Virus record (IMG/VR): IMGVR_UViG_3300031111_000236
Source of the DNA: an uncultured virus (IMG/VR IMGVR_UViG_3300031111_000236)
Lineage: Duplodnaviria > Heunggongvirae > Uroviricota > Caudoviricetes
DNA: 64,000 bases
Strand: one strand, 5' to 3'
In this document: positions 1 through 64,000 of the stretch, one piece after another
Layout of the letters: each line of letters opens with the position of its first letter
Position numbering within the stretch: the first letter of the stretch is position 1
Notes under the pieces: model-generated
The model's input: only the letters and a program-made list of their open reading frames with translations
What the model was told of the DNA's origin: nothing
Database searches by the model: none
Program-made: the position numbers and the translations under genes

Positions 1-251
1 CTGTGACGGGTACAGAGATAACAGCGGCATCATACAATTTGGAGCAAGGTTGGAATCTTGTCCCTGTTTACTATGATATTGCTGTCTCGGGTCTCGCTGG
101 TAAGTCCGTGTCGATAGAGGCGGTGGCCTATAAGACCAACGGGGCAAGTAACGTCTACATAAAGGGGCTACAATCACAGTCTGACTATAATCTCAAGAAA
201 GGTGATGGCATTTGGGTGTATGCGAGTCAGGACGTAATTGTGGCCCTGTAA
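1..251 (+). CDS. C-terminal fragment of a surface protein with GWNL module (truncated by window start)
   Basis: LEQGWNLVPV...GDGIWVYA matches the C-terminal module of five other ORFs here. Confidence 0.7.
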   Translation, partial: VTGTEITAASYNLEQGWNLVPVYYDIAVSGLAGKSVSIEAVAYKTNGASNVYIKGLQSQSDYNLKKGDGIWVYASQDVIVAL

Positions 252-304
252 TATATCCAAAAGTTTAATTACTTTGACAGAGAATAGGACTGTGGGATGA
301 TAAA

Positions 305-2416
305 ATGACGAGGATGTCAAAATACTGGCTTTACGGTCTATTTCTGGTACTGGCATTAGTAGCAGTGCTCTTTATCGTAGAATACACTTCTGATGGTGGT
401 GGTGATGCCGCCGCATCTATCACTGGAGACGCACCAACTGGTAATACCTGGCATATTACTACCGACACGGTAGCTAATAATGAAGCTCTTGAGATAGACA
501 ATATCACGATGGACCTTGGTGTGACCCTCAAGCTCAAGAATTGTACTCTTGAGCCAGATGTAAAACCCTACTGCCTGGTACAAGGTGAGCCGTACTCTAA
601 TTTGTACCTCTATGACACTAACATCACTGTCGTTTGGTTCGTCTTTATGGACGCTATACCTAACGAGGACGGGTTTTACGAATACACAAGAAACAGGCCC
701 TTACCTCTGACAGTTAATGATATCAGGTGGAACACTGTGAATCTCTACACTAACAATGCGTACATCGAAAACTGTACTTTTGGATACAACAAGCCTATAA
801 CTGAGGAATCGACCACTCACGACTTTAAAACAAGTTTCTTGAGACATGAGTATATCAACTGCACTTTTGTCAACTCTTATCTTATCGATGTGTACATGGA
901 CGTTGGTACAATGAAGTCCGACACAATCGGTGGTACTATTATATTTCGTAACTCCACTTGGGAGAACCCAAGATATTATTGTGCCAGAGCTGTAGAGTTT
1001 AACGCCTATGATAGTTTCTTTTTTGGTAGTGATGAGTATAAGGTAGAAGAGGGTAGTACAACTACTGCGTTCAGACCTACGGCTCTCGGTATGATGTCAA
1101 CCGTTACTGGTGAGGTCGAGAGATGCGTTTTTGACAAGCTCACGAGTGTCGGACTTTTGAGATGGATATCGCCGAGAGCTTACATAAATGACACAATCTT
1201 CAGAGACGTGTCTTACGTGGCTCTCGATACCTGTGATAATGTGAGCATTGAGCTTGCTTTTGAGGTGCGTGTGGATAGCTTTTCGAACGGCGAGATATAC
1301 GGCGGTATCGATTGTATAATTGAGGATGCCTGTGTAAATTCCTATGTAGAGGGAGCTATCGATATAGTGAAGGGTGAGGACCACTATGATTCACCTGGTG
1401 ATTTCTTACTTGCGAACTCTACTCTGAAACAGATAAGGTATGCAGTGCCAGACAAGTCATACGATAATTACGTCAAAAATATCACCATCACGGGGAGTGA
1501 TGTGACTTTCGTTTATTTAGAGAACATCACTCTCACTATGGAAGACTGTGACTGTAACCAGATATACTTGTCAAACGTGACTGCTGATATCTATTCTGTA
1601 GACTTCAAGATTCTTGAGACTTTCGAGAGCAATGTGACGGTCTACTATGAGATAGAGGCCGTTATACACAGTATCGAGAGCACGGTCACAAAAATCTACA
1701 ATGGGACTGGTGGACTTGTACACACAAGTGGTGACAAAACTGTTACCAAGATGCTCCAGGTCTTGTACATCAACGTGACAGACGTTGTGGTAGACACTTA
1801 CGAGTACAGTGTCGAGGTATCTACTCTCTCCGAGGAGCAGACCAAGGATATCGAGCTTGTGAAGGATACCACACTCCACTTCTACATCGGCCCTCTTGTG
1901 CTCGAAGTGAATACCAGGGCCAATCAGAGCGAGGGTTGGGTCATGGTAGGCTTGCCCATTGACGAGTCTATCAGTGCCAGTACTCTTCTGTTCAAGAGTG
2001 TGTTTATAGAAGCAATGTCCGTAGAAATTGCTGGCGAGTATGTCATGGTTATCAAGGACGACACCTCTCCAAACGGTATGGTAGGTGATGACTTCCTCAT
2101 AGAGCCGTTCTCAGCCGTGTATCTCTACGTGATTGACGATATCGTGATAACGTTCGATAACACCGTCTCTGAGTACACTGATGAGTCTATTGAGGTGCAC
2201 GTAGGGTATAATCTCGTATCGCTACCTGAGAGCGTCACAGCGTCCTTCCTGTGCGCCTATAACCCACACATCACCGAAGTTACCTATCGTGATTCTGCAA
2301 CGGGTGAATACCATACTTACAACCCTTTCACATCGACGGCAGATGACGACTTCACGATACAGGCTCTTGCAGGGGTAATCATGCGCTCGACCAAGGACGC
2401 ATACATCCGATTGTAG
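305..2416 (+). CDS. Secreted/membrane-anchored surface protein, probable beta-helix region plus two C-terminal GWNL-type repeats
   Basis: N-terminal hydrophobic helix; IENCTF/FRNSTW beta repeats; EGWVMVG and VGYNLVS. Confidence 0.7.
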   Translation: MTRMSKYWLYGLFLVLALVAVLFIVEYTSDGGGDAAASITGDAPTGNTWHITTDTVANNEALEIDNITMDLGVTLKLKNCTLEPDVKPYCLVQGEPYSNLYLYDTNITVVWFVFMDAIPNEDGFYEYTRNRPLPLTVNDIRWNTVNLYTNNAYIENCTFGYNKPITEESTTHDFKTSFLRHEYINCTFVNSYLIDVYMDVGTMKSDTIGGTIIFRNSTWENPRYYCARAVEFNAYDSFFFGSDEYKVEEGSTTTAFRPTALGMMSTVTGEVERCVFDKLTSVGLLRWISPRAYINDTIFRDVSYVALDTCDNVSIELAFEVRVDSFSNGEIYGGIDCIIEDACVNSYVEGAIDIVKGEDHYDSPGDFLLANSTLKQIRYAVPDKSYDNYVKNITITGSDVTFVYLENITLTMEDCDCNQIYLSNVTADIYSVDFKILETFESNVTVYYEIEAVIHSIESTVTKIYNGTGGLVHTSGDKTVTKMLQVLYINVTDVVVDTYEYSVEVSTLSEEQTKDIELVKDTTLHFYIGPLVLEVNTRANQSEGWVMVGLPIDESISASTLLFKSVFIEAMSVEIAGEYVMVIKDDTSPNGMVGDDFLIEPFSAVYLYVIDDIVITFDNTVSEYTDESIEVHVGYNLVSLPESVTASFLCAYNPHITEVTYRDSATGEYHTYNPFTSTADDDFTIQALAGVIMRSTKDAYIRL

Positions 2417-2417
2417 T

Positions 2418-2450
2418 GAAAATTTTTCAGCGGACGGCTGAAATTTTTTC
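2418..2450 (+). terminator. Inverted repeat with T tract, probable terminator
   Basis: GAAAATTTTTCAGC-GGACG-GCTGAAATTTTTTC directly after a stop codon. Confidence 0.5.
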
Positions 2451-2532
2451 CCTCCCCGCATTGTCTTACAGAAAGTTTAAATAGATTGGTGTGCAATCGG
2501 TAGGTATGGCGTTCCGAAATTTAGAGGGCAAA

Positions 2533-4143
2533 ATGAAAATTTTACTGGCTCTCATCATGATAGCTGGTATTCTCGTTATCATACTACCCACGGGGGCAGA
2601 GGCGGCATATGGGGGCTATTCTTACTACGAAAATGAGATTTATGATACGGAGCACCAAGGTGTACATCTCTATGTATACGGGCCTGAGAACGGGTCTAAG
2701 ATGATGCCCGACCAGAAAATCAATCTCATAATATCAGTTTTCGACATAGACGAGAGTAGCGAGCCTCTCTATGTGAAGGCGAACGGGTTCATTTGGAAGA
2801 CTATCTACCAAGAGGAGATGACAGACTCTAATGTCACGGTGGAAGGCAACGAGACCGATATATTCGCACTTGAGTTCATACACAACGATACTGTGATTCT
2901 GAAGATAGAGTATCTTGCAGTTCTAACACAACCGTCTATCCCCTATTGGACATATGTGCCTCTCATTGAGAAACCCGAGGAGAAGTTCGAGCTTGACACA
3001 GACGAGCTTGTGCTCCTTGAGGTGGCTTTCCAAAAAGAGGTAATCAAGGCGAGGACACTCGCTATTGCTATGGTGATAATGCTCTTCGTGCCCTTCATGG
3101 CGGGGCGCATGAAAAACAGGCTGAAGCACGAGGACTTTGTGAACCCTGTTAACTTCGTTATGATAATGCTCACGTTCTTGTTGGCGACGTTACTGGTAAT
3201 GATATTCTCACGAGACCTTTACACATTCAAGAACGGTGCTATGACGTTCGAAAAGCACGACCTCTATGTGTTCGTGTTCGTGATGCGCCTCTTGGTGGGG
3301 TATCTCTATGCTGGTGTCTTTACATCGTCGTACTTCGTCGGGTGGAAGCTCAAAGAGCTTGAGAACGTGAAACCTATGCTGATTGTTTCACCCGAGCTGA
3401 GACACATTGAACTGTGGCTTGTTGTGATTTACCATGCCGAAATAGACGGTGTGGAAGAGTACTGTATCGCACCCGTCAGATTCGGCTCCCTCTGGAAGAG
3501 GTTGTTCGGTCACCACATTAAGCTACAGAGACAGGTTTATGTGGTCAAAGAAGAGAACGGGGCCTTCTCTTTGGAGAGCATTGACATGGATGCCCCTCTT
3601 GATAGCGGGTACAGCCTTGGTACTAACCTTGTGAAGGTTTACGACAACGTTATACTCGCAGAGGATATCGAGTTCTACGTTGACCGTTCGAAACAGATGG
3701 CTATGGTCTTTGAGAACATGAGTCCAGAAGAGCTTGAGTTGAGGAAGTCCAACAGGCGGCTCTGGCGCAAGAAGTACGGGCACAAGTACAATCTCAAGCC
3801 AGTACAGACTCTCCGCATCGTCCTTGCGGACCCGCATCATGACCCGCTCAGGTTGATGTATGATACGCACATCGTCAAGACTTTGGCGGCACAGCTCAAG
3901 TACTACGAGGAGGCTTACCATCAGATAGAGGGGGCCTTGCCGTATGTAGCTGGTAACATCGCCAATACTATCATAAAGAACAAGCTGTTCGTACATCCAC
4001 AGGACGACGTTGTGGGTAACACCTCGTCACTTCTCGACTCCATAGTGAGGGCCAACGTTCTTCGTCAGCCTATGGAGCCTATAGAGGAAGAGGTCATGGG
4101 TGACGGTGCTGAAGGGTACATGGAGGCTGGAAGGGAGGGTTGA
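2533..4143 (+). CDS. Hypothetical membrane protein (signal peptide, extracellular domain, about 3 TM helices, cytoplasmic domain)
   Basis: Long ORF; ATG 2533 follows GAGGG and gives a clean signal peptide; TTTAAATA at 2476. Confidence 0.7.
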   Translation: MKILLALIMIAGILVIILPTGAEAAYGGYSYYENEIYDTEHQGVHLYVYGPENGSKMMPDQKINLIISVFDIDESSEPLYVKANGFIWKTIYQEEMTDSNVTVEGNETDIFALEFIHNDTVILKIEYLAVLTQPSIPYWTYVPLIEKPEEKFELDTDELVLLEVAFQKEVIKARTLAIAMVIMLFVPFMAGRMKNRLKHEDFVNPVNFVMIMLTFLLATLLVMIFSRDLYTFKNGAMTFEKHDLYVFVFVMRLLVGYLYAGVFTSSYFVGWKLKELENVKPMLIVSPELRHIELWLVVIYHAEIDGVEEYCIAPVRFGSLWKRLFGHHIKLQRQVYVVKEENGAFSLESIDMDAPLDSGYSLGTNLVKVYDNVILAEDIEFYVDRSKQMAMVFENMSPEELELRKSNRRLWRKKYGHKYNLKPVQTLRIVLADPHHDPLRLMYDTHIVKTLAAQLKYYEEAYHQIEGALPYVAGNIANTIIKNKLFVHPQDDVVGNTSSLLDSIVRANVLRQPMEPIEEEVMGDGAEGYMEAGREG

Positions 4144-4146
4144 TAG

Positions 4147-4977
4147 TTGAAACAAGAGGTATATGAGCTATCTGAGAAGGCATACCCGCCTGGGTTCAAA
4201 CAGGCTATCGAGTGGGGTCCTGGCTATTACGATGCCAAGGCCATCGAGAACTTGATTGATTGGTATGTCTCGAAGTACCTCATGGAACCCGAGGTAGCCG
4301 CTCATATCAAGAGGAATCTCTATATCAAGGCTGAGCTTGACGGTATCGCCGCTTTTGAGGATATCACAAGGCAGGACTCGTCGAGGTATGCGGCTATCTC
4401 TCAGATTAGAGGGGCTAAGATAGACGAGGCTAATCGGATAGAACCTCTTGGTGATATTAAGGGTGAGAAGTTTGATTCGGCCTACTACACTCTCTACGAT
4501 GAGAAGGGATGGAACAAAGTGGAGGGCGACCTCAAACTCTATGCCGAGAAGATACGCAAGAAGACAATTCTCGTCAACGTGGTGGTTGGTGAAGGTCATG
4601 ATGCGATAAAAGTGGAGATACCTAAGTGGCTCTTCATACTGTACAGTACCATCTATAAGACCAATCTGAGAGGTATGGAAATTAGCAGGAGCAGGTGGGA
4701 CTGGTACACTCGTAAACGCATGATGAAGGAGGCTACTGACAAGCCGACACGTGACACTATAGATGCTTATCACAATCTGTTACAGCGGCTCCAGATGGAG
4801 CTTATTGGGTTGCACCGTGAGAAGATGCAACTTGAAAGGGAAAGCACTTTCGTAGAGAACAAAAAGAGACTGGCCAAAGGTATCAAAGGAGCCAGCAAGA
4901 AGAAACTCAAGATAAGGGTGAAGAAGGATGCCAAAGAAGAGCCCAAAGAAGCCGACACCGAAGAAGAAAGCAGATAA
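4147..4977 (+). CDS. Hypothetical protein with C-terminal coiled coil and basic tail
   Basis: 276-aa ORF 3 nt after the previous stop; TTG start after GGAGGG. Confidence 0.7.
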   Translation: MKQEVYELSEKAYPPGFKQAIEWGPGYYDAKAIENLIDWYVSKYLMEPEVAAHIKRNLYIKAELDGIAAFEDITRQDSSRYAAISQIRGAKIDEANRIEPLGDIKGEKFDSAYYTLYDEKGWNKVEGDLKLYAEKIRKKTILVNVVVGEGHDAIKVEIPKWLFILYSTIYKTNLRGMEISRSRWDWYTRKRMMKEATDKPTRDTIDAYHNLLQRLQMELIGLHREKMQLERESTFVENKKRLAKGIKGASKKKLKIRVKKDAKEEPKEADTEEESR

Positions 4978-5644
4978 GGATGCCAAAGCTGGTCTACTCG
5001 ATGACCTCCTCTTGGAGGAGGACAGTTTCCTCGGAGACGACGACCCATCTGGTAAGAATCTCGATGATGTCGAAGAGTACGATGACGAGGACGACCTCCT
5101 TGACCAGGTTATGGGAGAGGGAGACGACGAGGAGGACGAAGAGGACGATGAAGAAACCGATGAGGAGGAAGATGGTGCTGATGCAGATGGTCAGATGGTT
5201 CAGATATCCTTGGAAGAACTTCGTGCTCTGGCAATGTCTGGTAGTGGTGGGGGTAGGAGTGACCCGAAGGTCGATGAGATGCAACAGGCTCTCCAAGAGC
5301 TTGGTGAAGGTCTGAAGGATAACACAGCAGAGGTCACACGCCTCAAGAACAGTAATCGTGCTGAACGTGAGAGGCTGAAAAAGAAGGAACGCAAGATACA
5401 GAGGGAGCTTATTATAGGTGGGGCCAGATGGATAATATTGTCTGTAGTCAGCCTCATATTCGTGTCTTTGGTATCATGGGCCGTCATGAAGAATCTTGAC
5501 ACTAACTATGGTCTCCTTGTGATGCTTATGCTTTTTGGTCTGTGGTCCATATTCAAGGACTACGTGCGCTCTGGTTTCGGTCAGATACGTGACATCATCT
5601 TGAAGCACTTTGGTACAGACGACATAGAGGCAGATTATACATGA
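4928..5644 (+). CDS. Hypothetical protein: acidic N-terminus, coiled coil, two TM helices
   Basis: D/E-rich tract, heptads, two hydrophobic segments; ATGA overlap with next gene. Confidence 0.7.
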   Translation: MPKKSPKKPTPKKKADKDAKAGLLDDLLLEEDSFLGDDDPSGKNLDDVEEYDDEDDLLDQVMGEGDDEEDEEDDEETDEEEDGADADGQMVQISLEELRALAMSGSGGGRSDPKVDEMQQALQELGEGLKDNTAEVTRLKNSNRAERERLKKKERKIQRELIIGGARWIILSVVSLIFVSLVSWAVMKNLDTNYGLLVMLMLFGLWSIFKDYVRSGFGQIRDIILKHFGTDDIEADYT

Positions 5645-6165
5645 GCAGGGTACAGCCATCTCCGTTCCTGAAGAGGAGGAAAATCAACCCCGTGCAGTTC
5701 CACATGATGCGGATTCAGAATCCCGAGTTGATGGACCTACTTTGGGGTATCAATCCTGATGCGAGAACGGAGACGGACCTCTACTACACCTTCAACAGTC
5801 TATCTGACGAACATAAGCAGGTAATGTACGAGCAGTCGGAAGATATGCGCTTGCGAAGACTTGAGCAGGAACAGCGCATGAAGGAGATACAGCTTCAAGA
5901 CCCCGAAATGTACATGAGAATGAAGATGATAGAAAAGGGCGATGTCCCTTCAGAGCACCCGTACTCGGATGCGGAGCAGGATTATCGACAGTCGCAACCT
6001 CTTGAACCGCAGGAAGAGCAGGAAGAGCGCACTGGTTTTGTGGGCAAGGTAAAGGGCTGGTGGTCAGATAGAAAGCGCAAGAAAAAGCTCCGTAGGATGC
6101 AGGAAGAGCAAGAGCAAGCTGAACTGGAAGAGGAAATGCGACGAGAGCGTGGTGGAAGGCGGTAG
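5641..6165 (+). CDS. Hypothetical charged helical protein
   Basis: 174-aa ORF coupled to the previous gene by ATGA. Confidence 0.65.
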   Translation: MSRVQPSPFLKRRKINPVQFHMMRIQNPELMDLLWGINPDARTETDLYYTFNSLSDEHKQVMYEQSEDMRLRRLEQEQRMKEIQLQDPEMYMRMKMIEKGDVPSEHPYSDAEQDYRQSQPLEPQEEQEERTGFVGKVKGWWSDRKRKKKLRRMQEEQEQAELEEEMRRERGGRR

Positions 6166-6243
6166 GCTCTGGTTTTTACATTTAAAGGTTTCTACGAACT
6201 TTTATATATTGTCTTGTTTGATTACTTCGTAAGGTGAGAATCA

Positions 6244-8415
6244 ATGGATAACAAGCTGATTGCTATCGTAATGGCGTTGGGACTGCTCTCTTTCCTACCA
6301 GTCATGGCACACGGGTTTACTACCAGTGGTGAGCCAACGCAGGGTATGGTGGATGGTCCTTACACGACAGACATCTGGGTCATAGCCAACGAGACTGTAG
6401 CTCACGATGCCTCTGACGAGGATTGGGGTGATGAGGTCGGAGTCACTGAACTCCTCTTTACAGATAACGCTGGTCTTACTCTCAACGGCTCTGAGGTCAC
6501 TATAGAGTACGCTCTTCTGACCAACGGCTCCGAGGTTGTTTTCAATGACTGTGATGTCTATCTGGGTAATCTAACTCTCGTGAATGGTACAGTATTGACC
6601 TTCGAGGACTGTACTGTGACTTTCACTGATGACAACAGCAATGTGACCCTTCTGGGTAACGAGACTGTTACGACGGACGTTGGTGCTATCGACTTCCCGA
6701 CACTGAACATACTGAACTCCACCGTGTACGGGTTTAACATATCAGTAGGGGACCCGACCATCGAACCTCTTGACATGATGGGAGGCTTCGTCACGTATGG
6801 ACAGGCTATGTATAACGGGACCTACTTCACTGTTGGTGGTGACATCTATGCTGATGGTGCGGAGATACATGGTCGTGAAGGCTGGAACTTCTCTGCTGAT
6901 AACATCACAGCTATCCCAACGGATATCACACTCTTGAACAGTACCTGGGATGAACCGACTGGTCTTTTCCTTGCTCTCGGTCCTGTGGACCCTGAAAATT
7001 GGGCTACGCTTGAGATAGAGGACAGCGTTCTTCACAACCTGACTATAGCGGCCTACGAACCGTCTATCACGGGTAGTGAGTTCACTGGCGAGTACCAAGT
7101 TAGTGAGTTACTTGGTGGTTCAGACTTTGGTGAGGCGATACCAGCGAGTGTGGTTGTCTTTGGAGAGGATGTTGAGATTATTGACAACTACTTCCACGAT
7201 TCTGTTGTCTCTGTTATGCTGTTCGCATGGAACAATATGACTGCGCTCATCGAGGATAACACCTTCGAAGACGTTTACTCTGGTGTCTTTGTCAATAGCG
7301 ACCCTGATGAGGGTAATGACAACCAGTCAAACCTTGATATCACTATTCAACACAACGTCTTCGATGATATAGATGTGTACTTGGAGGGTGAGGCCGCTAT
7401 GCTAACTGGTTCCGCTGTCTACATCAACTGCAATCAGACAGATTGGTCTACGTTCAAGTTCCTGAAGAACGATGTCCGCATCACCGTGAACTTTGTCATC
7501 ATAAGGAACGATAGAAACAAGAGCTATTCTGACAACGACAACACGACCTTGGTGGATAACGAGAAGCTCCCTGTTTTCAACTACAACAACTTCATGGAGT
7601 ATAACAGCATCTTTACCTTCATGACGAACTTCACCGCTGGTGATGTAGTGGTTGACATGACAAAGAACTGGTGGGCAAACGCTACCGACATCAATGATAC
7701 TTTTGAGATTGATTTCGAGGGTGCGGAGTTAACGGATATGCTCAATCTTCTCACTGAGCATTATACTGCCGTGTACATCTACTTCGACGAGGCCAAAGGT
7801 ACTGACTGGAACTTGTCTGTGGACGTGAGTGACAGGTGCGAGTACCCCGTCGAGGAAATGGAGTTCGAACTTGTAGAGGGTTGGAACTTGATTTCTGTAC
7901 CCTTCGACACGAGCGAGGTGAACCTCACTGAGCTTCTCAACAATACGAAGGTAGACGCTATCGCTTTCAGGACGCTTAACGGGACCTATACGATGTTCAT
8001 ATCAGGTCTTCACAACAACTTCACCGCCATCGAAGATGAGGGTTGGAGCGTTATCTACGTCTGGGCTAACGATGACTTCACGCTCGTGTTCAACAACACC
8101 GAGTCGGACCAGATAATCAGGTACGACCTGGAAGAGGGTTGGAATCTCCTGACCATTATAGAATACGGTGAGAAGGATGTATACGACATCTTCGGTTTCG
8201 ATGGTGATGTCATACCCGCTCTGGCCTGGAGAAAGTGCTGTGGTAACTATACTATGCTCCTCTTGAACACTACGCTCGTCGAGGACCTTGACATAGCAGT
8301 GATGAACAACTTCACATACGGACAGGCTATGTTCGTGTACGCAGAGGAGGATACAACCGTCGAGGTACAGGACTACGCCTTTAAGGACCTCTTCGAGCCT
8401 GTGGTATACGCATAA
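6244..8415 (+). CDS. Secreted acidic surface glycoprotein, parallel beta-helix plus two GWNL repeats
   Basis: Signal peptide; IIDNYF/IEDNTF/IQHNVF repeats; many NxT/S sequons; EGWNLIS, EGWNLLT; TATA 6199 and GGTGA SD. Confidence 0.8.
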   Translation: MDNKLIAIVMALGLLSFLPVMAHGFTTSGEPTQGMVDGPYTTDIWVIANETVAHDASDEDWGDEVGVTELLFTDNAGLTLNGSEVTIEYALLTNGSEVVFNDCDVYLGNLTLVNGTVLTFEDCTVTFTDDNSNVTLLGNETVTTDVGAIDFPTLNILNSTVYGFNISVGDPTIEPLDMMGGFVTYGQAMYNGTYFTVGGDIYADGAEIHGREGWNFSADNITAIPTDITLLNSTWDEPTGLFLALGPVDPENWATLEIEDSVLHNLTIAAYEPSITGSEFTGEYQVSELLGGSDFGEAIPASVVVFGEDVEIIDNYFHDSVVSVMLFAWNNMTALIEDNTFEDVYSGVFVNSDPDEGNDNQSNLDITIQHNVFDDIDVYLEGEAAMLTGSAVYINCNQTDWSTFKFLKNDVRITVNFVIIRNDRNKSYSDNDNTTLVDNEKLPVFNYNNFMEYNSIFTFMTNFTAGDVVVDMTKNWWANATDINDTFEIDFEGAELTDMLNLLTEHYTAVYIYFDEAKGTDWNLSVDVSDRCEYPVEEMEFELVEGWNLISVPFDTSEVNLTELLNNTKVDAIAFRTLNGTYTMFISGLHNNFTAIEDEGWSVIYVWANDDFTLVFNNTESDQIIRYDLEEGWNLLTIIEYGEKDVYDIFGFDGDVIPALAWRKCCGNYTMLLLNTTLVEDLDIAVMNNFTYGQAMFVYAEEDTTVEVQDYAFKDLFEPVVYA

Positions 8416-8448
8416 GACCGCCCGTCACAGACAATGAGGTGTAATGAA

Positions 8449-8649
8449 ATGAATATAGGACTCTACCTGATGCTCGGACTGGTCCTTGTGATATCGGGGA
8501 TGCTCGTTAGCGCAGTGGGCCTTTACGCAGGACGTGTGAAGAAGAGAAAGAAGTGTGGGACTACCCTTTTCGGGGTTGGGTTCGTCACCTTCGTTCTGGG
8601 GCTTCTGATGCTCTTCTTCAACCTGCTCGGGGTTGGGATGTGGATATAA
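8449..8649 (+). CDS. Small two-TM membrane protein
   Basis: Two hydrophobic helices around a basic loop; GAGGTG upstream. Confidence 0.6.
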   Translation: MNIGLYLMLGLVLVISGMLVSAVGLYAGRVKKRKKCGTTLFGVGFVTFVLGLLMLFFNLLGVGMWI

Positions 8650-8652
8650 GAG

Positions 8653-9249
8653 GTGAGAAAGTTGGCCAATAAAAAAGGAAAGAGCAAGAGGAAAGACCCG
8701 CTACTGGACACTAAGGAACTTGCTGGTGATATGCAAAGCCCTGTGTTCAGGGTCATTGCCATCGTCATCGGTCTTGTTCTTATCGCTGTCGGCGTTCTCG
8801 GTCTTACCCTTTATTGGGATATAATGGGTGCTATCACCGCCGAGGACTACGTTGACCAACTGAACTACGGTCACTCGAACCAGTTCGGTCAGTACTCTGA
8901 TGGTGATATTATCATCATACGTGATAAGGTAGATAGTGCCGAGTATGAGGGTAACAGCACCATAATCACGTTCGAGAGCGATAAGGATTACAACTTCAAG
9001 ATAGAGGGAGACCACGAAGAACTTGAGAACAAAAAAGTCATCCTCTCTCTGAAAGTCGTTTCTGTCGAAGGTGAGTTAGGTGGCGAGACCTACACCTATG
9101 AGACAATAGAAGATATGGGCGACGATGGTGAACTGCCAGAGGATAGCATCACACCCGCCCTCTGGATAGACCTATTCTTCTATCTCGCTATTATGGCGGG
9201 TTTCATCACGATGGTGTGGGGCATAGCAAAATACGCACGAGAAAGGTGA
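8653..9249 (+). CDS. Membrane protein, two TM helices flanking an acidic beta-rich domain
   Basis: 198-aa ORF in operon-like spacing. Confidence 0.65.
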   Translation: MRKLANKKGKSKRKDPLLDTKELAGDMQSPVFRVIAIVIGLVLIAVGVLGLTLYWDIMGAITAEDYVDQLNYGHSNQFGQYSDGDIIIIRDKVDSAEYEGNSTIITFESDKDYNFKIEGDHEELENKKVILSLKVVSVEGELGGETYTYETIEDMGDDGELPEDSITPALWIDLFFYLAIMAGFITMVWGIAKYARER

Positions 9250-9255
9250 ACTCTG

Positions 9256-10707
9256 ATGTGGAAGAAGGTAGTCCCTCTCCTGGTGATACTTGGTCTCGTT
9301 GCGATGACAGCGATGTCATCGGGTTGTGTCAACATAGGTACTGACACACGAGACTATATGCCGACTCTTGGGATTACTTTCCACTCGGTAGGCGGTGGCT
9401 ACGAGAAACTCGAAGGTGACCTTGATAACCTCGAACCTGGTGCTATACGTTGGGACGTGTCCTGGCGTAAAGCCGTTCCAGAGGAGGGTAACCCTGACGA
9501 GGCATACATCGCTGAGGTTATCAACTATACTCACTCTTTCCACGAGAAGGGTTTTGAACAGATACTCGTATTCTGGCAACCCCCTGATTGGGTCGAAAAG
9601 TACCCGATAGAAGTCTTTACTGACTACTATATCGAGTACCTTGACCTTTTCTTACCATACGTTGAGGCTGAAGTTATACAAATAGCGAACGAGCCAAACC
9701 ACGCCTATCACTCTCCGTATCTCGTAGCTAACATACTTCAGAGTCATGAGTTCTTCTTCCGCTCTGGTGAACACGTGAAACTGGAACGTCCTGATATGGA
9801 CACTTGTGTGAACATTATTACCATAGCTGGATGGAAAACCGTGATGGACACTCTCTTCGAGGACCAATACAGCAGGAGCTTTATAGATATCGTCGCTCTT
9901 GATGTATATCCTGGTACGTGGCAAGGCGGTTCAAACCCGTGGACTGACGTGAGAACCTATCTCAACAAGCTCGATAGCGACGGTTACAGTGGTTATCGTG
10001 GAGCTATCATGGAGACGGGCTATAGCACACCGACGATAGAGGTAAATGCAGAGGCTAACCAGGAGAACTTTTACGAGGAGTCTATCACAGAACTTGTGGA
10101 CCTCTTGACGGGTTACAATTACAAGATTTCTTCAGAGAGTAGTATTGACTACCTCATACTCTACACTCTTGAGAACTCAGATTCAAGACCAGCAAGACCC
10201 GAGCACAACTTCGGTCTGGTCGTCTATGGGGCTGAGAACGCCACTATCTACTACAGGAAGCCAGCCTACTACGATGTCAAGGACCTTTTCCAGAACTACG
10301 ACCCGACGATAACAGGGTCCCTTGCGAGACTTCCCTTCTACGGGTCTGGTGTGAGCTATCTGGTCTATGGCCTCGTCTGGTTGTCGCTTTATGCTCTGAA
10401 CTTCATGCTTGGTGCACTCGTGTACCCTCTATCTGACAAGGGTGAGTTCCTCAAGGAGAACTTCTCGGGTAAGGACTTAGGAGAGCGTTTCAAGATGGCC
10501 GCACGTTACACGTCGGGTACTACTACCTCCCTCTTGATACTTGGGTTGCTCCCGACACAGACGCTTCTTCTCCTTGTACTCGTGCCCATAGTGACTTACT
10601 TCACGACCAAGAGGTCAATAGTCTACACTGTCCTCTCACTGGTATCGATGGTGATAGTCGCTCTGGTCTTCCTGTTGCTGTCCCTATACGGGTACTTCAT
10701 CTTGTAG
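9256..10707 (+). CDS. Lipoprotein glycoside hydrolase (clan GH-A-like TIM barrel) with C-terminal TM helices
   Basis: Lipobox SSGC; IANEPN (acid/base Glu) and IMETGYS (nucleophile Glu); hydrophobic C-terminus. Confidence 0.7.
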   Translation: MWKKVVPLLVILGLVAMTAMSSGCVNIGTDTRDYMPTLGITFHSVGGGYEKLEGDLDNLEPGAIRWDVSWRKAVPEEGNPDEAYIAEVINYTHSFHEKGFEQILVFWQPPDWVEKYPIEVFTDYYIEYLDLFLPYVEAEVIQIANEPNHAYHSPYLVANILQSHEFFFRSGEHVKLERPDMDTCVNIITIAGWKTVMDTLFEDQYSRSFIDIVALDVYPGTWQGGSNPWTDVRTYLNKLDSDGYSGYRGAIMETGYSTPTIEVNAEANQENFYEESITELVDLLTGYNYKISSESSIDYLILYTLENSDSRPARPEHNFGLVVYGAENATIYYRKPAYYDVKDLFQNYDPTITGSLARLPFYGSGVSYLVYGLVWLSLYALNFMLGALVYPLSDKGEFLKENFSGKDLGERFKMAARYTSGTTTSLLILGLLPTQTLLLLVLVPIVTYFTTKRSIVYTVLSLVSMVIVALVFLLLSLYGYFIL

Positions 10708-10791
10708 TGTGGCCTTGGATATTGTCTTATAAGACTTTCGCCACACTTTTATATATATTAAGGATGATGATTATTCGTTAAGGTGAGTAGT

Positions 10792-13700
10792 ATGGTGAAA
10801 GGTAAGAAAAGGAAGGCAGGTAGAGGATTCCACTCTGACCCTATACGCCACGGCTTTTCATCCAGAAGTATTCGTCATAGCCATCAGTATGCTCATGACA
10901 CAGTTTTTAACGGCAAGCGTGTAAATGTTCCGAGCTTCGCTCTATCAGCGGCGGACCTTCTCGCTGTGGACCCCGACCTTCTCGAACGTGTCGAGAGGGG
11001 TGACGCTAACCTTGACGACCTCAGTCTGGAGGAGCAAGTTGCTATTGCTTCAGAACTGAAAGAGAGAATCAAGCACGGTGCTATGTCTCAAGAGGACAAA
11101 GAGCACTATATGGGTATCATCAACACGATAGTGAACCAGTACAGGTACGACGAGGATACTGGTGAACCTCTTGCCAACATATCCAGTGTGGGTATATACA
11201 CGATACCCGAGTACGGGCCTGTAACAATGTTCGACTCCAACGGTGAACCTGTGATTATCGGGACTCGTGTCCCGTATGAGACTATTTACAGGGGTCAAAA
11301 AAATACACGCTGGTCGAGAACTATAGATACGTCGTTCAATTATGAGAAGAACATAGACCTCATCATCAAGCTGGCCGAACTAAAGGAGAAGGTAAATGAG
11401 TCCAACCTTATGCGTGACTACAATAATGATACACCAGACGGTCTCGATAAGATGGACGAAACTCTTGCCAGGATACAGGCGAAACTAAGTGGTGTTAAGG
11501 GTAGGAGTGCAAGCACCGAACAGGTGATGCTGGACGATATTTCTCAGGACCTCTCCATCGACCAGAAGATGATACAGATTATCAAGGAAGGCAAAGGTCT
11601 CGAAGAGCTTGCTGAGATATCTGGGGAGGCTATAAACGTCGAGCAGGGTATATGGATTCACGGTGGTCAGATTATGCTTGGGAGAAGTCCCAAGGAAAAG
11701 GAATCCTTAGCGAGGGGGTTGGCTCTCCACGAGATAGGTCACTCTCTCTACACTCTCGACATGGAGTTCTTGTGGACAGACAAAATGAAGCAGATGGCTA
11801 AGGCTGGCTCGAATGAGGAGCGCATAGTTAACAACATGATAAACATATCAGAGGATGCCAGACTGACACGTAATCTTATTAAGACCGCTCGCAGACCGAG
11901 AGAGATAAACAAGGACCTTATGACTGTAGCTTATAGGGTTCACAACGTTGCTGGTCAGGGGTCAATAGATACTACTATGCGGTATATCAAGAACCGTCTC
12001 GAAAAGGACAAGGGCGACGCTAAAAACTTGTACGAGGACATGAACTTTCCAATCGGTATTATGAATATCATGGCTCACTTTAACGTTCCTCTGCCAGCAG
12101 AGCAAATGCAGAGCTTGGTGATATCTACTTATTACGACGGTACGCTCTCTGACGACATGGCACAGATAGAGGCCGACCTTGCGGCAGGTCTCAACACACC
12201 TCTTGTACAGAAGTATAACGAGGCATTAGCAGATGCACAATCTACACCGTTCTGGAGGTTCTGGTGGGAACGTGACACAATCACTGATGACGATATAGAA
12301 GGTAACCCGAGACCTGATGGGTGGGTGGCCTCTGACTACATCAGGGCTATGTATCAGGCCCCCTCAACTTATGCTTCTTATGTCCCTATGGAGAGGCTAC
12401 TTCATAGACTCTTTACGACCTATGCTGTCGCCGACCAGGTAAATCCTGAAGAGGCGAACGATACTGAGCAGGGTCAGGACCAACAGCAACAGCAAGGTCA
12501 AGAGGGTCAGAGTGGTCAGCAAGAACAACAGGGACAACAGGGACAACAGGGGCAAGGGGGTCAGCAGGGTCAGCAACAGCGGGGAGGTGATACTGGTGAG
12601 GGCGAAGGAGAAGGTAGTGGTGGGACTGGTCAGAGCCAAGAAGGAGAAGGCCCCGAGGGGGAGCAAAGAGAGGGAGAGGGCGGCGGAGATGGTCAAGACG
12701 GTCAGAAACAGGAAGGCTCTCAGAAGGGTGGTGGAGGCGAACAGGGAGAACAAGGCGAAGAGAGCGGTGAGAGTGGGGGCGGTGATAGTAGTGAAAGTGG
12801 AGAGGATGCTGATGGTCAAGAGGGTCAAGGTGGTGGAGACGGTAAAAAGGGTGACGGCGATAAGCAGGGTCAAGGTCAGGGTGGTCAGGGAGCTGGTGAC
12901 GACGGTCAACCTCTTAGCAACAGCACCATAGACCCGAACGCAGACCTCGATTTCAGTAAGGGTAAGCGAGACCTTGACAGGGAAGCAGAACAGAATCGCC
13001 AGGAGGAAGGTGGGGGCGGTAAGTCAGATGAATCGGGCGCACCAAAAGATGGGAAGGGAAGTGGTACTCCTGTCCCAAGTCCGAAGGATAGAACAGCGGA
13101 TGCTGGTGACCCAATAGACGACCTTCCTATGGGTGACATGGGTCAAGATAGTGGAGGAGATACGATTGGTAACGGTGGTGGTGGTAGCATAGATAAGACT
13201 GGCATGACCAAAGATGGTGGTGACCAGGACAAGTCCAACAAACCGCTCGGACGCTCTACGAACGGGAAGGCTCCAGAAACCAAACCTATGGACGAGCAGA
13301 AGAAGAAGGATATAGAAAACATTCTTAAGGACATGGGTAATGAGATAAACAAGGCTGTCAAAAAGGATAAAGGCAATCCGCTCGACGAGATTACAGCCGC
13401 TGATGATAAGAATCCTGATGGGTCCGACATAGAGAAGCCTGATATCCCTGGCGGTTCGGGTCGTGACCGTACCGAGGAGATAGAAAACCTTATAACACAG
13501 GCCGCCAAGCAGGACAAGCTCGAAGAGGAGTTCAAACAGAGAATCCCTAAGCTCGAAGAGCTACACAGAGGGAACGGGAATAGCAACCCTGTCGATGTCA
13601 GACTAAGTTCGAAGCATAAGTCGCAAGCTCGTAAGATAAGTAAGGCTATCATCAATAAGGTCGATAAGAAGCTGGAGGACGACTTCTCAGAGCCTGTAAA

Positions 13701-14439
13701 GAGGGGTACGAGAGTTGTATCGAGTAGAGTAGCTTCTATCGTCTACGATACACGAAATGCGAGGCCGTTCCAGAAGGTCACTTATCAGAAGAAAATGTTA
13801 CCTCCTGTTAACTTCTGGGTGGTGATAGACAGCTCTTGGTCTGTGGGTAACAAAGACTTCAGAGAGGAGGTGCTCGTGACCAAGGTATTGGACGACGCTA
13901 TCAAGAGAGTACATAAAGTGGTAGGTCCAGATATGTTCCCTGCCACTATAGTACCCATAGTATTCGGTATCAATGGACAGCGTGGCTCTGAAGCGCACCC
14001 TGTTGCCCTCTTGAGCACAAAGAGTGATACGATAGATAGACTCAGGGCGGCCACTCCGACGTATCAAACCCTGAAAATGATATCCGAGCGTGACAAGGCT
14101 ATACTGAAGCAGGTCAACCCGAGGGCTGACCCAAAGGCCAAAAATATCGTCTTCATCTTAACGGATGGTGAGCCTACTGATAACATGACAGCGGGTCCAG
14201 ACGGTAGATACAGTAAGATAGGCCCCCTCAAGGATAAGATGGAAAAGAACGGTAAGTGGAAGTTCATACCCCTCTGGCTGATGGAGAATAAGCAAGAAGT
14301 AGAGAGCAAGCCTCTTGACCAAACCTGGAGCAAGACTTTCCCAACCACTAAGAAGGTTGTGGCGAGTGAAGCTGGCGACCTTGTAGCTAAAGCTATCGTC
14401 AAGAAGATAAACGACGACATGAACAGGTACAGAGGTTAG
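10792..14439 (+). CDS. Large CobT-like VWA protein: RHG leader, HEXXH helical domain, G/Q/E-rich linker, C-terminal VWA
   Basis: LHEIGH...EDARL; MIDAS DSSWS...TPT...LTDGEP; ATG 10792 after GGTGA (ORF track start 10783). Confidence 0.8.
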   Translation: MVKGKKRKAGRGFHSDPIRHGFSSRSIRHSHQYAHDTVFNGKRVNVPSFALSAADLLAVDPDLLERVERGDANLDDLSLEEQVAIASELKERIKHGAMSQEDKEHYMGIINTIVNQYRYDEDTGEPLANISSVGIYTIPEYGPVTMFDSNGEPVIIGTRVPYETIYRGQKNTRWSRTIDTSFNYEKNIDLIIKLAELKEKVNESNLMRDYNNDTPDGLDKMDETLARIQAKLSGVKGRSASTEQVMLDDISQDLSIDQKMIQIIKEGKGLEELAEISGEAINVEQGIWIHGGQIMLGRSPKEKESLARGLALHEIGHSLYTLDMEFLWTDKMKQMAKAGSNEERIVNNMINISEDARLTRNLIKTARRPREINKDLMTVAYRVHNVAGQGSIDTTMRYIKNRLEKDKGDAKNLYEDMNFPIGIMNIMAHFNVPLPAEQMQSLVISTYYDGTLSDDMAQIEADLAAGLNTPLVQKYNEALADAQSTPFWRFWWERDTITDDDIEGNPRPDGWVASDYIRAMYQAPSTYASYVPMERLLHRLFTTYAVADQVNPEEANDTEQGQDQQQQQGQEGQSGQQEQQGQQGQQGQGGQQGQQQRGGDTGEGEGEGSGGTGQSQEGEGPEGEQREGEGGGDGQDGQKQEGSQKGGGGEQGEQGEESGESGGGDSSESGEDADGQEGQGGGDGKKGDGDKQGQGQGGQGAGDDGQPLSNSTIDPNADLDFSKGKRDLDREAEQNRQEEGGGGKSDESGAPKDGKGSGTPVPSPKDRTADAGDPIDDLPMGDMGQDSGGDTIGNGGGGSIDKTGMTKDGGDQDKSNKPLGRSTNGKAPETKPMDEQKKKDIENILKDMGNEINKAVKKDKGNPLDEITAADDKNPDGSDIEKPDIPGGSGRDRTEEIENLITQAAKQDKLEEEFKQRIPKLEELHRGNGNSNPVDVRLSSKHKSQARKISKAIINKVDKKLEDDFSEPVKRGTRVVSSRVASIVYDTRNARPFQKVTYQKKMLPPVNFWVVIDSSWSVGNKDFREEVLVTKVLDDAIKRVHKVVGPDMFPATIVPIVFGINGQRGSEAHPVALLSTKSDTIDRLRAATPTYQTLKMISERDKAILKQVNPRADPKAKNIVFILTDGEPTDNMTAGPDGRYSKIGPLKDKMEKNGKWKFIPLWLMENKQEVESKPLDQTWSKTFPTTKKVVASEAGDLVAKAIVKKINDDMNRYRG

Positions 14440-14442
14440 ACT

Positions 14443-15723
14443 ATGAGTAGGAAGCGTGTTGGTTGGCGGGGTGAGACAATAAGGCACGGTCTCGCATCGA
14501 GGGGTATACGCAACAGTACTCACGCATCTCGTGGGTTCCCTTACATCGACAGTATCGAGTATAACCCCTTCAGAATACAGAAGAGCTACGAGGCAACACG
14601 TATGCCTGACTGGAGACTTGCGAGCAGGGCTGGTGACTACATCGACCTTTCTGTTAAGGTTCCAGTAGGCCCCGATAGATTCTCGCACGTACAGACTATC
14701 ATAGCAAAGTTGAACAGTCTCCGTGAGAATATAGAACCTCAGCTCTACTTCCTACCGATGTATGAGCAGGACGAGAGAGACGCTATGGTACAGTACAGGA
14801 GGGCTCTCGAAAAGATAGCCGCTCTTGAGAGAGACGATAGGTCAATGCTACTCTCTGACATGGTGCTACTTGGTGGTACTAACATCATAATTGACATGGC
14901 TTACATAGTGCCTCGTGACCAGAGTGACCCCGAGAACTCGGACTTCCTCTTGGACGACGATGGGATAGCCGATGTGAGTGATTTCGTACTTACCAACCTT
15001 GTGAAGCTGGCAGGAGCCTATAACAAAGCGGGAGATGGTATGAAGCGTGTCCAGTACTACTTTGATAACGCTGGCTCTTTCTTAAGTCTTGCTAATTATG
15101 AGGACAACTATCGCTCACTTAGAAAGTCAGTACAGAAGGCGACTGGTAACGGTCTGTACGATACCAATCGTGCCGTCAAGGACATCAAGGTCTTGATAAA
15201 TGAGGGTTACATGAACCGCAGGGAAGACAACGGTAGGCTTGGTGGTATGGTATCACTTGAACGTGACAGTTTCCTGTTGCAGGATGCTATGGAGAGTGCG
15301 CCAGATTACGCTACTCACCTCTTGACATACGCATGGCATATGATGACACTCGACAATTCGAGTATATCTGGTCAGGCTATGTTAACTGAGCCAGAAGAGG
15401 ATATGCCTTTCTGGTTCGAACAAGTACAGGAGCTTCAGGAGTTACCCGAAGACGTTTTCAGGGAAAAGATGGCGAACGATGTACTCGCAACAGTGAGCAG
15501 GATACTTGAGCATAAGATGGCACATCCTGATGCGACTGCGAGGGAATATATGTTCGACCTCCCGAAGGTCATGGCTCTTTACATACTATTCATTTACGAC
15601 CATTCGTTCGAAGAGAAGAACGAGTGGCTTATCAGTCCGAAGCTGATGAGGAAGTACTTCCCACACACTTACAGCAAAGTGCTCGGGACCATAAATCGAG
15701 CCCTCGCCGAGAGAGAGACCTAA
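14443..15723 (+). CDS. Hypothetical helical protein with RHG leader
   Basis: GWRGETIRHGLASRGI at N-terminus. Confidence 0.75.
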   Translation: MSRKRVGWRGETIRHGLASRGIRNSTHASRGFPYIDSIEYNPFRIQKSYEATRMPDWRLASRAGDYIDLSVKVPVGPDRFSHVQTIIAKLNSLRENIEPQLYFLPMYEQDERDAMVQYRRALEKIAALERDDRSMLLSDMVLLGGTNIIIDMAYIVPRDQSDPENSDFLLDDDGIADVSDFVLTNLVKLAGAYNKAGDGMKRVQYYFDNAGSFLSLANYEDNYRSLRKSVQKATGNGLYDTNRAVKDIKVLINEGYMNRREDNGRLGGMVSLERDSFLLQDAMESAPDYATHLLTYAWHMMTLDNSSISGQAMLTEPEEDMPFWFEQVQELQELPEDVFREKMANDVLATVSRILEHKMAHPDATAREYMFDLPKVMALYILFIYDHSFEEKNEWLISPKLMRKYFPHTYSKVLGTINRALAERET

Positions 15724-15773
15724 TACGGAATCTTTAAATACCTTGGCGTAGAATCAGTAGAGAGGAGAAAATC

Positions 15774-16166
15774 ATGGGCGGCATGAACATCGTCGAAGAG
15801 AAAATCATGTTCATCGTAGGTATAGCCGTGGCCCTGATAATTCCTTTTGGCGTGACTATGTACTTCACGATGGACCCCGTTCTTGGCTTCAAGTTTGCCG
15901 CATATTCTCTCATACTTTTCTTGACACTACAGTTGTCGAGGATACCGTACTTCATCGGTACGATAATGTACCTGATAGTTCAGGTGATGAGTATTTACAC
16001 TCTACAACATTGGCTGAGGATGCCTACTAACATTCATTGGGATTTTGTGGACCTGCACATCAGTACGGGCCTCCTGCTCATGATGGTTATCTACTTGATA
16101 GCGGCGGCGATTCTCTCCTATTTCGAGACTAAGGGAGCCACCTATCACGACGGCTTCACGGATTAG
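15774..16166 (+). CDS. Small multi-TM membrane protein
   Basis: About 4 hydrophobic helices; TTTAAATA 15734 and GAGGAG SD. Confidence 0.65.
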   Translation: MGGMNIVEEKIMFIVGIAVALIIPFGVTMYFTMDPVLGFKFAAYSLILFLTLQLSRIPYFIGTIMYLIVQVMSIYTLQHWLRMPTNIHWDFVDLHISTGLLLMMVIYLIAAAILSYFETKGATYHDGFTD

Positions 16167-16242
16167 TCTATCTGGTCGTATTTTCTTTGTATATAAGGCT
16201 GAGTATCAACGTTTAAATACAAGTCCCTACATTGTCTATGTC

Positions 16243-17307
16243 ATGAAGAGGCAGTTCGCTCTTGGTTTCGTGTCACTCCTCGTGGTAGGACTATGCCTGG
16301 CCACGTATATCACTGCGATTGTGCCTCCACTTTCCTATGAACGCTCGTACCCTAAAGGGTATTCTACTGGTGACGGCGGACCTAACGATGTCGTGTCAAT
16401 TCGCCCACAGGTCAATGGGAATGAGGCCAACTTTACGATAACTTACGACATCTCAGAGAAGCTCGTTGTGGTCAACCAGAGTAATGTTCGCAACTTTTCG
16501 ATATATTGGGACCGTGCTATTGAGAAGGTCGCAGGAACGGACGCTCTTGACTACTATGCGGCCCTTCTATTCGATATCATGTATATCAGGGTGGAGGGCA
16601 CGCCTGGTGAGAAGAATATCACTATCTACAATGTCCCGAAGCGTGTTAAGTACGTCTCGGTTGACGGTGACTACATACCTTTCTACACAGGTCCTAATTG
16701 GGTTAAGGTCACAGGCGATAACGGATACTACAAGATTCAATTTGGGTCTTCGTCTGGTGTCTACGTTAACCCCGAGATAGACAGCGTGTCCTGGGTTCTC
16801 AAAAGTTCTTATGAGCGTACTGTTTGGATTGACCTTGACAAAGGTTGGAACCTCGTGTCACTACCTGTCTTGAATTTGACAAGTGAGGACCTCTTTGGTC
16901 AGTGTGAGTGTATCGGAGCGATAGCCTATCGTGGTGAGGACGGCTCTACACATCTCATTATCAGGGACTCTCAGGAGCGTGAGGAGCTTCTTCTAACGGG
17001 ACACGGTATCTACCTCTACTCTATGACTGACACGGCCTTCCCGTGGAAGGGAGACGTGATTTTCAGCGTTTCGTATACCCTGCACAAGGGGTGGAACCTC
17101 TTGATGACACCTTACGGGTACGATGAGAGCATAGTCGATGTCCTGAACAGTAATCCTCATGTAGACGCTATAGTTAGCAGGGACCCGAGTGGGCAGTACG
17201 ACTTCTACATGAGGGGCACGAGCCGTGTAGATGGTTTAATGGAGTACCCGAGCGGGTATTACGTGTACACCAAGCATGATAGCGTCCCAATGGACCTCGT
17301 GGTCTAA
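16243..17307 (+). CDS. Secreted protein with two GWNL repeats
   Basis: Signal/TM helix; KGWNLVS and KGWNLLM. Confidence 0.75.
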   Translation: MKRQFALGFVSLLVVGLCLATYITAIVPPLSYERSYPKGYSTGDGGPNDVVSIRPQVNGNEANFTITYDISEKLVVVNQSNVRNFSIYWDRAIEKVAGTDALDYYAALLFDIMYIRVEGTPGEKNITIYNVPKRVKYVSVDGDYIPFYTGPNWVKVTGDNGYYKIQFGSSSGVYVNPEIDSVSWVLKSSYERTVWIDLDKGWNLVSLPVLNLTSEDLFGQCECIGAIAYRGEDGSTHLIIRDSQEREELLLTGHGIYLYSMTDTAFPWKGDVIFSVSYTLHKGWNLLMTPYGYDESIVDVLNSNPHVDAIVSRDPSGQYDFYMRGTSRVDGLMEYPSGYYVYTKHDSVPMDLVV

Positions 17308-17369
17308 TTATCCTATATATACCTTACTCACAAAGGTTAATATATACATAGACAATGTGAACCCTTAGC

Positions 17370-20300
17370 ATGGACAGTGAAAAGTTCCTCGTAGCCTTGT
17401 TCGTCGTTCTTGGCTTTCTTGTTAGTAGCATGATACTCCCAGACCTGGGTGATGGTGCTACTGGTCTCTCAATCGGAGAGCATCACGAGGATGAAACTGG
17501 TCTTGTTGCGCTGTGGCACTGTGAAGCGGAGACAATTCTCAACGATACTGGTCCAAACGATATGGACGGTATACTCTACAATGTTCAGTATGTGGACGGT
17601 CAATTCCGTGATGGTATCTATTTTGACGGTACGACCTCTTATGTTCAAGTCCCATACGATAGCGCACTTATTCAGACGGGTAATTTCACTTGGGAGTGGT
17701 GGATGAAACCAGACGGCACAGAAAAAATGCTATTCTATTTAGAAGATTATCTGTATGTCGAACAAGCCGACCAAGACATTAAAATAAAAATTTGGGACGG
17801 CTCTTGGAAAGAAACAAAAGGTACAGGCGTTCTCCAATATGGTGTATGGCAAAAGATTACCTTTCAGTATATCGTGAACGGTGTTGGCGACTATGAAACC
17901 TTCCTCTATCGTAACGAAGTTGAAGTAGCCAACAAACAATTCTCAAGCCCTATTCTTGGTACTTCGACCTACGACCTCTATATTGGTTGTAAATACGAAA
18001 GTGGCGATGTTGCCAAATACTTCTACACAGGTGGTCTTGACGAGATAGCCATATTCTCTGGTACAGTCGCACCTGATAGAGTAACGGACATAGTGGTCAT
18101 ACCTACCGCCTATCCCATCTACGAGAACTATACGGCCAACTTCATAGTCTATACGTTCAATCAGTTTGGGCTTGTTGACGATTATGGCGACTACATCATC
18201 TATCACGATAACGGCTCAGGGTGGGTTGAGATAGACAGTGGTGAGTACTTGACAATGGACGGCATGGCCTTCATTGACTATGTGTTCAGTGACCTCGGGG
18301 ATTACATGGTCTATGTCAATGTCCACGAGGACATCGCCGTGAACGACAGCTTCGACTTCCCTCTCATCCCAGAGGAGTACGGGGTGTGCCAGGAGACCAT
18401 TATAATCAACAACCAGACCTACATCAACAACACCTATGTCTACAACACGACCAACGTGAATCAGACCTTCAACAATTACACTACGGTCACCTACAATGAG
18501 ACCCTCTTGAATATCACCTACCAGAATCAAACGCTGGTCAACATGACCAACCTCAACCAGACCTATTACGATACTGACTATTACAACACTACCAACACCA
18601 ACATATCGTACACCAATATCACGAACACTACGACCATCTATCAGTGGGACAACGATACCTTCGTGACCAACAACTACACGATAGACAATTCTACAACTTT
18701 TATGAATTACACTATCAACAACTACACTTTCGACAACGATACCTACAACAATTTCACCTGGCTCAACAGTACGACCATCGTTACTAACATCGACAACAGT
18801 ACTACCTTCAACGACACGTACATATCGAACTATTTGAATCAGACCTGGTACAACATGAGCTATGTCAATGACACTTACCTCTCGAATACCTTCCAGAACT
18901 GGACATGGCTCAATGAGACGTTTTATAACATCACAAATGAGTATCTCACTCTGAACAATTATACGAACGTGACGAACGAGTTTTTGAATCAGACGATATA
19001 CAATATCGCCAACGACTACCTGAACGCCACTTACTACAATATGACCTGGCTCAATCAAACTTTCCTCGACCAGACGTTTTTAAATCAGTCCTGGGTGAAC
19101 AACACCTACAATGATAACGATTACATCAACATCACCAACGTGGTAAATGACTACATCAACCAGACCTTCCTGAACCAGAGCTGGATAAACCAGAGCTTCT
19201 ACGATAGCCATGACAACTACACGTGGCTCAGCTACAATTACACGTACTTCAATACTACGACCTTGCAGACGTTCAATAACTGGCTGAACCAGACGTTCTA
19301 TAACGTAACGAACGACTATCTCAACGAGACCTACTACAATGACTATTTCATCACGAACACGTTCTTGAATCAGTCATGGGTGACTAACAATTTCCTGAAT
19401 CAGACCTTCCTGAATCAGACCTTCAACTACTTCAATATCACGTACCTGAACCAGACGTTCAATTATTACTATTACAACGTGACATACCTCAACGACACGT
19501 ATGTAAATGTAACCAACCTGACGCAGGTATTTAACAACCAGACATACATAAATAATACCTGTGTAACTAATCAATATGTCAATTATACAACTGTCAATAT
19601 TCAGTACAACAACGTGACCTGGGTAAACCATACCTACGTCACGAATCAGTTTATGAACGTCACCTATCAGAACGTAACATACGTTAACAATACCTATGTG
19701 ACTTATCAAAATGCAACCTACGTCAACTACACCAACACCACTAATAATTTCTACGATATTACCTACCTGAATCAGACTATATACATCAACAACACGTACA
19801 TAAACGTAACCAACATTACGATATACCAGAATATGTACACGACCCCATCAATGAAGGGTTTCGTACACACACCTCTCTATACCTACTCTGAGGTTCCCTT
19901 CTGGACAGGGTTTGAGCTGTTCTACTCTGGTGTGAATTATGCCTACGCTAAGGTGGAGTTGATAGATACCTTCGATGACTCATTGATAGACCAGCAGTTC
20001 ATGAACATGACAGTTTTCGATAACGAAACCATGAGACTGGATTGGGAGATGATTCTCCCGAGGACATCACGGAACGCTGACCTCTACACTGTCAGGGTCA
20101 CTGTCTATAATGTCAGCAACCCGATAGAGTCCAACGTCATAGGAACATGGGAGCGTCATATTGTATCGCTCGGGCCTTTCCTGGAGTCTTTCCGTGCTGG
20201 AGGTATCGGGGACCTCGAAGGGGATGTGGTCTTCAAGATGTCTTTCAAAGAGGGGTGGAACTTAGTTACCTTACCGTTCGATGTTGACGGTACATCGATG

Positions 20301-20711
20301 CAACAGTTCATGAGTGACTTCCAGCCTGTCAGTGCGATAGCGCAGAGACTCCCCGATGGCCAGTACGAGATGTACATCGATGGTACAAGTGACGACGCAC
20401 TGATGTTCAACGGTGTCGGATACTTCGTGTACGCAGAGGAGGACTTTATCATCGATTACTACCCCGAGGAGGCCGTGCTTGACTTCACTCTGCCGCTCAA
20501 AGAGGGATGGAACATGGTAGGCGTGCCCTTCGGCTACGCTCGGTACTTGTCTGATATGCCTGTCACAGACATCTCAGCCCTCGTGGAACGAGACACCTAC
20601 GGTCACTATCACTTCTACCTTATCTGCGAGAACGACGATGTTTTCATGGCCTATGGTAGAGGGTACTACATCTACTCTGAGATAGACCAAACCATCACGA
20701 TATCATACTGA
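17370..20711 (+). CDS. Large surface glycoprotein: LamG/concanavalin-like domain, Asn/Thr-rich stalk, two GWNL repeats
   Basis: GLVALWH...GIYFDGTTSYV...FTWEWWMKP...LYIG...YTGGLDEIAIF; long NxT-rich region; EGWNLVT, EGWNMVG. Confidence 0.85.
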   Translation: MDSEKFLVALFVVLGFLVSSMILPDLGDGATGLSIGEHHEDETGLVALWHCEAETILNDTGPNDMDGILYNVQYVDGQFRDGIYFDGTTSYVQVPYDSALIQTGNFTWEWWMKPDGTEKMLFYLEDYLYVEQADQDIKIKIWDGSWKETKGTGVLQYGVWQKITFQYIVNGVGDYETFLYRNEVEVANKQFSSPILGTSTYDLYIGCKYESGDVAKYFYTGGLDEIAIFSGTVAPDRVTDIVVIPTAYPIYENYTANFIVYTFNQFGLVDDYGDYIIYHDNGSGWVEIDSGEYLTMDGMAFIDYVFSDLGDYMVYVNVHEDIAVNDSFDFPLIPEEYGVCQETIIINNQTYINNTYVYNTTNVNQTFNNYTTVTYNETLLNITYQNQTLVNMTNLNQTYYDTDYYNTTNTNISYTNITNTTTIYQWDNDTFVTNNYTIDNSTTFMNYTINNYTFDNDTYNNFTWLNSTTIVTNIDNSTTFNDTYISNYLNQTWYNMSYVNDTYLSNTFQNWTWLNETFYNITNEYLTLNNYTNVTNEFLNQTIYNIANDYLNATYYNMTWLNQTFLDQTFLNQSWVNNTYNDNDYINITNVVNDYINQTFLNQSWINQSFYDSHDNYTWLSYNYTYFNTTTLQTFNNWLNQTFYNVTNDYLNETYYNDYFITNTFLNQSWVTNNFLNQTFLNQTFNYFNITYLNQTFNYYYYNVTYLNDTYVNVTNLTQVFNNQTYINNTCVTNQYVNYTTVNIQYNNVTWVNHTYVTNQFMNVTYQNVTYVNNTYVTYQNATYVNYTNTTNNFYDITYLNQTIYINNTYINVTNITIYQNMYTTPSMKGFVHTPLYTYSEVPFWTGFELFYSGVNYAYAKVELIDTFDDSLIDQQFMNMTVFDNETMRLDWEMILPRTSRNADLYTVRVTVYNVSNPIESNVIGTWERHIVSLGPFLESFRAGGIGDLEGDVVFKMSFKEGWNLVTLPFDVDGTSMQQFMSDFQPVSAIAQRLPDGQYEMYIDGTSDDALMFNGVGYFVYAEEDFIIDYYPEEAVLDFTLPLKEGWNMVGVPFGYARYLSDMPVTDISALVERDTYGHYHFYLICENDDVFMAYGRGYYIYSEIDQTITISY

Positions 20712-20749
20712 CGAAATCTTTAAGTACCTGTTTACCTGATACCAATACA

Positions 20750-22840
20750 ATGGCGAATACCAAGGGTCAGGTTGAACAATCACCTTATGCCACGGACATA
20801 TCACCTCTTGATAGGTGGGGGTCTATACCCATTGCGCCCGATAAGAAGAGTATCCAACTTATCGACATGACACTGCGGATAGCTGTCATAGAGGACCCTG
20901 ACGACCCCAAAACACAACTTGTTTTCCCCAAGGTCCCAAGAGGTGAGGAGCGTATAGAGGTGCAGTGGATATGGATTTACGGCAAGCCCAAGTATGGTAA
21001 GACGACCAAGGGTAAGTCGCTCATCAACTACGCTCTCAAGTCCCGTCGCTACGACCTCAACAAGACGCAGATAATGGAGGGGGAGGACCTCAACCCTATG
21101 ATGGACGAAATCAAGAGGGGTACAGAGGTCGTCATTCTGCATATCAACGATGCTCATCAGCACCAGTCCACTTTTGCTATGGCATCTTATCAAGGTCGTG
21201 AGCACGCTGATGTCACTTTCCTGGCGAGACACATATTCAAACAGCAGTCAGGTCTCCCTTACGGTATTCTGATTATCATAGCCAATGCTCAGGAGTTCAG
21301 GAGCATTAACAAGTGGATTCGTGACCAGGCAGTCATGATGTGCTACTGTGGTAATATCGCTGAGGACGATAATATCGCCAGGATGCCTCCAGCTTACAAG
21401 GGCCTCTTGGGGCGTATTACAACGCAGGTGGAGGAGTACAAGGACCAGAAGTTCAAGAGTGACATGGTGGTAATTCTCCCGCACAGACTCACGGGCAACG
21501 TGTCCATGAGCGAGTACAACGACCCTGAGAAGTCCCCCTATGGCCTCGTGCATCTCGACCCTTTGAAGCGTGTGTGCTATGAACCTGGGTGTAACACCAT
21601 ATTTAGGAAGTTCCTTTTGAAGTGTCCTGCTTGCGGCTCCAGCAATGTCAAGGAGGTTCTTGAGTACCCTTACCTCGACTCGAAAACATCCACGGAGCGT
21701 GTGAAGCTCTTCCCGTATGACCAGGTAGTCAGACAGATAGAAGGGAAGACCACTGCAAGGATTACGTTTGAGCAGATGGAGCTTCGTGAGAAGGTAATAG
21801 ACAAGCTCTACTCTGGTATGCTCGAAGAGAACATCAACCCGCTGAAGCAAAGACAGGAGTTCCTGAACACTCTCGTTTACAGGGCCAAGGACTGGCTCAA
21901 CAATGAGGACGAGGACCTCCAGATGCGTGATATCAAGATATTCGAGAAGGAGATGAAGAAAATCTATCACTCCCTCTTGGGACGATACAAGGCTGACAAG
22001 GGTATCAGCCCTGACGAGGGCGAGATGGAGGTCGAGGAGATTGACTTCTCCTCGGGCGGCAAGAAGAGGGACACATTCACCTCAGTACGCTACGTGCCAG
22101 ACTTGATAGGAACTCTCAACAAGATGATACAAGAGGGTAACGTTCAGGACCTTCGCCATGCTAAGATTTTCAAAGAGTTTTACTTCGAAAAGAAAACTGG
22201 CGAGTTCATCAAGAACCCAGAGAATCGACCCAAAGCCGCCGACCTCGCTTACAAGTACAAGCTCCAGAGAAGCTGGATAAACAATATCATTTCGCCGAAC
22301 AGGAAGGGCTCCATATTCGCCGCCCTCTTGAGGAGAGTGGGTCATGAGTATGAGGATTGGGTAGCCAAACACTTGTCTATGTATAATGCCCTACCATACC
22401 TAAATTATGACGGCCACAGGAAGGTGATTCTCTGCGGTGGTCAGGGAGAGCCAGATGTAATAGTAGGTGGGACCAGGGACGGTAAGGACGTTATCGATAT
22501 TATCTCATGCAAGCTCACTCTCTTCTGGACTGAGAAGAGCTACAGGACAGACGTAAGTCATCCTGACCACTGCGCAATCGCTCCAGAGGCCAAGACTTAC
22601 TCGTCGTTTCGCAAGCAGGGCTTTGCGGAGGTAACAAGGATAGATGGGACCCCTATCAAGATATCGTGTTCGACAGACCAGGAAATCAACATTATAATGC
22701 TGGTCCGTAACAGTTTCTACGATGAGATGGAGCTTATGTACAGGTGGGGTCGCCTAAAAGACATACCAAAGAACCTTACTGTATCGAAGGACCAGTATGA
22801 CAAACTTAAGGAGCAACGGGTCCATTGGCGACCTATTTAA
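20750..22840 (+). CDS. P-loop NTPase fused to a Zn ribbon and a probable PD-(D/E)xK-like nuclease domain
   Basis: Walker A GKPKYGKT; Walker B-like ILHIND; CYEPGC...CPAC; YEDWVA...GEPDVIV...ISCK. Confidence 0.6.
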   Translation: MANTKGQVEQSPYATDISPLDRWGSIPIAPDKKSIQLIDMTLRIAVIEDPDDPKTQLVFPKVPRGEERIEVQWIWIYGKPKYGKTTKGKSLINYALKSRRYDLNKTQIMEGEDLNPMMDEIKRGTEVVILHINDAHQHQSTFAMASYQGREHADVTFLARHIFKQQSGLPYGILIIIANAQEFRSINKWIRDQAVMMCYCGNIAEDDNIARMPPAYKGLLGRITTQVEEYKDQKFKSDMVVILPHRLTGNVSMSEYNDPEKSPYGLVHLDPLKRVCYEPGCNTIFRKFLLKCPACGSSNVKEVLEYPYLDSKTSTERVKLFPYDQVVRQIEGKTTARITFEQMELREKVIDKLYSGMLEENINPLKQRQEFLNTLVYRAKDWLNNEDEDLQMRDIKIFEKEMKKIYHSLLGRYKADKGISPDEGEMEVEEIDFSSGGKKRDTFTSVRYVPDLIGTLNKMIQEGNVQDLRHAKIFKEFYFEKKTGEFIKNPENRPKAADLAYKYKLQRSWINNIISPNRKGSIFAALLRRVGHEYEDWVAKHLSMYNALPYLNYDGHRKVILCGGQGEPDVIVGGTRDGKDVIDIISCKLTLFWTEKSYRTDVSHPDHCAIAPEAKTYSSFRKQGFAEVTRIDGTPIKISCSTDQEINIIMLVRNSFYDEMELMYRWGRLKDIPKNLTVSKDQYDKLKEQRVHWRPI

Positions 22841-22916
22841 ACCTTTTCCTGAACGTATATATAATTGTCTTATCCTCTCTAATTCAACAAGCCCCCTTTT
22901 AGGGGGAGGTGAGACC

Positions 22917-24125
22917 TTGCCTACGAAGACACCCAAGGGATGGACAGACGATAGGGAGAGGCATCGCATGGCTCGTGCTGGTATAATGAGTAGTAAGAGC
23001 TACAATTTTGCGCCTTTCACTTCCTCATATCCTGGTGTGTTCGCAAGCAGTGATGTTGACGAGGACAAGATTTTTGAGCAGTACGCCAAAACCATCACTG
23101 CGGCTATCAAGGCTGAGAAGGGACTCGGTAAGGATGAGCAGGTAGTCTACGAGATTGACGAGGAGATACCCGAGAACGTCCGCAAGAGGCTTATGAAGGC
23201 TGAGGGCAGGGTGACCATCCTTGACGACGGGAAGACGATTATACTCGACTTAACGGCTCAAGGGGCGAAAGCACCTACGGAAGACGAAACGAGGGGTGAA
23301 GAGCCCAAAGAAAGCCCTAAGCCGAAACCAGAGTCACCGCAGTATCTCCCAGAAAAACTCTTTGATGAACTAATGCAGACTGACTGGAACGATGGCGAGA
23401 TAGTAGGACTTCCAATGCCGATGACTCGACAGCAAAAGAACGACTTGCTTGAGAAGTATCCAAAGGCTTTAATCAAGGACAATCAAGTCACCATCTTCAC
23501 GTCGGGTATGGTCAAGCAAGTACCAAAGACACCGAAGAAGGGATTACCTAAGCCTGAACCTAAACGCAAGCCGAAAGGTCCGCTTCCATCAACTGTCACT
23601 ACGAGCTACAAGGGAAAGCAAGTGAAGTTCGACCCGAAGGAAGCATCTGATACGAGGTTCACCAAGATAAACGCCAAGATAGCCGAGGATTACGGGATGA
23701 TGCGTCCTGTGAAGAGGGCTAAAGACGTGACTGTCTATCTCCCTGAGAGGAACACATACGGCGAAAAGAACTCTTACTGGTTCGACCTTCTTGATTCTTG
23801 GATGCTTATGATGGCTGGTTGGGAAGTTGTAGAGAGCACCGCTTGGAAGGCTCGCATGACTGTAGCAAGCCCAGAGCAAACCCCAATACTGACAAAGGGG
23901 ACCTTCACGGCAGTGTATATCAGACCTATTGATGTCAAGCTCCAGTTCTACGCTCATGACTCAAAGGGTGATACATACGATATGCCTCCTGGTAAGTACA
24001 AGTTCAGGAAAGCTGGCGAGTTGGCGATGATTATACCCGCTGACAAAGACTGGACTGACACGAAGGCTATCAGGTTTGTCGATAGGACGCTTGCCAAGGG
24101 AATGGTCAGAGCGAGCCTTGTCTGA
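22917..24125 (+). CDS. Hypothetical protein with RHG-type leader and P/K-rich linkers
   Basis: TTG start after GGAGGTGA gives MPTKTPKGWTDDRERHRMARAGI (ORF track start 22797 overlaps upstream gene). Confidence 0.7.
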   Translation: MPTKTPKGWTDDRERHRMARAGIMSSKSYNFAPFTSSYPGVFASSDVDEDKIFEQYAKTITAAIKAEKGLGKDEQVVYEIDEEIPENVRKRLMKAEGRVTILDDGKTIILDLTAQGAKAPTEDETRGEEPKESPKPKPESPQYLPEKLFDELMQTDWNDGEIVGLPMPMTRQQKNDLLEKYPKALIKDNQVTIFTSGMVKQVPKTPKKGLPKPEPKRKPKGPLPSTVTTSYKGKQVKFDPKEASDTRFTKINAKIAEDYGMMRPVKRAKDVTVYLPERNTYGEKNSYWFDLLDSWMLMMAGWEVVESTAWKARMTVASPEQTPILTKGTFTAVYIRPIDVKLQFYAHDSKGDTYDMPPGKYKFRKAGELAMIIPADKDWTDTKAIRFVDRTLAKGMVRASLV

Positions 24126-24192
24126 GCCCCAGACTTACCTTATAAATCAGTCGGCAAAGGTTTAAATACAATACGTATGATTTTTAACCCTA

Positions 24193-24534
24193 ATGGAGCG
24201 AGTAGTCCCGTTCGTACCGATAGAGAGGCCCGAGCCGATGTCTAAAGGCGATGCCATGAAGATACTGGCAGAGACGCTTGACCTTGTGGCTGACGGTAGA
24301 GCTGACTTGATGACAGTAGACGCACGTACAAAGTCGCTGTACACCAAGCTCTTGATGGACATGGATTCTGAACTGTTGGATAGCTATAGGGATGTCTTCT
24401 TGAAGATAAACTTCGTGAGGTCTCTTTGCTCCCTCTCACCAGTCAAGGTTGCTCGCTCGCCAATACTACTCCCTCTTGAGAGGATGATATACGGTGGTGA
24501 AATCGATGAAGAGATACCTCTTATCGGCGGTTAG
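24193..24534 (+). CDS. Hypothetical protein
   Basis: 113-aa ORF about 30 nt after TTTAAATA (24161). Confidence 0.55.
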   Translation: MERVVPFVPIERPEPMSKGDAMKILAETLDLVADGRADLMTVDARTKSLYTKLLMDMDSELLDSYRDVFLKINFVRSLCSLSPVKVARSPILLPLERMIYGGEIDEEIPLIGG

Positions 24535-26269
24535 CTTACTCGTACTCGTGACCATAGTTCTGACAGTTTTCTCTGCACACGCTCAGGGTGCTAACATAGT
24601 GGCAGTGCAGTTGACTACACGTGACATTGACACGGGTGAGCCTCTCCCGAACTCTACTGTGTATCTGAATAACAACCTTCTTGGTAAGACCGACCCCAAC
24701 GGCAACCTCTTGGTAGTCACTTCGGCTGGCGAGAAGGACATCGAGATTGTGAAAGGTGGTTACGAGCGTGAGAACCAAGAGGTTTTCTGGGCTACAGACG
24801 GTGCGCATGAGGTATCTATGACCCCAACGGAAGACGTTTCTATAGACTTCCTCGGTGTATGTGGCATCATGATACTGTTTGCCGCAGTGTCAGTTATAGC
24901 TATCGTCCTGTTCATGAGGAAAAAGGATGACAAGAAGAAGAACCTCATGGGCATCACTACTTTCGCACTCCTCGCTGTGATACTCTTCATGGCGAGTACA
25001 ATTATGACCCCTCCTGCGTATGCTGAGAATGAGGACACAAGAGGCGTGACAGACAACATAATTACCAAGGGTGTTAATGATGTGGGTTTCATTGCGAGCA
25101 TACCATACACTCTTGACATCTCAGAGACTGTTACAAGGACTGGACTTGGAATTGAAGAGGCGGACAGAAGGGTGAGTGTAGGAATCGATTTCGATACACC
25201 AGAAAAGGAAGATGAGCGTGGCCTATTCGACTCTTCGACAGTGAAATGGTGGGACTACGATAGCAGGGTAGGAGCTACGACAGGAGAGTACATTGTTGGT
25301 AATTCTATTGCCATCAAACAACCTACCTCTTTCATCGACTATAAGACCGCCTACCTGCGAGAGAGCACAGAGGTCCTTTCATCTGTCTCGTTCACTGGTC
25401 GTGCGGGGGAGGAGTTCTATTCGTTCGATTTCCCGCAGTTCAGCTTACAGCCCCTGTTGGATTGGCCAACTTCTATCGCTGTAGGTGATACAGCGGTACA
25501 AGTCGCTATAGACCCTGACCTCCTTTCGTTGGACGGTTTTGAGAGTGATTTTGCTGATAAGTTCGGTATCAGCTTTGATAACGTGCAGACTGCTACACAG
25601 TCGTCAGGACAGACTTTTATCAGTACCCTATCACCTGGTAACGGTATCCTATCTGGATTTCTCGGTAACGGTATAACCTCGCTTGCCGAGGATAAGTTCA
25701 AGAGCGAACTTGAAGATGCCAAGAGGGGTGCGCAAGAGGCTCTCGACAAGTTGGAGTCAAAGCTCAAAATACCAATCTATTTTAACGTAGTCATTGAGGT
25801 CACTGTTTCCTTCCTCGGGTCCGTGGTTACAGTACCGATATCTATACCGATTATCCTCTTACTCCACTCTATGAAGGACAGATATGATGACTTGAAAACA
25901 TCCAACAGTGTCAAAAAGGTTTACAAGGGGAGTGACTGTCTGGTTGTTGGTAAGGTTAGCGGTAAGGTCCCGATATTCATACCTTTCCAGAGGTTTATAT
26001 CGCACTCAAGTGTCATAGACATCAATGTACGTGCCGAAGGGTGCTTCTATAGGGACAGGTACGACAGTGGCAAGGTAGCAGTTCCTGACCTCGTTGTGGG
26101 TGGTCACGACTTCCCGATATTGAACAATGTAATAGAAGCCACAGTGACTGGTATCTATAATTTCGTACAACCTGATGACGATGAGCTACGTGTGGTGTAC
26201 GCACCCTATTACGAGTTCAGAGCCAATGATGACACGAACTACGAGACCAAGACCTTCAGGGTCGCATGA
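24506..26269 (+). CDS. Secreted/membrane protein with PEGA/carboxypeptidase-regulatory-like N-terminal domain
   Basis: Signal peptide; DTGEPLPNSTVYLN...GKTDPNG...KGGYE; internal TM, basic loop and second signal-like helix. Confidence 0.65.
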   Translation: MKRYLLSAVSLLVLVTIVLTVFSAHAQGANIVAVQLTTRDIDTGEPLPNSTVYLNNNLLGKTDPNGNLLVVTSAGEKDIEIVKGGYERENQEVFWATDGAHEVSMTPTEDVSIDFLGVCGIMILFAAVSVIAIVLFMRKKDDKKKNLMGITTFALLAVILFMASTIMTPPAYAENEDTRGVTDNIITKGVNDVGFIASIPYTLDISETVTRTGLGIEEADRRVSVGIDFDTPEKEDERGLFDSSTVKWWDYDSRVGATTGEYIVGNSIAIKQPTSFIDYKTAYLRESTEVLSSVSFTGRAGEEFYSFDFPQFSLQPLLDWPTSIAVGDTAVQVAIDPDLLSLDGFESDFADKFGISFDNVQTATQSSGQTFISTLSPGNGILSGFLGNGITSLAEDKFKSELEDAKRGAQEALDKLESKLKIPIYFNVVIEVTVSFLGSVVTVPISIPIILLLHSMKDRYDDLKTSNSVKKVYKGSDCLVVGKVSGKVPIFIPFQRFISHSSVIDINVRAEGCFYRDRYDSGKVAVPDLVVGGHDFPILNNVIEATVTGIYNFVQPDDDELRVVYAPYYEFRANDDTNYETKTFRVA

Positions 26270-26344
26270 GGCTATATAAACGTTACCCTCAACCTATAAA
26301 TACAATAATAAGGTATAATGCCATATCAAGGAGAGTGCCGTAAT

Positions 26345-27622
26345 ATGAGCAAAAATTCGAAAGGTTTCCAGGATAACCCGAATCGCCACGGGCTGAACAG
26401 CAGAGGCATCCCAAACCAGAGGAGCTTCGGCATAGTACCTGGCTTTTACAAGTCGGAGAACAGGTCCGACTACAAGCAGAAGAGGTACATGAAGGACGAG
26501 AAAGCTAAGACGGCGAGACGGAACTTCAGGAAGGCCACTAAAACGGGTGGGTTCAGCGGTTCTGGGGATAGGAGGAAGTTCGAACCTGGTCGTGAGACCT
26601 ACAAAGCCAAGTACTCTCCAATCGGCTTCGAGGTGACCAGAAAGGACAAGCCTGGTCCTAAGTGGGGCTATCTCGAATATATGTACGTTGGCAAGAACAA
26701 GGCTGTCCCAGAGCAGGACACTTGGGCTGGTATATCCACTATGGGTGAGCTAAAGGATTCTATGCTCGCTATGGAGGCCGACCTTGAAGAGGGACGCATC
26801 ACTCGTGACACCTTCAGGTGGCGCATCTACCAGTACCACATGGCCTTAATCTCGATGGGGGACAAGGACCACAACGGTGAGTTCCGCAACAAGCAAAAGA
26901 GAAAGGAAGCCAACGAGTTCCTCAGACTCACTCTCATCAAGTACGATATGTACGACCCCGACGACCCGAACCAGAGTTGGGCCGAGATAGGGGAGAGCGA
27001 CTTTTTCCGTAAGATGAGGCCCCTCTCGAAGAAGAAGGACTGTGTGCGCAAAGATGAAATTTGCGCTGACGATGTAATATGGCTCGACAAGAAAGGCAAA
27101 CCTACGAAGAACAAGTCCGAAGCCGTAAAATACAGAATCAAGGACATCAGGGTCCCTGGTACAAACAAGAGTACCCTGACAGTCGGCGACAGGATGCACA
27201 ACAAGCAGATAGACGGCTGGCTCAAGGAACTCGAAGAGGAGAAGAAGAGGAAAGAGACCGAAAAGAAGTCCAAGGAAGGCCGAACCGCTCAAAAGAAGGC
27301 TCGCAAGAAGCCTGGTGGTCGTCGCCAGTTAAAAAAAAAAAATAAATCCCACGGGTCCCCCCAAAGGTCGTCAGTAGGTTCTATCGAAAGGTCGCTTGAG
27401 TCCTCCGATAGTCCTACTCTCGTGGCGATGAGGATGGTGGAGGATGCCAAAGCGGATGGTGTTACTAAGGGCTCTACGCATACCAAAGCGCAGTTCTCGA
27501 ACATCTACACCGCTACGATGCGCTCAGACCTCAGTGGTAAGCAGAAGCAGGAAATAATTGACTACCTGACCACACAGATAGACCGTAGGGGTTGGGACAG
27601 CACCTCTATTCTGGTAGGGTGA
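26345..27622 (+). CDS. Basic protein with RHG leader; paralog of 47430 ORF
   Basis: GFQDNPNRHGLNSRGIPNQRSF; K/R-rich. Confidence 0.75.
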   Translation: MSKNSKGFQDNPNRHGLNSRGIPNQRSFGIVPGFYKSENRSDYKQKRYMKDEKAKTARRNFRKATKTGGFSGSGDRRKFEPGRETYKAKYSPIGFEVTRKDKPGPKWGYLEYMYVGKNKAVPEQDTWAGISTMGELKDSMLAMEADLEEGRITRDTFRWRIYQYHMALISMGDKDHNGEFRNKQKRKEANEFLRLTLIKYDMYDPDDPNQSWAEIGESDFFRKMRPLSKKKDCVRKDEICADDVIWLDKKGKPTKNKSEAVKYRIKDIRVPGTNKSTLTVGDRMHNKQIDGWLKELEEEKKRKETEKKSKEGRTAQKKARKKPGGRRQLKKKNKSHGSPQRSSVGSIERSLESSDSPTLVAMRMVEDAKADGVTKGSTHTKAQFSNIYTATMRSDLSGKQKQEIIDYLTTQIDRRGWDSTSILVG

Positions 27623-27632
27623 TACTCTGAGC

Positions 27633-28043
27633 GTGAAGCCCCTCTATACATTCCTTCTTGTCGCTGTTCTCCTCTTGTCTGCATTATCCATACCAGGTAT
27701 GGCCAAAGCAGAAGAGGTAGAGGGTGATACCGCCGCCGATGCCGAAGATTATTTCGGTAATGTTACCATCAATCTTGATACTGGTGATAGTGGTGGTGAC
27801 GAATTGGTGGGTGATATCAATATCACAGTTTTCAATGGTAGTGGTGAGGACATAGACAACGCCGTTACCACTATTACCACACTCATGTACACCATCTGTG
27901 GTGTAGTACTGATAGTACTTCTTGTACCTATCATTCTCGCCGTTGTGTGGATAATCAGCAAGTGGAGAGAGGGCAAGTACTATAAGTGCATGGCTGATGG
28001 CTCTTGCGGGACCAAGAAGTCCAACAAAAAGAAGAAGAAGTGA
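27633..28043 (+). CDS. Small type I membrane protein
   Basis: Signal peptide, acidic ectodomain, TM helix, poly-K tail. Confidence 0.65.
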   Translation: MKPLYTFLLVAVLLLSALSIPGMAKAEEVEGDTAADAEDYFGNVTINLDTGDSGGDELVGDINITVFNGSGEDIDNAVTTITTLMYTICGVVLIVLLVPIILAVVWIISKWREGKYYKCMADGSCGTKKSNKKKKK

Positions 28044-28049
28044 TGGTCA

Positions 28050-28355
28050 ATGGGTCTGTTCTGGACACCGAAACCACGTGGAAGCGCAAAGCGAAATAGT
28101 CTACCATCAGGGTGGACACCGAAGAAGTCGAGAAAGACCAGTGGCAGAGGTAGAGTTAAAGTAGTCGAGCCTTGTGTCTTGTATCGTGGTAGAAACAGAG
28201 CTAAGGCACTCGCCATAGCTCACGGGTTCAGGAAGCGTCATCCACTTACACCGATGCAGTTCATAGGCAATCCCGACGACCCTAATTTCAAGGGTCAGTT
28301 TTTGGTATTGCGCAAAGATAGAGCGTGCAAAAGGCAAGTCAGTTTCCGCAGATAA
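28050..28355 (+). CDS. Small highly basic protein
   Basis: 101-aa R/K-rich ORF in operon spacing. Confidence 0.55.
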   Translation: MGLFWTPKPRGSAKRNSLPSGWTPKKSRKTSGRGRVKVVEPCVLYRGRNRAKALAIAHGFRKRHPLTPMQFIGNPDDPNFKGQFLVLRKDRACKRQVSFRR

Positions 28356-28415
28356 TACAATATATAAAGATTTCGCAGTCATCTTAAATACTCCTGGCAT
28401 CTTCCTAATACGTAG

Positions 28416-28811
28416 ATGTCATGGGAATCGGATAGTCGAAGACACAAGCTCTCCTCTTCGGGAATCCCGAATAAGAAGAGCTTCGCTATGACTGGACATA
28501 GTGTCATACAGTGGGAAGGTAATCCCATCAATGTGGGGTACACACCCATTAGTGGTGGTAAAAAGCCACCAGTTGGGACACTAAGTCTTAGTTCCGACAA
28601 TCTTGACTCTCCGTCCTTGCACGATGTGAACGCATCAGGTGACTACACCATCAGTGCGGTGAGCGAAGCCGACCAAAGCCTCCTCTTGAAGCTGGTTGGC
28701 TATCTGCATACCAATCAGATGGTAGTTCGCTTAAAGAACGGTGATGCGCTGGTCCCAGAGAAGACCAGTCGTGGAACCTTGACCCTCGTACTGAAGGAGG
28801 GTAAGAAATGA
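28416..28811 (+). CDS. Hypothetical protein with RHG-type leader
   Basis: WESDSRRHKLSSSGIPNKKSFA. Confidence 0.7.
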   Translation: MSWESDSRRHKLSSSGIPNKKSFAMTGHSVIQWEGNPINVGYTPISGGKKPPVGTLSLSSDNLDSPSLHDVNASGDYTISAVSEADQSLLLKLVGYLHTNQMVVRLKNGDALVPEKTSRGTLTLVLKEGKK

Positions 28812-29422
28812 GCAAGAAAGCTGGATGGTCTGGGGACCAGAAGAGGCATGGCTTATCGAGCCAAGGAATAAGTAGTACCAAGCATCTGCCTACTCCAGTT
28901 TCTCCACGTCCTATGACTATACCTCAGCCCTCGTTTCCCGTTACTGACCCTAACATGATGGTCAAGTTCTCTGGTATGATGCAGAATCTTATGTCTGACA
29001 ACATTCAAGACCCAGAGAAGCGAGACTTCGAGAACAGGTCTTATAACTTCGCCTACGACTATATTAGGGGTGCGACCAAGCATTATACACAGGCGGAGCG
29101 TAACAGGTACTTTTCTAATCCAAATTTCATATACTATCTTGACACAGCCTATCTTCAGAACGTTACACCAGACGCTATGGATAAGTCCAAGAGGGGCCAC
29201 TTCGAGCGGAACTACAAACGTGGCATGAAAGAAATGGAGGGGCGTGTCAGGAAACTGACCCAGGCCAAGGAACGTCTTGAGGCCAAGGTGAAGCATGATG
29301 ACGGGACCAAGGTTATCGTCAAGAAGGATATCTGGGACGTGCTGAAAGAAAAGATTAGCTCGGCGTTCGGTATGAGCCAGGGAGTTGCGGGAAATGAACA
29401 GAAACCAGTTGTTGGCAAGTAG
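28808..29422 (+). CDS. Hypothetical protein with RHG leader
   Basis: GWSGDQKRHGLSSQGI; GGAGG SD. Confidence 0.7.
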   Translation: MSKKAGWSGDQKRHGLSSQGISSTKHLPTPVSPRPMTIPQPSFPVTDPNMMVKFSGMMQNLMSDNIQDPEKRDFENRSYNFAYDYIRGATKHYTQAERNRYFSNPNFIYYLDTAYLQNVTPDAMDKSKRGHFERNYKRGMKEMEGRVRKLTQAKERLEAKVKHDDGTKVIVKKDIWDVLKEKISSAFGMSQGVAGNEQKPVVGK

Positions 29423-31547
29423 TGTGCTCGTGCTGTTATTAGCAATGCTAATACCTCTTGAATCAGAGGCCGCTGTGGTTCAGGCAGATAATGTCATAGT
29501 CGTTGACGGCGTGAGTGTTATAAGCGACAGCGGTGAGAAGTATGACTATCTCGGGCGTGTCGATGATACTAATCCCAAGGGTCTTTACGACGGTATCATA
29601 TATAACGCCTACGACGAGCTTTACTTCAAGCAATCTGGTGGCCCAATCACTATAACATCTGGTGTCAGGTTCAGGAACATCGCTGATGGTCTCGGTTTTA
29701 ACGATACGGTTGGTAGTACCATAACTGGTATAGACTTGGAGATTTTCGCAACAATGGATGCCCCCGTCGTATTTGAGAACGTTAACCTGGGATGCGGTCC
29801 CATCACTGTGAACGCTGGTAAGCTCAGGATAGTGAACAGTACTGTTTATGCACAGGGCGGTAATATCGGTACGGGTTCTTTCTGGGCTGGTATAGTAACG
29901 GCTACCGAGGCGGCGGAATCTGTAATAGAGATTGTGAACTCCACGGTGTACACTGAGACTGGTATATACACTGGCCCTAACTCACGTCTCTATCTCAATA
30001 ACAGCCACATTATCCAGGTAGATGTACCTTCGAGTCTTGAGAATAACTTTTACTGGCATCAAGTTGGCACTTACGATATGACCGAAGGTAACGATAATTC
30101 GCTTATCTATATTGACCACACCAACTTCACAGTGGATGATAATTGGGATGCGGAAGTGCGAAATGTATGGGCTGATGGTGTGGATGAAATCTACATTTAT
30201 GATTGTACTTTCCACGGTGGTGTTAAGACTGGTGTGGAGGTAGAGTCGAGCAGGATTTTCCGTGTCGATGGGTGCTCCTTCGAGCAGTATTGGGGTACTT
30301 GCATCGAGGTGGCTTACCTACAAGAGGACGATAACAGCGTGTCCAACTGCTATATAGGTAACCCTGCTGGTGATGAGTATGTCAGCACCGAGGATACCCA
30401 AATGGGTATAGGCGAGTTCAGCGAATACGAGGGCGAGAACTTACCAGGTAGCGTGATTCATATATTCAACAACACCATAGAGGGATTCGAAGTCGGTGTG
30501 TTCCTGAAGTCGATGAATGGCATCATATACAATAATACAATATCCGACATAAGGTACAAGGATATGATACCCCCGAGGCTCTTCGGTGGTATAGCCATAG
30601 GGTTCGGATATTACGACTTGACCGTGCCACAAAATGTGCTACAAGCGGCTTGTTATGTTCATCATAATCTTATCATGGACAGTTCTATTGGTATTGCCGC
30701 AATGAATAACGGTGAAATTCACTATAACGCTTTCGTCAACGTTGACAGCAAGGTGGTGGCCTCTCCGACACCTTTCAGAACTTACGACGGGTTCAAGGTA
30801 GACGCATCGATGAACTATCTTGAAACTAACTATCCTACATATCTTGCGGCCACGAGCATCGACCTTGAGAGTTACATAGATGTGATGGTCGGTGAGATGG
30901 TAGCCGACTTCTTGTACTTCGAAGAGGGAATCACCGTAGTCAGCGAGCCTTTCGCTGTCACCAAGACCATAGGTTCCGAGTGGGATATACCTATCAGGAC
31001 TGGATGGAATCTTGTCTACGTACCTTACAATCTGGACAACAATGAAACTGTCGCCGAGATACTTGATAAAAGCTCTTCCATAAGTGCTATGGCCGTCAGA
31101 AGTCTTTCAGGGGAGTACGTCTTCTACATCAAAGACTTCCAGACAGAAAGTCACGACTTCGTTCCAACTACACCAGGCGGTTTCTACGTTTACTCCAATA
31201 ACAACATAGACCTCACTCTGAACGTTGTATCGATGAGCGGGTCCTACGTCTACCAGCAAGGGTGGAACGTCTATGGGTCTATAGTATCGGGCTACAAGCT
31301 CTCTTCCTACGTCGAGATGAACGAAATAGAGAGTATCGCTTACAGGGGTACTGATGGTAACTACAATATTATGATACCACATACTCCTCTAAGAGATAGC
31401 GAGATAGAGGAGCTTGACAATATACCGACCTATTCTGGTATCTATATGTACTCTTCTATAGAGCGCATTATACCTCTTGAGACTGCGATATATGACAAGG
31501 AAAGCGGTATATTCGTGACACCAGAGGGGATTGACCAATGGTCGTAG
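29394..31547 (+). CDS. Secreted parallel beta-helix protein with two GWNL repeats
   Basis: Signal peptide; IYDCTF/VDGCSF/IFNNTI/IYNNTI repeats; TGWNLVY, QGWNVYG. Confidence 0.8.
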   Translation: MNRNQLLASSVLVLLLAMLIPLESEAAVVQADNVIVVDGVSVISDSGEKYDYLGRVDDTNPKGLYDGIIYNAYDELYFKQSGGPITITSGVRFRNIADGLGFNDTVGSTITGIDLEIFATMDAPVVFENVNLGCGPITVNAGKLRIVNSTVYAQGGNIGTGSFWAGIVTATEAAESVIEIVNSTVYTETGIYTGPNSRLYLNNSHIIQVDVPSSLENNFYWHQVGTYDMTEGNDNSLIYIDHTNFTVDDNWDAEVRNVWADGVDEIYIYDCTFHGGVKTGVEVESSRIFRVDGCSFEQYWGTCIEVAYLQEDDNSVSNCYIGNPAGDEYVSTEDTQMGIGEFSEYEGENLPGSVIHIFNNTIEGFEVGVFLKSMNGIIYNNTISDIRYKDMIPPRLFGGIAIGFGYYDLTVPQNVLQAACYVHHNLIMDSSIGIAAMNNGEIHYNAFVNVDSKVVASPTPFRTYDGFKVDASMNYLETNYPTYLAATSIDLESYIDVMVGEMVADFLYFEEGITVVSEPFAVTKTIGSEWDIPIRTGWNLVYVPYNLDNNETVAEILDKSSSISAMAVRSLSGEYVFYIKDFQTESHDFVPTTPGGFYVYSNNNIDLTLNVVSMSGSYVYQQGWNVYGSIVSGYKLSSYVEMNEIESIAYRGTDGNYNIMIPHTPLRDSEIEELDNIPTYSGIYMYSSIERIIPLETAIYDKESGIFVTPEGIDQWS

Positions 31548-31993
31548 AGGGCTGTCGCACACTGTACTCCACAGACCGCATAATACTTCAGATACTCGCA
31601 ATAGTTTACGGTGCGGTAATAGGTCTGACTTTCGTTATTACATCAGAACTTGTAATATCACTCTTCTTGCCAACGTTCATAATGATAGTGGTAGTAGCAC
31701 CTGTTGTAGAAGAGTTTTTCAAGACTATCATAGTTAAGGCCGCTTCCTGTGAGCGTAGTCTTGCTCCGAGACTTGTAGCCCTATCAGCACTGTCCTTCGG
31801 TATGGTAGAGCTGTTCGTGCACTCGGTGTTCCTGGGCGGGTATGTGCTCTCTATCACATTTATCATGCACGTTGTCTTTTCTCTACCCGCTGGTTACGCC
31901 TATGCCAAGAGCAAAAAGCTCTATCCTCTTGGACTCATGGTATCCATCATTCTTCACGCACTGTGGAACTTGATGGTTATAACCCTCTTCTGA
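31538..31993 (+). CDS. PrsW-family intramembrane glutamic protease
   Basis: APVVEEFFK, FGMVE, MH and LHALWN motifs in TM helices. Confidence 0.75.
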   Translation: MVVEGCRTLYSTDRIILQILAIVYGAVIGLTFVITSELVISLFLPTFIMIVVVAPVVEEFFKTIIVKAASCERSLAPRLVALSALSFGMVELFVHSVFLGGYVLSITFIMHVVFSLPAGYAYAKSKKLYPLGLMVSIILHALWNLMVITLF

Positions 31994-32089
31994 TTGGGTT
32001 CACCAGTCTTTGGATACCGTATATAAGCGTTTCCCATAACTTATATATCGCCCGATGTGATGTATTGAATCATAGTCGAGGTGTCAGTA

Positions 32090-33628
32090 ATGACGAAGAG
32101 AAAGAAGACAGGATGGCCAGGCGACCCCGTGAGGCACAGTTTTTCAAGTCGTCGCATACAGAGCACTAAGTCGTTCGCTCAGAACGGAGCACCTGCCCTA
32201 CAGCGTAAGGGTAATGCTTTTGACGTTCTGGACCAGCGCATAAGGGCCTTGGATGACAAGGTGGATAATCTGGACGACAAGTTCTCGAAGATAAAGACTC
32301 CCACAGGTACTATGATGGACCAAGAGACTCTCGAAATGATAGATGACACTATACCCGACTACGAGAGTGCTGGAACGGCAAGCATAGAAAGCATGAGTGG
32401 AAGGCTTTACGAGTTCCCGAAGTTCAAGACTCTTGATAGGGAGAAGTTCCCCCTCGACTACAAGGAATACATAGCATCTGATGAGGAGTTCGTCTACTCC
32501 GACTTACCTATCAACAGTCAGTTTTCCGTGATGGACGTTTTCGTGGATTCTGCTATCAACAAGGAGAACATCCTACTCGTTGGTCCTACAGGGACAGGTA
32601 AGACATCCCTGGCTCAGTATTGGGCCTACAAGAGAAACCAGCCCTTCATACGTGTGCCACTCTCGAAGATAACTGTGGACGAGCTTCTCGGTCACTTTGA
32701 GGTTGTCACTGATGCTCAAGGCAACCCGTCAACCAAGTGGGTGGACGGTATCCTGACTCTCGGTGTCAAGAGGGGGTGGGTCGTACTCTTGGACGAAATC
32801 AATGCCGCCAAGCCCGACGTTCTGTTCGCTCTCCACACGCTTACCGACCATGACAGGAAGCTCTACCTCTTGACTAAGGGTGGCGAGGAGGCGGAGATAA
32901 AGGCTCATCCAGAGTCTGTTTTCATAGCGGCCATGAACCAGGGTGAGGAGTATGCTGGTACGAACATTCTCAATGCGGCTTTCTTGAACAGGTTCACCAT
33001 GATACCAGTAGAGTACCTCTCGAAGAAGGACGAGTTAGAGGTCATCAAGGACAGGACTAACATCAAGCCTTGGGGAACCGCTGACCAGATGAAGGATTAT
33101 ACTCCTGGTGAACTCGCATCAGCTATGGCCCTTGACATCCTCTTGGACATAGCCGAGTACACGAGGAGCCTTTGGAAGGGTACGAAACAGGACAAGGACC
33201 TTGACCAGGATGAGGTTATACCTATCTCAACCAGGCAGTTAATCAGGTGGTCAAATGATATGGACAGCTACTTCAAGACCACTTTCGGTGAGACCCCGAG
33301 GAAGTACAAGGCTCGCAACGCAAGGGTTAAACTCGTCGGTAAGAAGAACAAACTCGGACAGCGTGAACCTTTCACTGTCAATGGCGTTCAGCCAAAGGAT
33401 ATCAAGGGTCCCGAGGAGCTTGAAGAGTTCGTGCTGAGCACTATACAGCAGTCTATGAGCTACGCTATAGAGCCTTACTCTTCTGAGGATGAGGATATAG
33501 CTACCAGACTGATGACCGCACTCAACACCGCAATGAGGAAAGCTGAGAAAAAGCAACTGGCGATAGACATCCGTAATAACAAGAAGCAAGTCGTAGCGAA
33601 CGTCCTGGGTAAGGCCAAGAGCCAATAA
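32090..33628 (+). CDS. MoxR/CobS-like AAA+ ATPase with RHG-type leader
   Basis: GPTGTGKT, LLDEIN, AAMN, FLNRF; leader GWPGDPVRHSFSSRRI. Confidence 0.9.
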   Translation: MTKRKKTGWPGDPVRHSFSSRRIQSTKSFAQNGAPALQRKGNAFDVLDQRIRALDDKVDNLDDKFSKIKTPTGTMMDQETLEMIDDTIPDYESAGTASIESMSGRLYEFPKFKTLDREKFPLDYKEYIASDEEFVYSDLPINSQFSVMDVFVDSAINKENILLVGPTGTGKTSLAQYWAYKRNQPFIRVPLSKITVDELLGHFEVVTDAQGNPSTKWVDGILTLGVKRGWVVLLDEINAAKPDVLFALHTLTDHDRKLYLLTKGGEEAEIKAHPESVFIAAMNQGEEYAGTNILNAAFLNRFTMIPVEYLSKKDELEVIKDRTNIKPWGTADQMKDYTPGELASAMALDILLDIAEYTRSLWKGTKQDKDLDQDEVIPISTRQLIRWSNDMDSYFKTTFGETPRKYKARNARVKLVGKKNKLGQREPFTVNGVQPKDIKGPEELEEFVLSTIQQSMSYAIEPYSSEDEDIATRLMTALNTAMRKAEKKQLAIDIRNNKKQVVANVLGKAKSQ

Positions 33629-33642
33629 ACAGGGTGTGAGCG

Positions 33643-34356
33643 TTGTTCGACGGGTCATCTCAGCGGCACGGTCTGTGTTCAAGGGGGATATCTAACCAAT
33701 CTGGTGTCCCCTCTACTCCTCCTTTCAGTTCTATACCATTATTCGAATTGCCTACAGTGGGTCCGAGAAAGGCCGAAAAGTTGGACATATCGAGAGCGGT
33801 CCCCAAGAGGCGTGAGACTATCAAGATAGACAATAAGACTACTCTGATTGCCGAACCGCCACCTGGTCCGAACATGGTTCTCCCTACGTCGCCAGAGTTC
33901 ATTGCTAACTACATAAAAGGCTTCTTCCCACCAGAGAAGAGAAAGGGTATAAAGACCGTGCGTATCCGTGGGTACATTCCAGATTCGGAGTGCCTCTATA
34001 TGAGGTGCGCTGGTGAGTATGTTCCTCCCGACGAAGTTTACATCTACTACGTCAAGCTCAACGAAGACGGTACATACGGCCCGATGCGGCTCACGAGAGA
34101 GGAGTACTTGAACAAGCTCATGTACGATGTTCTACCTCATGAGTTCGGTCACAAGATAGACTGTACTGCCTACACGAAAAGGACAGGTAAGACCTGTGTA
34201 CCTTCACCTCGGGCTGAGCGTGCCGCAAGAGCGAAAGCGAGCGGTTTTAGGAAGGAACTCGACCTCCCTGAGCGTTGGTATAATCTCACTAACCAGAACC
34301 CTTCAGGTTACTACTCCAATACCCATTATATTAGGGACACATACGGGGATAAGTGA
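33643..34356 (+). CDS. Zincin-like metallopeptidase with RHG leader
   Basis: VLPHEFGH...ERAA; leader FDGSSQRHGLCSRGI. Confidence 0.65.
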   Translation: MFDGSSQRHGLCSRGISNQSGVPSTPPFSSIPLFELPTVGPRKAEKLDISRAVPKRRETIKIDNKTTLIAEPPPGPNMVLPTSPEFIANYIKGFFPPEKRKGIKTVRIRGYIPDSECLYMRCAGEYVPPDEVYIYYVKLNEDGTYGPMRLTREEYLNKLMYDVLPHEFGHKIDCTAYTKRTGKTCVPSPRAERAARAKASGFRKELDLPERWYNLTNQNPSGYYSNTHYIRDTYGDK

Positions 34357-34398
34357 CCTCAATCTTTTTATACCTCACAGTCGTCGTAACCGTGTGGT

Positions 34399-35421
34399 AT
34401 GATGGCTAAAGCTGAGCTGAAAATCCCTGTAAGAGAGGGACCCGAACACCCGCTGGTCCCAAAAAAGGCGCACCCGTATATAGCACGGTTAGTGCTTGAA
34501 GAAAAATACGACCTCGACCTCATGAATTACGCATGGTTGAGAGGTAGAAAGCCCACCCTCTTGATAGGCCCTACTGGTGTGGGTAAGACCTCGTTACCGA
34601 GACGCATAGCCTACTCTACAAAGAGGCCCTACATGAGAGTCAATTTTGCCGAGGGTATCGAGCAGGAGAACCTCCTGGGGCATATCGAGATAAATGAAAA
34701 CGGTGAGACCGTGTGGGTGGATGGCGTATTGACCAAGGCGGTCAGAGACGGTTATATCTTCGTCGCTGATGAGGTCAACGCTATGGACCCCGATATCGCC
34801 TTCAATCTACATCCTCTCCTGGATGATGACAGATTCCTCCTCTTGACGATGAAAGACCCCGAAGGTGACGACACCAGCATCAGGGTTGAGGCTCACCCCG
34901 ATTTCTGGTTCGTAGGGACCATGAACAGAGGTATCGAGTACACTGGTACAAAAGAACTCAATGCCGCCTTCATGAGGAGATTCCCCGTGAAGATTATCAT
35001 GACATATCCTAAGCCCGAGGTCGAGCGCAAGATTATAATGCTTCGTGTAGAGGGTATAAACGACATAGTTGTCACGAATATAGTCGAGGTCGCTAACAAG
35101 GCCAGATTGAAGTTCAACGAGAAGCATATCCCAATCAGTACTGGCGACCTTATAGAGGTGGCCGAGATGTCAATGAACGGGTTCACGGTGCTCGAAGCGT
35201 TTGAGACAGTTATAGTGCCCATCTTCGAGAACAAGAACGATGTGGTGGCCTTCCGCACAACCGCTCAGAAGTACATTGGTAAGAACGATGTGGGTACTCT
35301 CAGACCGAATGACAAGCGACCTGACGTGCCATCTCCTCCCGCTGTGAACACATTCGACCCTGACAAGGCTTACGAGGCTGAGAGCGTGGTCAAGAGGGTC
35401 TACGACCAGAGGGAACGATGA
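34399..35421 (+). CDS. MoxR/CobS-like AAA+ ATPase (no leader)
   Basis: GPTGVGKT, VADEVN, GTMN, FMRRF. Confidence 0.9.
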   Translation: MMAKAELKIPVREGPEHPLVPKKAHPYIARLVLEEKYDLDLMNYAWLRGRKPTLLIGPTGVGKTSLPRRIAYSTKRPYMRVNFAEGIEQENLLGHIEINENGETVWVDGVLTKAVRDGYIFVADEVNAMDPDIAFNLHPLLDDDRFLLLTMKDPEGDDTSIRVEAHPDFWFVGTMNRGIEYTGTKELNAAFMRRFPVKIIMTYPKPEVERKIIMLRVEGINDIVVTNIVEVANKARLKFNEKHIPISTGDLIEVAEMSMNGFTVLEAFETVIVPIFENKNDVVAFRTTAQKYIGKNDVGTLRPNDKRPDVPSPPAVNTFDPDKAYEAESVVKRVYDQRER

Positions 35422-37340
35422 TGTCCGAGGAAGACCTTGTTGTAACCGAGTCCGACCTCTTGCAGAATATGTCTACCTACGTAGGTATGTGGCTTGGGAG
35501 CGATAAGGTGGACGCTACACTGAGTATGGCGGAGCATCCTACAGCTACAACAGCGATGGCTGAGGATGGGAAGTACTTTGTTGTCTTACCGAAGAGAGAG
35601 TCTAAGGACTACGTTTACCGCTCTATCACGGAGTACCTGGCCATGATAACAGGTTTGGCTGACCACGAGATAGGTCATATTCTCTACAGTGACATGACGA
35701 TACGGGTGAAAAACGACCTGAAGAAGCATCTTCTGAATATGCTGGAAGATGCGAGGGTAGAGTGGAAGGTCTCGCAACTTGCTCCTCTATCAAAGGACTG
35801 GCTCGACTATCTCAACATAAAAATGTACAACCTTGAGCACCCACCAGTATTCGACCAGTTCACTCTCAAACACCTTTTGGCATCACTTATACATAGGACG
35901 GTTCTGTGTCTCGACCCCGACATCAGGAATGATGACCTTCGCAAGGTTCTGGATGAGATATATCCCGTTGTTAGCATGGTGTACTATGATGATTCTACAC
36001 GTGACGTTTACAAGAGGGTTGAGAAGGTCTACAAGATTATCAAGAAGTACTTTCCAGATGCGGACCAGGACTATGACCAGTCCATGCCTGGTACTATGAG
36101 TTTACCATCATCTTCGCAAAGCGGAGGGCGAGGTGAACAACAAAACAAGAATCAAGGGGATAGCCAGGGAGAACAGCGTCCTAATGAGGATAAGATAGAT
36201 GACCTTATCAGCACGTCCATGATAGTTAGTGATAGTCACGACGAGAGTCAATACCCTCCCAAGGAAGACCAAAAGTCTATGCTCGACAGTCTGAACGAAG
36301 AGAGCGACAGTGAGCCGAAAACGATTGACAGTGGTAAGGACCAGCACTACGATATCCTTAAGGAGGAGGCCGCCAGTATTATCCACGGTGATATTAAAGA
36401 TAGAATAATGGACTATCAGGCTGAGTCGTTGAAAGGGGTCCCTGCCAAGGTAGCCGCTAACATAGCCGTGAAGGGTGTCAATGTGATAAATCTCTCTACT
36501 CAGAATAGAAACAAGCTGACCTATCATCATCACCCACGCAATCTTGTAACAGATGAGTATGACTTCATAAAAAAGGCTCGGTCTATACTTGAGAAGACGC
36601 TTCACTACCTCGCAGAGCGTCATAAGTACAAGCTCTACGGTAAGAGGGGCCGTCTGAATACGAAGCGTCTCCACAGGGTCAAGACATCACCTCAGAGGAA
36701 CCCAAAGCTCTACGTGAGGAAGATATCACAGACGAAGGTAAACATCGCCATTGATATACTTCTCGATGCGAGTGGGTCCATGCGAAGTGACTACGAGTCC
36801 TTATTCAAAATGGCTCTGTCACTCGAAGAGGTTTTACGTGACTTCAGAGGTATCAACTTCGCTATTCACGCATATAACAAGAGCCAGCGTGACGCTAATA
36901 AGAAGAAGAAAGATGTTGACTGGATGAACATATATATCGTAAAGCCTTATTATCGGATACCTCCATCACTACTCTCAACCAACCTCTTGAAGCTCAGGAG
37001 TAGAACATTTCCTGATGGCGGGACACCCACGGGTAATGCTATTAGATTCGTGTCATACGAGCTTGACAGGTGTTTCCCAGATGTAGACGCTAAGATGATA
37101 TTCGTGATAACTGACGGTAAACCATCAAGCCCTACTGATGCTAAGAGAGCAATCATGAGGTCCGCATCACACATCTACGGTATCTATTACTCCAACGAAG
37201 CGAGTATGCTCAGGGGCAATCTTGAGCGTCTCTTTGGCGACAATCTCTCGGTTGCTCACACGTACAGTGATGTCGTTCAGGACATAACCAAGAAACTCGA
37301 AAACTTTCTCAAGGAAACATACGATACGAACGCTGGTTGA
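35418..37340 (+). CDS. CobT-like VWA protein (HEXXH helical domain, acidic linker, VWA)
   Basis: DHEIGH...LEDARVE; DASGS...GGTPT...ITDGKP; coupled to upstream MoxR. Confidence 0.85.
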   Translation: MMSEEDLVVTESDLLQNMSTYVGMWLGSDKVDATLSMAEHPTATTAMAEDGKYFVVLPKRESKDYVYRSITEYLAMITGLADHEIGHILYSDMTIRVKNDLKKHLLNMLEDARVEWKVSQLAPLSKDWLDYLNIKMYNLEHPPVFDQFTLKHLLASLIHRTVLCLDPDIRNDDLRKVLDEIYPVVSMVYYDDSTRDVYKRVEKVYKIIKKYFPDADQDYDQSMPGTMSLPSSSQSGGRGEQQNKNQGDSQGEQRPNEDKIDDLISTSMIVSDSHDESQYPPKEDQKSMLDSLNEESDSEPKTIDSGKDQHYDILKEEAASIIHGDIKDRIMDYQAESLKGVPAKVAANIAVKGVNVINLSTQNRNKLTYHHHPRNLVTDEYDFIKKARSILEKTLHYLAERHKYKLYGKRGRLNTKRLHRVKTSPQRNPKLYVRKISQTKVNIAIDILLDASGSMRSDYESLFKMALSLEEVLRDFRGINFAIHAYNKSQRDANKKKKDVDWMNIYIVKPYYRIPPSLLSTNLLKLRSRTFPDGGTPTGNAIRFVSYELDRCFPDVDAKMIFVITDGKPSSPTDAKRAIMRSASHIYGIYYSNEASMLRGNLERLFGDNLSVAHTYSDVVQDITKKLENFLKETYDTNAG

Positions 37341-37418
37341 GTCATGTTTTTATAGAAAGTCGGGGTTAAGTCCCAACGTTTAAATAGTTTGAGCCGCTTT
37401 TTAGTAGTGGCGTTTACC

Positions 37419-37724
37419 ATGTACGGAGCGACACATCACGTGAAATTACATCATGACCTCTTGAAGAGGCTGGCTTTTACAAACAGGAACGGTGTATGGG
37501 AACTTAAGCTGAAAGACCCAGATGCAAGTGTCATGTATCAACATGGGACAGTGGAGATATGCTCAAACTCTCTCCAAGTCATCAGGAGTATCGCTTCCAA
37601 GCTCGAAATACCTTTCCAGAGTTTAAAGGTGAATCTCATACTACCAGAGAGAAACGAGCACGGTGGTCTGGTTTTTAAGAAGAAAGGGACTGTGCGAACT
37701 CGGGTTGCTACAACTACAGGGTGA
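37419..37724 (+). CDS. Hypothetical protein
   Basis: ATG about 35 nt after TTTAAATA (37379). Confidence 0.55.
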   Translation: MYGATHHVKLHHDLLKRLAFTNRNGVWELKLKDPDASVMYQHGTVEICSNSLQVIRSIASKLEIPFQSLKVNLILPERNEHGGLVFKKKGTVRTRVATTTG

Positions 37725-37728
37725 TTTA

Positions 37729-39660
37729 ATGAAGAGAGCGGTAATCATATTGTCTATAGCTATGCTCTTGATAGTTCTGTTAACACCAGTACAGGGGGAA
37801 GAAACCCTTATTGAGCAGAATGTCGCAGGGCACATAGAGACACAGTATCTGGGTTCTATAATCCCAGACGATGTAAACGTCAAGTATGGTCAGGACGGAA
37901 CGTTCGGGGATTACTTCGGAGAGGTAAACGTTTTTCACCACGGTCAGGGTGTGAGCGTATTACAGAGGATTCCGCATACTGTTGGTGACAAGGCGAACAT
38001 AGGTTACCTGAATATATCACTAAGGATGGAGGGGGCTGGAGCGGTGACGTTCTTCATCAAGGACTCCAACTCTACAAGTGTCCCGAACCTCTATACTAAG
38101 GAAGAGCTTCTGCCCAAGACCTGGGGTGAGTTCAAAAGGTTCAATATCACGATTGGTTATGACATGACTGACAAGGGTGATGTATTCGTAGGTGTTTCTG
38201 TGCCCTTCGAGTCATATGAATACCTGGTCAAGCCTGAGATTCTTGATAACGGGAGTGGCTATGGGTACTATTATGACAATGGTGGGTTACAAACACTCTA
38301 CCCTGACAGAGACCTTAATATGACGCTCGTTTACTACGAGAACGGGTATGACCCTGTTACAACTGTTGAGTATCACCCGTCACCAATGAACACGGGGTAC
38401 GACTACCTGGAGGCTTACAATGTCACTGGTAATTGTGATATCCCGTCAGGTACGAGTTTTGAGGTTCTACTTTACAACTCGGGTGTGCTAAATAAAACGG
38501 TGGTCGTCAACCAGAGCGGTATGTATGAGGTTCCAGTACACCTCTTGAACCTGAGTTGTGTTACAGTTAAGGTCTATTCTTCCTTCGAGAGTACTCCTAC
38601 TATCGAGACCATCTATATCAACTTCTATCACAACAACTGTCCTAAGATAGTCCTCACGAAGCGAGAGGTGACCGTACAGCGCAATGCACCCTTCGACCTA
38701 TGGGATTATGTCTCGGGGTGGGATGATGACTCTGACGAGCTTGTATGGAACGTTTCGAACGAATCTCCGAACACATCCGTGCCAATCACCTACATTATCA
38801 ACATTACGCTCTCTGATGGCGGGATAAATGGGACAGTTTCCGAGCAGTTCACTCTCCACATCTTCAATAGCAGACCAGTGATAGACGATTTTACTCTCTC
38901 GTTCGTCATTGAAAAGGATGACAACATATCGTACTGGAACACTACACCTACGGACGGCGATTTCGTAGAGTTTGTATCCCCCGTTTATAACTCATCAGTT
39001 AGACTCAACGCAATAGTAAACGGGGAGGATGCTGATGGTGACAACTTGACGCTTATAGAGAATATTACTTTCAGAGGGGTGATGCCGTTCCGAAACTCTA
39101 CCATAGGTACGGTCAACTTGACACTGACAGACGGGTACTTGGAGGAGTACATCGAGGTGGAGGTAGCGGTTGTCATACCCCTCTTGTATATCGACACGGT
39201 ATACGATACCATCTATGTGACTGAGGAAGTACCTATCTACGTGAACAATACAATAACTGAGTACAAGGAGATTGAGGTCCCTGTCTTCATCAACAACACT
39301 GAAGAGATTGAGAAGGTAGTATTCATCAACAACACCGAATACGTATACCTCTACAATGATACGAAGTACGTCAACAGTACCAGCGAAGTTTCTCAACCTT
39401 TCAATAAGGCACTTGCGAGTTGGGTGAGAACTCCTACTGGCTCTTCCATTATAGCGGTAACTATTATCTCCCTTTTGCTTCCAGTGCTCGTCTATGTTAT
39501 ATACTTGTCCACCAGAAGTGGTGAACCCTTTGGTATATGGGTGAAACAGGTTGTCAAGAACAAGGTCATGACTGACGATGATGACGACCTGGAGGTCATA
39601 GAGCCTGACGATGTAGAGGAACCTGATACACCAGTCGAGGAAGATGACGAGGATGAGTGA
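37729..39660 (+). CDS. Type I membrane surface glycoprotein with Ig/cadherin-like beta domains
   Basis: Signal peptide; NNCPKI, NSRPVI, DADGDNLT motifs; C-terminal TM and acidic tail. Confidence 0.75.
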   Translation: MKRAVIILSIAMLLIVLLTPVQGEETLIEQNVAGHIETQYLGSIIPDDVNVKYGQDGTFGDYFGEVNVFHHGQGVSVLQRIPHTVGDKANIGYLNISLRMEGAGAVTFFIKDSNSTSVPNLYTKEELLPKTWGEFKRFNITIGYDMTDKGDVFVGVSVPFESYEYLVKPEILDNGSGYGYYYDNGGLQTLYPDRDLNMTLVYYENGYDPVTTVEYHPSPMNTGYDYLEAYNVTGNCDIPSGTSFEVLLYNSGVLNKTVVVNQSGMYEVPVHLLNLSCVTVKVYSSFESTPTIETIYINFYHNNCPKIVLTKREVTVQRNAPFDLWDYVSGWDDDSDELVWNVSNESPNTSVPITYIINITLSDGGINGTVSEQFTLHIFNSRPVIDDFTLSFVIEKDDNISYWNTTPTDGDFVEFVSPVYNSSVRLNAIVNGEDADGDNLTLIENITFRGVMPFRNSTIGTVNLTLTDGYLEEYIEVEVAVVIPLLYIDTVYDTIYVTEEVPIYVNNTITEYKEIEVPVFINNTEEIEKVVFINNTEYVYLYNDTKYVNSTSEVSQPFNKALASWVRTPTGSSIIAVTIISLLLPVLVYVIYLSTRSGEPFGIWVKQVVKNKVMTDDDDDLEVIEPDDVEEPDTPVEEDDEDE

Positions 39661-40207
39661 TAGTGGCGGAATGAGGGTAGAGGTTATATCTGAAAGGTCT
39701 GGCAAGACTATATCTCTCCACCCTACTAAGGTAGACCTTATGGTCGATATGTTCACTTTCATGCGTGAGCATTACAACATACTGGAGCGGGAATTTACAG
39801 TATCCAACCTTGAGTTTGTTGAGAAGGTTGAGAGGGGAGTGCTCTTTTATGATAAGTTTGATATGGCCAGGAAAGGTAGGAACTACAAGTTCGGTGGGCA
39901 CGCCATACTTTTGAAGGAGGACGGTAAGCTCTACCTCTACACAAGGAAGAACGCACCCGCAGGACAAGAGGGCTGGACCTCTACTAAGAAGAGGACGAGC
40001 TTTGGGGAAGCGGTGGTAAGGTTCGAGCTTTCACCTCACAAACTCTTGCATCAATTCAAGGAGAATGTTACCTCTATATCGCCCGTGACGGACGTTTATT
40101 TCTCATTCCTCGATTGGGTTATGACGGCGGCTGTTATAGAGGCCAGAAAACAAAAGCTCAGAGAATTTACACCCAAAAGTCTAAATAGTTCAGTCCCTGA
40201 ACAGTAA
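39653..40207 (+). CDS. Hypothetical protein
   Basis: ORF overlapping the previous stop. Confidence 0.6.
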   Translation: MSDSGGMRVEVISERSGKTISLHPTKVDLMVDMFTFMREHYNILEREFTVSNLEFVEKVERGVLFYDKFDMARKGRNYKFGGHAILLKEDGKLYLYTRKNAPAGQEGWTSTKKRTSFGEAVVRFELSPHKLLHQFKENVTSISPVTDVYFSFLDWVMTAAVIEARKQKLREFTPKSLNSSVPEQ

Positions 40208-40217
40208 TGGTGATTCA

Positions 40218-41555
40218 GTGAACCTTAAACCTATGCTAACTCACGCTAACAGGAGCACAGGCGATGCGCTCCACATATCCGAAGACGGTGTTGTAGCAAT
40301 CATTGGGCGCACCATTATGGTACTTGTCAATGACTACAAGAGGCAGAGGCCGATACCACATGATAAGAGTACAGGTTTTGTGATTTTATCAGACCTGGAC
40401 GACGAGGTTACGGTTCTATCACACAGTCTTGAAAATCGTCAAGTCAAAAGTGTCACGCTCTCGGAGGTAAGAGACCATCACGCAATTTTTCAGATTAATG
40501 GCAAGAAGAAGCTCAAGCTCCCTGTCATTACTAAGGCTGAAGGTCTATCTGATGCACCTTTCACTCCAGAGAGACTCAAAGGTGTCAGGGGCATCTATGG
40601 GACCAGACTTCACGAACCTAATTCTTTCAAAAGGCTTTTGAAGACCATAGAGATGTATTACGAGCAGGTCTTGTTCAGGGTTATCGAAGACGAGTTTCAG
40701 ATGATATTCACTGGTGAGCGGGAGAACGGTACGAGCGGATATTATGCTATCACCATTGGTAGGATGTCAAGGTCGCCCCTACAGGAACAGAGAGGCAAAC
40801 ATATCACGAGAGAGATTCCAGTGATGATGGACCTTCTTGGGAAGCTCGGTAAGGACTCCGTAGTAGACATACATCTCGGAAGACATGAGAAGGACCCTAA
40901 CGGGTCCCCTATAATGCTTTCGCACTCCAGCGGGGCTTATGCCTTTAGAGTGGGCTTTGAGGACGTGAAATTCTTTGAGCTTGAGAAAGACATACCACGA
41001 CTGAACTGGATACATATCGATAATCCTGTCATAACATACGGGTCGCTGGTCGAGATACTGGAGGAGTTCAAGGTTGATAACGTACTCGGAGAGATAGTGC
41101 ATTATTGTCTAAATGCGACATGGAGACAGTGGCGCAAGAAACAACATCGTATCAATCCCTACTACTTTGTGGTATACAACTACTATCTTGACAGTCTTTT
41201 CACAGAGCTTGGTATGACCATGCGTAAGGCAGTCGTTAAGGATGGAAAGGACGTGTTCGACTACTACGTCTACGACAACGAGATATACACCTTTGTTATT
41301 GCTGACGACCTCTTGGTCAAGAGGGTAAACGAGATGTACAGAGATGGTGATTACAAGGTCACTATCAGCAATGGCGACAAAAGGTCCCATTTCCATAATA
41401 CCATCGGCAAGAAGGTATCGGTAAACAAGATTAGGACCTATACCAATAAAAGCACTAAGAACGTCGAGGTGACCATAGTTGATGCTAAGGGTCTGGACAT
41501 CATAGTTGCTACCAAGGATATCACTGCTCGTATACTCGGGGAAAATCTAAAATAG
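40218..41555 (+). CDS. Hypothetical protein, possible divergent PCNA-like sliding-clamp fold with C-terminal extension
   Basis: Segments LHISEDGV, FKRLLKTIEMYYEQVLFRVIEDEFQMIFTG, VDIHLG...PIML resemble clamp patterns; CDS solid, fold tentative. Confidence 0.4.
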   Translation: MNLKPMLTHANRSTGDALHISEDGVVAIIGRTIMVLVNDYKRQRPIPHDKSTGFVILSDLDDEVTVLSHSLENRQVKSVTLSEVRDHHAIFQINGKKKLKLPVITKAEGLSDAPFTPERLKGVRGIYGTRLHEPNSFKRLLKTIEMYYEQVLFRVIEDEFQMIFTGERENGTSGYYAITIGRMSRSPLQEQRGKHITREIPVMMDLLGKLGKDSVVDIHLGRHEKDPNGSPIMLSHSSGAYAFRVGFEDVKFFELEKDIPRLNWIHIDNPVITYGSLVEILEEFKVDNVLGEIVHYCLNATWRQWRKKQHRINPYYFVVYNYYLDSLFTELGMTMRKAVVKDGKDVFDYYVYDNEIYTFVIADDLLVKRVNEMYRDGDYKVTISNGDKRSHFHNTIGKKVSVNKIRTYTNKSTKNVEVTIVDAKGLDIIVATKDITARILGENLK

Positions 41556-41671
41556 CCCCAGACATATCGGACTAATGTAGATATCTGCCCTGATTTCTAC
41601 ACGGGGGTGTAGACTAAAAATCTGCACCCCCAACCCCTATCTTTTTATACTTCGTGTTCTCTGGAAACGTG

Positions 41672-42751
41672 ATGGCGAAAGATAAGGCTGTACCGCTGAC
41701 ACCTGCAATACTCTTGGACCTCCTCTTGAAGCGAGGGGCATCTGTTTTTATGTTCAAGCTCAGAGCGCAGACTAAGCAGGGTACGGTCTATATCGAGTCT
41801 CAGGACGATATCAAGAGATTACCAAAGACTGCCATTATCAAGAAGGAGAAAGTCACTGAGACTGACAAGGTAGACCTTGAAGGTCACCCTATATTCTTCG
41901 AGGCGCAGTTTGGTCCTATTTTCTACAGGGGGGACGTTAAGTACGGCTACGAGTGGATGGTCAAGAGGCCGTGTTTCACCTATCAGGATGTTTCGACGCA
42001 TCACTCGATAGGGTGGGAGATACACGACCTCTGGGGAGACATAGAGGACCTCTTGCACTCGGATGGCACACACGCTACGTTGCGAGGACAGGCTATACTG
42101 AAGGATTTCGTACCACCAGCTACCACTTACGATGCCTTCCTGATGTTGTTCGAATTATTCGGTACACAGGTTTTCGATATACCCAAGTACGGTGATATGG
42201 AGCCTTACAAGGTCAAGAACTCCTATGGTATACCAGACTTCTTTGATATCAAAAGCGTGTATCAGAAGCCACTACAGCGCATCAAGAGGTCGAGTGACCC
42301 TCTGAGGATAACGACAGAGCAACTCTCGGCGATTTACAGTGTCGAGCGTCGCTACGTGCCTTGGTACGTGAAGCAGAAGGTGATTTACTTCTACACGGAC
42401 CAGGAGTTCGCAATAGACGGGTGGGGCATACCTATCAAGGTCAAACACACGAGCGCAGGTAATCTCGTGATGGAAGGTTACTACAGGGGAGTAGGATGGC
42501 GTGAAGAAGAACCCAAAAAGAAACGGAAAAAAGGAGCCCAAGAGCAGGGTGACAAATCCTCTGACCAGGCAAATGCAAGCTCTCGTTTTACAAGAGACCT
42601 CACCACAGATAGAGAACCACTCCTCGAAGAGGAGTTCGAAGAAGGAGACCTCCTCGGCATCTTCGAACAGGGGGACCTACTCGATAGTGAGGAGGATACC
42701 GATGAGACTTCATACCCTGAAGCAGAGGAGGATAGTCAATCCGAGCAATGA
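41672..42751 (+). CDS. Hypothetical protein with acidic tail
   Basis: Long ORF about 30 nt after TTTTTATA (41642). Confidence 0.7.
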   Translation: MAKDKAVPLTPAILLDLLLKRGASVFMFKLRAQTKQGTVYIESQDDIKRLPKTAIIKKEKVTETDKVDLEGHPIFFEAQFGPIFYRGDVKYGYEWMVKRPCFTYQDVSTHHSIGWEIHDLWGDIEDLLHSDGTHATLRGQAILKDFVPPATTYDAFLMLFELFGTQVFDIPKYGDMEPYKVKNSYGIPDFFDIKSVYQKPLQRIKRSSDPLRITTEQLSAIYSVERRYVPWYVKQKVIYFYTDQEFAIDGWGIPIKVKHTSAGNLVMEGYYRGVGWREEEPKKKRKKGAQEQGDKSSDQANASSRFTRDLTTDREPLLEEEFEEGDLLGIFEQGDLLDSEEDTDETSYPEAEEDSQSEQ

Positions 42752-43184
42752 TACACCTTACGTCTGTAGGGAGTGTCGTGAGCCTCTGAGAGTGCTCTAC
42801 GTTGACTACGTAGGGTGCAAGTACCCTGGAGTAGGAGTGCCGCTATATGACCTCACACTTTCCTGTGTGAGCGGCCATAAGAGAGTCCTACAGCTCTACC
42901 CTCGTGATGGAGAGTGGCTTGCTAACTTACTGTTTACCCCTCTTGACCAAGGCTCTTTCAAGGTTTCTAAAAAGGTTGACGGTAAGTCTACTTACAAGTT
43001 CAAGACCAGTGTTCACAATCTACCGAGAGGTATGTTCTTATACTATCGCAAGTACTTCCAGAAAATAGACAAGAGTGGGGGTGACCTCCCAATATATCAC
43101 AGATATCAGATTACCGACAAGGCTGGAATCGTTGCGGCCTCTCGTGAGTACAAGAAGCGGGTAGCCGCTCGTTATTGTATTTAA
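42702..43184 (+). CDS. Hypothetical Zn-binding protein
   Basis: CREC...CVSGH; ATG 42702 after GGAGG. Confidence 0.55.
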   Translation: MRLHTLKQRRIVNPSNDTPYVCRECREPLRVLYVDYVGCKYPGVGVPLYDLTLSCVSGHKRVLQLYPRDGEWLANLLFTPLDQGSFKVSKKVDGKSTYKFKTSVHNLPRGMFLYYRKYFQKIDKSGGDLPIYHRYQITDKAGIVAASREYKKRVAARYCI

Positions 43185-43243
43185 GCCTTGACCCAAACTT
43201 ATATATCAGCCACCCTTTCTATTGGGGTCTGGTGACTGAAACT

Positions 43244-43627
43244 ATGGCAGATAAAGGAATGTTCTGTGTTCCCGTGCCGTTTGGGAAAAGAGCGGGTCTG
43301 GCCCTACTGCCCAACTTCCTGCTCATACTGATATTTACCCTTTACGGGTACTTCATGTATGACGGGACTGACGGGGCACTGGCCGTCCTGCTCATGGTAT
43401 CGGTCATGGCGATTGCGAGTCTCGTAGCTTTCGTCCCCTACTTTGGGGTCGTAATCTACGGGCTGGCGAGCTACTTCTGGCTCATGCCGCACGTCATTGA
43501 CACTACCACTCTCCCAGATGGATTCACCGATGACTGGATATATTGGGGTATCCTCCTCGTGTATCTGATACTCGGTGTAATCTATACCTATCTCGGTACG
43601 ATAGCATGGCGAGAGCGCAAGAAGTAA
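43244..43627 (+). CDS. Multi-TM membrane protein
   Basis: About 4 hydrophobic helices; GGTGA SD. Confidence 0.65.
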   Translation: MADKGMFCVPVPFGKRAGLALLPNFLLILIFTLYGYFMYDGTDGALAVLLMVSVMAIASLVAFVPYFGVVIYGLASYFWLMPHVIDTTTLPDGFTDDWIYWGILLVYLILGVIYTYLGTIAWRERKK

Positions 43628-43704
43628 GGTCAGGAGACCCCTCTTGCACGGTTCAGGTCTCCATGACCTGAACCTTTTTATATTTCCTTTCTTTCTAACT
43701 TTTT

Positions 43705-44457
43705 ATGATACCAGAACTCCCGTACCGTGCTATCTACAGTTACCTCTTAACAGTGGAAGGCGTAGATAACCTGGCACGGGCGATGGGTATAGAGTCCTCA
43801 ATGCTTGTAGTACCAAATGACTCAATTAAACGTGAGGTTGTCAACTACTATGAGCACTACAAGGGTGAGAGACATGAGCTTATCAATATGAGTGAGTTTC
43901 TTGACCATCCAGAGGCGAGTGAGTTCTGGCTTATGGTACATAGGACTACTGGTCGTAAGTTCGTGTATCTCAAGCACGAGGGCCTTACTGAGTTCGAGAG
44001 TATGAACCATATATGCACTGTCCGTGGTATGTGGGACTTGTCGTTCTTCAAACCGATAACGGCCCAGAGATACAGGTTGGACACTAAATATCGCTTTTCC
44101 ACTATGATGAAAGAGGGCGCACGTTACTCAGTTTTGAAACCCTATCTGCGTCGCATAGATGGGACAGTATACCCGATATCGTATGTCTTCTTCAAGTATG
44201 AGGTCGCCTGTGATGATGGCTATGCGAGAGGCATGACAGAAATATACAAGTTCAAGCATGGTGAGAGTAGAGAGTCCATACAGAGACCATTTCAAGAGTT
44301 CCTCAAGAAGCTCCAAAGTATAACAATAGAGCATGGCTCGAAGGTAGCCTATGTGACTTTCTATATCGAGTTCCCCCTCTTGTCACAGAGGTCAATCCCA
44401 TACGATTCCAGAGGTGAGGTGAGTGCTTCCGATTACAATAAAGCAAAGCGTAGTTGA
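43705..44457 (+). CDS. Hypothetical protein
   Basis: 250-aa ORF, apparently leaderless behind TTTTTATAT. Confidence 0.65.
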   Translation: MIPELPYRAIYSYLLTVEGVDNLARAMGIESSMLVVPNDSIKREVVNYYEHYKGERHELINMSEFLDHPEASEFWLMVHRTTGRKFVYLKHEGLTEFESMNHICTVRGMWDLSFFKPITAQRYRLDTKYRFSTMMKEGARYSVLKPYLRRIDGTVYPISYVFFKYEVACDDGYARGMTEIYKFKHGESRESIQRPFQEFLKKLQSITIEHGSKVAYVTFYIEFPLLSQRSIPYDSRGEVSASDYNKAKRS

Positions 44458-44911
44458 GTATCTTTTGTTCCATGAGATGGCTACCACTAACGAGGCCGCT
44501 GATATTCTCGTGGAGGATGTTCTCCAGGACGTTATCAACTACGAGAATGTATTCGTGGTGTGCTGGAAAGAACTGACTATGCTCGTGTACAGAACTATCT
44601 ATAAGGGCGTGGTGACCTTTCCCCTTGAGGATTATGAGGTACGCAAGAGTAGCAGAACTGTGTGGCTCAAGACCAAGCCGATGTCGTTTACCTATGTTTT
44701 CTCATTCATTGGTGATGACTTTCTCATGAAGGGTATCGGTGACTTGACGGTAACTCTTAAAACCAAGAATGGAGCGGAGTATATGGTAGAGCCAGATGAG
44801 ACGGTTCATACCGCCTACGAGATAGGAAAGCTCCTTGGTCACAATAAGCTGAAGAAAGAAGATGTGGACACCATCAAATTGGACTTCGTGCTACCTGTTT
44901 TCCTGGTTTGA
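44423..44911 (+). CDS. Hypothetical protein (start uncertain)
   Basis: ORF with GAGGTGA upstream. Confidence 0.55.
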   Translation: MLPITIKQSVVEYLLFHEMATTNEAADILVEDVLQDVINYENVFVVCWKELTMLVYRTIYKGVVTFPLEDYEVRKSSRTVWLKTKPMSFTYVFSFIGDDFLMKGIGDLTVTLKTKNGAEYMVEPDETVHTAYEIGKLLGHNKLKKEDVDTIKLDFVLPVFLV

Positions 44912-44980
44912 GTATATAAATTTTTTTCCGAGCCTTTATATTGTATTGCTACACTCGTATCATCCACAAGGTGATATGTC

Positions 44981-45448
44981 ATGTCAATTAAAGGCTTCAG
45001 GGATAACCCACTTAGGCACGGGCTCAGTGCACGAGGAATACCGCATCAGAAGAGTTTTGCTCTCAAGAGCGAGTACTACGACAAGGTGGCTCAGGGTGAG
45101 GAGGTCAAGTGTGCTCTGAACTCCAAGAGACAGCTTTCTTGCGAGCTATTCAAGACCAAGCCGTATGAACCTGGTAAGGACCCCTATCACGACCTCGACA
45201 AGCAGGTACGTGTCGGTAAGAAGGTCTCCAACCTCGAACAGGTCAAGACCACCGACATCAGCGATATCTGGGTAAAGGAGGGCGGAAAGGTCATCATCAG
45301 GAGATGGAACAAGGAACCGCTGATAGTAGCGGTCAACGAGTACCCTGACGGCAAAGGCGGGACCAAGAGACATATGAACGTATTCCCAGACAACAGGAAG
45401 CACAAGAGCAGTGCTGGTATTACCGCTGGCAAAGGCCCTTCTATCTAA
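44981..45448 (+). CDS. Basic protein with RHG leader
   Basis: GFRDNPLRHGLSARGIPHQKSFA. Confidence 0.75.
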   Translation: MSIKGFRDNPLRHGLSARGIPHQKSFALKSEYYDKVAQGEEVKCALNSKRQLSCELFKTKPYEPGKDPYHDLDKQVRVGKKVSNLEQVKTTDISDIWVKEGGKVIIRRWNKEPLIVAVNEYPDGKGGTKRHMNVFPDNRKHKSSAGITAGKGPSI

Positions 45449-45462
45449 GAACGGTGATGCCA

Positions 45463-46920
45463 ATGCTGAAGAAGGGATACCAGGGCGACCCTCTGGTTCA
45501 TGGTCTCAGTGCGAGAGGAATACCGAGTCAGAAGAGCTTTGCTATCAAACCTCCTCTTGCGGCTCCTAATATAGTCGCACCCCCATCAGTAGGACATTTT
45601 ACAATGTCACAAGAGCCGAACTCGTTCTTCATACCCCAGGAGAAGAGCGAGCATAGGGACAACATGGTTAGAGATTATTTGAAGACCATAGGGTCGAAGT
45701 TGGACCCTTATTGGGACGCTGACTTCTCCGAGGACGTTGAAACTTATAGGCAGGACGGGCGGGATTACTATTCTACCAACGTCTCACTTCTCTACGCCAA
45801 AAACGGATTCGTTGATATGGACGAGGTTGAGAAGGTTATCAAGAGTCTCAATGTCCCTGATGACATAAAAGAGGAACTGGAAGATGAGTTCGACTCCAGC
45901 TATGTCGAGGGCACGTACTACGACTGGATTGAGCGTGAACAGGACGATATAAGGGACCTCTTCCAGAGCGGAGGGAAAAACCATTTCACTGAGCGCAAGT
46001 GGTGGATGGAAAATGTCATGGCCAAAATAGAGGCTGGCGAAAAGACGAGCTACCCCGCCATCAACGAACTACCAACCAAGGAGGAGAAGAAGAAACTCTT
46101 GGAGGAGTGGATGGCTGAGGCTGAGTTGTATCTCGATGCCTTCGAGATAGTCGAGGCTGATAGTGTTGGCTTCTACGGGCGTGGTGGGAAACACTTCGGG
46201 TTCAAGGCGGATACCAGTGAGCTTCAGTACAAGGCCGAGGAAATCCAGGAGATGATAGACAATCTGGTTTACTACAACTTGGAAGGTGCTGAGACCAAGG
46301 ACGTGGTTCGCCAGATTCGCCAGATAGAGGTGGAGCAAAGGGAACTGGAGAAGATGGCCGACAAGTTCGTTGACAAGATAAATCTCTTGCTCAATTACGT
46401 CAAAAATATGTCCAAGGGCCTCGACTTCAACGCTGAGATGAAATACATCATCGAGATGAAGGCCGACGAGATAGTCGATGACAGGGCGCAAGAGGAGATA
46501 AGGAGGAAGAGGTCGGAGAACATGACTCTCGATGCTTTTGCCTCCAAGCAGAAGCATAAAGGGGAGGAACCAGAGTTAATCGACCTCCTCTTGAGCGACC
46601 TGAGCGGTGGTGACAGTCTCGAACACCCAGATGACTACGGGTTCTACTCCGTTCCTAAACAGCCAACCATTGTGAAGGTGGAGCCTGTAGACCCTCAACT
46701 CAAGAACGTGGAGAAGGTAGTCACCATACAGAGAGGCAAGAGGCGGTGGCAGATATCGGCTATCAGAAGGGTGGACGGTAAGGGCCTGTTCTATCTTGTG
46801 AAGACCAACAGCACAAGGAAGCAGTTCGGCAAGGTGATAGGTACAAAGTCCGACCTCTTGGAGCAGTATCCCTCTATCAAGGGCGAGATACAGGAGAACG
46901 TACCAGGGCGACGCTCATGA
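45463..46920 (+). CDS. Coiled-coil protein with RHG-type leader
   Basis: GYQGDPLVHGLSARGIPSQKSFA. Confidence 0.75.
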   Translation: MLKKGYQGDPLVHGLSARGIPSQKSFAIKPPLAAPNIVAPPSVGHFTMSQEPNSFFIPQEKSEHRDNMVRDYLKTIGSKLDPYWDADFSEDVETYRQDGRDYYSTNVSLLYAKNGFVDMDEVEKVIKSLNVPDDIKEELEDEFDSSYVEGTYYDWIEREQDDIRDLFQSGGKNHFTERKWWMENVMAKIEAGEKTSYPAINELPTKEEKKKLLEEWMAEAELYLDAFEIVEADSVGFYGRGGKHFGFKADTSELQYKAEEIQEMIDNLVYYNLEGAETKDVVRQIRQIEVEQRELEKMADKFVDKINLLLNYVKNMSKGLDFNAEMKYIIEMKADEIVDDRAQEEIRRKRSENMTLDAFASKQKHKGEEPELIDLLLSDLSGGDSLEHPDDYGFYSVPKQPTIVKVEPVDPQLKNVEKVVTIQRGKRRWQISAIRRVDGKGLFYLVKTNSTRKQFGKVIGTKSDLLEQYPSIKGEIQENVPGRRS

Positions 46921-47408
46921 GCAAAAACAATGGATTCGAGAAGGAACCCGCAAGGCACGGGCTATGCGCTAAGGGTATTCCTAATCAGAGGTCTTTCGGT
47001 CAGCCAGCATATCCATGTGACAAGGTGGTGCTACACCCACCTAACAAACCCCCTGTGGAACCCTCTGTTGTTACAAGGAGGGTACGTTACTACGCACACC
47101 ATAAGCCCTCTGGTAAGTCCTTCTGTCGGGAGACAGAGGTCATGAACGACCAGCAACTTCTTGATGCTATGGAGAGTTGGAATAGGCAGAAGGATTGGGA
47201 GTATACTCTGAGTGAACCTCTCAGCCTCAAGCGTCAAGGAGCCTTCGGCCTTGCGGCCTTCAACGACGGCAAGCTCATTTACATGAACAAGAGGGATATT
47301 CAGGCACTGGTGAGGAACGGGAGGCTTGCCAGGCCGAGTGTAGAAATTAGACTTCCTGATGTGGACCGCCAGGAGCTTTCAAGGCAGTGTCCAGTAGCTT
47401 TCGATTAA
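46917..47408 (+). CDS. Hypothetical protein with RHG leader
   Basis: GFEKEPARHGLCAKGIPNQRSFG. Confidence 0.75.
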   Translation: MSKNNGFEKEPARHGLCAKGIPNQRSFGQPAYPCDKVVLHPPNKPPVEPSVVTRRVRYYAHHKPSGKSFCRETEVMNDQQLLDAMESWNRQKDWEYTLSEPLSLKRQGAFGLAAFNDGKLIYMNKRDIQALVRNGRLARPSVEIRLPDVDRQELSRQCPVAFD

Positions 47409-47429
47409 TACAATAAGAGGTGAAGAGCA

Positions 47430-48455
47430 ATGAAAAAGAGCAATGGATTCAGGAACAATCCCCAGAGACACGGCCTCTCGGCGAGAGGTATCCCTAACCA
47501 GAATAGGTTCTCCTATCCTGGTGACATGAGTGACAGGGATATCATGGACGCTGAGATGCGGAAGGTAAACGCCGTTCTGCGTGATGCGAAGCCTGGTCTC
47601 AGAAGGGATGTGGAAAAGGTCGTTAACTCTGGCGTGTTCAAGAAGGAAGATATGAGCACTCAGAACTATGACATAGCGAGAGCTATTATCAAAGACCATT
47701 TCGAGGACCAGAAGCCGATGACGGACAAGGAGAGAAAGGTTCATCGGAAGGTTGCTGGTGTCTTCGGAGAACCGCAGGTTTTCGCCGCACCCCAGAAGAG
47801 TGGGAGAGTTACTGTCACTAAGGGTGGTAACAGGGTCAAGAGGGACAAGTGGGACTCGAAGAAAGGGAACTATCTCAACCTCGGCAAGTCGGTCCCTGAC
47901 AAGGGTGAACCTGGATTCGACACCGTAGCGGATGTCAGAAACGATACCAGGGCCAGCAAGGAAGCTCTTCAGAAGGGCTACATCGACAGGAAGACTTTCA
48001 ATGCGAGGACACTGAGGGCCAAGGCCATCGTTGAGCAGACCAAGAAAGGAGAACTGGCTGACAATAACAAGAAGGTCAAGGCCATCATGTACATCAACGA
48101 CTACAGAGAGGACGTTGGTATGGGACCTCTTGACACGTCACCAAAGCCCCCACGTCCTACTCCGAAGCAGGATGCGGCCTCTACCAAGACCGCCAAAACG
48201 CTCCCGAGGAGAGACAACGGTAGGTGGTGCAAGAAGGGAAGCTCTTGCGGTAAGAAGAAGGCGGCCAAACCCAAGAAGAAGGTTGCCAAGAAGAAGAAGG
48301 CCGCACCAAGGAAGCAGACCAAGCGTACCGCTCCCAAGAAGAAAGCTAAGAGGGAATCGACTCCCAAGAGGTCTTCACGACAGTCCTGCGAGAAGCTCAA
48401 GTTCCTGGAAGGCCGTTATGTCTGCAAGTTCAACAGATGGGTAGACGGCCTCTGA
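47430..48455 (+). CDS. Basic protein with RHG leader and histone-H1-like K/A/P tail
   Basis: GFRNNPQRHGLSARGIPNQNRF; KKKAAKPKKKVAKKKKAAP. Confidence 0.75.
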   Translation: MKKSNGFRNNPQRHGLSARGIPNQNRFSYPGDMSDRDIMDAEMRKVNAVLRDAKPGLRRDVEKVVNSGVFKKEDMSTQNYDIARAIIKDHFEDQKPMTDKERKVHRKVAGVFGEPQVFAAPQKSGRVTVTKGGNRVKRDKWDSKKGNYLNLGKSVPDKGEPGFDTVADVRNDTRASKEALQKGYIDRKTFNARTLRAKAIVEQTKKGELADNNKKVKAIMYINDYREDVGMGPLDTSPKPPRPTPKQDAASTKTAKTLPRRDNGRWCKKGSSCGKKKAAKPKKKVAKKKKAAPRKQTKRTAPKKKAKRESTPKRSSRQSCEKLKFLEGRYVCKFNRWVDGL

Positions 48456-48465
48456 GGTGGTCGTC

Positions 48466-49053
48466 ATGCCTTGGACAAAAGATAGTGAGAGACATCGGCT
48501 CGCTCAGGCTGGTGTCTTCTCACAAACCTCATACGCACCGCAACAGGCCCCATACACTGATGACGCTTACCCTGTACAGCGTACTGTTAGTGAAGAAGAG
48601 ATGCTTATGCAGGGTGCTATGACTGGTTCGCAAGAGCTTTCCAGGGCTCTTGAAGAGAGAGACGGAGAGAGAATGACAGTGCGGGAACAGGCTCTCCGAG
48701 GTAGTCGAGCCATTGAGACTACTGCGGTATCAGTTGGGTCAACTGTTGTGCCTGGTTTTGATGTGCTCTGGGAGGGCACAGGTAAGATACCGCTTACTAA
48801 CCCTTGGCTGATGAAACAGCAGAGGGAATACCTCCAGAAGAGGATAGACCAAGGTTACGTTCGAGGTCTACAGCTCGGTATGTTTTCAGGTGGCGAGTTG
48901 GGACTCGTAGAGCACGGGGAGTACGAGGACGATATGCACTACATCCGTATCTACAAGGGACCGAAGAGTACTGAGGTTCGCAAGGAGTTTCGCAACAAGG
49001 ACCCTGTAAAGCTCGAAAGACAATTCGAAGAGTACATCAACCGAGAGCTTTAG
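48466..49053 (+). CDS. Hypothetical protein with RHG-type leader
   Basis: MPWTKDSERHRLAQAGVFSQTSYA. Confidence 0.7.
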   Translation: MPWTKDSERHRLAQAGVFSQTSYAPQQAPYTDDAYPVQRTVSEEEMLMQGAMTGSQELSRALEERDGERMTVREQALRGSRAIETTAVSVGSTVVPGFDVLWEGTGKIPLTNPWLMKQQREYLQKRIDQGYVRGLQLGMFSGGELGLVEHGEYEDDMHYIRIYKGPKSTEVRKEFRNKDPVKLERQFEEYINREL

Positions 49054-49148
49054 AGACCAGTGCTTTCTACGTATTGTCTTGGAAAACCAGTGCAACGCTG
49101 GACCTATTATAAGCTCGCTCACCAATATTCAAGCGGTGATGCGAAGAT

Positions 49149-50564
49149 ATGGTCACGAAAAAAGCAGAAGCATGGTTTGAAGTGGACACGAAAGGACTGC
49201 GAGCGATACAGGCGGGTAAGCCCCTGTTCTACATAGTTAGGGAACTTATTCAGAACGCCTTCGATGAAGACGTTACTGAGGTAATCCTGACTATAATGCA
49301 CGCCAAGGACAGGACGGTAATCTCGTGCGAGGACAACTCGCCCATCGGGTTCAGGGACCTGCGGGACGCATACACGATGTACAGGAACTGCTACAAGCGT
49401 CCCGACCCGACCAAGAGGGGACGGTTCGACGTTGGGGAGAAGCAAGCTATCTCCCTGGCGACGTGGGCTCAGATAGAGACCACAGTGGGGACTGTCACTT
49501 TCGACAACGAGGGAAGGCACGTGTCCGACGAGAAGAGAAAGGCTGGAAGTATGGTCACTCTTCACGTGGACATGACCAGGGCCGAGTACGAGGCGACTCT
49601 CGACTTCGTGAAGACCATTATAGTGCCTGACGGTATCAAGATGGTTCTGAACGGTGTCGCACTGCCCCACAAGGAGGCGAGAACCGAGTTCGAGACGATA
49701 CTCACAACTGAACTCCTCAAGGGCGATAGGCTGGTCAAGTCGAAGAGAAAGACCAAGGTCGTGGTCTATGAGGACGACGAGACTTGGCTCTACGAGATGG
49801 GCATCCCTGTCTGTGAGATAGAGTGTGCCTACTCTCTCGACGTGGACCAGCGTATCCCTCTTGGAGTGGACAGGGACAAAGTGTCGGGAGCCTACCTCCA
49901 GGACCTCTACGCAGAGGTTCTAAACCACACGTTCGATGATATCGACGAGGACACTGTGGGTGAGAGGTGGGTCCGAGAGGGCATGAGTGATGAGAGGGTC
50001 TCGGCAGAGGCTGTCGATAAGGTCATGACTACCCGATACGGCGAGAAGCGGTGCACCTACACGCCTGGAGACCCGCAAGCGAACGACAGGGCCATCATCG
50101 AGGGTTACACCCTTGTAAGGGGCGGCGAGCTAAGCAAGGATGAGTTCGATAACATCAAGAAGCACAACAAGGTGAGGTCGTCTCACGACCTTTTCGGACT
50201 TACACCAGGGAACGCCAAGGACGTGAAGCCGAACAAGAGCATGAGGACCGTGGAGGCTATTGCCAAGAAAATAGCCTGGGAGACGGAGCGCATCAGGATA
50301 GGTGTCAGGTTCGTCAACCTCCCGAAGGGTCACCCCGCATGGTTCGGTGGTAAAACCTTGACATTCAATGTCCAGGTACTCGGTAGGGGCTTCTTCACGA
50401 AGCCTGTGTGCGTCGATGTCATCGACCTCATCATCCACGAAGTGGCACACTACTACGGGATGCACACCGAGAGGGCGTATCTCGATGCCATCACTCGTAT
50501 CGGGGCCAAGCTCGCTCTGAAGGTTCGCAAGGACCCCAAGTTCTTCGATGTCGAGGTCCAGTAG
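49149..50564 (+). CDS. GHKL (HATPase) ATPase with C-terminal HEXXH zincin-like domain
   Basis: RELIQNAFD (N box), EDNS, GRFDVGEK; IIHEVAH. Confidence 0.75.
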   Translation: MVTKKAEAWFEVDTKGLRAIQAGKPLFYIVRELIQNAFDEDVTEVILTIMHAKDRTVISCEDNSPIGFRDLRDAYTMYRNCYKRPDPTKRGRFDVGEKQAISLATWAQIETTVGTVTFDNEGRHVSDEKRKAGSMVTLHVDMTRAEYEATLDFVKTIIVPDGIKMVLNGVALPHKEARTEFETILTTELLKGDRLVKSKRKTKVVVYEDDETWLYEMGIPVCEIECAYSLDVDQRIPLGVDRDKVSGAYLQDLYAEVLNHTFDDIDEDTVGERWVREGMSDERVSAEAVDKVMTTRYGEKRCTYTPGDPQANDRAIIEGYTLVRGGELSKDEFDNIKKHNKVRSSHDLFGLTPGNAKDVKPNKSMRTVEAIAKKIAWETERIRIGVRFVNLPKGHPAWFGGKTLTFNVQVLGRGFFTKPVCVDVIDLIIHEVAHYYGMHTERAYLDAITRIGAKLALKVRKDPKFFDVEVQ

Positions 50565-50576
50565 GACCTCGTTTTA

Positions 50577-50598
50577 TTTTTTTTTTTTTTTTTTTTTT
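50577..50598 (+). terminator. T22 tract, probable archaeal oligo-U terminator ahead of tRNA cluster 1
   Basis: 22 consecutive T after the GHKL stop; exact length could be a homopolymer error. Confidence 0.5.
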
Positions 50599-50640
50599 AT
50601 CTCGAAACCTTTATTAGGGACCCCACCAATCTCCCTGGAG

Positions 50641-50706
50641 ATGAACAGAGCAACTCTCTTAGCATCCAGTTCGGGACTATCATCGTTGTCCCTTCTTAGT
50701 CTGTAG
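50641..50706 (+). promoter_or_regulatory. Leader ORF MNRATLLASSSGLSSLSLLSL upstream of Leu/Ser tRNA cluster
   Basis: 14 of 20 non-start codons are Leu/Ser; all six Leu codons used; TTTATTA box about 30 nt upstream. Confidence 0.8.
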
Positions 50707-50805
50707 AAGGACTGGCTGGAGAGAGTTGGAGTATCATCGTGTGCTTTTCCCTGATGCGTCTTCCAAGAGGAGTCTCGCTGTTCTGCGGCTCTCTCCGTCG
50801 AAGAT

Positions 50806-50891
50806 GCACGGGTGGCTGAGTCAGGCTAAAGCGTTCGCCTTGAGAGCGTTTGACCCTCTTGGGTTTGCAGGTTCGAATCCTGTCCCGTGCG
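50806..50891 (+). tRNA. tRNA-Ser(TGA)
   Basis: GCACGGG/CCCGTGC acceptor, long variable arm, G73; outer anticodon stem mismatched. Confidence 0.8.
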
Positions 50892-50920
50892 CCTTTCCTT
50901 CTTACATACTATCATAGAGC

Positions 50921-51008
50921 GCAGGGGTGGTCGAGAGGTCGAAGACGGGGGATTCAAAATCCTCTACCATAGGTCCCGTCCCAGGTTCGAGTCCTGGTCC
51001 CTGCACCA
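50921..51008 (+). tRNA. tRNA-Leu(CAA)
   Basis: GGGGA-TTCAAAA-TCCTC; long variable region; encoded CCA. Confidence 0.9.
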
Positions 51009-51009
51009 C

Positions 51010-51092
51010 GGCAGAGTGTCCGAGCGGCGAAGGAGGGCGGCTTAAAACCGCCTACATAGGCCACGTCAGGGGTTCGAGTCCCCTCTCTGCCT
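51010..51092 (+). tRNA. tRNA-Leu(TAA)
   Basis: GGCGG-CTTAAAA-CCGCC; long variable region. Confidence 0.85.
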
Positions 51093-51103
51093 TCACAAGC
51101 AAC

Positions 51104-51190
51104 GGGGGAGTAGCCAAGTGGTCGAAGGCGGTGCGCTCAGAACGCACTACATAGGCAACGTCACAGGTTCAAATCCTGTCTCCCCTACCA
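51104..51190 (+). tRNA. tRNA-Leu(CAG)
   Basis: GTGCG-CTCAGAA-CGCAC; encoded CCA. Confidence 0.9.
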
Positions 51191-51196
51191 TTTCAT

Positions 51197-51285
51197 GGAG
51201 AGGTAGCCGAGCCTGGTCGAAGGCGGCAGGTCGAGGACCTGCTACATAGGCAACATCGGGGGTTCAAATCCCCCCCTCTCTACCA
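51197..51285 (+). tRNA. tRNA-Leu(GAG), C33
   Basis: GCAGG-TCGAGGA-CCTGC; encoded CCA. Confidence 0.85.
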
Positions 51286-51288
51286 TTT

Positions 51289-51370
51289 GCCAGGATGACC
51301 GAGCGGTAAGGTGGCGGTTTGCTAAGCCGTAGGGCCAGTGGCCCCGCAGGTTCAAATCCTGCTCCTGGCG
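51289..51370 (+). tRNA. tRNA-Ser(GCT)
   Basis: GCGGT-TTGCTAA-GCCGT; variable arm GGGCC/GGCCC; G73. Confidence 0.9.
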
Positions 51371-51510
51371 TTATCTTTTTATATTTCGTACTCCATCGCC
51401 TATCATGGTCAAAAGTATCTATCATTACAAGTCGTCCCGTGGTTGTAGTACTCGGTTCTAACGAGTACGGGCGGCTCAATTATGCCGCCACAACCAGAGG
51501 TGACAAGCGG

Positions 51511-51741
51511 ATGACGATAGACTACGACGAGATAGATTTTGATTGCCAGGGCAAGAACAGGAACTTCTACAGGTTTGACCCGAGACCTCGCAAGATGATA
51601 CGAAGGAAGAACCATCATCTAAACGACCCAGAGTACAACTACTGGAGAGGGTACTCTACTGCCAAGAACAAGAACCCGAGGTCGAACCATTGGAAGCTGA
51701 AGAACGCCGTCAGGAGGATGAGAAAGGCGAAGGGGCGGTAG
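51511..51741 (+). CDS. Small basic protein
   Basis: 76 aa, R/K/N-rich; GAGGTGA SD; T tract after stop. Confidence 0.6.
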   Translation: MTIDYDEIDFDCQGKNRNFYRFDPRPRKMIRRKNHHLNDPEYNYWRGYSTAKNKNPRSNHWKLKNAVRRMRKAKGR

Positions 51742-51903
51742 TTTTTTATACAATGTTAGACAATATAATCACATCACGCTTTCCTCCCCCATCCATACCA
51801 TACCAAGAGGCTGGAGCCGTCTTTTTTACTCTGGGCGGCTCCAGTCCAACCTTGTTTTCGTTGGTCCGAAACCTTTTTATATTTCAGGCTTTTTTGATTA
51901 TGT

Positions 51904-53355
51904 ATGAGCTACCGATATGAGACCAGAGTTGGGGTAGTCCAGAGCGATGTGACTACACATTTCCTACTCTCTCGTATGTGCCTTGGTGCTACCCGAGTGT
52001 TCAACTCTGCCTTATGGTACTCAAGACAGCAGTGGGAACAGGTGGGTAAGATTCCGACAGGCTACGACCTTGAGAAGGTGGTGAAAGACCTTTACTGGCA
52101 CAAGCAGATACCTGCCTCTGTATCTTGCTACACGGCGCAGGAGGTGGGTCGCTCTTACAAATCGTGGTTCGCACTCAAGAAGAAAGACCCGAAGGCAATG
52201 CCACCCATGTTCAGGAGGAAGGACTGCCTGTCGCCAATGACATACAGGCCAGGTACGTACAGTATCACAAGTGTGGACCCTCTGCACTCGAAAATAGACC
52301 TTGCACTTGGTCAAAAGTTTAAGTCTGACATCGGTTACCCGTACAAGAGATTGAGTGCGGATATAAGGTGGAACTCTCCATTACCAGAGGGGGACTACAC
52401 AATCGCCCTCTTGGAGGTTGTTCCGTCCGATAGGGATGTCTCACAGAATGACCACTTTGAAATTCATATTAAGGTTAAGTTAGAGGAGCGATGGCGTGAG
52501 GAGGGTCAGGTTATGTTCATAGACCTTGGTGTTGTCAATCCCATTGTCTCGATGACAGAGGCAGGGCGTGTAGACATTTTCAAGGGCGGCTCTATTTTGA
52601 GCAATATTAGATATTGGAACAGGGTGTTATCGCACTTGTCCGAGCGTGTTATGAAAGAGTCTAACAAAAAATACTCAAAGAAGATTAAGTGGGCCTACAA
52701 AAAGAGAAACGCTCAGATTAACCAGAAACTACATTCATTAGTAAATACTTTTGTTGAAGTATGCAAAGACGAAAACGTTAAGGAGGTGGTAGTTGGAGAC
52801 TTCAAAGGTATGAAGAAACAAGCAAGTGAGACGTGGAGACGTAACCCAAGCGAAAAAGACAAGTCCAGAATGAAGACAGAAGATAGTCCTGGCAGTAGTA
52901 AGGAGATGCAGAAGGTTATGCAATTTCCAGTACAGCGGATGGTCTCAATTCTGGAATACAAACTGGCAAGGGAAGGTATTCGATTAGTAACACAGGACGA
53001 GAGCGGTACGTCTACAGGCCGTTGCTTCGTCTGTGGTCATCGGTACACTACTGATAAGGCACGTGTGAAGCGAGGTCTTTTCAAGTGCGAGCACTGTAGG
53101 AACCTGGTCAATGCCGACATTAATGGTGTTGGCAATCAGCGTGCTCGTTACCTCGGTCTCGAAAGTACTAATGGCGTGCTTGATGAGGGTCTCTCAGTAT
53201 GGGAGTCGAACGTATGGCGTTGGTGTGATGAGAACAGATGGAAACTTGCTCACGTTGCGAGAGGCCATGTGACATTCAAAACCCCTGTAGGCTCTCGACA
53301 TATAAACTTTCCTAATAACCAGCAAGGTATCTCTGTCAAGGGTAACAACCCTTGA
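51904..53355 (+). CDS. tnpB: TnpB-family RNA-guided endonuclease (IS200/IS605-related), no adjacent transposase
   Basis: RVFNSAL helix, RuvC-I FIDLG, RuvC-II VVGDF, Zn finger CFVC...CEHC, RuvC-III NADING. Confidence 0.85.
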   Translation: MSYRYETRVGVVQSDVTTHFLLSRMCLGATRVFNSALWYSRQQWEQVGKIPTGYDLEKVVKDLYWHKQIPASVSCYTAQEVGRSYKSWFALKKKDPKAMPPMFRRKDCLSPMTYRPGTYSITSVDPLHSKIDLALGQKFKSDIGYPYKRLSADIRWNSPLPEGDYTIALLEVVPSDRDVSQNDHFEIHIKVKLEERWREEGQVMFIDLGVVNPIVSMTEAGRVDIFKGGSILSNIRYWNRVLSHLSERVMKESNKKYSKKIKWAYKKRNAQINQKLHSLVNTFVEVCKDENVKEVVVGDFKGMKKQASETWRRNPSEKDKSRMKTEDSPGSSKEMQKVMQFPVQRMVSILEYKLAREGIRLVTQDESGTSTGRCFVCGHRYTTDKARVKRGLFKCEHCRNLVNADINGVGNQRARYLGLESTNGVLDEGLSVWESNVWRWCDENRWKLAHVARGHVTFKTPVGSRHINFPNNQQGISVKGNNP

Positions 53356-53608
53356 GGAGTAGTAGCGGCACTACACCGCTCGTGGAGCGTTATGCGCTGG
53401 CCACAAATCTCAGCTTAATAAGCCCTCGCAATATACGTGAGTTGTGACGGAGGATGTAGGCAGTGGACCCAAGTAGAGTATCCTGTTGACGGGCGGACTC
53501 GCAATACACGTAGTTGTGGCGGAGGATGTAGGGATTCTCGGGTTGAAGGGCAAGGACCGACCCGCCGTTGGGAAAAATGGTATATACTTCTCAGTTCTAT
53601 GTACTCTC

Positions 53609-53944
53609 ATGCTCCCTATTGGACACTTCGCTCTTGGGTACTGCATCGTCATGGCTGTGCTCCTCTTGACACGGACCTATCGCTTCGTTCTTCGTGACGG
53701 GGCCTTAGCCGCTCTTGGAGGGCTTCTCGCCATGCTACCCGACGCTCCCTACGTCTTCTTGGGTGAGCACGCCTCGTGGCACGACAGCCCCATTATGAAC
53801 ATTTTCTTTTTTCATCAGTGGTTCGACGTGCTCTTGAGAGATGACTATCTCGTGTTCCCCGCTATCCTGATAGCTATCGCAGTCCTCTTGACAGGGGTGC
53901 TCTGGATGGTTGATAAGGACCACAGTAAGGTCATCGAGAAGTGA
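53609..53944 (+). CDS. Small membrane-bound metal-dependent hydrolase-like protein
   Basis: MLPIGH...MLPD...FFFH in TM helices; ATG 53609 downstream of TATATA. Confidence 0.55.
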   Translation: MLPIGHFALGYCIVMAVLLLTRTYRFVLRDGALAALGGLLAMLPDAPYVFLGEHASWHDSPIMNIFFFHQWFDVLLRDDYLVFPAILIAIAVLLTGVLWMVDKDHSKVIEK

Positions 53945-53993
53945 ACACGTAAACTTTTTATAGTACCGTGCCGATAGTCCTGTGGTTACTAAC

Positions 53994-54071
53994 ATGAACG
54001 TAATCCCAACCTTCACGGAAAGAGTCGATAGGTGGCAGGAGCGACCCTGCCGCCATCCGCAAGTACTCTAA
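53994..54071 (+). promoter_or_regulatory. Leader ORF MNVIPTFTERVDRWQERPCRHPQVL upstream of tRNA cluster 2
   Basis: 16 consecutive codons cover exactly the nine amino acids of cluster 2; TTTTTATA at 53955. Confidence 0.8.
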
Positions 54072-54089
54072 TTTTGAGAAGGAAGAGTT

Positions 54090-54164
54090 GGGAACATAGT
54101 GTAGCCTGGTTTATCACGGTGGTCTCCAAAACCACTTACATCGGTTCGAATCCGATTGTTCCCA
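54090..54164 (+). tRNA. tRNA-Trp(CCA), intron-less
   Basis: GTGGT-CTCCAAA-ACCAC. Confidence 0.9.
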
Positions 54165-54207
54165 CTCTATTTTCTCGAAATTTTTGTACCACGAGAAGCA
54201 ACAGAGT

Positions 54208-54281
54208 GGGCCTGTAGGGTAGCTTGGATATCCTGTTGGACTCCTAATCCATTGACAGCGGTTCAAATCCGCTCAGGTCCG
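54208..54281 (+). tRNA. tRNA-Arg(CCT)
   Basis: TTGGA-CTCCTAA-TCCAT. Confidence 0.9.
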
Positions 54282-54294
54282 TTACCAAGAGCAA

Positions 54295-54368
54295 GCTCCC
54301 GTAGTGTAATGGGAAAATCATCCTTGCCTTTCAAGCAAGGGAATCGAGTTCGAATCTCGGCGGGAGTA
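54295..54368 (+). tRNA. tRNA-Glu(TTC)
   Basis: CTTGC-CTTTCAA-GCAAG. Confidence 0.9.
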
Positions 54369-54369
54369 T

Positions 54370-54447
54370 GGGCGTGTATCCGAGCCTGGACAAGGTGCGG
54401 GTCTTCTAAACCCGTTTGCAGGGGTTCAAATCCCCTCACGCCCACCA
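54370..54447 (+). tRNA. tRNA-Arg(TCT)
   Basis: CGGGT-CTTCTAA-ACCCG; encoded CCA. Confidence 0.9.
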
Positions 54448-54458
54448 TCAGCAAGCAT

Positions 54459-54532
54459 GGGCGCATAGTCTAACCTGGATAGGACACCTGGCTACGGACC
54501 AGGCAATGGGAGTTCGAATCTCTCTGCGCTCA
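54459..54532 (+). tRNA. tRNA-Arg(ACG)
   Basis: CCTGG-CTACGGA-CCAGG. Confidence 0.9.
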
Positions 54533-54549
54533 CTAAACATAAGCAAAAT

Positions 54550-54787
54550 GTGGCGGTAGCCGTCGAACGTACCTCTGGTTCCTGACGAGGAACCAAGTCG
54601 GGCACAACAAGTAGGCGGAGCGATTAACCTCAAGTCCGAAGTATCTGGGCTGAAACAATGTGGTTGAAGTCCACCCCATGTATCTCGGTGGGTAGGTCAT
54701 GTGCATGACGATGTGCAGTGACCGATACAATCCAGGTATGAGGTCTCCGAGGGAGAAATAAAGTGGGTTAAATTCCCACCCGCCGCA
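54550..54787 (+). ncRNA. About 240-nt RNA with tRNA-like acceptor stem and T arm
   Basis: GTGGCGG/CCGCCGC-A acceptor; T arm GTGGG-TTAAATT-CCCAC; internal hairpins; sits in a tRNA slot of the array. Confidence 0.6.
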
Positions 54788-54791
54788 CTAT

Positions 54792-54866
54792 GGGGACGTG
54801 GTGTAGCTTGGACCAGCACCCCTGGTTTGGGACCAGGAAACCACAGTTCGAATCTGTGCGTCCCCA
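54792..54866 (+). tRNA. tRNA-Pro(TGG)
   Basis: CCTGG-TTTGGGA-CCAGG; G1:C72. Confidence 0.9.
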
Positions 54867-54890
54867 TTACCCCTCTTGGGGGTGAGTGAG

Positions 54891-55193
54891 ATGAGCAAGC
54901 AAAAACAAACGTCAGACGCAAACAAGGCAATCAAGAACACAGCGAAGGTTCACCTTGACATCAACCACGGTAGGCTTGATGCTGAAGTGGTAATCAACGG
55001 TGTTGGCGTTAAGTTCCTCCGTGAGATGGACGCAGACGCAGAGGTGAAGATGAACAAGGTGGTCGAGAGCTTGATGACTCTCGTCCCTACCCCGTCGTAC
55101 CCGACACCTGATGAGCCTGAAGTTTGGCGTGACCAAGAATCTACTAATGATACCGTGACCCCCACGGTATCTCCTATGGCGGGAGTGGTGTAG
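54891..55193 (+). CDS. Small hypothetical protein within tRNA array
   Basis: GGTGA SD; 3' end overlaps tRNA-His. Confidence 0.5.
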   Translation: MSKQKQTSDANKAIKNTAKVHLDINHGRLDAEVVINGVGVKFLREMDADAEVKMNKVVESLMTLVPTPSYPTPDEPEVWRDQESTNDTVTPTVSPMAGVV

Positions 55194-55250
55194 TCGGTAG
55201 CATCGGAGGTTGTGGGCCTCCAGGGTTGGGTTCGAGTCCCGACTCCCGCC
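55178..55250 (+). tRNA. tRNA-His(GTG) with encoded G-1
   Basis: GGAGG-TTGTGGG-CCTCC; G-1:C73. Confidence 0.9.
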
Positions 55251-55264
55251 CTCTTGAAACCACT

Positions 55265-55349
55265 GATAGGGTGGCCGAGCCAGGTAAGGCGATAGGTTGC
55301 AGACCTGTTGTCTTAGACATCGGGAGTTCAAATCTCCCCCCTATCTCCA
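55265..55349 (+). tRNA. tRNA-Cys(GCA) with long variable arm
   Basis: ATAGG-TTGCAGA-CCTGT; TGTC-TTA-GACA arm; U73 and CCA. Confidence 0.85.
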
Positions 55350-55476
55350 CTCGCACTCGCAACAGACACATGATTTCCAGTGGAAGTCGAGACCACACAC
55401 TGTTGCCACTGGAAACATAGCCAGTCAATTTACAGTGGCAGTGGTGTCACCACACTGTTTCCACTGTAGCAAGCAT

Positions 55477-55552
55477 GGGGCAGTAGTCAAGCCAGGTTAT
55501 TGACAACACCCTTACAAGGTGTAGGTCGGCGGTTCGAATCCGTCCTGCCCTA
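55477..55552 (+). tRNA. tRNA-Val(TAC)
   Basis: ACACC-CTTACAA-GGTGT. Confidence 0.9.
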
Positions 55553-55567
55553 TTTCCCATACGCATT

Positions 55568-55640
55568 GGCCCCTTGGTGTAAGTGGACAACATATCGGGC
55601 TTTGGACCCGATGCTCTTGGTTCGAATCCAAGAGGGGCTA
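55568..55640 (+). tRNA. tRNA-Gln(TTG)
   Basis: TCGGG-CTTTGGA-CCCGA. Confidence 0.9.
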
Positions 55641-55642
55641 CT

Positions 55643-55831
55643 ATGAAGTGCCAGTTCGTTGGCGGTGTCCACGTGGACAAACATCTGCCCAACCCCGAGG
55701 ACTATGAGTGCCATGAGGAGGCTACCCATACCCTTGTGGGTAATCACAAGCAGTGGCACTTCTGTCAGAAGCACTTTGAAGAGGCCAGTGACTTCAAGGA
55801 CTCTGCAAAGCACGAAACAGCAAGCATATAG
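55643..55831 (+). CDS. Small Cys/His protein within tRNA array
   Basis: 62 aa MKCQF...ECHEEAT...FCQKH filling the spacer between the two Gln tRNAs. Confidence 0.5.
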   Translation: MKCQFVGGVHVDKHLPNPEDYECHEEATHTLVGNHKQWHFCQKHFEEASDFKDSAKHETASI

Positions 55832-55901
55832 CCCCTTGGTGTAATCAGCAACATACCAGGCTCTGGACCTGGAGAAGGCGGGGCAGAACCGTCAGGGGCT
55901 G
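55830..55901 (+). tRNA. tRNA-Gln(CTG), atypical D and T loops
   Basis: A1:U72; CCAGG-CTCTGGA-CCTGG; T loop GGCAGAA. Confidence 0.75.
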
Positions 55902-55922
55902 TTAGACAATAAGCAACAAGAC

Positions 55923-55995
55923 GCTCCCGTAGTGTAGTGGTCAACCATTTGAGGTTCTCACCCTCAAGCCTGGGGTTCGAATCCCCACGGGAGTA
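55923..55995 (+). tRNA. tRNA-Glu(CTC)
   Basis: TGAGG-TTCTCAC-CCTCA. Confidence 0.9.
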
Positions 55996-56002
55996 CTCAT
56001 AC

Positions 56003-56074
56003 GCCTCCGTAGTGTAGCGGTCATCATCTTGGTTTGTCAGGCCAGGGACTTGGGTTCAAATCCCAACGGGGGCG
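56003..56074 (+). tRNA. tRNA-Asp(GTC)
   Basis: TTGGT-TTGTCAG-GCCAG; G73; followed by T tract. Confidence 0.9.
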
Positions 56075-56118
56075 TTCTTTTTCTCAAAGTTTTTATACCT
56101 CAAGAGCTTACTCATTAT

Positions 56119-56296
56119 TGGCGAAAAAGTGGTCCCTACCGTGGATAGATAGCCTGTCAATCAGCGGTGGTGGAACATCGCAATCCCAAAGCCATCTGGG
56201 ATAGACCTCAGCGGCGGAGCGTGGTCACATCAGATACACCCGTGACCACAGAGTCCGTCGATGGGACCGCCGAGCGGTGATACGCCGCTCTCGCCA
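56119..56296 (+). ncRNA. Stand-alone structured RNA, about 180 nt
   Basis: Own TTTTATA box (56091); TGGCGA/TCGCCA closing stem; GGTCCC/GGGACC, GTGGTCAC/GTGACCAC and GAGCGG/CCGCTC helices; T tract after. Confidence 0.65.
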
Positions 56297-56368
56297 CTTT
56301 TAATATTATAAGTTTTTGGGTACACCTTATATACTTCTGGTATGATTGTCTTATATCAAGGTGGCTTT

Positions 56369-57412
56369 ATGACCAAGAAAAAGGGCTTTCGAGGCAATCC
56401 CCAGACACACAGGCTCAATGCACACGGAATACATAACGAGAGGGCTTTTGCCTCCTCTTCACCAAGCATGATAAACGTGCAAGCTCGTGCTGTCACACCC
56501 ATACAAAAGAGCCACAGTTACTCAGACAGGTCAGAACCCTCTGGTAAGGTCAACAACGGTGGCTACGTGGACGAGTACCTTGTGTTGGTCGAGAAGAAGA
56601 CGGTGGAAGAGGCTACAATCAAGCCTGGTGACGAGATAGAGATGACCTTCGCAGGGGCTCCCAATGATTTCCCGAGGCCCTGGACTCTCGTTAGTGCCAG
56701 GGACGAGTACTCTACGGTATCCTACAGCAACACCCCAACCGTAGTAGTGCGTGCGGCCAATGGCAAGGAGATGACTCTCAAGAACGCACAGGTGTATAGC
56801 CCACACAAGCCCGAGAAGTCGTTCGGGTATTGGGTCAAGCCCAAGGGCCTCCCCCCGAGATACGAAAAGTACGTGACCATCCAGGACGAGGTAACTCTCC
56901 TCGAACTCATAAAGAAAGAGGACCAAGGCGGTATCAACGAGTACATAGAGAAGATGTACGAGAGGTCTGGAATAGACAAGAAGAAATACCCGCTCAACTT
57001 CTTCAGGGTGGATGTCATTAACGGTCTCTGGTACAAGGGACTCGTGAAGCAAAAGAACAGTCGCATGGCTATCTCCAAGCATGGTGAGAAGGTTCTCAAG
57101 AGTGGGGCTTTCGGCTCTGCTCAGATGCGTGATTGGGAGAAGAACAAGGTTGTTAAGATGGACGATGAGGACATCGAGATATTCGATGCCAAAACCCAGA
57201 AAATGATACGCAAGTACATGAAGAAGGGTAACCTCTACTATATGTTCGGCTTCCTGGTCTTCGAAGATGACAAGTCTCTACGTATCGTCGGAGAGAACGA
57301 CTCTTATGATGATTACACTATCAGGATGAGAACCAAGGACTTTGATAAGGTGTACGATAGACTGGAGAACGCAGACGGTGGCGTTTACGCCACAACCGAA
57401 GGCTGGAAGTGA
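56369..57412 (+). CDS. Multi-domain hypothetical protein with RHG-type leader
   Basis: GFRGNPQTHRLNAHGIHNERAFA. Confidence 0.75.
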   Translation: MTKKKGFRGNPQTHRLNAHGIHNERAFASSSPSMINVQARAVTPIQKSHSYSDRSEPSGKVNNGGYVDEYLVLVEKKTVEEATIKPGDEIEMTFAGAPNDFPRPWTLVSARDEYSTVSYSNTPTVVVRAANGKEMTLKNAQVYSPHKPEKSFGYWVKPKGLPPRYEKYVTIQDEVTLLELIKKEDQGGINEYIEKMYERSGIDKKKYPLNFFRVDVINGLWYKGLVKQKNSRMAISKHGEKVLKSGAFGSAQMRDWEKNKVVKMDDEDIEIFDAKTQKMIRKYMKKGNLYYMFGFLVFEDDKSLRIVGENDSYDDYTIRMRTKDFDKVYDRLENADGGVYATTEGWK

Positions 57413-57416
57413 TGAT

Positions 57417-57680
57417 ATGGCGGACTTCTTTCAAACAGTGGGACTTGGAATTGCTGTAGGTATCTCCGTAGTACTCGGCTTGATACTCGGGTGGGCCATG
57501 TACTTTAACGCTAAGAAGTGCGGCAGGAGCACGGTCTGGGGCATAGCCTACATCATATTCTCGCCAGTGATGACACTCTTGAGCTTCCTGGGGTTCCCAG
57601 GAGCATGGGCTTTCGCCTACCTTCCCTGGCTCATCATAGTCGGATACCTCTTGACAGGGGCCAACAAGTGCTCGACGTGA
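57417..57680 (+). CDS. Small membrane protein
   Basis: Three hydrophobic segments. Confidence 0.6.
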   Translation: MADFFQTVGLGIAVGISVVLGLILGWAMYFNAKKCGRSTVWGIAYIIFSPVMTLLSFLGFPGAWAFAYLPWLIIVGYLLTGANKCST

Positions 57681-57684
57681 GACG

Positions 57685-58071
57685 ATGTACAAGGCCGCCC
57701 TCCTTGGTCTAATTACTCTCCTGGTACTCGCACCATTGTGTATACTTGTAATTGAAGAGTTCAGGGACCAGCCAGACATAGAGGAGACGACTACACTCGA
57801 TTGGTGGTCTGTAGTTCACTTCGGCTCAGGCGTGGTGCTCTTTCTGGTCCTATCAAGGATTGGATTTTCGCCGAGAGCGAATATCATAGTCACTACTGTG
57901 CTTGGCTGTCTGTTTGAGGTGGTCGAGCACCTCCTCATTGAACCTCTTGCCATGTTTGGTGGTAGAGAGCTGGTTTTCAATATAGGGGCAGATATGCTCC
58001 TCGTCTATTTGGGTGCTATCACGGCGATGTGGATATGGTGTCGCAAGACAGAGTGCCCTCTTGATGTTTAG
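57685..58071 (+). CDS. Membrane protein, possible intramembrane metal-dependent hydrolase
   Basis: DWWSVVHF..G, FEVVE, E...N..AD in TM helices. Confidence 0.55.
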   Translation: MYKAALLGLITLLVLAPLCILVIEEFRDQPDIEETTTLDWWSVVHFGSGVVLFLVLSRIGFSPRANIIVTTVLGCLFEVVEHLLIEPLAMFGGRELVFNIGADMLLVYLGAITAMWIWCRKTECPLDV

Positions 58072-59045
58072 TGAGAGTACTCTGAATAGGTTGAGTAGGC
58101 AAGTGCACCCTGTATCAAGAGGACTATCTCATCGACGACCCTCTTGTACTTCTTGATATCAATGCAGTGGATACCGCCAACGTTGACGTGGCCGCCTCCA
58201 CCGTATCTCTTCATGATGTCACCGATGTTTGGGACTGTGCGCTTCTGGTCCTTCTTGAATATGTTCATGCCAACGTTCATCCTCACGAACTCGGGAGAGT
58301 CGCCGTAGAAGCTCACGCTGATGAGATACTCCACCTCGGGGTACTCAGCGTATATCTCGTACAGGCTATCGGAGAACCCTGGTATGTCGCATACGTCAAG
58401 GACGGCTACACCATGCTCCCTGATATCGAGCCTCCTCTTGGTGATGTCCTTGAACGACTTTTGCTTGTCCCTCTTGTCGAAGAACCGCCTCTTGGCCCAA
58501 TCGCTGTTAGCTATATCGCTAAAGCTCTTGCCTCTCATAAGCTCTGATATGACCCAACGCCTGTAGTCGTCGTCCTCTCTTCTATTTCCGCTCCTGAGCG
58601 TGATGGAGATGATACCAGCGGTGCTCGGGTTGAGTACCTCCTCTGGTGTCAGGTCCCCGCTGTCTATCTTGTTGGTGTACTTCAGGATAGACTGGAACCT
58701 CCTGTTGCACGGTAACTTGGAGGCGTACATCCTGTATATGACGGCGGCACAGCTCGGCTCAAGGAACCAGTGCCAGACACCGATACTGTCGTCGTTAGAG
58801 TCGATGTTAGGCTTGTTCGAAATGTGGTGGTCGGCCCAAAGCCCTGCTACTTTCGGTTGCGGGAGGTCGCAGACGATATCCCTCTTGGTCGTGTAGACCT
58901 GCCCTGCTTTCATATCGTTCGGGGTAGTGAAAATAATGTTCTCCACAGGTATCTTGAATATGGTAGCCATGAAGAACCCACTTATCACCCCGTCGAGGTC
59001 GTCGTGTGTAATTATTCTGTCGTATTTGCACATAGGCATCACCAC
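58068..59045 (-). CDS. DHH/DHHA1 phosphoesterase (NrnA/nanoRNase-like)
   Basis: THDDLDG, CDLP, ADHH, GGGGHVNVGG. Confidence 0.85.
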   Translation of the reverse strand: MVMPMCKYDRIITHDDLDGVISGFFMATIFKIPVENIIFTTPNDMKAGQVYTTKRDIVCDLPQPKVAGLWADHHISNKPNIDSNDDSIGVWHWFLEPSCAAVIYRMYASKLPCNRRFQSILKYTNKIDSGDLTPEEVLNPSTAGIISITLRSGNRREDDDYRRWVISELMRGKSFSDIANSDWAKRRFFDKRDKQKSFKDITKRRLDIREHGVAVLDVCDIPGFSDSLYEIYAEYPEVEYLISVSFYGDSPEFVRMNVGMNIFKKDQKRTVPNIGDIMKRYGGGGHVNVGGIHCIDIKKYKRVVDEIVLLIQGALAYSTYSEYSH

Positions 59046-59169
59046 TGATATTGGTGTCAGGAGTTATAATGGGTCGGCGGGAAGCTCGTGTTTTGAAGAC
59101 AATAGAAGTGCACCGCCCTTCCCAAAACCTTATTTACTTCGACCCTCTCTTGATGCTTGATGATAGTCG

Positions 59170-59682
59170 ATGACGTGGAAATGGGAAAAGCTGGAGGCAC
59201 AACTCCTGGCAGTCCGAGCCATAAAGGACTACGCAGTTGTGTCTGGGGGCCTCGCATGGCATTTAATGTCGCCGCCCCACGAAGAGAACAAGAAGGTCCA
59301 CGACCACTCTGATGTGGACTTATTCATAATCCCAGAACACTTCGCCACCGCTATTGAAATTCTGAAGAGCATGGACTTCCACCGATGGTGGACCAGGTAC
59401 GATAACATCACTCCCAACTTCTACAGGTATGGTAAGACCACTACCTGGACCAACGGCAAGAGGGTGAAAACCGAGCTTGACCTATTCGTCCGTAAGATGC
59501 CATACCGCATGGTAGGTGAGTTCAAGGTCATAACACCAGAGGCTCTATTACCTCTGTATCAGGAGTGCCACTCAAGTTCGAGATGTGTAGCCGTACAGTC
59601 GGCAATACAGCTCATGAAGAACGGGATAGACCCTCTTGGGCGAATTGAATTAGTGGAGGGGATACCATGCCGACACTCTTGA
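59170..59682 (+). CDS. Pol-beta superfamily nucleotidyltransferase
   Basis: VSGGLAW...HSDVDLF...ELDLF. Confidence 0.7.
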   Translation: MTWKWEKLEAQLLAVRAIKDYAVVSGGLAWHLMSPPHEENKKVHDHSDVDLFIIPEHFATAIEILKSMDFHRWWTRYDNITPNFYRYGKTTTWTNGKRVKTELDLFVRKMPYRMVGEFKVITPEALLPLYQECHSSSRCVAVQSAIQLMKNGIDPLGRIELVEGIPCRHS

Positions 59683-60635
59683 GCAGGAAGGACTTTCGAG
59701 AGGGAGTCTTCAGAAGGGACGGCGGGGTATGCGTTGTTTGCGGTGAGAAGGCCGCAGATGCCCATCACATCGTTGAGCGTGCCTTATGGAATGATGAGGG
59801 CTACTACATGGAGAACGGGGCCTCAGTGTGCACTAAGCACCATCTCCTTGCCGAGAGCAATCACATACCTCCCTGTGTCGTGAGGAGGTACGCTGGTATC
59901 AAGGATACTGTGGTCCCGAAGAGCTTCGACCCTACTCTTGAGTACGATAAGTGGGGCAAGCCGTTCGTGAACCCGACCAGGGACGACATCAAGTACCCTT
60001 CCACCTTCTATCTGAACTTTTCACCAAGTCAGTATGATGAGGAGGGGAAGGCTGAGAACGTAGACAACAAGGACTTCGCCAGGGTCCCTCTTGTAGCCAC
60101 TATCAAGATGGACGGGGCCTGTTGTAAGCTGACACCAGATTACGTGGCCGCTCGTAATGGTTCGCACGCCACCAAGAAGAGCTTCGATATGCTCAAGGCT
60201 ATGCACCCGAGTTTCAAGTACCTGATACCACAGAACGTGAGGGTATTTGCAGAGTGGCTTTACAAGAAACACTCGATACATTACACGGATGACATGGCAC
60301 TCGGCTCCCTCTTGCAGGTTTTCGGAGTTTACTACGTCGATAAGAGGATATGGGGGTCATGGGACGAGGTAGAGGCAATGGCCGCTACTCTTGGGTTTCC
60401 CACCGTTCCTGTTATTTCGAAGTTCGAGGTCGATACCGAGTGGGAGTTCGCCAACAGGGTATCTAAGATGGCCGAGGACATCGTTGCACAGGGTCACGAG
60501 GGTCTTGTGGTCAGGAACGCCTTCGCCTTTCATTACGGGCAGTTCGGACGCTTCATGGGCAAGTACGTTCGTGCTAATCATATTCAGATAAAGGACGAAG
60601 ACGAGCGTACTATCATACGGAACGAGACTGTTTGA
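59667..60635 (+). CDS. HNH-type domain fused to ATP-dependent RNA ligase
   Basis: CVVC...AHHI...NGASVCTKHH; ligase motifs KMDG, FAEW, FGV, EGLVVR, KYVR. Confidence 0.8.
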   Translation: MPTLLSRKDFREGVFRRDGGVCVVCGEKAADAHHIVERALWNDEGYYMENGASVCTKHHLLAESNHIPPCVVRRYAGIKDTVVPKSFDPTLEYDKWGKPFVNPTRDDIKYPSTFYLNFSPSQYDEEGKAENVDNKDFARVPLVATIKMDGACCKLTPDYVAARNGSHATKKSFDMLKAMHPSFKYLIPQNVRVFAEWLYKKHSIHYTDDMALGSLLQVFGVYYVDKRIWGSWDEVEAMAATLGFPTVPVISKFEVDTEWEFANRVSKMAEDIVAQGHEGLVVRNAFAFHYGQFGRFMGKYVRANHIQIKDEDERTIIRNETV

Positions 60636-60689
60636 GCATCGTCCCACAACCCTTAAATATCATCGAGACATAATCAAGAGGGAGCAGAG

Positions 60690-60773
60690 ATGACTCACTT
60701 TACCTATATCGGGACCGCTATAACGGGCGGAACATACGCCAAAACCGCAATTAAGAGCGGTAATGGGCAGTAG
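60690..60773 (+). promoter_or_regulatory. Leader ORF MTHFTYIGTAITGGTYAKTAIKSGNGQ upstream of tRNA cluster 3
   Basis: 23 of 26 non-start codons are amino acids of cluster 3; CTTAAATA at 60652; GGGAG SD. Confidence 0.8.
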
Positions 60774-60884
60774 AATCCCGATGAAGGTGAAGTTCTTGTA
60801 GAAATTTTTTCTGCGTCGCTGAAATTTTTCAAAGAGGGCCTCGCCCTCTCGGTGTTCTTCTTCCATTAGTCGCTCGTAGAGATT

Positions 60885-60959
60885 GGACCCGTGGCCAAGT
60901 TAGGGACGGCAGTGGGCTTTTAACCCACCAAATCCAGGGTTCGAATCCCTGCGGGTCCG
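60885..60959 (+). tRNA. tRNA-Lys(TTT)
   Basis: GTGGG-CTTTTAA-CCCAC. Confidence 0.9.
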
Positions 60960-60970
60960 CTCTATTTTGT

Positions 60971-61044
60971 GGGTCCATAGCTCAGTTAGGTTGAGCAGGG
61001 GACTCTTAATCCCAAGGTCGGGGGTTCAAATCCCTCTGGACCCA
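60971..61044 (+). tRNA. tRNA-Lys(CTT)
   Basis: GGGGA-CTCTTAA-TCCCA. Confidence 0.9.
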
Positions 61045-61138
61045 TTGACCCGAGGTTTACGTCGCAGGGCTGTATCGCAGGTTGCGACGAGGATGAGGTG
61101 GCGACATCCTTCACTCACCTGCGTCGATACGCAACCAT

Positions 61139-61211
61139 GTCACTGTGGCCAAACGGTGAAGGCACTCGGCTGTTAACCGAGAGATTGCAGGTTCGAATCC
61201 TGTCGGTGACG
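61139..61211 (+). tRNA. tRNA-Asn(GTT)
   Basis: CTCGG-CTGTTAA-CCGAG. Confidence 0.9.
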
Positions 61212-61226
61212 TTCAATCATACGCAA

Positions 61227-61333
61227 GCACGGGTGGCCAAGTTGGTAAGGCACTCATCAGGGTGGTGCAAGTCCACGTACAAAATAATCAGCACTGTTGA
61301 GAAGGACCGTGGGTTCAAGTCCCACCCCGTGCG
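61227..61333 (+). ncRNA. tRNA-like RNA with the anticodon loop replaced by a larger structured insert
   Basis: Perfect acceptor, D and T arms; about 39 nt where a 7-nt anticodon loop should be. Confidence 0.7.
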
Positions 61334-61350
61334 TTCAATCGCAACACAAT

Positions 61351-61429
61351 GGGAGTATAGCATAGCCTGGGATTGCGCCAGAGTGAAGTCTTGGTCATTG
61401 CGGGAGTTCAAATCTCTCTGCTCCCACCA
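61351..61429 (+). tRNA. tRNA-Phe(GAA), atypical anticodon arm
   Basis: CCAGA-GTGAAGT-CTTGG; encoded CCA. Confidence 0.75.
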
Positions 61430-61433
61430 TCAT

Positions 61434-61507
61434 GGGCTCGTAAGTCAGTTAGGGAGACTACCTCTCCTGCAAAGAGGAAGCCGAGGGTTCAATTCCCTCC
61501 GAGTCCA
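61434..61507 (+). tRNA. tRNA-Ala(TGC), C33
   Basis: G3:U70; CCTCT-CCTGCAA-AGAGG. Confidence 0.9.
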
Positions 61508-61513
61508 CTATAT

Positions 61514-61587
61514 GCCACCGTAGCTAAACTGGATAAGGCAGTCGCCTTGTAAGCGACAGATTGGGGGTTCGAGTCCCTTCGGTGGCT
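61514..61587 (+). tRNA. tRNA-Thr(TGT)
   Basis: GTCGC-CTTGTAA-GCGAC; U73. Confidence 0.9.
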
Positions 61588-61601
61588 CTTACAAACGCAA
61601 C

Positions 61602-61672
61602 CTGCTCATGGTGTAGTGGTAGCACGGGTGGCTGTAGACCTCCAAGCGGGAGTTCGACTCTCTCTGGGCAGA
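61602..61672 (+). tRNA. tRNA-Tyr(GTA), archaeal/eukaryal type
   Basis: C1:G72, short variable loop, GGTGG-CTGTAGA-CCTCC. Confidence 0.9.
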
Positions 61673-61677
61673 TTCAC

Positions 61678-61751
61678 GGGCTGTTAGCCAAGCTGGTAAG
61701 GCGTTCGGCTCATAACCGAAAGACTCGGGGGTTCGAGTCCCTCACGGCCCA
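61678..61751 (+). tRNA. tRNA(CAT), probably Ile2 rather than Met
   Basis: TTCGG-CTCATAA-CCGAA; GGGC acceptor start like tRNA-Ile(GAT); ATA codon present in the cluster leader. Confidence 0.8.
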
Positions 61752-61764
61752 TTAGATAAGCAAT

Positions 61765-61837
61765 GCTGGCGTGGCTCAGGCAGTAGAGCGTCGCTCTGGT
61801 AAGGCGAAGGTCGTGGGTGCAAATCCCATCGTCAGCT
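61765..61837 (+). tRNA. tRNA-Thr(GGT), atypical T loop
   Basis: TCGCT-CTGGTAA-GGCGA; T loop TGCAAAT. Confidence 0.85.
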
Positions 61838-61840
61838 TTC

Positions 61841-61867
61841 CAAGTGATATCAAGTGATATCAAGTGA
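61841..61867 (+). repeat. Tandem 10-bp repeat CAAGTGATAT x2.7
   Basis: Direct reading of the spacer. Confidence 0.8.
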
Positions 61868-61873
61868 ATCCAA

Positions 61874-61948
61874 GGGCGTATGGCGCAGTGGTAGCGCACT
61901 CGCCTGATAAGCGAGAGGCCGTGAGTTCAAGCCTCACTACGCCCACCA
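61874..61948 (+). tRNA. tRNA-Ile(GAT)
   Basis: CTCGC-CTGATAA-GCGAG; encoded CCA. Confidence 0.9.
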
Positions 61949-61949
61949 T

Positions 61950-62024
61950 GCGAGAGTGGTGTTCAACGGTTCAGCATATCTGGCTTCCAACCAGACGGTC
62001 AGGGTTCGACTCCCTGCTCTCGCA
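61950..62024 (+). tRNA. tRNA-Gly(TCC)
   Basis: TCTGG-CTTCCAA-CCAGA; A73. Confidence 0.9.
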
Positions 62025-62034
62025 CTACAGGAGC

Positions 62035-62223
62035 GTGGTACAATCGGTCTACTGCCCAAGATGCCAGAACAAGATGCGCCGAGTGTTCGACTCGACACAG
62101 ATATGCGACCACTGCCGAACGAGGTGGTCCATAGACGAGCTGAAGATGCCTACCTTGAAGTCCTTTCGTGACAGAATAGACTTCAGGGACATAGAGGAGG
62201 AGTGGGTGTGGAATCCAACATAA
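62035..62223 (+). CDS. Small Zn-ribbon protein within tRNA array
   Basis: CPRC...CDHC; AGGAG before GTG; fills the spacer between the two Gly tRNAs. Confidence 0.55.
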   Translation: MVQSVYCPRCQNKMRRVFDSTQICDHCRTRWSIDELKMPTLKSFRDRIDFRDIEEEWVWNPT

Positions 62224-62295
62224 GCGGTGTTGGTGTTAGTGGTAGCATACCTGGTCGCCATCCAGGAGGGGTGGGTTCGAATCCTGCACACCGCA
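62224..62295 (+). tRNA. tRNA-Gly(GCC), C33
   Basis: CCTGG-TCGCCAT-CCAGG; A73. Confidence 0.85.
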
Positions 62296-62420
62296 CTGGC
62301 CCCTGGCCTATACAATAAGGAGGTGGTACGTCGAGTACGAAAAGAAGTGACACCAGGGGGACGGGGTTCGTCCTCGTCCCCACCCATTTCTTTTTATATC
62401 TCGTGCGTGTAGGATTGCTC

Positions 62421-62969
62421 ATGGAAGTCACTATCGAGATAACACAGTGGTGTGATAGAGGATGTCCCTACTGTTCGAGTAATGCTACAGAGGGCGGGAA
62501 GCATCTGTCTTATCACGATATTCACACTTTTCTTCAGGACGTGTACAAGAAGCACGGCATCTCCAGGATAAACATATCAGGAGGCGAACCTCTCGCTCAC
62601 CCAGACTTCTACATTATCAAGAGGCTCTGTGACAAACTTTGCGATGAGGTTTGGGTCTACACTAACGCTATCCAGAACATCATATTCAATGCTGACTGCA
62701 TGAAGGAAGTCCGAGTACACGCCAATGTGTGTATGACGGCTGGTGACAAGTACATACCGAAGAACGTCGAACAGGTCCACCTCTTGAAGGCCGTTCATAA
62801 GGGCCGAGCAAAGGACATGGAACTGCCCAACATCAAGGCTTCTGGGAATTTTTTCGAAGGTAAGCACGGTGGTTGCTCAAAGTGCGAACACGCCCTTTTA
62901 CAGGCTGATGGTAAGATAGTAGAGGCCCCGTGTAAGAAGGATTACCAATGCTCTATCAAACAGCAGTAG
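62421..62969 (+). CDS. Short radical SAM protein
   Basis: CDRGCPYC, ISGGEP, YTN; C-terminal CxxC...PC. Confidence 0.85.
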   Translation: MEVTIEITQWCDRGCPYCSSNATEGGKHLSYHDIHTFLQDVYKKHGISRINISGGEPLAHPDFYIIKRLCDKLCDEVWVYTNAIQNIIFNADCMKEVRVHANVCMTAGDKYIPKNVEQVHLLKAVHKGRAKDMELPNIKASGNFFEGKHGGCSKCEHALLQADGKIVEAPCKKDYQCSIKQQ

Positions 62970-63433
62970 GAGAGGTAAACGTCACCTATCACCCCATCAG
63001 CTTCGATGACCTTTATTTTGAGGACCTTGAGACTATCAAGAGCTGGTGCAGACTGCCATACAGGAACTACAAGGGGTGCAGGAACGCTAAGGACTGCTCG
63101 TACTTCAGAAACGACCTACAAGAGGTTCTCCGAGAGCACAAGCGACTCTATCTTGTCTGGTGCGATTGGAACCTCGAAGAGTACGCTATTCGCATGAAGA
63201 AAAAGCATCCCGAGTGGTCTGATAGGAACTGTCGCAACCTCTTGAGGTGGCAGTCATCACTCAAGAGTACGCTCCGCAAGTTTATCGAGAGCCGAATGAT
63301 GGGGTGTACGCCATATTGGAACGCCGAGGGTGGAGGAGTCAACTTCTACAGGACGATGCCTAAGTTCGGAGTACCTCTTGAGCTACCACGTGACCTGAAG
63401 AAGGTACGACTCATAGTCGTCGTAGGATGCTGA
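62948..63433 (+). CDS. Cys-containing predicted metal-binding protein (DUF2284-like, tentative)
   Basis: WC..PY...KGC....C and EGGGVNFYRT. Confidence 0.45.
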   Translation: MLYQTAVGEVNVTYHPISFDDLYFEDLETIKSWCRLPYRNYKGCRNAKDCSYFRNDLQEVLREHKRLYLVWCDWNLEEYAIRMKKKHPEWSDRNCRNLLRWQSSLKSTLRKFIESRMMGCTPYWNAEGGGVNFYRTMPKFGVPLELPRDLKKVRLIVVVGC

Positions 63434-63508
63434 ATTGTTACTTATTGTCTTACTACGACGAACAGTTCGTCCGAAACTTTAAATAGTTCGCCGTGCGTTT
63501 GAGATTCG

Positions 63509-64000
63509 GTGAGCAAATTGACAGGCGACAACCAAAGAAAAAGCAACAAGAAGCAAGAGTTTTTCCTTCGTGGGTACTGCGTGCTGAAAGGTATCGGGAA
63601 GAACACCGACAAGTTCCAAGTGTGCCGAGTAGGTGACTGCCAGAAATCTGCGAAATCTGCAAAAGGCACTCTTCTCATAAACATCTACCATCAGAAAAGG
63701 GAAGAAATGCCTGACTCCATAGAGGATGCCAAAAAGGAGATTCTCAAAATGGCCGCAGATGACAAGTACTGCCAGAGAGTTATATCTGGTAGTCCCATAA
63801 CAAACGGCCACAGAGGAAGAGTAGTACCGATAGTTTTCGGTACGACAGAACTTCTTTACGTTACTCACAAGGAAGCCTGTGATGAGGCTGGTGTGGAGTT
63901 CGACAGAGACGCAAGCAAGAACGCTGATTGGGACGATATGGCGCACTATTTCCTCTACAGCACCACAAGGATGGTCGTGGGTTCCAGGATAAAGAAGAGC
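63509..64000 (+). CDS. Hypothetical protein, truncated by window end (not in ORF track)
   Basis: GTG start about 25 nt after TTTAAATA; 164 codons open to the window end (MSKLTGDNQRK...). Confidence 0.6.
   Translation, partial: MSKLTGDNQRKSNKKQEFFLRGYCVLKGIGKNTDKFQVCRVGDCQKSAKSAKGTLLINIYHQKREEMPDSIEDAKKEILKMAADDKYCQRVISGSPITNGHRGRVVPIVFGTTELLYVTHKEACDEAGVEFDRDASKNADWDDMAHYFLYSTTRMVVGSRIKKS

Follow-up and report, generated by a model that had tools for sequence, protein, structure and literature searches.

CCTCTTG, an over-represented DNA-level word in a large archaeal virus from marine sediment

Why does one heptamer recur so often in a viral genome, in genes, in spacers and even inside a tRNA? 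The question is raised by CCTCTTG in the window, which is the whole stretch of 64,000 nucleotides analysed here. An exact search recovered 110 sites, 69 on the + strand and 41 on the - strand (CAAGAGG on the + strand). The sequence-only reading had put these counts slightly too low, at approximately 60 and 30; every example that it had given was found (CCTCTTG at 10101, 14311, 50855, 54872, 55250, and 58434/58470/58488; CAAGAGG at 35391 and 36011), and the approximately 8 copies that it expected at uniform composition agreed with the computed value of 7.8. The density was approximately one site per 580 bp (about 1.7 sites per kb), with one per 930 nt on the + strand, one per 1,560 nt on the - strand, and 2 to 11 sites in each 4-kb bin.

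All seven positions of the word matter, and each of the 21 single-base variants was at least 3.8-fold rarer on the + strand. The flanking bases carried at most 0.18 bit of information; since the flanks are not conserved, CCTCTTG is not a dispersed repeat. Moreover, the one-off variants were neither depleted nor elevated in a repair-drive-like pattern. The excess over chance is about ten-fold. We conclude, at a probability of about 0.9, that CCTCTTG is a DNA-level word kept by selection; among the screened DNA, it is confined to this archaeal virus.

Excess over null models and silent codon choice

In 100 dinucleotide shuffles, the number of CCTCTTG sites was 10.58 ± 3.13 with a maximum of 21, and 110 was reached in none of them. 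For the 69 copies on the + strand, the Markov expectations were 2.6, 3.8, 5.5, and 11.8 for orders 0, 1, 2, and 3, respectively. It had been doubted earlier that codon bias was the sole cause, and a codon-preserving null had been set beforehand as the refuting test. We rely on 300 synonymous-codon shuffles of the 58 crude genes, in which the protein sequence and the per-gene codon usage were fixed. The shuffled genes contained 5.6 ± 2.4 sense copies (maximum 15) and 16.1 ± 3.4 antisense copies (maximum 26), compared to the 59 and 42 observed. Hence the excess did not vanish, and the doubt about codon bias was well founded. A codon-order shuffle gave expectations of 3.7 sense and 10.2 antisense copies. 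When all 7-mers were ranked against the synonymous null, CCTCTTG was first with a z of 22.6, and the next independent word family reached approximately 9.

Genes hold 101 of the 110 copies, with codon phases of 21/1/37 for the sense and 13/2/27 for the antisense sites, so that two codon phases per orientation account for most of them. CTC-TTG was the spelling of 48 of the 168 Leu-Leu pairs, where 7.2 were expected, and CCT-CTT that of 23 of the 82 Pro-Leu pairs, where 6.9 were expected. In one codon phase the use of opportunities rose to 75%, namely 21 of the 28 Pro-Leu-G.. opportunities. Overall, about a third of the synonymous opportunities were filled (59/183 sense, 42/114 antisense). Furthermore, the dipeptides Leu-Leu, Lys-Arg, Pro-Leu, and Gln-Glu were 1.2- to 1.5-fold over composition in the window's proteins. 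The odds ratios by codon phase were 33 and 20 for the + orientation and 5.8, 4.7, and 2.9 for the - orientation; being alike within an orientation, they fit a nucleotide-level signal. The sites were uniform both along genes (KS p=0.50) and across genes (chi2 p=0.37), and neither positional preference inside genes nor gene-to-gene patchiness was seen in the 64-kb window.

The nine copies outside the crude genes are at 37457, 42939, 43640, 50855, 54872, and 57647 on the + strand and at 50764, 51804, and 60675 on the - strand, those at 42939 and 57647 falling within ORFs omitted from the crude gene set. The spacer and tRNA DNA (6,129 bp) was thus enriched, as the order-3 expectation was 1.8 copies (1.02 on the + and 0.78 on the - strand). 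Sites in spacers and in a tRNA variable arm, both claimed in the sequence-only reading, are therefore present. Individual sites are as follows.

37457..37463, + strand: example of a spacer copy, outside the crude gene set
41309..41324, both orientations: inverted pair 9 bp apart, CCTCTTG NN CAAGAGG
50855..50861, + strand: copy spanning the variable-arm hairpin (GACCC-UCUU-GGGUU) of tRNA-Ser(UGA), 50806-50893
54869..54881, + strand: noncoding mini-hairpin copy, CCCC-TCTT-GGGG, immediately following tRNA-Pro (54791-54867)

The source virus and the word in other genomes

The window comes from a new and large virus of archaea in marine sediment, whose lineage is nearly an orphan one. No relatives of two large proteins were found by megablast and tblastn against deposited phages, and four queries of IMG/VR (window proteins and the alignments A2 and A3) gave none either. 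In a database of 5.8 billion proteins, the 1113-aa protein stands alone. For the 723-aa protein, a single relative (43% identity) is encoded on a Logan contig of 57 kb, while those of the 703-aa protein are 42% and 30% identical to it. The DNA was present in only one sequencing run, in which the virus was abundant (k-mer depth about 147) and its own contigs were recovered at 100% identity with no variants; no RNA datasets with this DNA were listed.

Restriction pressure on the genome is very heavy. Of the 64 hexamer palindromes, 38 are missing from the window, and GATC, CTAG, CCGG, and CGCG are all absent. Since restriction-type sites have been removed, DNA cutting is a dominant pressure on this genome. 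Neither this purge nor the archaeal virus identity had been mentioned in the sequence-only reading. Word avoidance does raise other words secondarily, for example GAGCTT/AAGCTC and, probably, GATAG/CTATC. Nevertheless, the CCTCTTG excess is not a by-product of the palindrome purge. Synonymous shuffles with all absent palindromes forbidden gave 6.2 sense and 16.0 antisense copies, and those with all 248 absent 6-mers forbidden gave 6.5 and 17.3. Furthermore, unmodified phage DNA should avoid the target of a restriction-modification system, whereas CCTCTTG is enriched 10-fold.

Among the 809 genomes of archaea or bacteria that were screened, none had a word-level excess of CCTCTTG. The sample may not include the host; it covered Thermoplasmatota, Thermoproteota, Halobacteriota, and a few others, with Asgard, DPANN, and Methanobacteriota outside the set. 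The nearest characterised virus, HGTV-1, had no such excess either. A TnpB single-protein scan for the host gave no match, and none of the loci from the TnpB alignment scans (27 genome and 80 metagenome loci) was enriched; these 107 loci and the HGTV-1 stretch together contained 117 sites in 802,803 bases. In some Thermoproteota, composition alone lifts the word to 0.5-0.7 per kb, and five candidates of this phylum were rejected, being elevated by composition (z from -0.3 to 4.3) and having the orientation opposite to that of the virus. A triple-site pattern was also used to seek look-alike viruses in IMG/VR, and at least 118 stretches were obtained (117 loci analysed), mostly tandem repeats. 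The best look-alike among the matches listed, G612, had 100 sites in 168,972 bases versus 15 for the control. It was rejected as well: a 36-kb sample of it held 23 sites versus 22.4 expected at order 3 (rank 6726), its sense excess was only 2.7-fold, and it had no protein similarity to the window. The CCTCTTG trait is virus-private among the screened DNA. In the literature covered, which did not extend to subscription journals, no description of CCTCTTG in this sense was found, only general papers on Chi/KOPS and on restriction avoidance.

Strand preference and possible readers of the word

The strand bias of CCTCTTG is mild at 69:41 (63:37; binomial p=0.0097). After codon baselines, the selection odds ratio was 20.2 for the genome + strand versus 4.7 for the - strand; both are positive, and the selection is approximately 4-fold stronger in odds for the + strand. 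No polarity switch was seen over 16 bins of 4 kb (64 of the 184.8-kb contig, 35%). The gaps between sites fitted an exponential distribution (KS p=0.52), the longest being 2,301 bp, and regular spacing was not found in the 64-kb window. This random spacing argues against a structural spacing role.

Of the 58 crude genes, 54 are on the + strand. The evidence on whether the polarity follows the genome strand or the transcript is carried by one gene.

58068..59045, - strand: gene of 325 aa with a DHH-like motif, the only convincing minus-strand gene in the window
58434..58494, + strand: triple cluster of 61 bp inside this gene, with copies at 58434, 58470, and 58488

The codon log-odds of the gene was 0.394, compared to a mean of 0.352 for real genes and at most 0.146 for antisense frames. 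It carries five copies in the genome + orientation (5/5 opportunities) and one in the - orientation (1/2), and each clustered copy reads AAG-AGG (Lys-Arg) on the sense strand of the gene. Polarity by genome strand was favored over polarity by transcript by a log-likelihood of 2.58 (about 13:1), suggesting that it is the genome strand, not the transcript, that CCTCTTG follows. The earlier statement that genes of both orientations carry sites is true, and on the minus side it is a thin one, with this single convincing gene.

Among the functions proposed in the sequence-only reading, a genome-wide DNA-level site stands; the choice among a packaging or condensing protein, a methylase, and a Chi/HIP1-like system was not narrowed, except that the HIP1-like form does not suit an asymmetric word. 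We speculated that CCTCTTG may be recognised, on the viral chromosome, by a sequence-reading DNA-processing machine moving along DNA. The word could then act as a 'self' mark, for example by halting an end-resecting helicase-nuclease of the virus or the host, or by modulating its activity, and the viral DNA would be spared or repaired. A biased enrichment in both orientations would be expected if such machines enter from either side of a break. By analogy, a polar, Chi-like 'self' mark is a tentative reading, and we infer that it is the best fit to the strand preference. Against it, the strand bias is mild and the window offers no candidate reader: its proteins gave no match to a nuclease, helicase, methylase, or DNA-binding family. 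In addition, a host nuclease predicts a word shared with the host, and the screen turned up no host-like genome carrying it.

It is rather doubtful that CCTCTTG is a non-polar binding or modification site, kept abundant like HIP1 and recognised by a viral chromatin, condensing, or packaging protein, a methylase, or a base-swapping enzyme. Such a site would agree with the similar raw use of opportunities in the two orientations and with the seven-position information content, which is typical of a protein site. Divergent pairs 60-120 bp apart were also in excess, as for a protein using two inverted sites (8 versus 2.8 expected, permutation p=0.0015), but this statistic was post hoc and marginal after correction for approximately 14 tests. 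However, the fourfold stronger selection on one strand and the random spacing speak against it, and the window contains no methylase and none of the TGT/DpdA or QueC/D/E-type genes that would give a lead to base swapping or 7-deazaguanine. The best solved relatives of its radical-SAM protein are PqqE, tetraether synthase, and MoaA.

A private priming site is unlikely. Here, a virus-encoded primase or primase-helicase would start lagging-strand primers at CCTCTTG, and only viral DNA would replicate efficiently. Phage Okazaki fragment lengths span the densities seen on the two strands, and unequal use of the lagging strands would place the word on both strands with a bias, as observed. Nevertheless, recognised primase sites are trinucleotide cores (GTC for T7, GTG for pRN1), not strict 7-mers; no primase was recognisable within the window; and the spacing is Poisson, with gaps of more than 2 kb.

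An RNA-level signal, in which CCUCUUG in transcripts is read by an RNA-binding or RNA-modifying factor, is improbable. The favored orientation is the mRNA sense as well, because most genes are on the + strand. However, the complement is also enriched in the mRNA sense (the 42 copies versus 16.1), 5 of the 6 copies in the minus-strand gene are antisense to its mRNA, and copies also occur in the tRNA and in spacers. Finally, the word might lack any function and merely reflect codon or dipeptide usage, the avoidance of restriction sites, a dispersed repeat, or mutational or repair bias. This view is largely refuted: avoidance and composition do raise words, as described above, but the nulls that preserve codons, with or without avoidance constraints, give 5.6-6.5 sense copies versus 59, the flanks are not conserved, spacers are enriched, and the one-off variants lack a repair-drive pattern.

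Comparison with known genome-wide words

Chi, KOPS, DUS/USS, and HIP1 are among the few genome-wide signals in cellular chromosomes, and each of them led to a specific DNA-handling machine. Chi is an octamer in E. coli and a word of 5-8 nt in other bacteria; to our knowledge, its only known readers are RecBCD and AddAB, which are generally absent from archaea, the host domain here. Like Chi, CCTCTTG is a short asymmetric word that is over-represented against composition-aware nulls, is written in genes via silent choices, and has a strand preference, and protection of DNA ends is plausible for it. It is denser and more in excess (1 per 580 bp, about 10-fold) than E. coli Chi. Chi is reported to be enriched in phages without RecBCD inhibitors (PMC3784561). 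CCTCTTG showed a word-level excess in none of the 809 genomes, which are a sample and not the host itself; Chi is a host word copied by phages, whereas CCTCTTG is shared as such by no screened genome. We know of no Chi-like word in archaea, and none was found in the literature search.

The Neisseria DUS and the Pasteurellaceae USS resemble CCTCTTG in occurring at approximately one copy per kb on both strands, in preferred frames and with dipeptide usage bent. However, they are 9-12 nt long, their consensus is extended, they occur in cellular lineages that are competent, and they lack strand polarity, whereas CCTCTTG is a flankless 7-mer of a virus. HIP1 (GCGATCGC) of cyanobacteria is likewise hyper-abundant genome-wide and possibly tied to methylation, but it is palindromic and cellular; CCTCTTG differs from its own reverse complement, and its two orientations differ in count and in selection. 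The KOPS/SRS words of FtsK/SpoIIIE are asymmetric and their orientation matters to the translocase. They are much rarer and show a very strong skew that flips at dif, in contrast to the 63:37 bias without a flip in the 35% of the contig analysed. The stoperators of mycobacteriophages are 13-bp asymmetric repressor sites, mostly intergenic and oriented with transcription, whereas CCTCTTG is mostly genic and in the minus-strand gene follows the genome strand.

A strict, polar, virus-private heptamer points to an undescribed DNA-handling machine, in a domain without a known Chi-like signal. Should a nuclease or helicase encoded by the virus turn out to read the word, this would be the first system of the Chi kind known from archaea, and the host would not share it. 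The signal (about 1.7 sites per kb; 21 of 28 Pro-Leu-G..) is strong enough to serve as bait for the reader. As a tentative extension, private genome-wide 'identity words' may exist in large viruses infecting each of the three domains, with the DNA machinery of the virus reading them to distinguish its own DNA from that of the host; this virus would be a clean case.

Abundance and strictness of the heptamer

An exact search of the 64,000 bases found 110 copies of CCTCTTG, 69 as CCTCTTG and 41 as the reverse complement CAAGAGG on the + strand. The sequence-only reading had expected about 8 at uniform composition, for which we calculated 7.8, and the examples that it had picked out by eye were all recovered. 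Dinucleotide-preserving shuffles (n = 100) gave 10.58 ± 3.13 copies with a largest value of 21, and 0 of 100 reached 110. Compared with the 69 copies on the + strand, Markov models of orders 0, 1, 2, and 3 predicted 2.6, 3.8, 5.5, and 11.8, respectively. Outside the seven letters, the flanks held at most 0.18 bit per position, with slight tendencies to carry A at +1 (49 of 110) and to disfavour G at -1 (13 of 110). On the + strand, CCTCTTG outnumbers each of the 21 single-base variants 3.8-fold or more; GCTCTTG (18 copies) and ACTCTTG (15) are the most frequent of these. Since the flanks are nearly empty and all one-off variants are rarer, CCTCTTG is not a piece of a dispersed repeat.

Synonymous codons were then shuffled within each gene, which keeps every protein and the per-gene codon usage fixed (300 shuffles). 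Relative to the genes, 59 sense copies were observed against 5.6 ± 2.4 (maximum 15), and 42 antisense copies against 16.1 ± 3.4 (maximum 26); a whole-codon shuffle expected 3.7 and 10.2, respectively. The sequence-only reading had judged codon bias alone an unlikely explanation and had named a codon-preserving shuffle as the check. The excess persists under that shuffle, and codon bias alone is insufficient. A dicodon-preserving shuffle would largely keep the signal under test, because the word is two codons plus one base. Among all 7-mers, CCTCTTG ranked top against the synonymous null (z 22.6, ratio 10.5), and the next unrelated word family (CTATCA) reached a z of about 9. The codon pairs and the opportunities, defined as all places where the protein sequence would allow the word, were as follows.

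Codon pairs and opportunities used by the word
Leu-Leu as CTC-TTG: 48 of 168 observed; 7.2 expected from codon usage
Pro-Leu as CCT-CTT: 23 of 82 observed; 6.9 expected from codon usage
Lys-Arg as AAG-AGG: 43 of 97 observed; 26.7 expected from codon usage
Gln-Glu as CAA-GAG: 20 of 47 observed; 9.8 expected from codon usage
Sense opportunities: 59 of 183 used; phase 0 (Pro-Leu-G..), 21 of 28; phase 2 (..C-Leu-Leu), 37 of 148
Antisense opportunities: 42 of 114 used; phase 0, 13 of 21; phase 2, 27 of 75

In the + strand genes, the odds ratio over the codon-usage baseline was 20.2 for the + orientation (phase 0, 33.3; phase 2, 19.8); in the - orientation it fell to 4.7, with 5.8, 2.9, and 4.7 in the separate phases. 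The phases agree within each orientation, as a nucleotide-level signal predicts, and the orientations differ, so the polarity is real. CCTCTTG is a strict 7-bp word under DNA-level selection in both orientations, with an approximately four-fold preference for one genome strand.

The sites were evenly spread (2 to 11 per 4-kb bin, about one per 580 bp), and the gaps between them fitted an exponential distribution (KS p = 0.52), so that the scatter is random and no regular spacing is seen. Positions within genes were uniform (KS p = 0.50), per-gene counts were Poisson-like (chi2 p = 0.37), and only two genes longer than 900 nt lacked a copy. Copies in spacers and in a tRNA variable arm, both claimed by eye, were borne out. 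Outside our crude set of 58 genes there are 6,129 bases, in which order 3 predicts 1.02 + and 0.78 - copies; 6 and 3 were counted. Two of these nine probably sit in ORFs left out of the set. In a tRNA-Ser, one copy extends across the variable-arm hairpin. Neighbouring sites 60-120 bp apart were preferentially divergent, with 8 such pairs where 2.8 were expected (p = 0.0015 by label permutation; for example 11089/11167, 32767/32866, 35391/35456, 41962/42049, and 46489/46587), a statistic noticed post hoc and marginal once corrected for about 14 tests.

A nearly orphan archaeal virus and its purged words

The window comes from an archaeal virus whose lineage has almost no known relatives. BRE/TATA boxes (..AAAnnTTTAAATA.., ..TTTTTATA..) lie 25-35 nt ahead of start codons and GGTGA-type ribosome sites inside operons, both of which we take to be archaeal signals; oligo-T runs follow genes. 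The crude genes lie on the + strand in 54 of 58 cases, at a coding density of 90%.

Features of the window
Upstream of 2491, 6244, 10783, 15774, and 16243: promoters with BRE/TATA boxes (examples)
10783-14439: 1218-aa protein, weak vWA match
32081-37340: MoxR-type AAA ATPase (515 aa), 237-aa ORF, another AAA ATPase of 340 aa, and a 640-aa protein weakly matching von Willebrand A
50806-62296: three clusters with 30 tRNA genes in total, for nearly every amino acid
51904-53355: TnpB/OrfB_IS605-like gene inside the tRNA region
58068-59045, minus strand: the single convincing minus-strand gene (DHH-like)

Almost no protein of the window was matched in PHROGs, Pfam, or NCBIfam. The exceptions were two MoxR-type AAA/von Willebrand pairs, the TnpB-like gene, a PrsW/Rce1-like protease, a beta-helix protein, a generic radical-SAM protein, and an HNH-RNA-ligase fusion. 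Of the deposited phages, HGTV-1, a haloarchaeal virus rich in tRNA genes, matched the fusion best (38.7% identity). This fusion, the TnpB-like gene, and the minus-strand DHH-like gene are interspersed among the tRNA genes. With a median pI of 6.5 and 6.6% Lys, the proteome is non-halophilic. Among 5.8 billion proteins, a 1113-aa protein matched only itself, its contig being 184,795 bases long, and two other proteins had one to three distant relatives (30-43% identity). The sequence was present in one DNA run, a marine-sediment metagenome (k-mer depth about 147), which held no diverged variants of the virus. Another heptamer, ATTGTCT, occurs 12 times on the + and 14 times on the - strand against about 2 expected, often near TATA boxes (for example in the 2440s, 6200s, 10720s, and 16220s), and may be a promoter-associated element.

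GATC, CTAG, CCGG, and CGCG have 0 copies each in the window against 317, 290, 175, and 113 expected, as does GCWGC (0 against 113). Of the 64 hexamer palindromes, 38 are at zero and the remaining 26 near expectation; asymmetric absentees include ACTGGG, CCCAGC, and GAATGC. The absent set resembles a list of Type II restriction specificities. The purge shows very strong selection at the word level and suggests that unmodified viral DNA is exposed to very many restriction systems. Two further groups are raised, putatively because GATC and GAGCTC/AAGCTT are avoided: words of the CTATCA/GATAG type (57 copies, 17.6 in the synonymous null) and GAGCTT/AAGCTC.

Search for the word in other genomes

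As far as tested, in 809 distinct prokaryote genomes from Thermoplasmatota, Thermoproteota, Halobacteriota, and a few other groups and in four IMG/VR records, the excess of CCTCTTG is confined to the virus. HGTV-1, the nearest characterised virus, has 8 copies in 143,855 bases, and in its first 50 kb no heptamer stood out to a similar degree (top z 7.1). The closest full-length TnpB relatives (38-44%) came from Methanomassiliicoccales, Thermoplasmata/Thermoplasmatota, and Methanoperedenaceae MAGs and from short metagenome contigs; such kinship may give a weak hint to the host. Genomes with these relatives carried the word at 0.10-0.25 per kb, compared with 1.72 per kb in the window. No genome exceeded about 0.3 per kb among 401 in the phylum of the screened genome G005 or 201 in that of G003.

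In Thermoproteota, the phylum of G405 (201 genomes), a subset reached 0.5-0.73 per kb, and five elevated genomes were sampled (20-220 kb). For G586, the order-3 model predicted 161 copies and 157 were present (rank 8850 of 16,384); z was 4.3 in G460, 2.5 in G508, and below 1 in G548 and G436. All five were only 1.3- to 2.3-fold over the synonymous null, with an orientation bias opposite to that of the virus. They were rejected as sharers of the word, their level being compositional. In some genomes, codon usage rich in AAG, AGG, CTC, and TTG is enough by itself to bring CCTCTTG/CAAGAGG up to 0.5-0.7 per kb, a warning for raw k-mer screens.

The matches listed by a motif-based IMG/VR scan were mostly tandem repeats, and one promising record was rejected as a look-alike, its word being at Markov expectation. 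That record, an unrelated 169-kb contig of the provirus class (L208), has a GCTCCCG/CGGGAGC family, 25 copies in about 20 kb against 2.4 expected, which may be a repeat array.

Reading of the word

By analogy with Chi, the reading that we favour, at a probability of roughly 0.3, is that CCTCTTG labels the DNA as 'self' for a machine that translocates along DNA or processes its ends. Both orientations would serve because breaks expose two ends, and the strand bias would reflect an asymmetry of replication or packaging. In its behaviour the word resembles Chi, DUS/USS, and HIP1, yet it misses one defining feature of each: no screened host-like genome shares it (Chi), it is too short and flank-free (uptake sequences), and it is non-palindromic (HIP1). 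Its strand skew is too weak for KOPS and, whereas a restriction target would be avoided, it is enriched.

A site of binding or modification that lacks polarity is a doubtful alternative, against which the polarity of the odds ratios speaks, and a private priming site is improbable. As a reader gene, nothing nuclease-, helicase-, primase-, methylase-, or base-exchange-enzyme-like was seen in the window, about one third of the contig. An RNA-level signal is quite improbable. Nearly all genes lie on one strand, which makes the sense of the transcript hard to tell from the strand of the genome; in the minus-strand gene at 58068-59045 (codon log-odds 0.394, compared with 0.352 for real genes), the genome + orientation took 5 of 5 opportunities and the opposite one 1 of 2. 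Genome-strand polarity is thus preferred by 2.58 log-likelihood units, about 13:1, which is moderate evidence from one gene.

That the excess is a functionless by-product is hardly credible. Since avoidance forces codon choices, constrained synonymous shuffles were made. Barring all absent palindromes (n = 100) gave 6.2 ± 2.2 sense (maximum 12) and 16.0 ± 2.8 antisense copies (maximum 23), and barring the 248 six-mers absent from both strands (n = 60) gave 6.5 ± 2.1 and 17.3 ± 2.8. A by-product of avoidance was rejected, the constrained sense counts remaining at 6.2-6.5 against 59 observed.

In the accessible portions of the literature, with subscription journals outside the coverage, no account was found of CCTCTTG or of any archaeal virus with hyper-abundant words private to it (cf. 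PMC3784561, PMC8022716, PMC6286503). The unusually clean signal offers a direct experimental handle on a putative DNA-reading system in an archaeal virus.

Follow-up and report, generated by a model that had tools for sequence, protein, structure and literature searches.

A conserved terminal peptide tag on unrelated soluble proteins of uncultured, probably archaeal, virus-like elements

The same short peptide tag marks hundreds of proteins across a group of uncultured virus-like elements, which are probably archaeal, and it is most likely a common address or docking label carried at the end of the chain. The reading that we favor, with a probability of about 0.4, is that of a terminal docking peptide by which soluble proteins are taken into a virus particle. 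The tag was noticed in a 64,000-nucleotide stretch of a huge uncultured virus, the IMG/VR record IMGVR_UViG_3300031111_000236 (hereafter, the window), in which an earlier note had described a common N-terminal motif on 14 proteins with otherwise unrelated bodies.

At the level of the window, the consensus G[WFY]xx[DNE][PS]xRH[GSRK][LFM]xxxG[IV], forming a tag of about 20 residues, is found at the start of 14 ORFs (Table 1), and in the ORF translations the motif lies within the first 10-30 residues in 14 of 14 cases. A strict regular expression applied to the six frames of the window recovered 13 matches, all on the + strand and none elsewhere, which begin 8-67 residues after the upstream stop; the variant RHGFSSRSI of the 10792 ORF was missed by this pattern. 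By using hmmsearch with a 66-sequence tag profile against the six-frame translation, exactly 14 matches were obtained in the window, with scores of 22.5-45.5 bits and the next best match at 5.1 bits, a sharp gap that bears out the claim of 14 ORFs with a common N-terminal tag. No degenerate second copy of the tag appeared in any scaffold-like or other untagged protein in the six-frame profile search. The tagged starts are preceded at 5-10 nt by a GGTGA/GGAGG-type ribosome-binding motif in 13 of the 14 genes, both TTG starts included, 28416 being the sole exception. The S[FY][AG] ending that had been described as frequent is present no more than 10 residues past G[IV] in half of the window leaders (7/14).

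Table 1. Tagged genes of the window and two untagged neighbors, with leader sequences and tag profile scores
Coordinates (strand)	Length (aa)	Leader	Features	Tag score (bits)
10792..14439 (+)	1215	MVKGKKRKAGRGFHSDPIRHGFSSRSI	tagged	25.0
14443..15723 (+)	426	MSRKRVGWRGETIRHGLASRGI	tagged; no family	38.9
22917..24125 (+)	402	LPTKTPKGWTDDRERHRMARAGI	tagged; TTG start, GGAGGTGA upstream	22.5
24494..26269 (+)	591		untagged membrane protein, immediately upstream of the tagged 26345 gene	
26345..27622 (+)	425	MSKNSKGFQDNPNRHGLNSRGIPNQRSFG	tagged; very basic (pI 9.9)	36.5
28416..28811 (+)	131	MSWESDSRRHKLSSSGIPNKKSFA	tagged	33.6
28808..29422 (+)	204	MSKKAGWSGDQKRHGLSSQGI	tagged; leader followed by Pro-rich linker	34.3
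31538..31993 (+)			untagged Rce1/CPBP- or PrsW-like intramembrane protease (Pfam), inside tagged block	
32090..33628 (+)	512	MTKRKKTGWPGDPVRHSFSSRRIQSTKSFA	tagged MoxR-type AAA+ ATPase; AAA_5 E 5e-23	37.1
33643..34356 (+)	237	LFDGSSQRHGLCSRGI	tagged; TTG start; HExxH at residue 166	24.2
44981..45448 (+)	155	MSIKGFRDNPLRHGLSARGIPHQKSFA	tagged; basic	39.5
45463..46920 (+)	485	MLKKGYQGDPLVHGLSARGIPSQKSFA	tagged; coiled-coil-like body	37.2
46917..47408 (+)	163	MSKNNGFEKEPARHGLCAKGIPNQRSFG	tagged; phrog_29552	45.5
47430..48455 (+)	341	MKKSNGFRNNPQRHGLSARGIPNQNRFS	tagged; pI 10.3	44.5
48466..49053 (+)	195	MPWTKDSERHRLAQAGVFSQTSYA	tagged	29.9
56369..57412 (+)	347	MTKKKGFRGNPQTHRLNAHGIHNERAFA	tagged; between two tRNA arrays	36.5

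The bodies that follow these leaders are indeed unrelated, as had been proposed: once the tags are masked, BLASTP detects no relation among them beyond a best E value of 0.005 between two basic low-complexity proteins, and 12 of the 14 proteins have no Pfam family. The two exceptions are the 32090 protein (AAA_5/MoxR) and the 10792 protein, whose VWA domain near the C-terminus is weak and below the Pfam cut-off. HExxH motifs are present in the 10792 (residue 316) and 33643 proteins. In a set of 150 tagged proteins, Pfam matches were obtained for 24, among them 8 GNAT acetyltransferases, as well as nucleotidyltransferases and one CCA-adding-like enzyme, and tags are also present on HTH proteins and JAB-like bodies. 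Comparison of one tagged body family with the PDB returned eight matches, all of them to Tpt1/KptA (E 0.0014-0.0078 for seven, 1.5 for the eighth). Where recognizable, the tagged bodies are, as judged by sequence, modifying enzymes.

The tag excludes membrane proteins. A hydrophobic segment (Kyte-Doolittle window) is present in none of the 14 tagged ORFs of the window vs 18 of its 43 untagged ones, although some of the small untagged ORFs coincide with tRNA genes and are unlikely to be real; overall, the figures are 9/310 for tagged and 195/525 for untagged ORFs. The window counts support the earlier observation that no tagged protein is secreted and no secreted protein is tagged. Membrane proteins are nevertheless close neighbors of the tagged genes. 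The product of the 24494 gene is the only body-level homologue common to the window and its nearest related contig, L093 (31.5% identity, E 3e-65), where it is followed by six tagged genes, and in the complete relative G001, described below, tagged genes alternate with type-I membrane proteins. The window also encodes an untagged CobS/CobT-like pair. The Rce1/CPBP protease at 31538 was considered as a tag-processing enzyme and discarded: it recurs only in L110, and the two copies do not match each other.

Tagged genes interleaved with membrane or surface proteins (beta-helix, PKD, LamG and propeller proteins with a signal peptide and a C-terminal anchor) would suit an export signal, read by a membrane apparatus that the element encodes and that would carry tagged effectors outside or into a neighboring cell. 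Effector repertoires with a common short signal and fast-changing bodies are known from other secretion systems. However, no secretion ATPase and no translocon of a known kind came to light, G001 having a single, DnaA-like ATPase, and the tag does not contain the hydrophobic core that follows the charged N-region in Sec, Tat or class III signal peptides. A MoxR ATPase that keeps its tag over long evolutionary spans would also be an odd export substrate, and we regard export as very improbable.

The distribution of the tag extends far beyond the window. When 1.84 billion proteins were searched with a profile built from the 14 leaders, as had been suggested earlier, 138 cluster representatives were matched; in 121 of these the match begins within residues 1-10. 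DNA scans for related tags, which employed degenerate DNA patterns, uncovered virus-like contigs on which tagged genes follow one another in arrays. Among the relatives, G001 is a complete 74-kb IMG/VR element (144-bp terminal repeat, CheckV completeness 100%) with 25 tags and no intermediate profile scores. The tag is widespread and confined to mobile elements: all 73 tags of five genome bins of 0.8-1.9 Mb are restricted to one to four contigs each, and across 185,579 species genomes true tags were located on only 16 contigs of 9 bins, all of them virus-like. Isolate viruses and plasmids gave no tag match by tblastn. The tag-bearing elements are virus-like, as manifested by the tRNA genes of the window (30-31, together with an RNA ligase) and by the terminal-repeat IMG/VR relative. 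Inteins and homing endonucleases are present in related tagged loci.

Over this wider set, the consensus becomes aromatic-x2-[DEN]-[PS]-x-R-H-[SG]-L-[AS]-[AS]-[RK]-G-[IV] and spans about 17-20 residues. Its position is overwhelmingly terminal: 341 of 360 tags are N-terminal, 13 (about 4%) extreme C-terminal and only 6 elsewhere, tandem or internal copies being few. Between a C-terminal copy and the stop codon there are one to six basic residues. The 25 residues that follow the tag are rich in proline (12.6% vs 4.7% in the bodies, in the window) and in K+R (19.7% vs 14.6%), with acidic residues depleted. In an AlphaFold model of one tagged Tpt1-like protein, which is poor overall (pLDDT 58), the tag has a pLDDT below 50 and is not packed on the body; Foldseek with this model gave no match at E 0.001 or better.

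These basic flanks, on both the N-terminal and the C-terminal copies, are what would be expected of a nucleic-acid-binding arm, that is, a short basic helix plus an aromatic residue, akin to an arginine-rich motif or a minor-groove helix, that would hold diverse enzymes on DNA or RNA during infection, with any packaging being a by-product of this association with the genome. The C-terminus of homing endonucleases is the usual site of DNA-binding modules, and the LAGLIDADG homing endonuclease P0026 carries three tandem tags precisely there. In agreement with such an arm, HTH proteins are among those tagged, nucleic acids are the substrate of many bodies (nucleotidyltransferases, CCA-adding-like and Tpt1-like enzymes), and the high conservation of the tag among otherwise unrelated elements suits a universal ligand. 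A known likeness is seen in NUMOD3 (PF07460) and similar short DNA-binding helices of homing endonucleases, a short basic glycine-bounded motif that may occur in tandem at the end of an endonuclease, as the tag does in P0026. However, NUMOD3 has a different spacing and is not a terminal tag on dozens of unrelated proteins, and hhalign of the tag against a four-repeat NUMOD3 protein returned a probability of 0.5%. No known DNA- or RNA-binding family was matched either: Pfam at E values up to 10 yielded no family for the 14 leaders, the KGG stress-protein repeat included. The tag profile retrieved only matches with E above 1 from PDB sequences, the ESM Atlas gave no usable match with the tag alone, and the motif is absent from the literature in a motif-string search. 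The motif is thus not a known family, in line with the earlier note, which did not recognize it as a named one, nor does it behave as a known nucleic-acid-binding domain scattered at arbitrary positions, since no known domain was recognized and 354 of the 360 copies are terminal, which a generic binding module would not be. In addition, it is hard to see why MoxR, VWA, GNAT and JAB-like bodies would have to be tethered to DNA. The MoxR ATPase p618 of Acidianus two-tailed virus (ATV), according to the available text on this protein, does not bind viral DNA (PMC4124505). On balance, we consider a nucleic-acid arm unlikely.

The way in which the tag is conserved shows that selection acts on the peptide and not on its DNA. 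The invariant Ser, Leu and Arg of the G001 tags use both codon families (TCN and AGY; TTR and CTT; AGR and CGA), and mixed codon families under an invariant peptide indicate purifying selection instead of recent gene conversion. The tag is also kept on orthologues: the four closest homologues of the tagged MoxR (39-48% identity) all retain it together with the following K[SN]F motif, and shorter CobS-like homologues do not have it. These data largely refute the idea that the leader has no shared function and is just the conserved stub of an expanded paralogue family or a product of gene conversion. Near-identical leaders in arrays of adjacent genes (identity of 0.94 in WOR-3-labelled contigs and 0.89 in G001) would agree with that idea, but the bodies fall into folds and families that have no relation to one another (among others, AAA_5, GNAT, nucleotidyltransferase and HTH), synonymous variation under the invariant peptide is abundant, and the tag persists on divergent MoxR orthologues and appears at C-termini as well, all of which makes it barely credible.

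The tag is the best-conserved sequence of these elements, although it comes in element-specific variants, with identities of 0.43-0.94 within elements and a mean of 0.55 between them; 20 or more tag lineages can be distinguished. Conservation of this degree is more readily reconciled with a universal target (nucleic acid or a host hub, for example) than with a viral shell, which evolves fast. The tag might dock to a conserved host hub, such as a chaperonin, a proteasome-activating or Cdc48-type unfoldase, the sliding clamp or the ribosome, in the manner of a PIP box or a degron. A terminal short linear motif on a flexible linker is what hub ligands and the tags recognized by unfoldases typically look like, either end of the chain being usable, and the tag is conserved across elements that have almost nothing else in common. 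However, host clients of such a hub should share the motif, and no cellular protein with the tag was seen in the five bins or the 185,579 species genomes. Furthermore, the existence of element-specific variants suggests that the tag has co-evolved with a partner encoded by the element itself. We judge a host-hub target to be distinctly improbable.

As for a terminal docking peptide that loads a particle, the components that would read it were sought directly. Capsid, portal, terminase, scaffold, prohead protease and encapsulin genes were not recognized by Pfam or PHROGs in the window (64 of 185 kb), complete G001 or related loci, a search that could miss strongly diverged genes and those lying beyond the window; two IMG/VR records contained no Terminase_6N match. 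Several candidates were considered. A 386-aa protein of G001 proved to be a beta-propeller by ESM Atlas, no homologue was found for a 445-aa protein of the window, and a conserved P-loop protein, taken as a possible packaging ATPase, matches a DnaA-like PHROG. Clustering of 835 ORFs with the tags masked revealed no untagged family common to the window and other elements, and no receptor candidate conserved across elements emerged, the only widely shared untagged family being the DnaA-like replication ATPase. The particle is consequently assumed, and G001 could be a plasmid-like element; since receptor, capsid gene and protease were not found, the mechanism is one that we infer. Of the packaging or compartment-targeting signal put forward in the earlier note, the shared and selected terminal peptide on unrelated soluble proteins holds, and the destination in a capsid or core does not follow from the genes found. 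As for the proposed cleavage near SFA/SFG, S[FY][AG] is kept in the MoxR homologues of the window lineage and absent in other lineages and, being confined to this lineage, it provides no visible general cleavage site.

Known systems offer partial parallels for such a docking peptide. Encapsulin cargo-loading peptides are terminal, work through a flexible linker, may sit at either end and serve several unrelated cargos, and encapsulin operons combine a single shell gene with one or a few cargo genes. The tag is likewise terminal, with a linker-like stretch between it and the cargo, but there are up to 25 tagged cargos per element, and no HK97/encapsulin shell was detected. The capsid targeting sequence (CTS) of phage T4, present in IPI-III and Alt, is another short, modular N-terminal peptide common to unrelated, fast-changing soluble proteins of a large virus; it loads diverse proteins, foreign ones included, and its cargo comprises host-modifying enzymes, which recalls the tagged enzyme set (PMC9026906). 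The window does show a short N-terminal peptide on unrelated soluble proteins of one virus. In contrast, the T4 CTS has about 10 residues, is removed by the prohead protease and binds the scaffolding core of an HK97-type head (PMC9026906), whereas the tag has no sequence likeness to it, is about 20 residues long, basic and far more conserved, is C-terminal in about 4% of cases and spans many unrelated elements. The protease, scaffold and capsid genes were not found, nor was an HK97-type head with a scaffolding core in the window, G001 or other loci. The C-terminal, tandem and internal copies, the basic flanks and the three-tag endonuclease complicate a T4-type propeptide model. A literature search returned no work joining a capsid targeting sequence with an archaeal virus and nothing relevant on DPANN viruses.

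Regarding cargo, ATV p618 is a major virion protein that binds the VWA protein p892, and the window similarly tags one MoxR and one VWA-bearing protein; the likeness lies in the AAA+ and VWA domains, no shared tag being reported for the ATV proteins in the available text (PMC4124505). The giant phages SPN3US and phiKZ also package dozens of proteins with their genome and eject them into the host, but these are tailed phages of bacteria, and their packaged proteins are defined by protease cleavage motifs and not by one leader (PMC7411985, PMC5694885).

Taken as a terminal docking peptide, the tag with its basic flanks is a module joined to the body via a linker-like stretch, and diverse elements attach it to many otherwise unrelated soluble proteins. 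Through it, the tagged proteins would most likely be brought to one common destination in the particle, much as the T4 CTS does for its cargo; the partner bound there could be a matrix or shell component or else the genome in its condensed form. Enzymes such as ATPases, nucleotidyltransferases and acetyltransferases could in this way accompany the genome into the next cell. A broader and more tentative version is that these elements form an assemblage of large archaeal viruses with a universal terminal code for loading a fast-changing set of enzymes into a membrane-bearing particle for delivery to the next host, which is possible but rather doubtful. Such a code might conceivably mark up to a fifth of the genes of each virus, and it is equally speculative that it would be read across lineages that have no other detectable common sequence.

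Whatever the mechanism, the tag constitutes a sharp marker (about 35-55 bits) for virus-like elements missed by detection based on capsid or terminase genes, and it reveals contigs that have been wrongly assigned to bacterial and archaeal genome bins. If it is an address label, one could read directly from sequence which proteins of uncultured archaeal viruses are delivered or co-located, hundreds of dark proteins would be flagged as probable host-takeover or counter-defence effectors, and a 20-residue handle would become available for loading foreign proteins into archaeal virus particles. Should the universal code prove true, it would represent a natural portable cargo-loading system and would allow the cargo proteome of the virion to be defined from sequence alone.

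All 14 starts proposed in the earlier note give proteins with the tag, G[WFY]xx[DNE][PS]xRH[GSRK][LFM]xxxG[IV], within their first 10-30 residues, so that the original observation is real, and a GGTGA/GGAGG-type motif lies 5-10 nt upstream of 13 of them, both TTG starts included. A strict regular expression applied to the six frames of the window retrieved 13 matches and missed the variant leader of ORF 10792; every match is on the + strand and closely follows an upstream stop, with no match elsewhere. With a profile of 66 tags, 14 sites scored 22.5-45.5 bits in the six-frame translation and the next best in the 64 kb only 5.1 bits; no scaffold-like protein with a second tag copy was found with this profile. 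The bodies of the tagged proteins are indeed unrelated, as no BLASTP relation exists among the 14 tag-masked sequences. Regarding the families claimed for these bodies, Pfam confirms a MoxR-type AAA_5 ATPase in ORF 32090, the VWA domain of ORF 10792 is weak, and no other Pfam match occurs in the 14. The claim that no tagged protein is secreted is also supported: hydrophobic segments are present in 0 of 14 tagged versus 18 of 43 untagged window ORFs, and in 9/310 versus 195/525 across all loci. The tag excludes membrane proteins. It lacks a signal-peptide-like hydrophobic core, and a role as an export signal is very improbable.

The window is part (64 kb) of a contig of 184,795 bp. At least five further tagged proteins (P0024, P0025, P0047, P0058 and P0074) are recorded on a contig of identical length, with sizes that correspond to no window ORF. 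Its genes lie nearly all on one strand and most of its proteins have no family. The tRNA genes, 30 by ARAGORN or 31 by Rfam, form three arrays in which all 20 amino acids are represented; small ORFs within them (e.g. 50726, 50927, 51319, 54156, 61098 and 61864) overlap with tRNAs and are probably not genes. Together with an HNH-RNA ligase, a CobS/CobT-like pair, a radical-SAM protein and TnpB, these tRNAs make up a gene set typical of huge viruses. The CobS-like ATPase is untagged and, with the CobT-like VWA protein, directly follows the tagged MoxR; therefore, the element has two MoxR-type ATPases and the tag on only one. Three secreted acidic proteins have a similar C-terminal stretch of ~50 residues (RD..G.Y.FY ... 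G.Y.Y), possibly a second shared module, this one of exported proteins. The gene for the 1113-aa member covers a region whose GC skew is strongly negative (-0.24) and whose G+C is low (0.42), in contrast to the rest of the window.

Coordinates of features in the window and in other tag-bearing elements
Element	Coordinates	Strand	Feature	Source
Window	305-2416		secreted acidic protein
Window	16243-17307		secreted acidic protein
Window	17370-20711		secreted acidic protein, 1113 aa
Window	34399-37340		CobS-like AAA_5/CbbQ_C ATPase and 640-aa VWA (CobT-like) protein
Window	50806-51371	+	tRNA array	ARAGORN / Rfam
Window	51904-53355		TnpB (OrfB_IS605 + Cas12f-like TNB), between tRNA arrays
Window	54090-56075	+	tRNA array	ARAGORN / Rfam
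Window	59667-60635		neighbouring RNA ligase, N-terminal HNH domain	phrog_24030, E 4e-80
Window	60885-62296	+	tRNA array	ARAGORN / Rfam
G001	11965-48594		tag module with membrane proteins
L019	11624-14695		LAGLIDADG intein
L048	15492-18080		LAGLIDADG intein
L050	15422-16933		LAGLIDADG intein
L060	1766-2557		single 'YLYHGT' domain fused to minimal nucleotidyltransferase
L084	5697-6446 and 8361-9479		cohesin- and dockerin-domain proteins
L090	144-1334		two Tpt1-like 'YLYHGT' domains and GNAT acetyltransferase in one tagged protein
L111	4012-4818		cohesin- and dockerin-domain proteins

Beyond the window, the tag is a new, widespread peptide family, unnamed and without literature. As had been supposed, it belongs to no named family: the leaders retrieved no Pfam family even at E 10, and no match was obtained in PDB sequences at E <1, in NUMOD3 by profile likeness or in the papers searched for motif strings. 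When 1.84 billion cluster representatives were searched with a profile built from the 14 leaders, 138 proteins were detected at E <=0.001, 12 of them the window's own; the match starts within residues 1-10 in 121 of the 138, and a Pfam scan of 124 of the non-window matches revealed almost no body domains. A degenerate DNA pattern, run over 185,579 species with one genome apiece, hit 22 contigs, six of them by chance, leaving true tags on 16 contigs of nine genome bins, mostly in arrays of 2-17. Six bins carry archaeal labels (Woesearchaeota, two Methanosarcinales, Thermoplasmata, 'euryarchaeote' and 'archaeon') and three bacterial ones. In the five bins examined all 73 tags are confined to one to four contigs per bin; therefore, the tag belongs to mobile elements and not to the host proteome. 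Virus-like contigs with tags that were binned under WOR-3, Burkholderiales, Ectothiorhodospiraceae and also archaea (L012, L021-L032, L007, L038) are probably mis-binned mobile elements. The host domain may be archaeal, to judge from bin labels and the taxa of Atlas neighbours. A narrower DNA pattern identified 54 metagenomic loci, with tags visible in at least 52, usually on every consecutive gene, and the IMG/VR scan found the tag in two records. The IMG/VR element G001 (74,350 bp, 144-bp terminal repeat, CheckV completeness 100%) has 25 tags, on 24 of its 116 ORFs of at least 50 aa and on one ORF left out by ORF picking. The tag was not found in isolate phage/virus records (two queries) or PLSDB plasmids (one query). 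LAGLIDADG-bearing inteins split the DnaA-like ATPase and XPB-type helicase of some tag-bearing elements, on contigs also rich in NUMOD/HNH homing endonucleases.

Selection acts on the peptide. In the 24 regex-matched copies in G001, nine positions never vary in amino acid although each uses two to five codons, with serine written as TCN and AGY, leucine as TTR and CTT, and arginine as AGR and CGA. The idea that the tag is an inert paralogue stub is largely refuted by these varied codons, by the unrelated tag-masked bodies with their diverse Pfam families, and by the tagged MoxR, whose four nearest homologues (39-48% identity) have retained the tag. In each of these a K[SN]F motif follows the tag, and shorter CobS-like homologues lack both. 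Bodies turn over, and the tag is kept wherever the body is kept: a JAB-like family occurs in six elements and bears the tag in each, and L093, the nearest relative of the window, has in common with it only a membrane protein of 591/629 aa, encoded upstream of the array, and no tagged body. Tag variants are element-specific, with identities of 0.43 (window) to 0.94 within elements and a mean of 0.55 between them. Recognisable tagged bodies are, by sequence, predicted modifying enzymes. Pfam matches, obtained for 24 of 150 tagged proteins, include eight GNATs, nucleotidyltransferases, a CCA-adding/poly(A)-polymerase-HD protein, five DUF5661 and an HTH. The eight PDB sequence matches of a recurrent 'YLYHGT' body are all Tpt1/KptA RNA 2'-phosphotransferases, at borderline values (seven at E 0.0014-0.0078, one at E 1.5). 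This body also occurs in fusions.

Of 360 distinct tags, drawn from up to 76 sources, 341 are located at most 60 residues from the upstream stop and 13 at the extreme C-terminus, followed by only one to six basic residues; the other six include mis-called starts or contig ends. C-terminal copies (...GWxxxxxRHALAxRGVRTR, then stop) were seen in L076, L077, L109, L016, L096 and L048, and in some lineages they sometimes directly abut the N-terminal tag of the next gene. The tag seems to be a free peptide attached through a linker: residues 1-29 have pLDDT <50 in the AlphaFold model of one tagged protein (itself poor, mean pLDDT 58), and the 25 residues that follow the tag hold 12.6% proline in the window versus 4.7% in bodies, and more K/R and less D/E than bodies across all loci. 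Two to three copies exist in a few database proteins, and P0026, a LAGLIDADG-type endonuclease of 213 aa, carries three in tandem at its C-terminus, the strongest hint at a DNA-binding role. These tandem tags and the basic flanks favor a nucleic-acid-binding arm, a reading we consider rather doubtful.

The facts fit an address or docking tag, since the peptide, which marks as many as a fifth of the genes in a virus-like element, is selected, terminal, linker-borne, confined to soluble proteins and kept on orthologues. Loading of soluble proteins into the virus particle is the function we favor, at a probability of about 0.4, because the setting is viral, the cargo resembles takeover enzymes and the tagged genes sit among those for surface and membrane proteins. 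In G001 they alternate with at least seven acidic type-I membrane proteins, each with a signal peptide, a C-terminal anchor and beta-helix, PKD, LamG or beta-propeller ectodomains, which points to a surface apparatus or to a particle with an envelope or membrane. Cohesin- and dockerin-domain proteins adjoin tag arrays in two loci, so a second docking system exists in the same elements. Precedents also speak for particle loading: a MoxR/VWA pair carried in the virion of Acidianus two-tailed virus (ATV; PMC4124505) and a portable capsid-targeting peptide in T4 (PMC9026906) are both established. The analogy with the T4 peptide and encapsulin loading peptides, drawn in the earlier note, would hold for the way of working; the tag has no sequence in common with either, and the structures expected of a member, an HK97 shell for both and a scaffold for T4, were not found, nor was a protease in the loci searched. 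Serious weak points weigh on particle loading. The window, G001 and related loci yielded no capsid, scaffold, protease or receptor, and G001 could be plasmid-like. Moreover, nothing else in the sequence of these elements is as well conserved as the tag, a pattern in keeping with a universal ligand; that it binds a host hub is unlikely. A mixed model would join particle loading with the nucleic-acid arm: the tag would bind the condensed genome and so ride into the particle.

Follow-up and report, generated by a model that had tools for sequence, protein, structure and literature searches.

Codon-Matched Leader ORFs in Front of Three tRNA Clusters: Candidate Decoding Sensors in an Archaeal-Type Genetic Element

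Introduction

The closest described counterparts of the locus analysed here are the enterobacterial attenuators (thrL, ilvL/ivbL, hisL, leuL, pheL, trpL), which it resembles in having a tiny 5′ ORF rich in codons cognate to what the unit supplies, and in the overlap of that ORF with RNA segments able to pair downstream. In the enterobacterial leaders, the speed of the ribosome reports the supply of charged tRNA. Multivalent leader-peptide attenuators of enterobacterial amino-acid operons are among the subjects treated in PMC1183508. The pheM attenuator of the aminoacyl-tRNA synthetase operon pheST and the T-box riboswitches likewise sense tRNA charging in cis and regulate genes for the translation machinery, and neither of them controls tRNA genes. 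Coupled transcription and translation exists in archaea, and we know of no demonstration of leader-peptide attenuation there.

Whether viral tRNA arrays serve to match codon usage or to evade immunity by tRNA cleavage is under debate, and to our knowledge essentially nothing is known about how such arrays are regulated. tRNA cleavage as a form of immunity, with viral tRNAs as the counter, is among the topics of PMC12409363.

Here we analyse three short ORFs, each of which stands directly in front of a tRNA cluster and is written largely in codons for the amino acids of that cluster. We lean towards the view that they are translated, cis-acting sensors that couple the decoding of a panel of codons to expression of the tRNA cluster downstream. 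The anatomy of the units and the codon statistics are read directly from the DNA; translation of the leaders, the RNA switch, its output step and its sign are proposed from them.

Results and Discussion

The window, that is, the whole stretch of 64,000 nucleotides, is an archaeal-type genetic element with TATA/BRE-like promoters, oligo-T terminators and a class I tRNA-Tyr. The promoter motif occurs 8-50 nt upstream of 18 of the 50 window genes, against 1.2 expected at random positions. Outside ORFs, runs of T≥5 are 8.4 times as dense as inside, and they are often found 7-13 nt past stop codons, a distribution from which we conclude that they behave as terminators in this genome. A scan for sigma-70 promoters and intrinsic terminators gave no excess over shuffles (12 vs 9.3 and 12 vs 9.1). 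The tRNA-Tyr is 71 nt long, compared with 84-89 nt in two phage loci considered below (L004 and L007). Against the archaeal type stands a tRNA-Arg whose anticodon, ACG, is uncommon in archaea. The preliminary description spoke of an archaeal virus, and the archaeal-type features support the first word; the second is unproven, because no capsid or terminase family was recognised among the window proteins with Pfam and PHROGs. The same two resources gave no match for most of the neighbouring proteins. A search for sequencing runs that contain the sequence gave a single one, a DNA run. Two approaches were taken to the host: the tRNA-Ile anticodon-arm pattern, searched in genome contigs, matched bacteria and archaea alike and therefore says nothing on this point, and the Atlas neighbours of TnpB were of mixed taxa.

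The window carries 31 tRNA genes in three clusters, 30 of them found by ARAGORN and one by Rfam (55830-55901); the latter is a tRNA-Gln, since its anticodon loop reads CUG. All clusters are on the plus strand, and, as the preliminary description had it, no amino acid is common to any two of them. Cluster 1 (50806..51371) consists of Ser(TGA), Leu(CAA), Leu(TAA), Leu(CAG), Leu(GAG) and Ser(GCT), with a T5 run just past it at 51376-51380. Cluster 2 (54090..56075) begins with Trp, Arg(CCT), Glu(TTC), Arg(TCT), Arg(ACG), Pro and His and continues with Cys, Val, Gln(TTG), the Gln(CTG) at 55830-55901, Glu(CTC) and Asp. Two small ORFs and a 240-nt tRNA-like element (54549-54788) also lie within this cluster, and T5 runs lie behind its first tRNA (54181-54185) and at its end (56078 and 56090). 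Cluster 3 (60885..62296) comprises Lys(TTT), Lys(CTT), Asn, Phe, Ala, Thr(TGT), Tyr, a CAT-tRNA, Thr(GGT), Ile, Gly(TCC) and Gly(GCC), the CAT-tRNA being of elongator type, Met or Ile2. We also considered the tRNA-like elements at 54549-54788 and 61227-61333 as intron-containing tRNAs, and decoding gave no such tRNA. Apart from tRNAs, cmscan of 50400-62500 (E≤0.1) returned just plastid or tmRNA fragments below threshold.

A TATA-like box and a tiny ORF precede each cluster on the plus strand, as originally noted. The box of leader 1 (50610..50617, aaaccTTTATTAg) lies 31 nt before the ATG, a spacing as in the leaderless-type genes of the window, and is followed by L1 (50641..50706, MNRATLLASSSGLSSLSLLSL), which uses 10 of the 12 Leu/Ser codons. 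For leader 2, the box (53955..53962, gtaaacTTTTTATAg) is 39 nt before the ATG of L2 (53994..54071, MNVIPTFTERVDRWQERPCRHPQVL), an ORF that contains all nine amino acids of its set and 17 distinct in-set codons. The box of leader 3 (60653..60660, cccTTAAATATc), 37 nt before the ATG, was not picked up by the motif regexes and resembles tcTTAAATAct upstream of the gene at 28416; L3 itself (60690..60773, MTHFTYIGTAITGGTYAKTAIKSGNGQ) uses 20 of its 24 set codons. A gene for an HNH-RNA ligase, with a possible role in tRNA repair, ends 54 nt before L3 (59667..60635, plus strand). All three ORFs are placed in the predicted 5′ leader of a tRNA transcription unit: they are 21-27 codons long, sit at the predicted transcript start, and stop 18-112 nt before the first tRNA. 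A regex search, non-exhaustive by nature, found no TATA-like motif between leader and tRNAs, nor within clusters 2 and 3.

The match between leaders and clusters was recounted and came out exactly as first described, with 14/20, 18/24 and 23/26 non-start codons of L1, L2 and L3, respectively, encoding amino acids of the own cluster. Every amino acid of a cluster is present in its leader, Met occurring in L3 solely as the start codon. The 3×3 leader-by-set matrix is diagonal (14/1/5, 1/18/5 and 1/2/23). Ranked by enrichment for their own set among all ORFs of 15-40 codons in the window (1794, counting both strands and nested starts), L1, L2 and L3 come out at positions 1, 5 and 1. When the best ORF in the 350 nt in front of each cluster is picked without bias, from 2, 10 and 4 candidates for clusters 1, 2 and 3, the same three are recovered, at ranks 1, 5 and 1 of 1002. 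In the suggested permutation of leader composition against cluster identity, the observed 55/70 is reached by only 2 of 1,000,000 random 2/9/9 partitions of the 20 amino acids. The match is also specific to the ORF frame: the other two frames have 3 and 6 of 20 codons in the set for L1, on which ground pyrimidine-rich composition was rejected as the origin of the Leu/Ser leader, and 8 and 7 of 24 for L2 and 9 and 10 of 26 for L3. The leader codons are, as in attenuators, cognate to the supplied tRNAs beyond chance.

Synonymous codons are sampled rather than repeated, with 47 distinct codons among the 55 in-set positions, whereas 37.3 ± 2.26 are expected when codons are drawn from the codon usage of the window (0 of 20,000 simulations). 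Residue counts track codon degeneracy, with a Spearman coefficient of 0.91 in the leaders vs 0.41 in window proteins. His, Asp, Asn and Phe each appear with a U-ending codon, although such codons make up just 22-38% of genomic usage. By standard wobble rules, the tRNAs of the cluster itself can read 47 of the 55 in-set codons; they cannot read the other 8, which counts against the sensor reading. Together the three leaders cover 52 of the 61 sense codons. The pattern as a whole indicates selection on the codons, not on the peptide, and synonymous sampling together with the codon match suits a sensor of decoding far better than it does a peptide product. We also considered a RiPP precursor for a nearby radical-SAM gene, and rejected it as it leaves three set-matched leaders unexplained.

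The mechanism that we favour can be formulated as follows. Each tRNA cluster would form one transcription unit, starting at an archaeal-type promoter and opening with a short, translated ORF that consists almost entirely of codons for the amino acids of the downstream tRNAs, in maximal synonymous variety and with a preference for codons read by wobble. Because the ORF is written in the synonymous codons of a family, the time that a ribosome spends on it would report on decoding of that family as a whole. Ribosome occupancy would in turn set whether the start of the ORF pairs with the segment behind its stop codon, and this pairing would decide whether RNA polymerase, or the transcript, passes through the spacer into the tRNA genes. 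Candidates for the output step are oligo-T termination, processing, and factor-dependent termination; the spacer of unit 3 carries oligo-T tracts, and those of units 1 and 2 do so more weakly. The sign that we prefer is that slow decoding leads to more expression of the tRNA cluster, which would amount to a demand-driven feedback on the viral tRNA supply.

The folding calculations bear on the middle part of this scheme. It had been proposed that the first codons can pair with the post-stop segment in all three leaders, and the duplex energies, compared with 1000 shuffles and 648 other genomic windows, agree, the pairing codons being approximately codons 3-9. On the plus strand, the segment 50708..50736 pairs with codons 1-11 of L1 in a closing stem of −26.4 kcal/mol (2/1000 shuffles, 0/648 windows), beyond which lies a T4 run at 50744-50747. 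For L2, the segment 54078..54093 pairs with codons 4-7 at −16.7 kcal/mol (22/1000 and 7/648) and runs into the first bases of tRNA-Trp. For L3, 60776..60794 pairs with codons 3-8, again as a closing stem, at −25.2 kcal/mol (0/1000 and 0/648). The fold z-scores of leaders 1, 2 and 3 are −2.1, −4.0 and −3.6.

The picture is less uniform behind the pairing segments. The 112-nt spacer behind L3 contains a candidate attenuator (60805..60859, plus strand) with a T6 tract at 60805-60810, a T5 tract at 60825-60829, and a GC hairpin (60833-60849) whose tail is rich in T. In units 1 and 2 just T4 runs adjoin the leader, and no terminator geometry is common to the three units; a terminator-like arrangement is clear for the third leader only. 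Constrained folds give an alternative long stem in unit 3 only, and since the predicted stalled-ribosome fold forms only once the T tracts have been transcribed, a classical antiterminator is not evident there either. The attenuation system of the preliminary description is supported as far as frame-specific, codon-matched ORFs at predicted transcript 5′ ends are concerned.

It is of interest to see whether such leaders recur elsewhere. No close relative of this genome emerged from the searches made: blastn of 50500-54200 vs phages gave no match, scans of viral contigs with single proteins, the 471-aa ATPase and the RNA ligase, gave none, nor did TnpB vs genome contigs, the sole match of the 356-aa protein was a paralogue on the same 184,795-bp contig, and tblastn of 51 window proteins vs all fetched loci gave no locus with more than two genes in common. 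Alignment of the ATPase against viral contigs yielded 51 loci, of which three have tRNA arrays (the phage loci L004, L007 and L044), none with a matched leader. Alignment of the RNA ligase against metagenome contigs yielded 52 loci, four with tRNAs: a single tRNA in L059 and arrays of 6-10 tRNAs in L071, L074 and L096. These three arrays also have no matched leader, including L071 and L074, which are the nearest RNA-ligase-linked arrays that have an archaeal-type tRNA-Tyr. The RNA ligase against viral contigs gave six loci, and the four that were scanned (all but L107 and L111) have no tRNAs.

The public huge-phage genome LR745208.1 gives a different result. Its upstream ATG-ORFs match the clusters YCH (leader MNQHLHHHCY), PA, TTT, RRRGG, EDE and LLLLL, with a diagonal leader-cluster score of 21.0 vs 5.6 ± 2.4, a value that 0 of 20,000 label permutations reach. 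These leaders end 6-50 nt before the first tRNA and have no visible U-tract terminators. A second huge phage, LR756501.1, has a WHHFKS cluster behind the leader MLQTSKHSKHFSSSSKWF..., with a canonical hairpin-U terminator whose 5′ arm is complementary to codons 21-23 of the leader ORF; from its predicted pairing, this is one example of a classical terminator/antiterminator. No matched leader was found at the other 17 of the 18 tRNA clusters of LR756501.1. HGTV-1 gave no convincing leader in a first scan, a weak permutation signal (90/20,000) and one suggestive 12-codon ORF. The anticipated co-variation of leader and array content in other genomes thus holds for LR745208.1, but not for L004, L007, L044, L071, L074 or LR756501.1 overall.

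Four alternatives to the preferred mechanism have to be weighed. The first, which we consider unlikely, keeps the sensor and reverses its sign. A well-translated leader would keep the ribosome behind RNA polymerase, or would mask the RNA from a termination factor (FttA/aCPSF1 is such a factor in archaea), and the cluster would be transcribed only while its codons are decoded well, as a translation-competence gate or positive feedback. The short distances from the stop codon to the first tRNA, both here and in LR745208.1, the order of stop codons and then T tracts, and the lack of a clear antiterminator in units 1 and 2 are all in line with this. However, a shortage of any single tRNA would then turn off the very cluster that replaces it, an outcome difficult to square with a panel of rare and wobble-read codons, and the explicit terminator/antiterminator of LR756501.1 is arranged in the classical way, with stalling favouring the antiterminator.

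In the second alternative, also an improbable one in our estimate, control is post-transcriptional. Pairing of leader or spacer near the 5′ end of the first tRNA would block its folding and RNase P cleavage, or mark the precursor for decay, and a ribosome on the leader would relieve the block. The closing stem of unit 2 takes in the start of tRNA-Trp, the spacer hairpin of unit 1 pairs with the 5′ strand of tRNA-Ser, and in the EDE and LLLLL leaders of LR745208.1 the regulatory codons pair with sequence immediately next to the first tRNA. Unit 3, though, has no predicted pairing of this kind, and the direct effect would be confined to the first of 6-13 tRNAs, yet the leaders list the amino acids of the whole cluster.

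It is very unlikely that sensing is independent of the ribosome, with the leader RNA binding the tRNAs of the cluster by codon-anticodon contacts, T-box-like or as a sponge. A dense list of cognate codons would suit such binding, but the codons stand in one frame, from an ATG at the predicted transcript start to a stop, and the other frames are not enriched. Isolated 3-nt contacts need a dedicated scaffold, as is established for T-boxes, which disfavours this possibility, and no T-box or other Rfam cis-regulatory family was found at gathering score in 50400-62500. Finally, that the leaders are chance frames, or micropeptides with a function unrelated to tRNAs, is barely credible: the ORFs are short and without homologues, and L1 is of low complexity and hydrophobic, but the rank, partition, frame and codon-diversity statistics and the recurrence in LR745208.1 speak against it, and peptide function does not predict maximal synonymous-codon diversity.

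Comparison with Known Systems

Full-text searches found no paper that describes codon-matched leader ORFs before tRNA clusters, which is in keeping with the novelty originally claimed. Similar leaders do occur in the uncultured huge phages LR745208.1 and LR756501.1, however, and the statement that no such system is known must be softened. We put forward, more tentatively than the sensor function itself, that these leaders represent an undescribed class of regulator in tRNA-rich viruses, a ribosome-read decoding gauge in which three mini-ORFs hold nearly the whole codon table and slow reading of any codon switches on the cluster. The archaeal form found here might then be the first case of tRNA genes controlled by a leader peptide and among the first archaeal ribosome-mediated attenuators, working by oligo-T or factor-dependent termination with no bacterial hairpin, and buffering translation against depletion of host tRNAs. 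If this holds, viruses gauge the capacity for translation and set their own tRNA supply accordingly, and leader-peptide control extends to non-coding RNA genes and probably to archaea. The leaders would also be compact natural multi-codon reporters of tRNA availability, possibly useful as sensors. As a parallel exists in public huge-phage genomes, a systematic survey is feasible now.

Compared to the enterobacterial attenuators, the regulated genes are tRNAs instead of biosynthetic enzymes, and a leader addresses up to nine amino acids with 17-20 different codons, whereas the enterobacterial leaders repeat one to three amino acids in runs. Here the synonymous codons are diversified, the promoter is archaeal-type with a leaderless or near-leaderless ORF start, and the place of a canonical hairpin-U terminator is taken by oligo-T tracts together with a stem closing the entire ORF. 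The pheM leader senses one amino acid, compared with 2 to 9 per leader here, and T-boxes, of which 50400-62500 contains no match, bind tRNA without a ribosome.

With the viral tRNA arrays that have been discussed in connection with tRNA-cleaving defence or codon mismatch (PARIS/AriB; HGTV-1), the window shares a large tRNA set beside an RNA ligase. Such reports describe no regulation of the arrays, and the words "leader" and "promoter" are absent from the HGTV-1 paper (PMC13532342).

The huge phages differ from the window in that their tRNAs and promoters are bacterial-type (−10-like TATACT), and in that most of their clusters serve one amino acid or a small set, the leaders repeating the regulatory residue in runs. 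The sole homology found between them and the window is in the GHKL ATPase (36%) and the RNA ligase (34%). What LR745208.1 and LR756501.1 have in common with the window is the leader itself, a short ATG-ORF directly upstream of a tRNA cluster and enriched in the amino acids of that cluster, and five of nine such leaders, two of the three in the window and three of the six in LR745208.1, start with Met-Asn(AAC).

Results and Discussion

The tRNA genes of the window form three clusters whose amino-acid sets have no overlap and jointly cover all twenty amino acids. Thirty genes are called by ARAGORN, all on the plus strand between 50806 and 62296. The 31st (55830-55901), called by Rfam, is assigned to Gln because its anticodon loop reads CUG. 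Cluster 1 (50806-51371, plus strand) encodes tRNAs for Ser, Leu (four) and Ser; cluster 2 (54090-56075, plus strand) those for Trp, Arg (three), Glu (two), Pro, His, Cys, Val, Gln (two) and Asp; and cluster 3 (60885-62296, plus strand) those for Lys (two), Asn, Phe, Ala, Thr (two), Tyr, a CAU tRNA of the elongator type, Ile and Gly (two). Directly upstream of each cluster lies a short leader ORF, called L1 (50641-50706, MNRATLLASSSGLSSLSLLSL), L2 (53994-54071, MNVIPTFTERVDRWQERPCRHPQVL) and L3 (60690-60773, MTHFTYIGTAITGGTYAKTAIKSGNGQ). Codons for amino acids served by the leader's own cluster, called in-set below, occupy 14 of 20, 18 of 24 and 23 of 26 non-start positions, respectively, and no amino acid of a set is missing from its leader, Met being present solely as the start codon of L3. 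The gene number, the three-way partition and the leader counts of the preliminary description are thus all reproduced exactly.

The permutation test of leader composition against cluster identity proposed there was also run. With the leaders fixed and the 20 amino acids randomly split 2/9/9, the observed 55 of 70 in-set positions were reached by 2 of 1,000,000 partitions, and the leader-versus-set matrix is diagonal (14/1/5, 1/18/5 and 1/2/23). When all 1794 small ORFs of the window (15-40 codons; nested starts on both strands counted) are compared, L1, L2 and L3 rank 1st, 5th and 1st in enrichment for their own sets. A script that chose the best ORF in the 350 nt before each cluster, from 2, 10 and 4 candidates for clusters 1, 2 and 3, returned the same three ORFs, with ranks of 1, 5 and 1 of 1002. 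In the two other frames the in-set counts are 3 and 6 of 20, 8 and 7 of 24, and 9 and 10 of 26. The match is not due to chance, and the signal is restricted to the ORF frame.

An alternative is that the leaders encode peptides with a function of their own. The codon pattern is not what such a peptide predicts; it is predicted by a device that is read by the ribosome. The 55 in-set positions carry 47 distinct codons (10 of 12 possible in L1, 17 of 25 in L2 and 20 of 24 in L3), while synonymous resampling with the codon usage of the window gives 37.3 ± 2.26, and at least 47 in 0 of 20,000 simulations, which bears out the earlier remark that synonymous codons are sampled instead of repeated. How often an amino acid occurs in its leader tracks its codon degeneracy (Spearman 0.91, versus 0.41 for the proteins of the window). 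His, Asp, Asn and Phe each have a single G34 tRNA, and the leaders carry their U-ending codons, while the genome prefers the C-ending ones (U share 0.22-0.38; a post-hoc observation). Under standard wobble, 47 of the 55 in-set codons are readable by the cluster's own tRNAs, the exceptions being TCC (twice), CTA, GTC, CCC, GCT, GCC and ATA, the last of which is readable if the CAU tRNA is tRNA-Ile2. The leaders sample codons rather than amino acids.

As for transcription, 18 of the 50 gene starts in the window have a TATA/BRE-like motif (aaaNcTTTTTATA, gTTTAAATA or close variants) that starts 8-50 nt before them, while random positions give 1.2 motif-bearing starts on average and at most 7 in 2000 trials. 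In many genes the motif sits ca 30-33 nt before the ATG, the spacing expected for leaderless archaeal mRNAs. A TATA-like box of this kind precedes each leader, as reported, 31, 39 and 37 nt before the ATGs of L1, L2 and L3, so that each ORF would start either together with the predicted transcript or no more than ca 10 nt away from its 5' end. A regular-expression search found no additional TATA-like box between leader and tRNA or within clusters 2 and 3; this search is not exhaustive, since the L3 box itself was missed. Runs of at least five T are 8.4-fold denser outside plus-strand ORFs, often 7-13 nt past stop codons, and also mark where clusters 1 and 2 end. Oligo-T runs after genes are the archaeal style of terminator. 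The tRNA-Tyr is 71 nt long, which makes it class I and archaea-like, compared to 84-89 nt at two phage loci (L004, L007). On the basis of the promoter motif, the T runs and this tRNA-Tyr, we treat the element, which comes from a marine-sediment metagenome, as archaeal-type. Its identity as a virus should be regarded with caution, because family searches recognised no capsid or terminase family within the window. A second caution is a tRNA-Arg with anticodon ACG (54459-54533) amid the otherwise archaeal-type set; such a tRNA is unusual for archaea, which are not known to use A34 tRNAs. Between the ATPase gene and the L1 promoter, a GC hairpin, then TTTTA and finally 22 consecutive T (50552-50598) make up a very strong terminator-like signal, predicted to insulate L1 from upstream transcription.

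The minimum-free-energy folds of the leader-to-tRNA regions in all three units (leader, spacer and cluster) pair codons ca 3-9 with the segment right behind the stop codon, here called the closing stem. The z-scores of these folds are -2.1, -4.0 and -3.6 for units 1, 2 and 3. Evaluated on their own, the closing-stem duplexes reach -26.4, -16.7 and -25.2 kcal/mol; among 1000 shuffles, 2, 22 and 0 attain such values, and among 648 other genomic windows, 0, 7 and 0 do. Folds and duplex tests thus agree with the pairing noted at the outset. In the predicted fold of unit 2 the closing stem takes in the first bases of tRNA-Trp, and in unit 1 a second predicted hairpin joins the spacer with the 5' strand of tRNA-Ser. 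The 112-nt spacer of L3 contains two T tracts (T6 and T5) and a GC hairpin whose tail is T-rich; beside the leaders of units 1 and 2 there are only T4 runs, with a T5 after the first tRNA of unit 2. When the ribosome footprint is masked, unit 3 folds into an alternative long stem that is possible only once the T tracts have been transcribed; no classical antiterminator is evident from this masked folding. Of the attenuation reading put forward originally, the codon match, the frame and the closing stems stand.

From this observed anatomy we infer the following working. Transcription of the cluster would start at the leader's promoter in all three units, and the nascent 5' end would load a ribosome that reads the codon panel. 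While ribosomes sit on the ORF, its 5' part could not reach the post-stop segment, and slow reading of any codon of the family would prolong this occupancy. When the ribosomes have left the ORF, the closing stem would form, probably also blocking further initiation. Its state as the polymerase crosses the spacer would set read-through into the tRNA genes, and the output could involve the oligo-T tracts, a termination factor that acts on naked RNA, or access to the 5' end of the first tRNA. We favour slow decoding giving more tRNA, because the panel uses diverse, rare and wobble codons and because the sole analogue in which a terminator is explicit is arranged in this way. A response of opposite sign, or an output of the leaders at the level of processing, is less likely. 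A link to host tRNA-cleaving defence would be plausible, given the HNH-RNA ligase gene 54 nt upstream of L3 and the description in PMC12409363 of tRNA cleavage as immunity that viral tRNAs counter. Overall, a leader system that senses decoding, by a putative mechanism of this kind, is the best-supported reading of the sequence.

Several other elements lie in and around the clusters. Inside cluster 2, a highly structured element of ca 240 nt (54549-54788, z -3.4) has a tRNA-like acceptor stem (GUGGCGG...CCGCCGC), a T arm and a very large insert, in which another T-arm-like hairpin is found. It is called by neither ARAGORN nor Rfam, and may represent a tRNA that is disrupted or rich in introns, or else a tRNA-like RNA. 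In cluster 3, a 107-nt tRNA-like element (61227-61333) with an extra internal T-arm-like hairpin resembles tRNA-Ser(TGA) of cluster 1 in its acceptor stem and D arm; it is called solely by the relaxed intron mode of ARAGORN, unconvincingly as Asn. If it does encode tRNA-Ser, the one Ser codon in L3 would count as in-set. A tandem repeat of tcaagtgata (ca 2.5 copies, 61840-61870) occupies the spacer between tRNA-Thr(GGT) and tRNA-Ile. Small protein ORFs at 54891-55193, 55643-55831 and ca 62030-62223 lie within the clusters and are presumably co-transcribed; two of them are Cys/His-rich and zinc-ribbon-like, and none has a family match. A 483-aa TnpB/IS605 OrfB-type gene with its own TATA box (51904-53355) lies between clusters 1 and 2.

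The genome appears to be an orphan. The phage collection gave no nucleotide match to 50500-54200, and none of the fetched loci has more than two genes in common with the window. For the 471-aa GHKL ATPase encoded upstream, the best homologue has 49% identity. A 356-aa protein is encoded between clusters 2 and 3 (56342-57412); its only homologue among 5.8 billion proteins is a partial paralogue (82% identity) on its own 184,795-bp contig. A 170-aa protein (59170-59682) adjoins the RNA ligase also at two other loci (L095, L100), with 43% identity.

Matched leaders are found in a public uncultured huge phage, LR745208.1 (485 kb), which shares the ATPase and the RNA ligase with the window (36% and 34% identity). 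There, ATG-initiated ORFs end 6-50 nt before tRNA clusters: MNQHLHHHCY before Tyr-Cys-His (6 of 9 in-set), MNLSTHSTNTAPAATAACVVACVGPAAPPAA before Pro-Ala (14 of 30), MRFFTTTRTRTAGLTRKG before three Thr (6 of 17), MYTKTTTHGRDGGTLARGCGRVQRRRRIRPTT before three Arg and two Gly (13 of 31), MNSYTTSERERESDSERT before Glu-Asp-Glu (5 of 17) and MFDRATNSIPSLKLELLLSCAGVDLCTRA before five Leu (6 of 28). The observed score is 21.0, whereas permuting the labels over the 11 clusters of this phage gives 5.6 ± 2.4 and reaches that score in 0 of 20,000 permutations. In a second huge phage, LR756501.1 (735 kb), a Trp-His-His-Phe-Lys-Ser cluster is preceded by MLQTSKHSKHFSSSSKWF... and a canonical hairpin-U terminator, whose 5' arm complements codons 21-23 of the ORF. 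The leaders of both phages are bacterial-type analogues. Viral tRNA clusters elsewhere thus have codon-matched leaders independently, with a content that co-varies with the array, which is the comparative test proposed at the outset. This co-variation holds for LR745208.1 but not generally: matched leaders are absent at the arrays near ATPase homologues (L004, L007, L044), at those near RNA-ligase homologues (L071, L074, L096) and at 17 of the 18 clusters of LR756501.1. The archaeal virus HGTV-1 gives a weak signal (90 of 20,000 permutations).

Some further features of these genomes were observed. A Met-Asn start, always with AAC, occurs in 5 of 9 leaders (L1 and L2 of the three in the window, and 3 of 6 in LR745208.1). 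Several leaders of LR745208.1 (record positions 144233-200485) have a Thr/Ser/His-rich stretch followed by the regulatory codons, and a TATACT box precedes each of them. The GHKL-type ATPase and HNH-RNA ligase genes are adjacent in that phage (L001, 20001-22282); in the window (49149-50564 and 59667-60635) they are 9 kb apart, and the interval holds tRNA clusters 1 and 2, the TnpB gene and other ORFs. In HGTV-1, a 12-codon ORF MKSKTTTTGTRL (NC_021328.1, 49217-49179, minus strand) lies between tRNA-Ala and the Thr-Thr-Thr-Lys tRNAs, and may be a weak analogue in an archaeal virus that can be cultivated.

Conclusion

Searches of the open full-text literature listed no study in which tRNA genes or arrays are controlled by leader peptides or uORFs. 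The novelty originally suggested is to be softened, given the similar leaders of uncultured huge phages described above. Term searches found no mention of leaders, attenuation, tRNA clusters or arrays in PMC7162821 on huge phages, of leaders, attenuation, promoters or terminators in PMC11025619, an opinion article on phage tRNAs, or of leaders or promoters in PMC13532342 on the HGTV-1 tRNAs. The leader of LR756501.1, with its terminator, has the same geometry as a classical attenuator. What would be new for leader-peptide control is the target, tRNA genes, and the design, a codon panel for multiple amino acids, and probably also the domain, an archaeal-type element.
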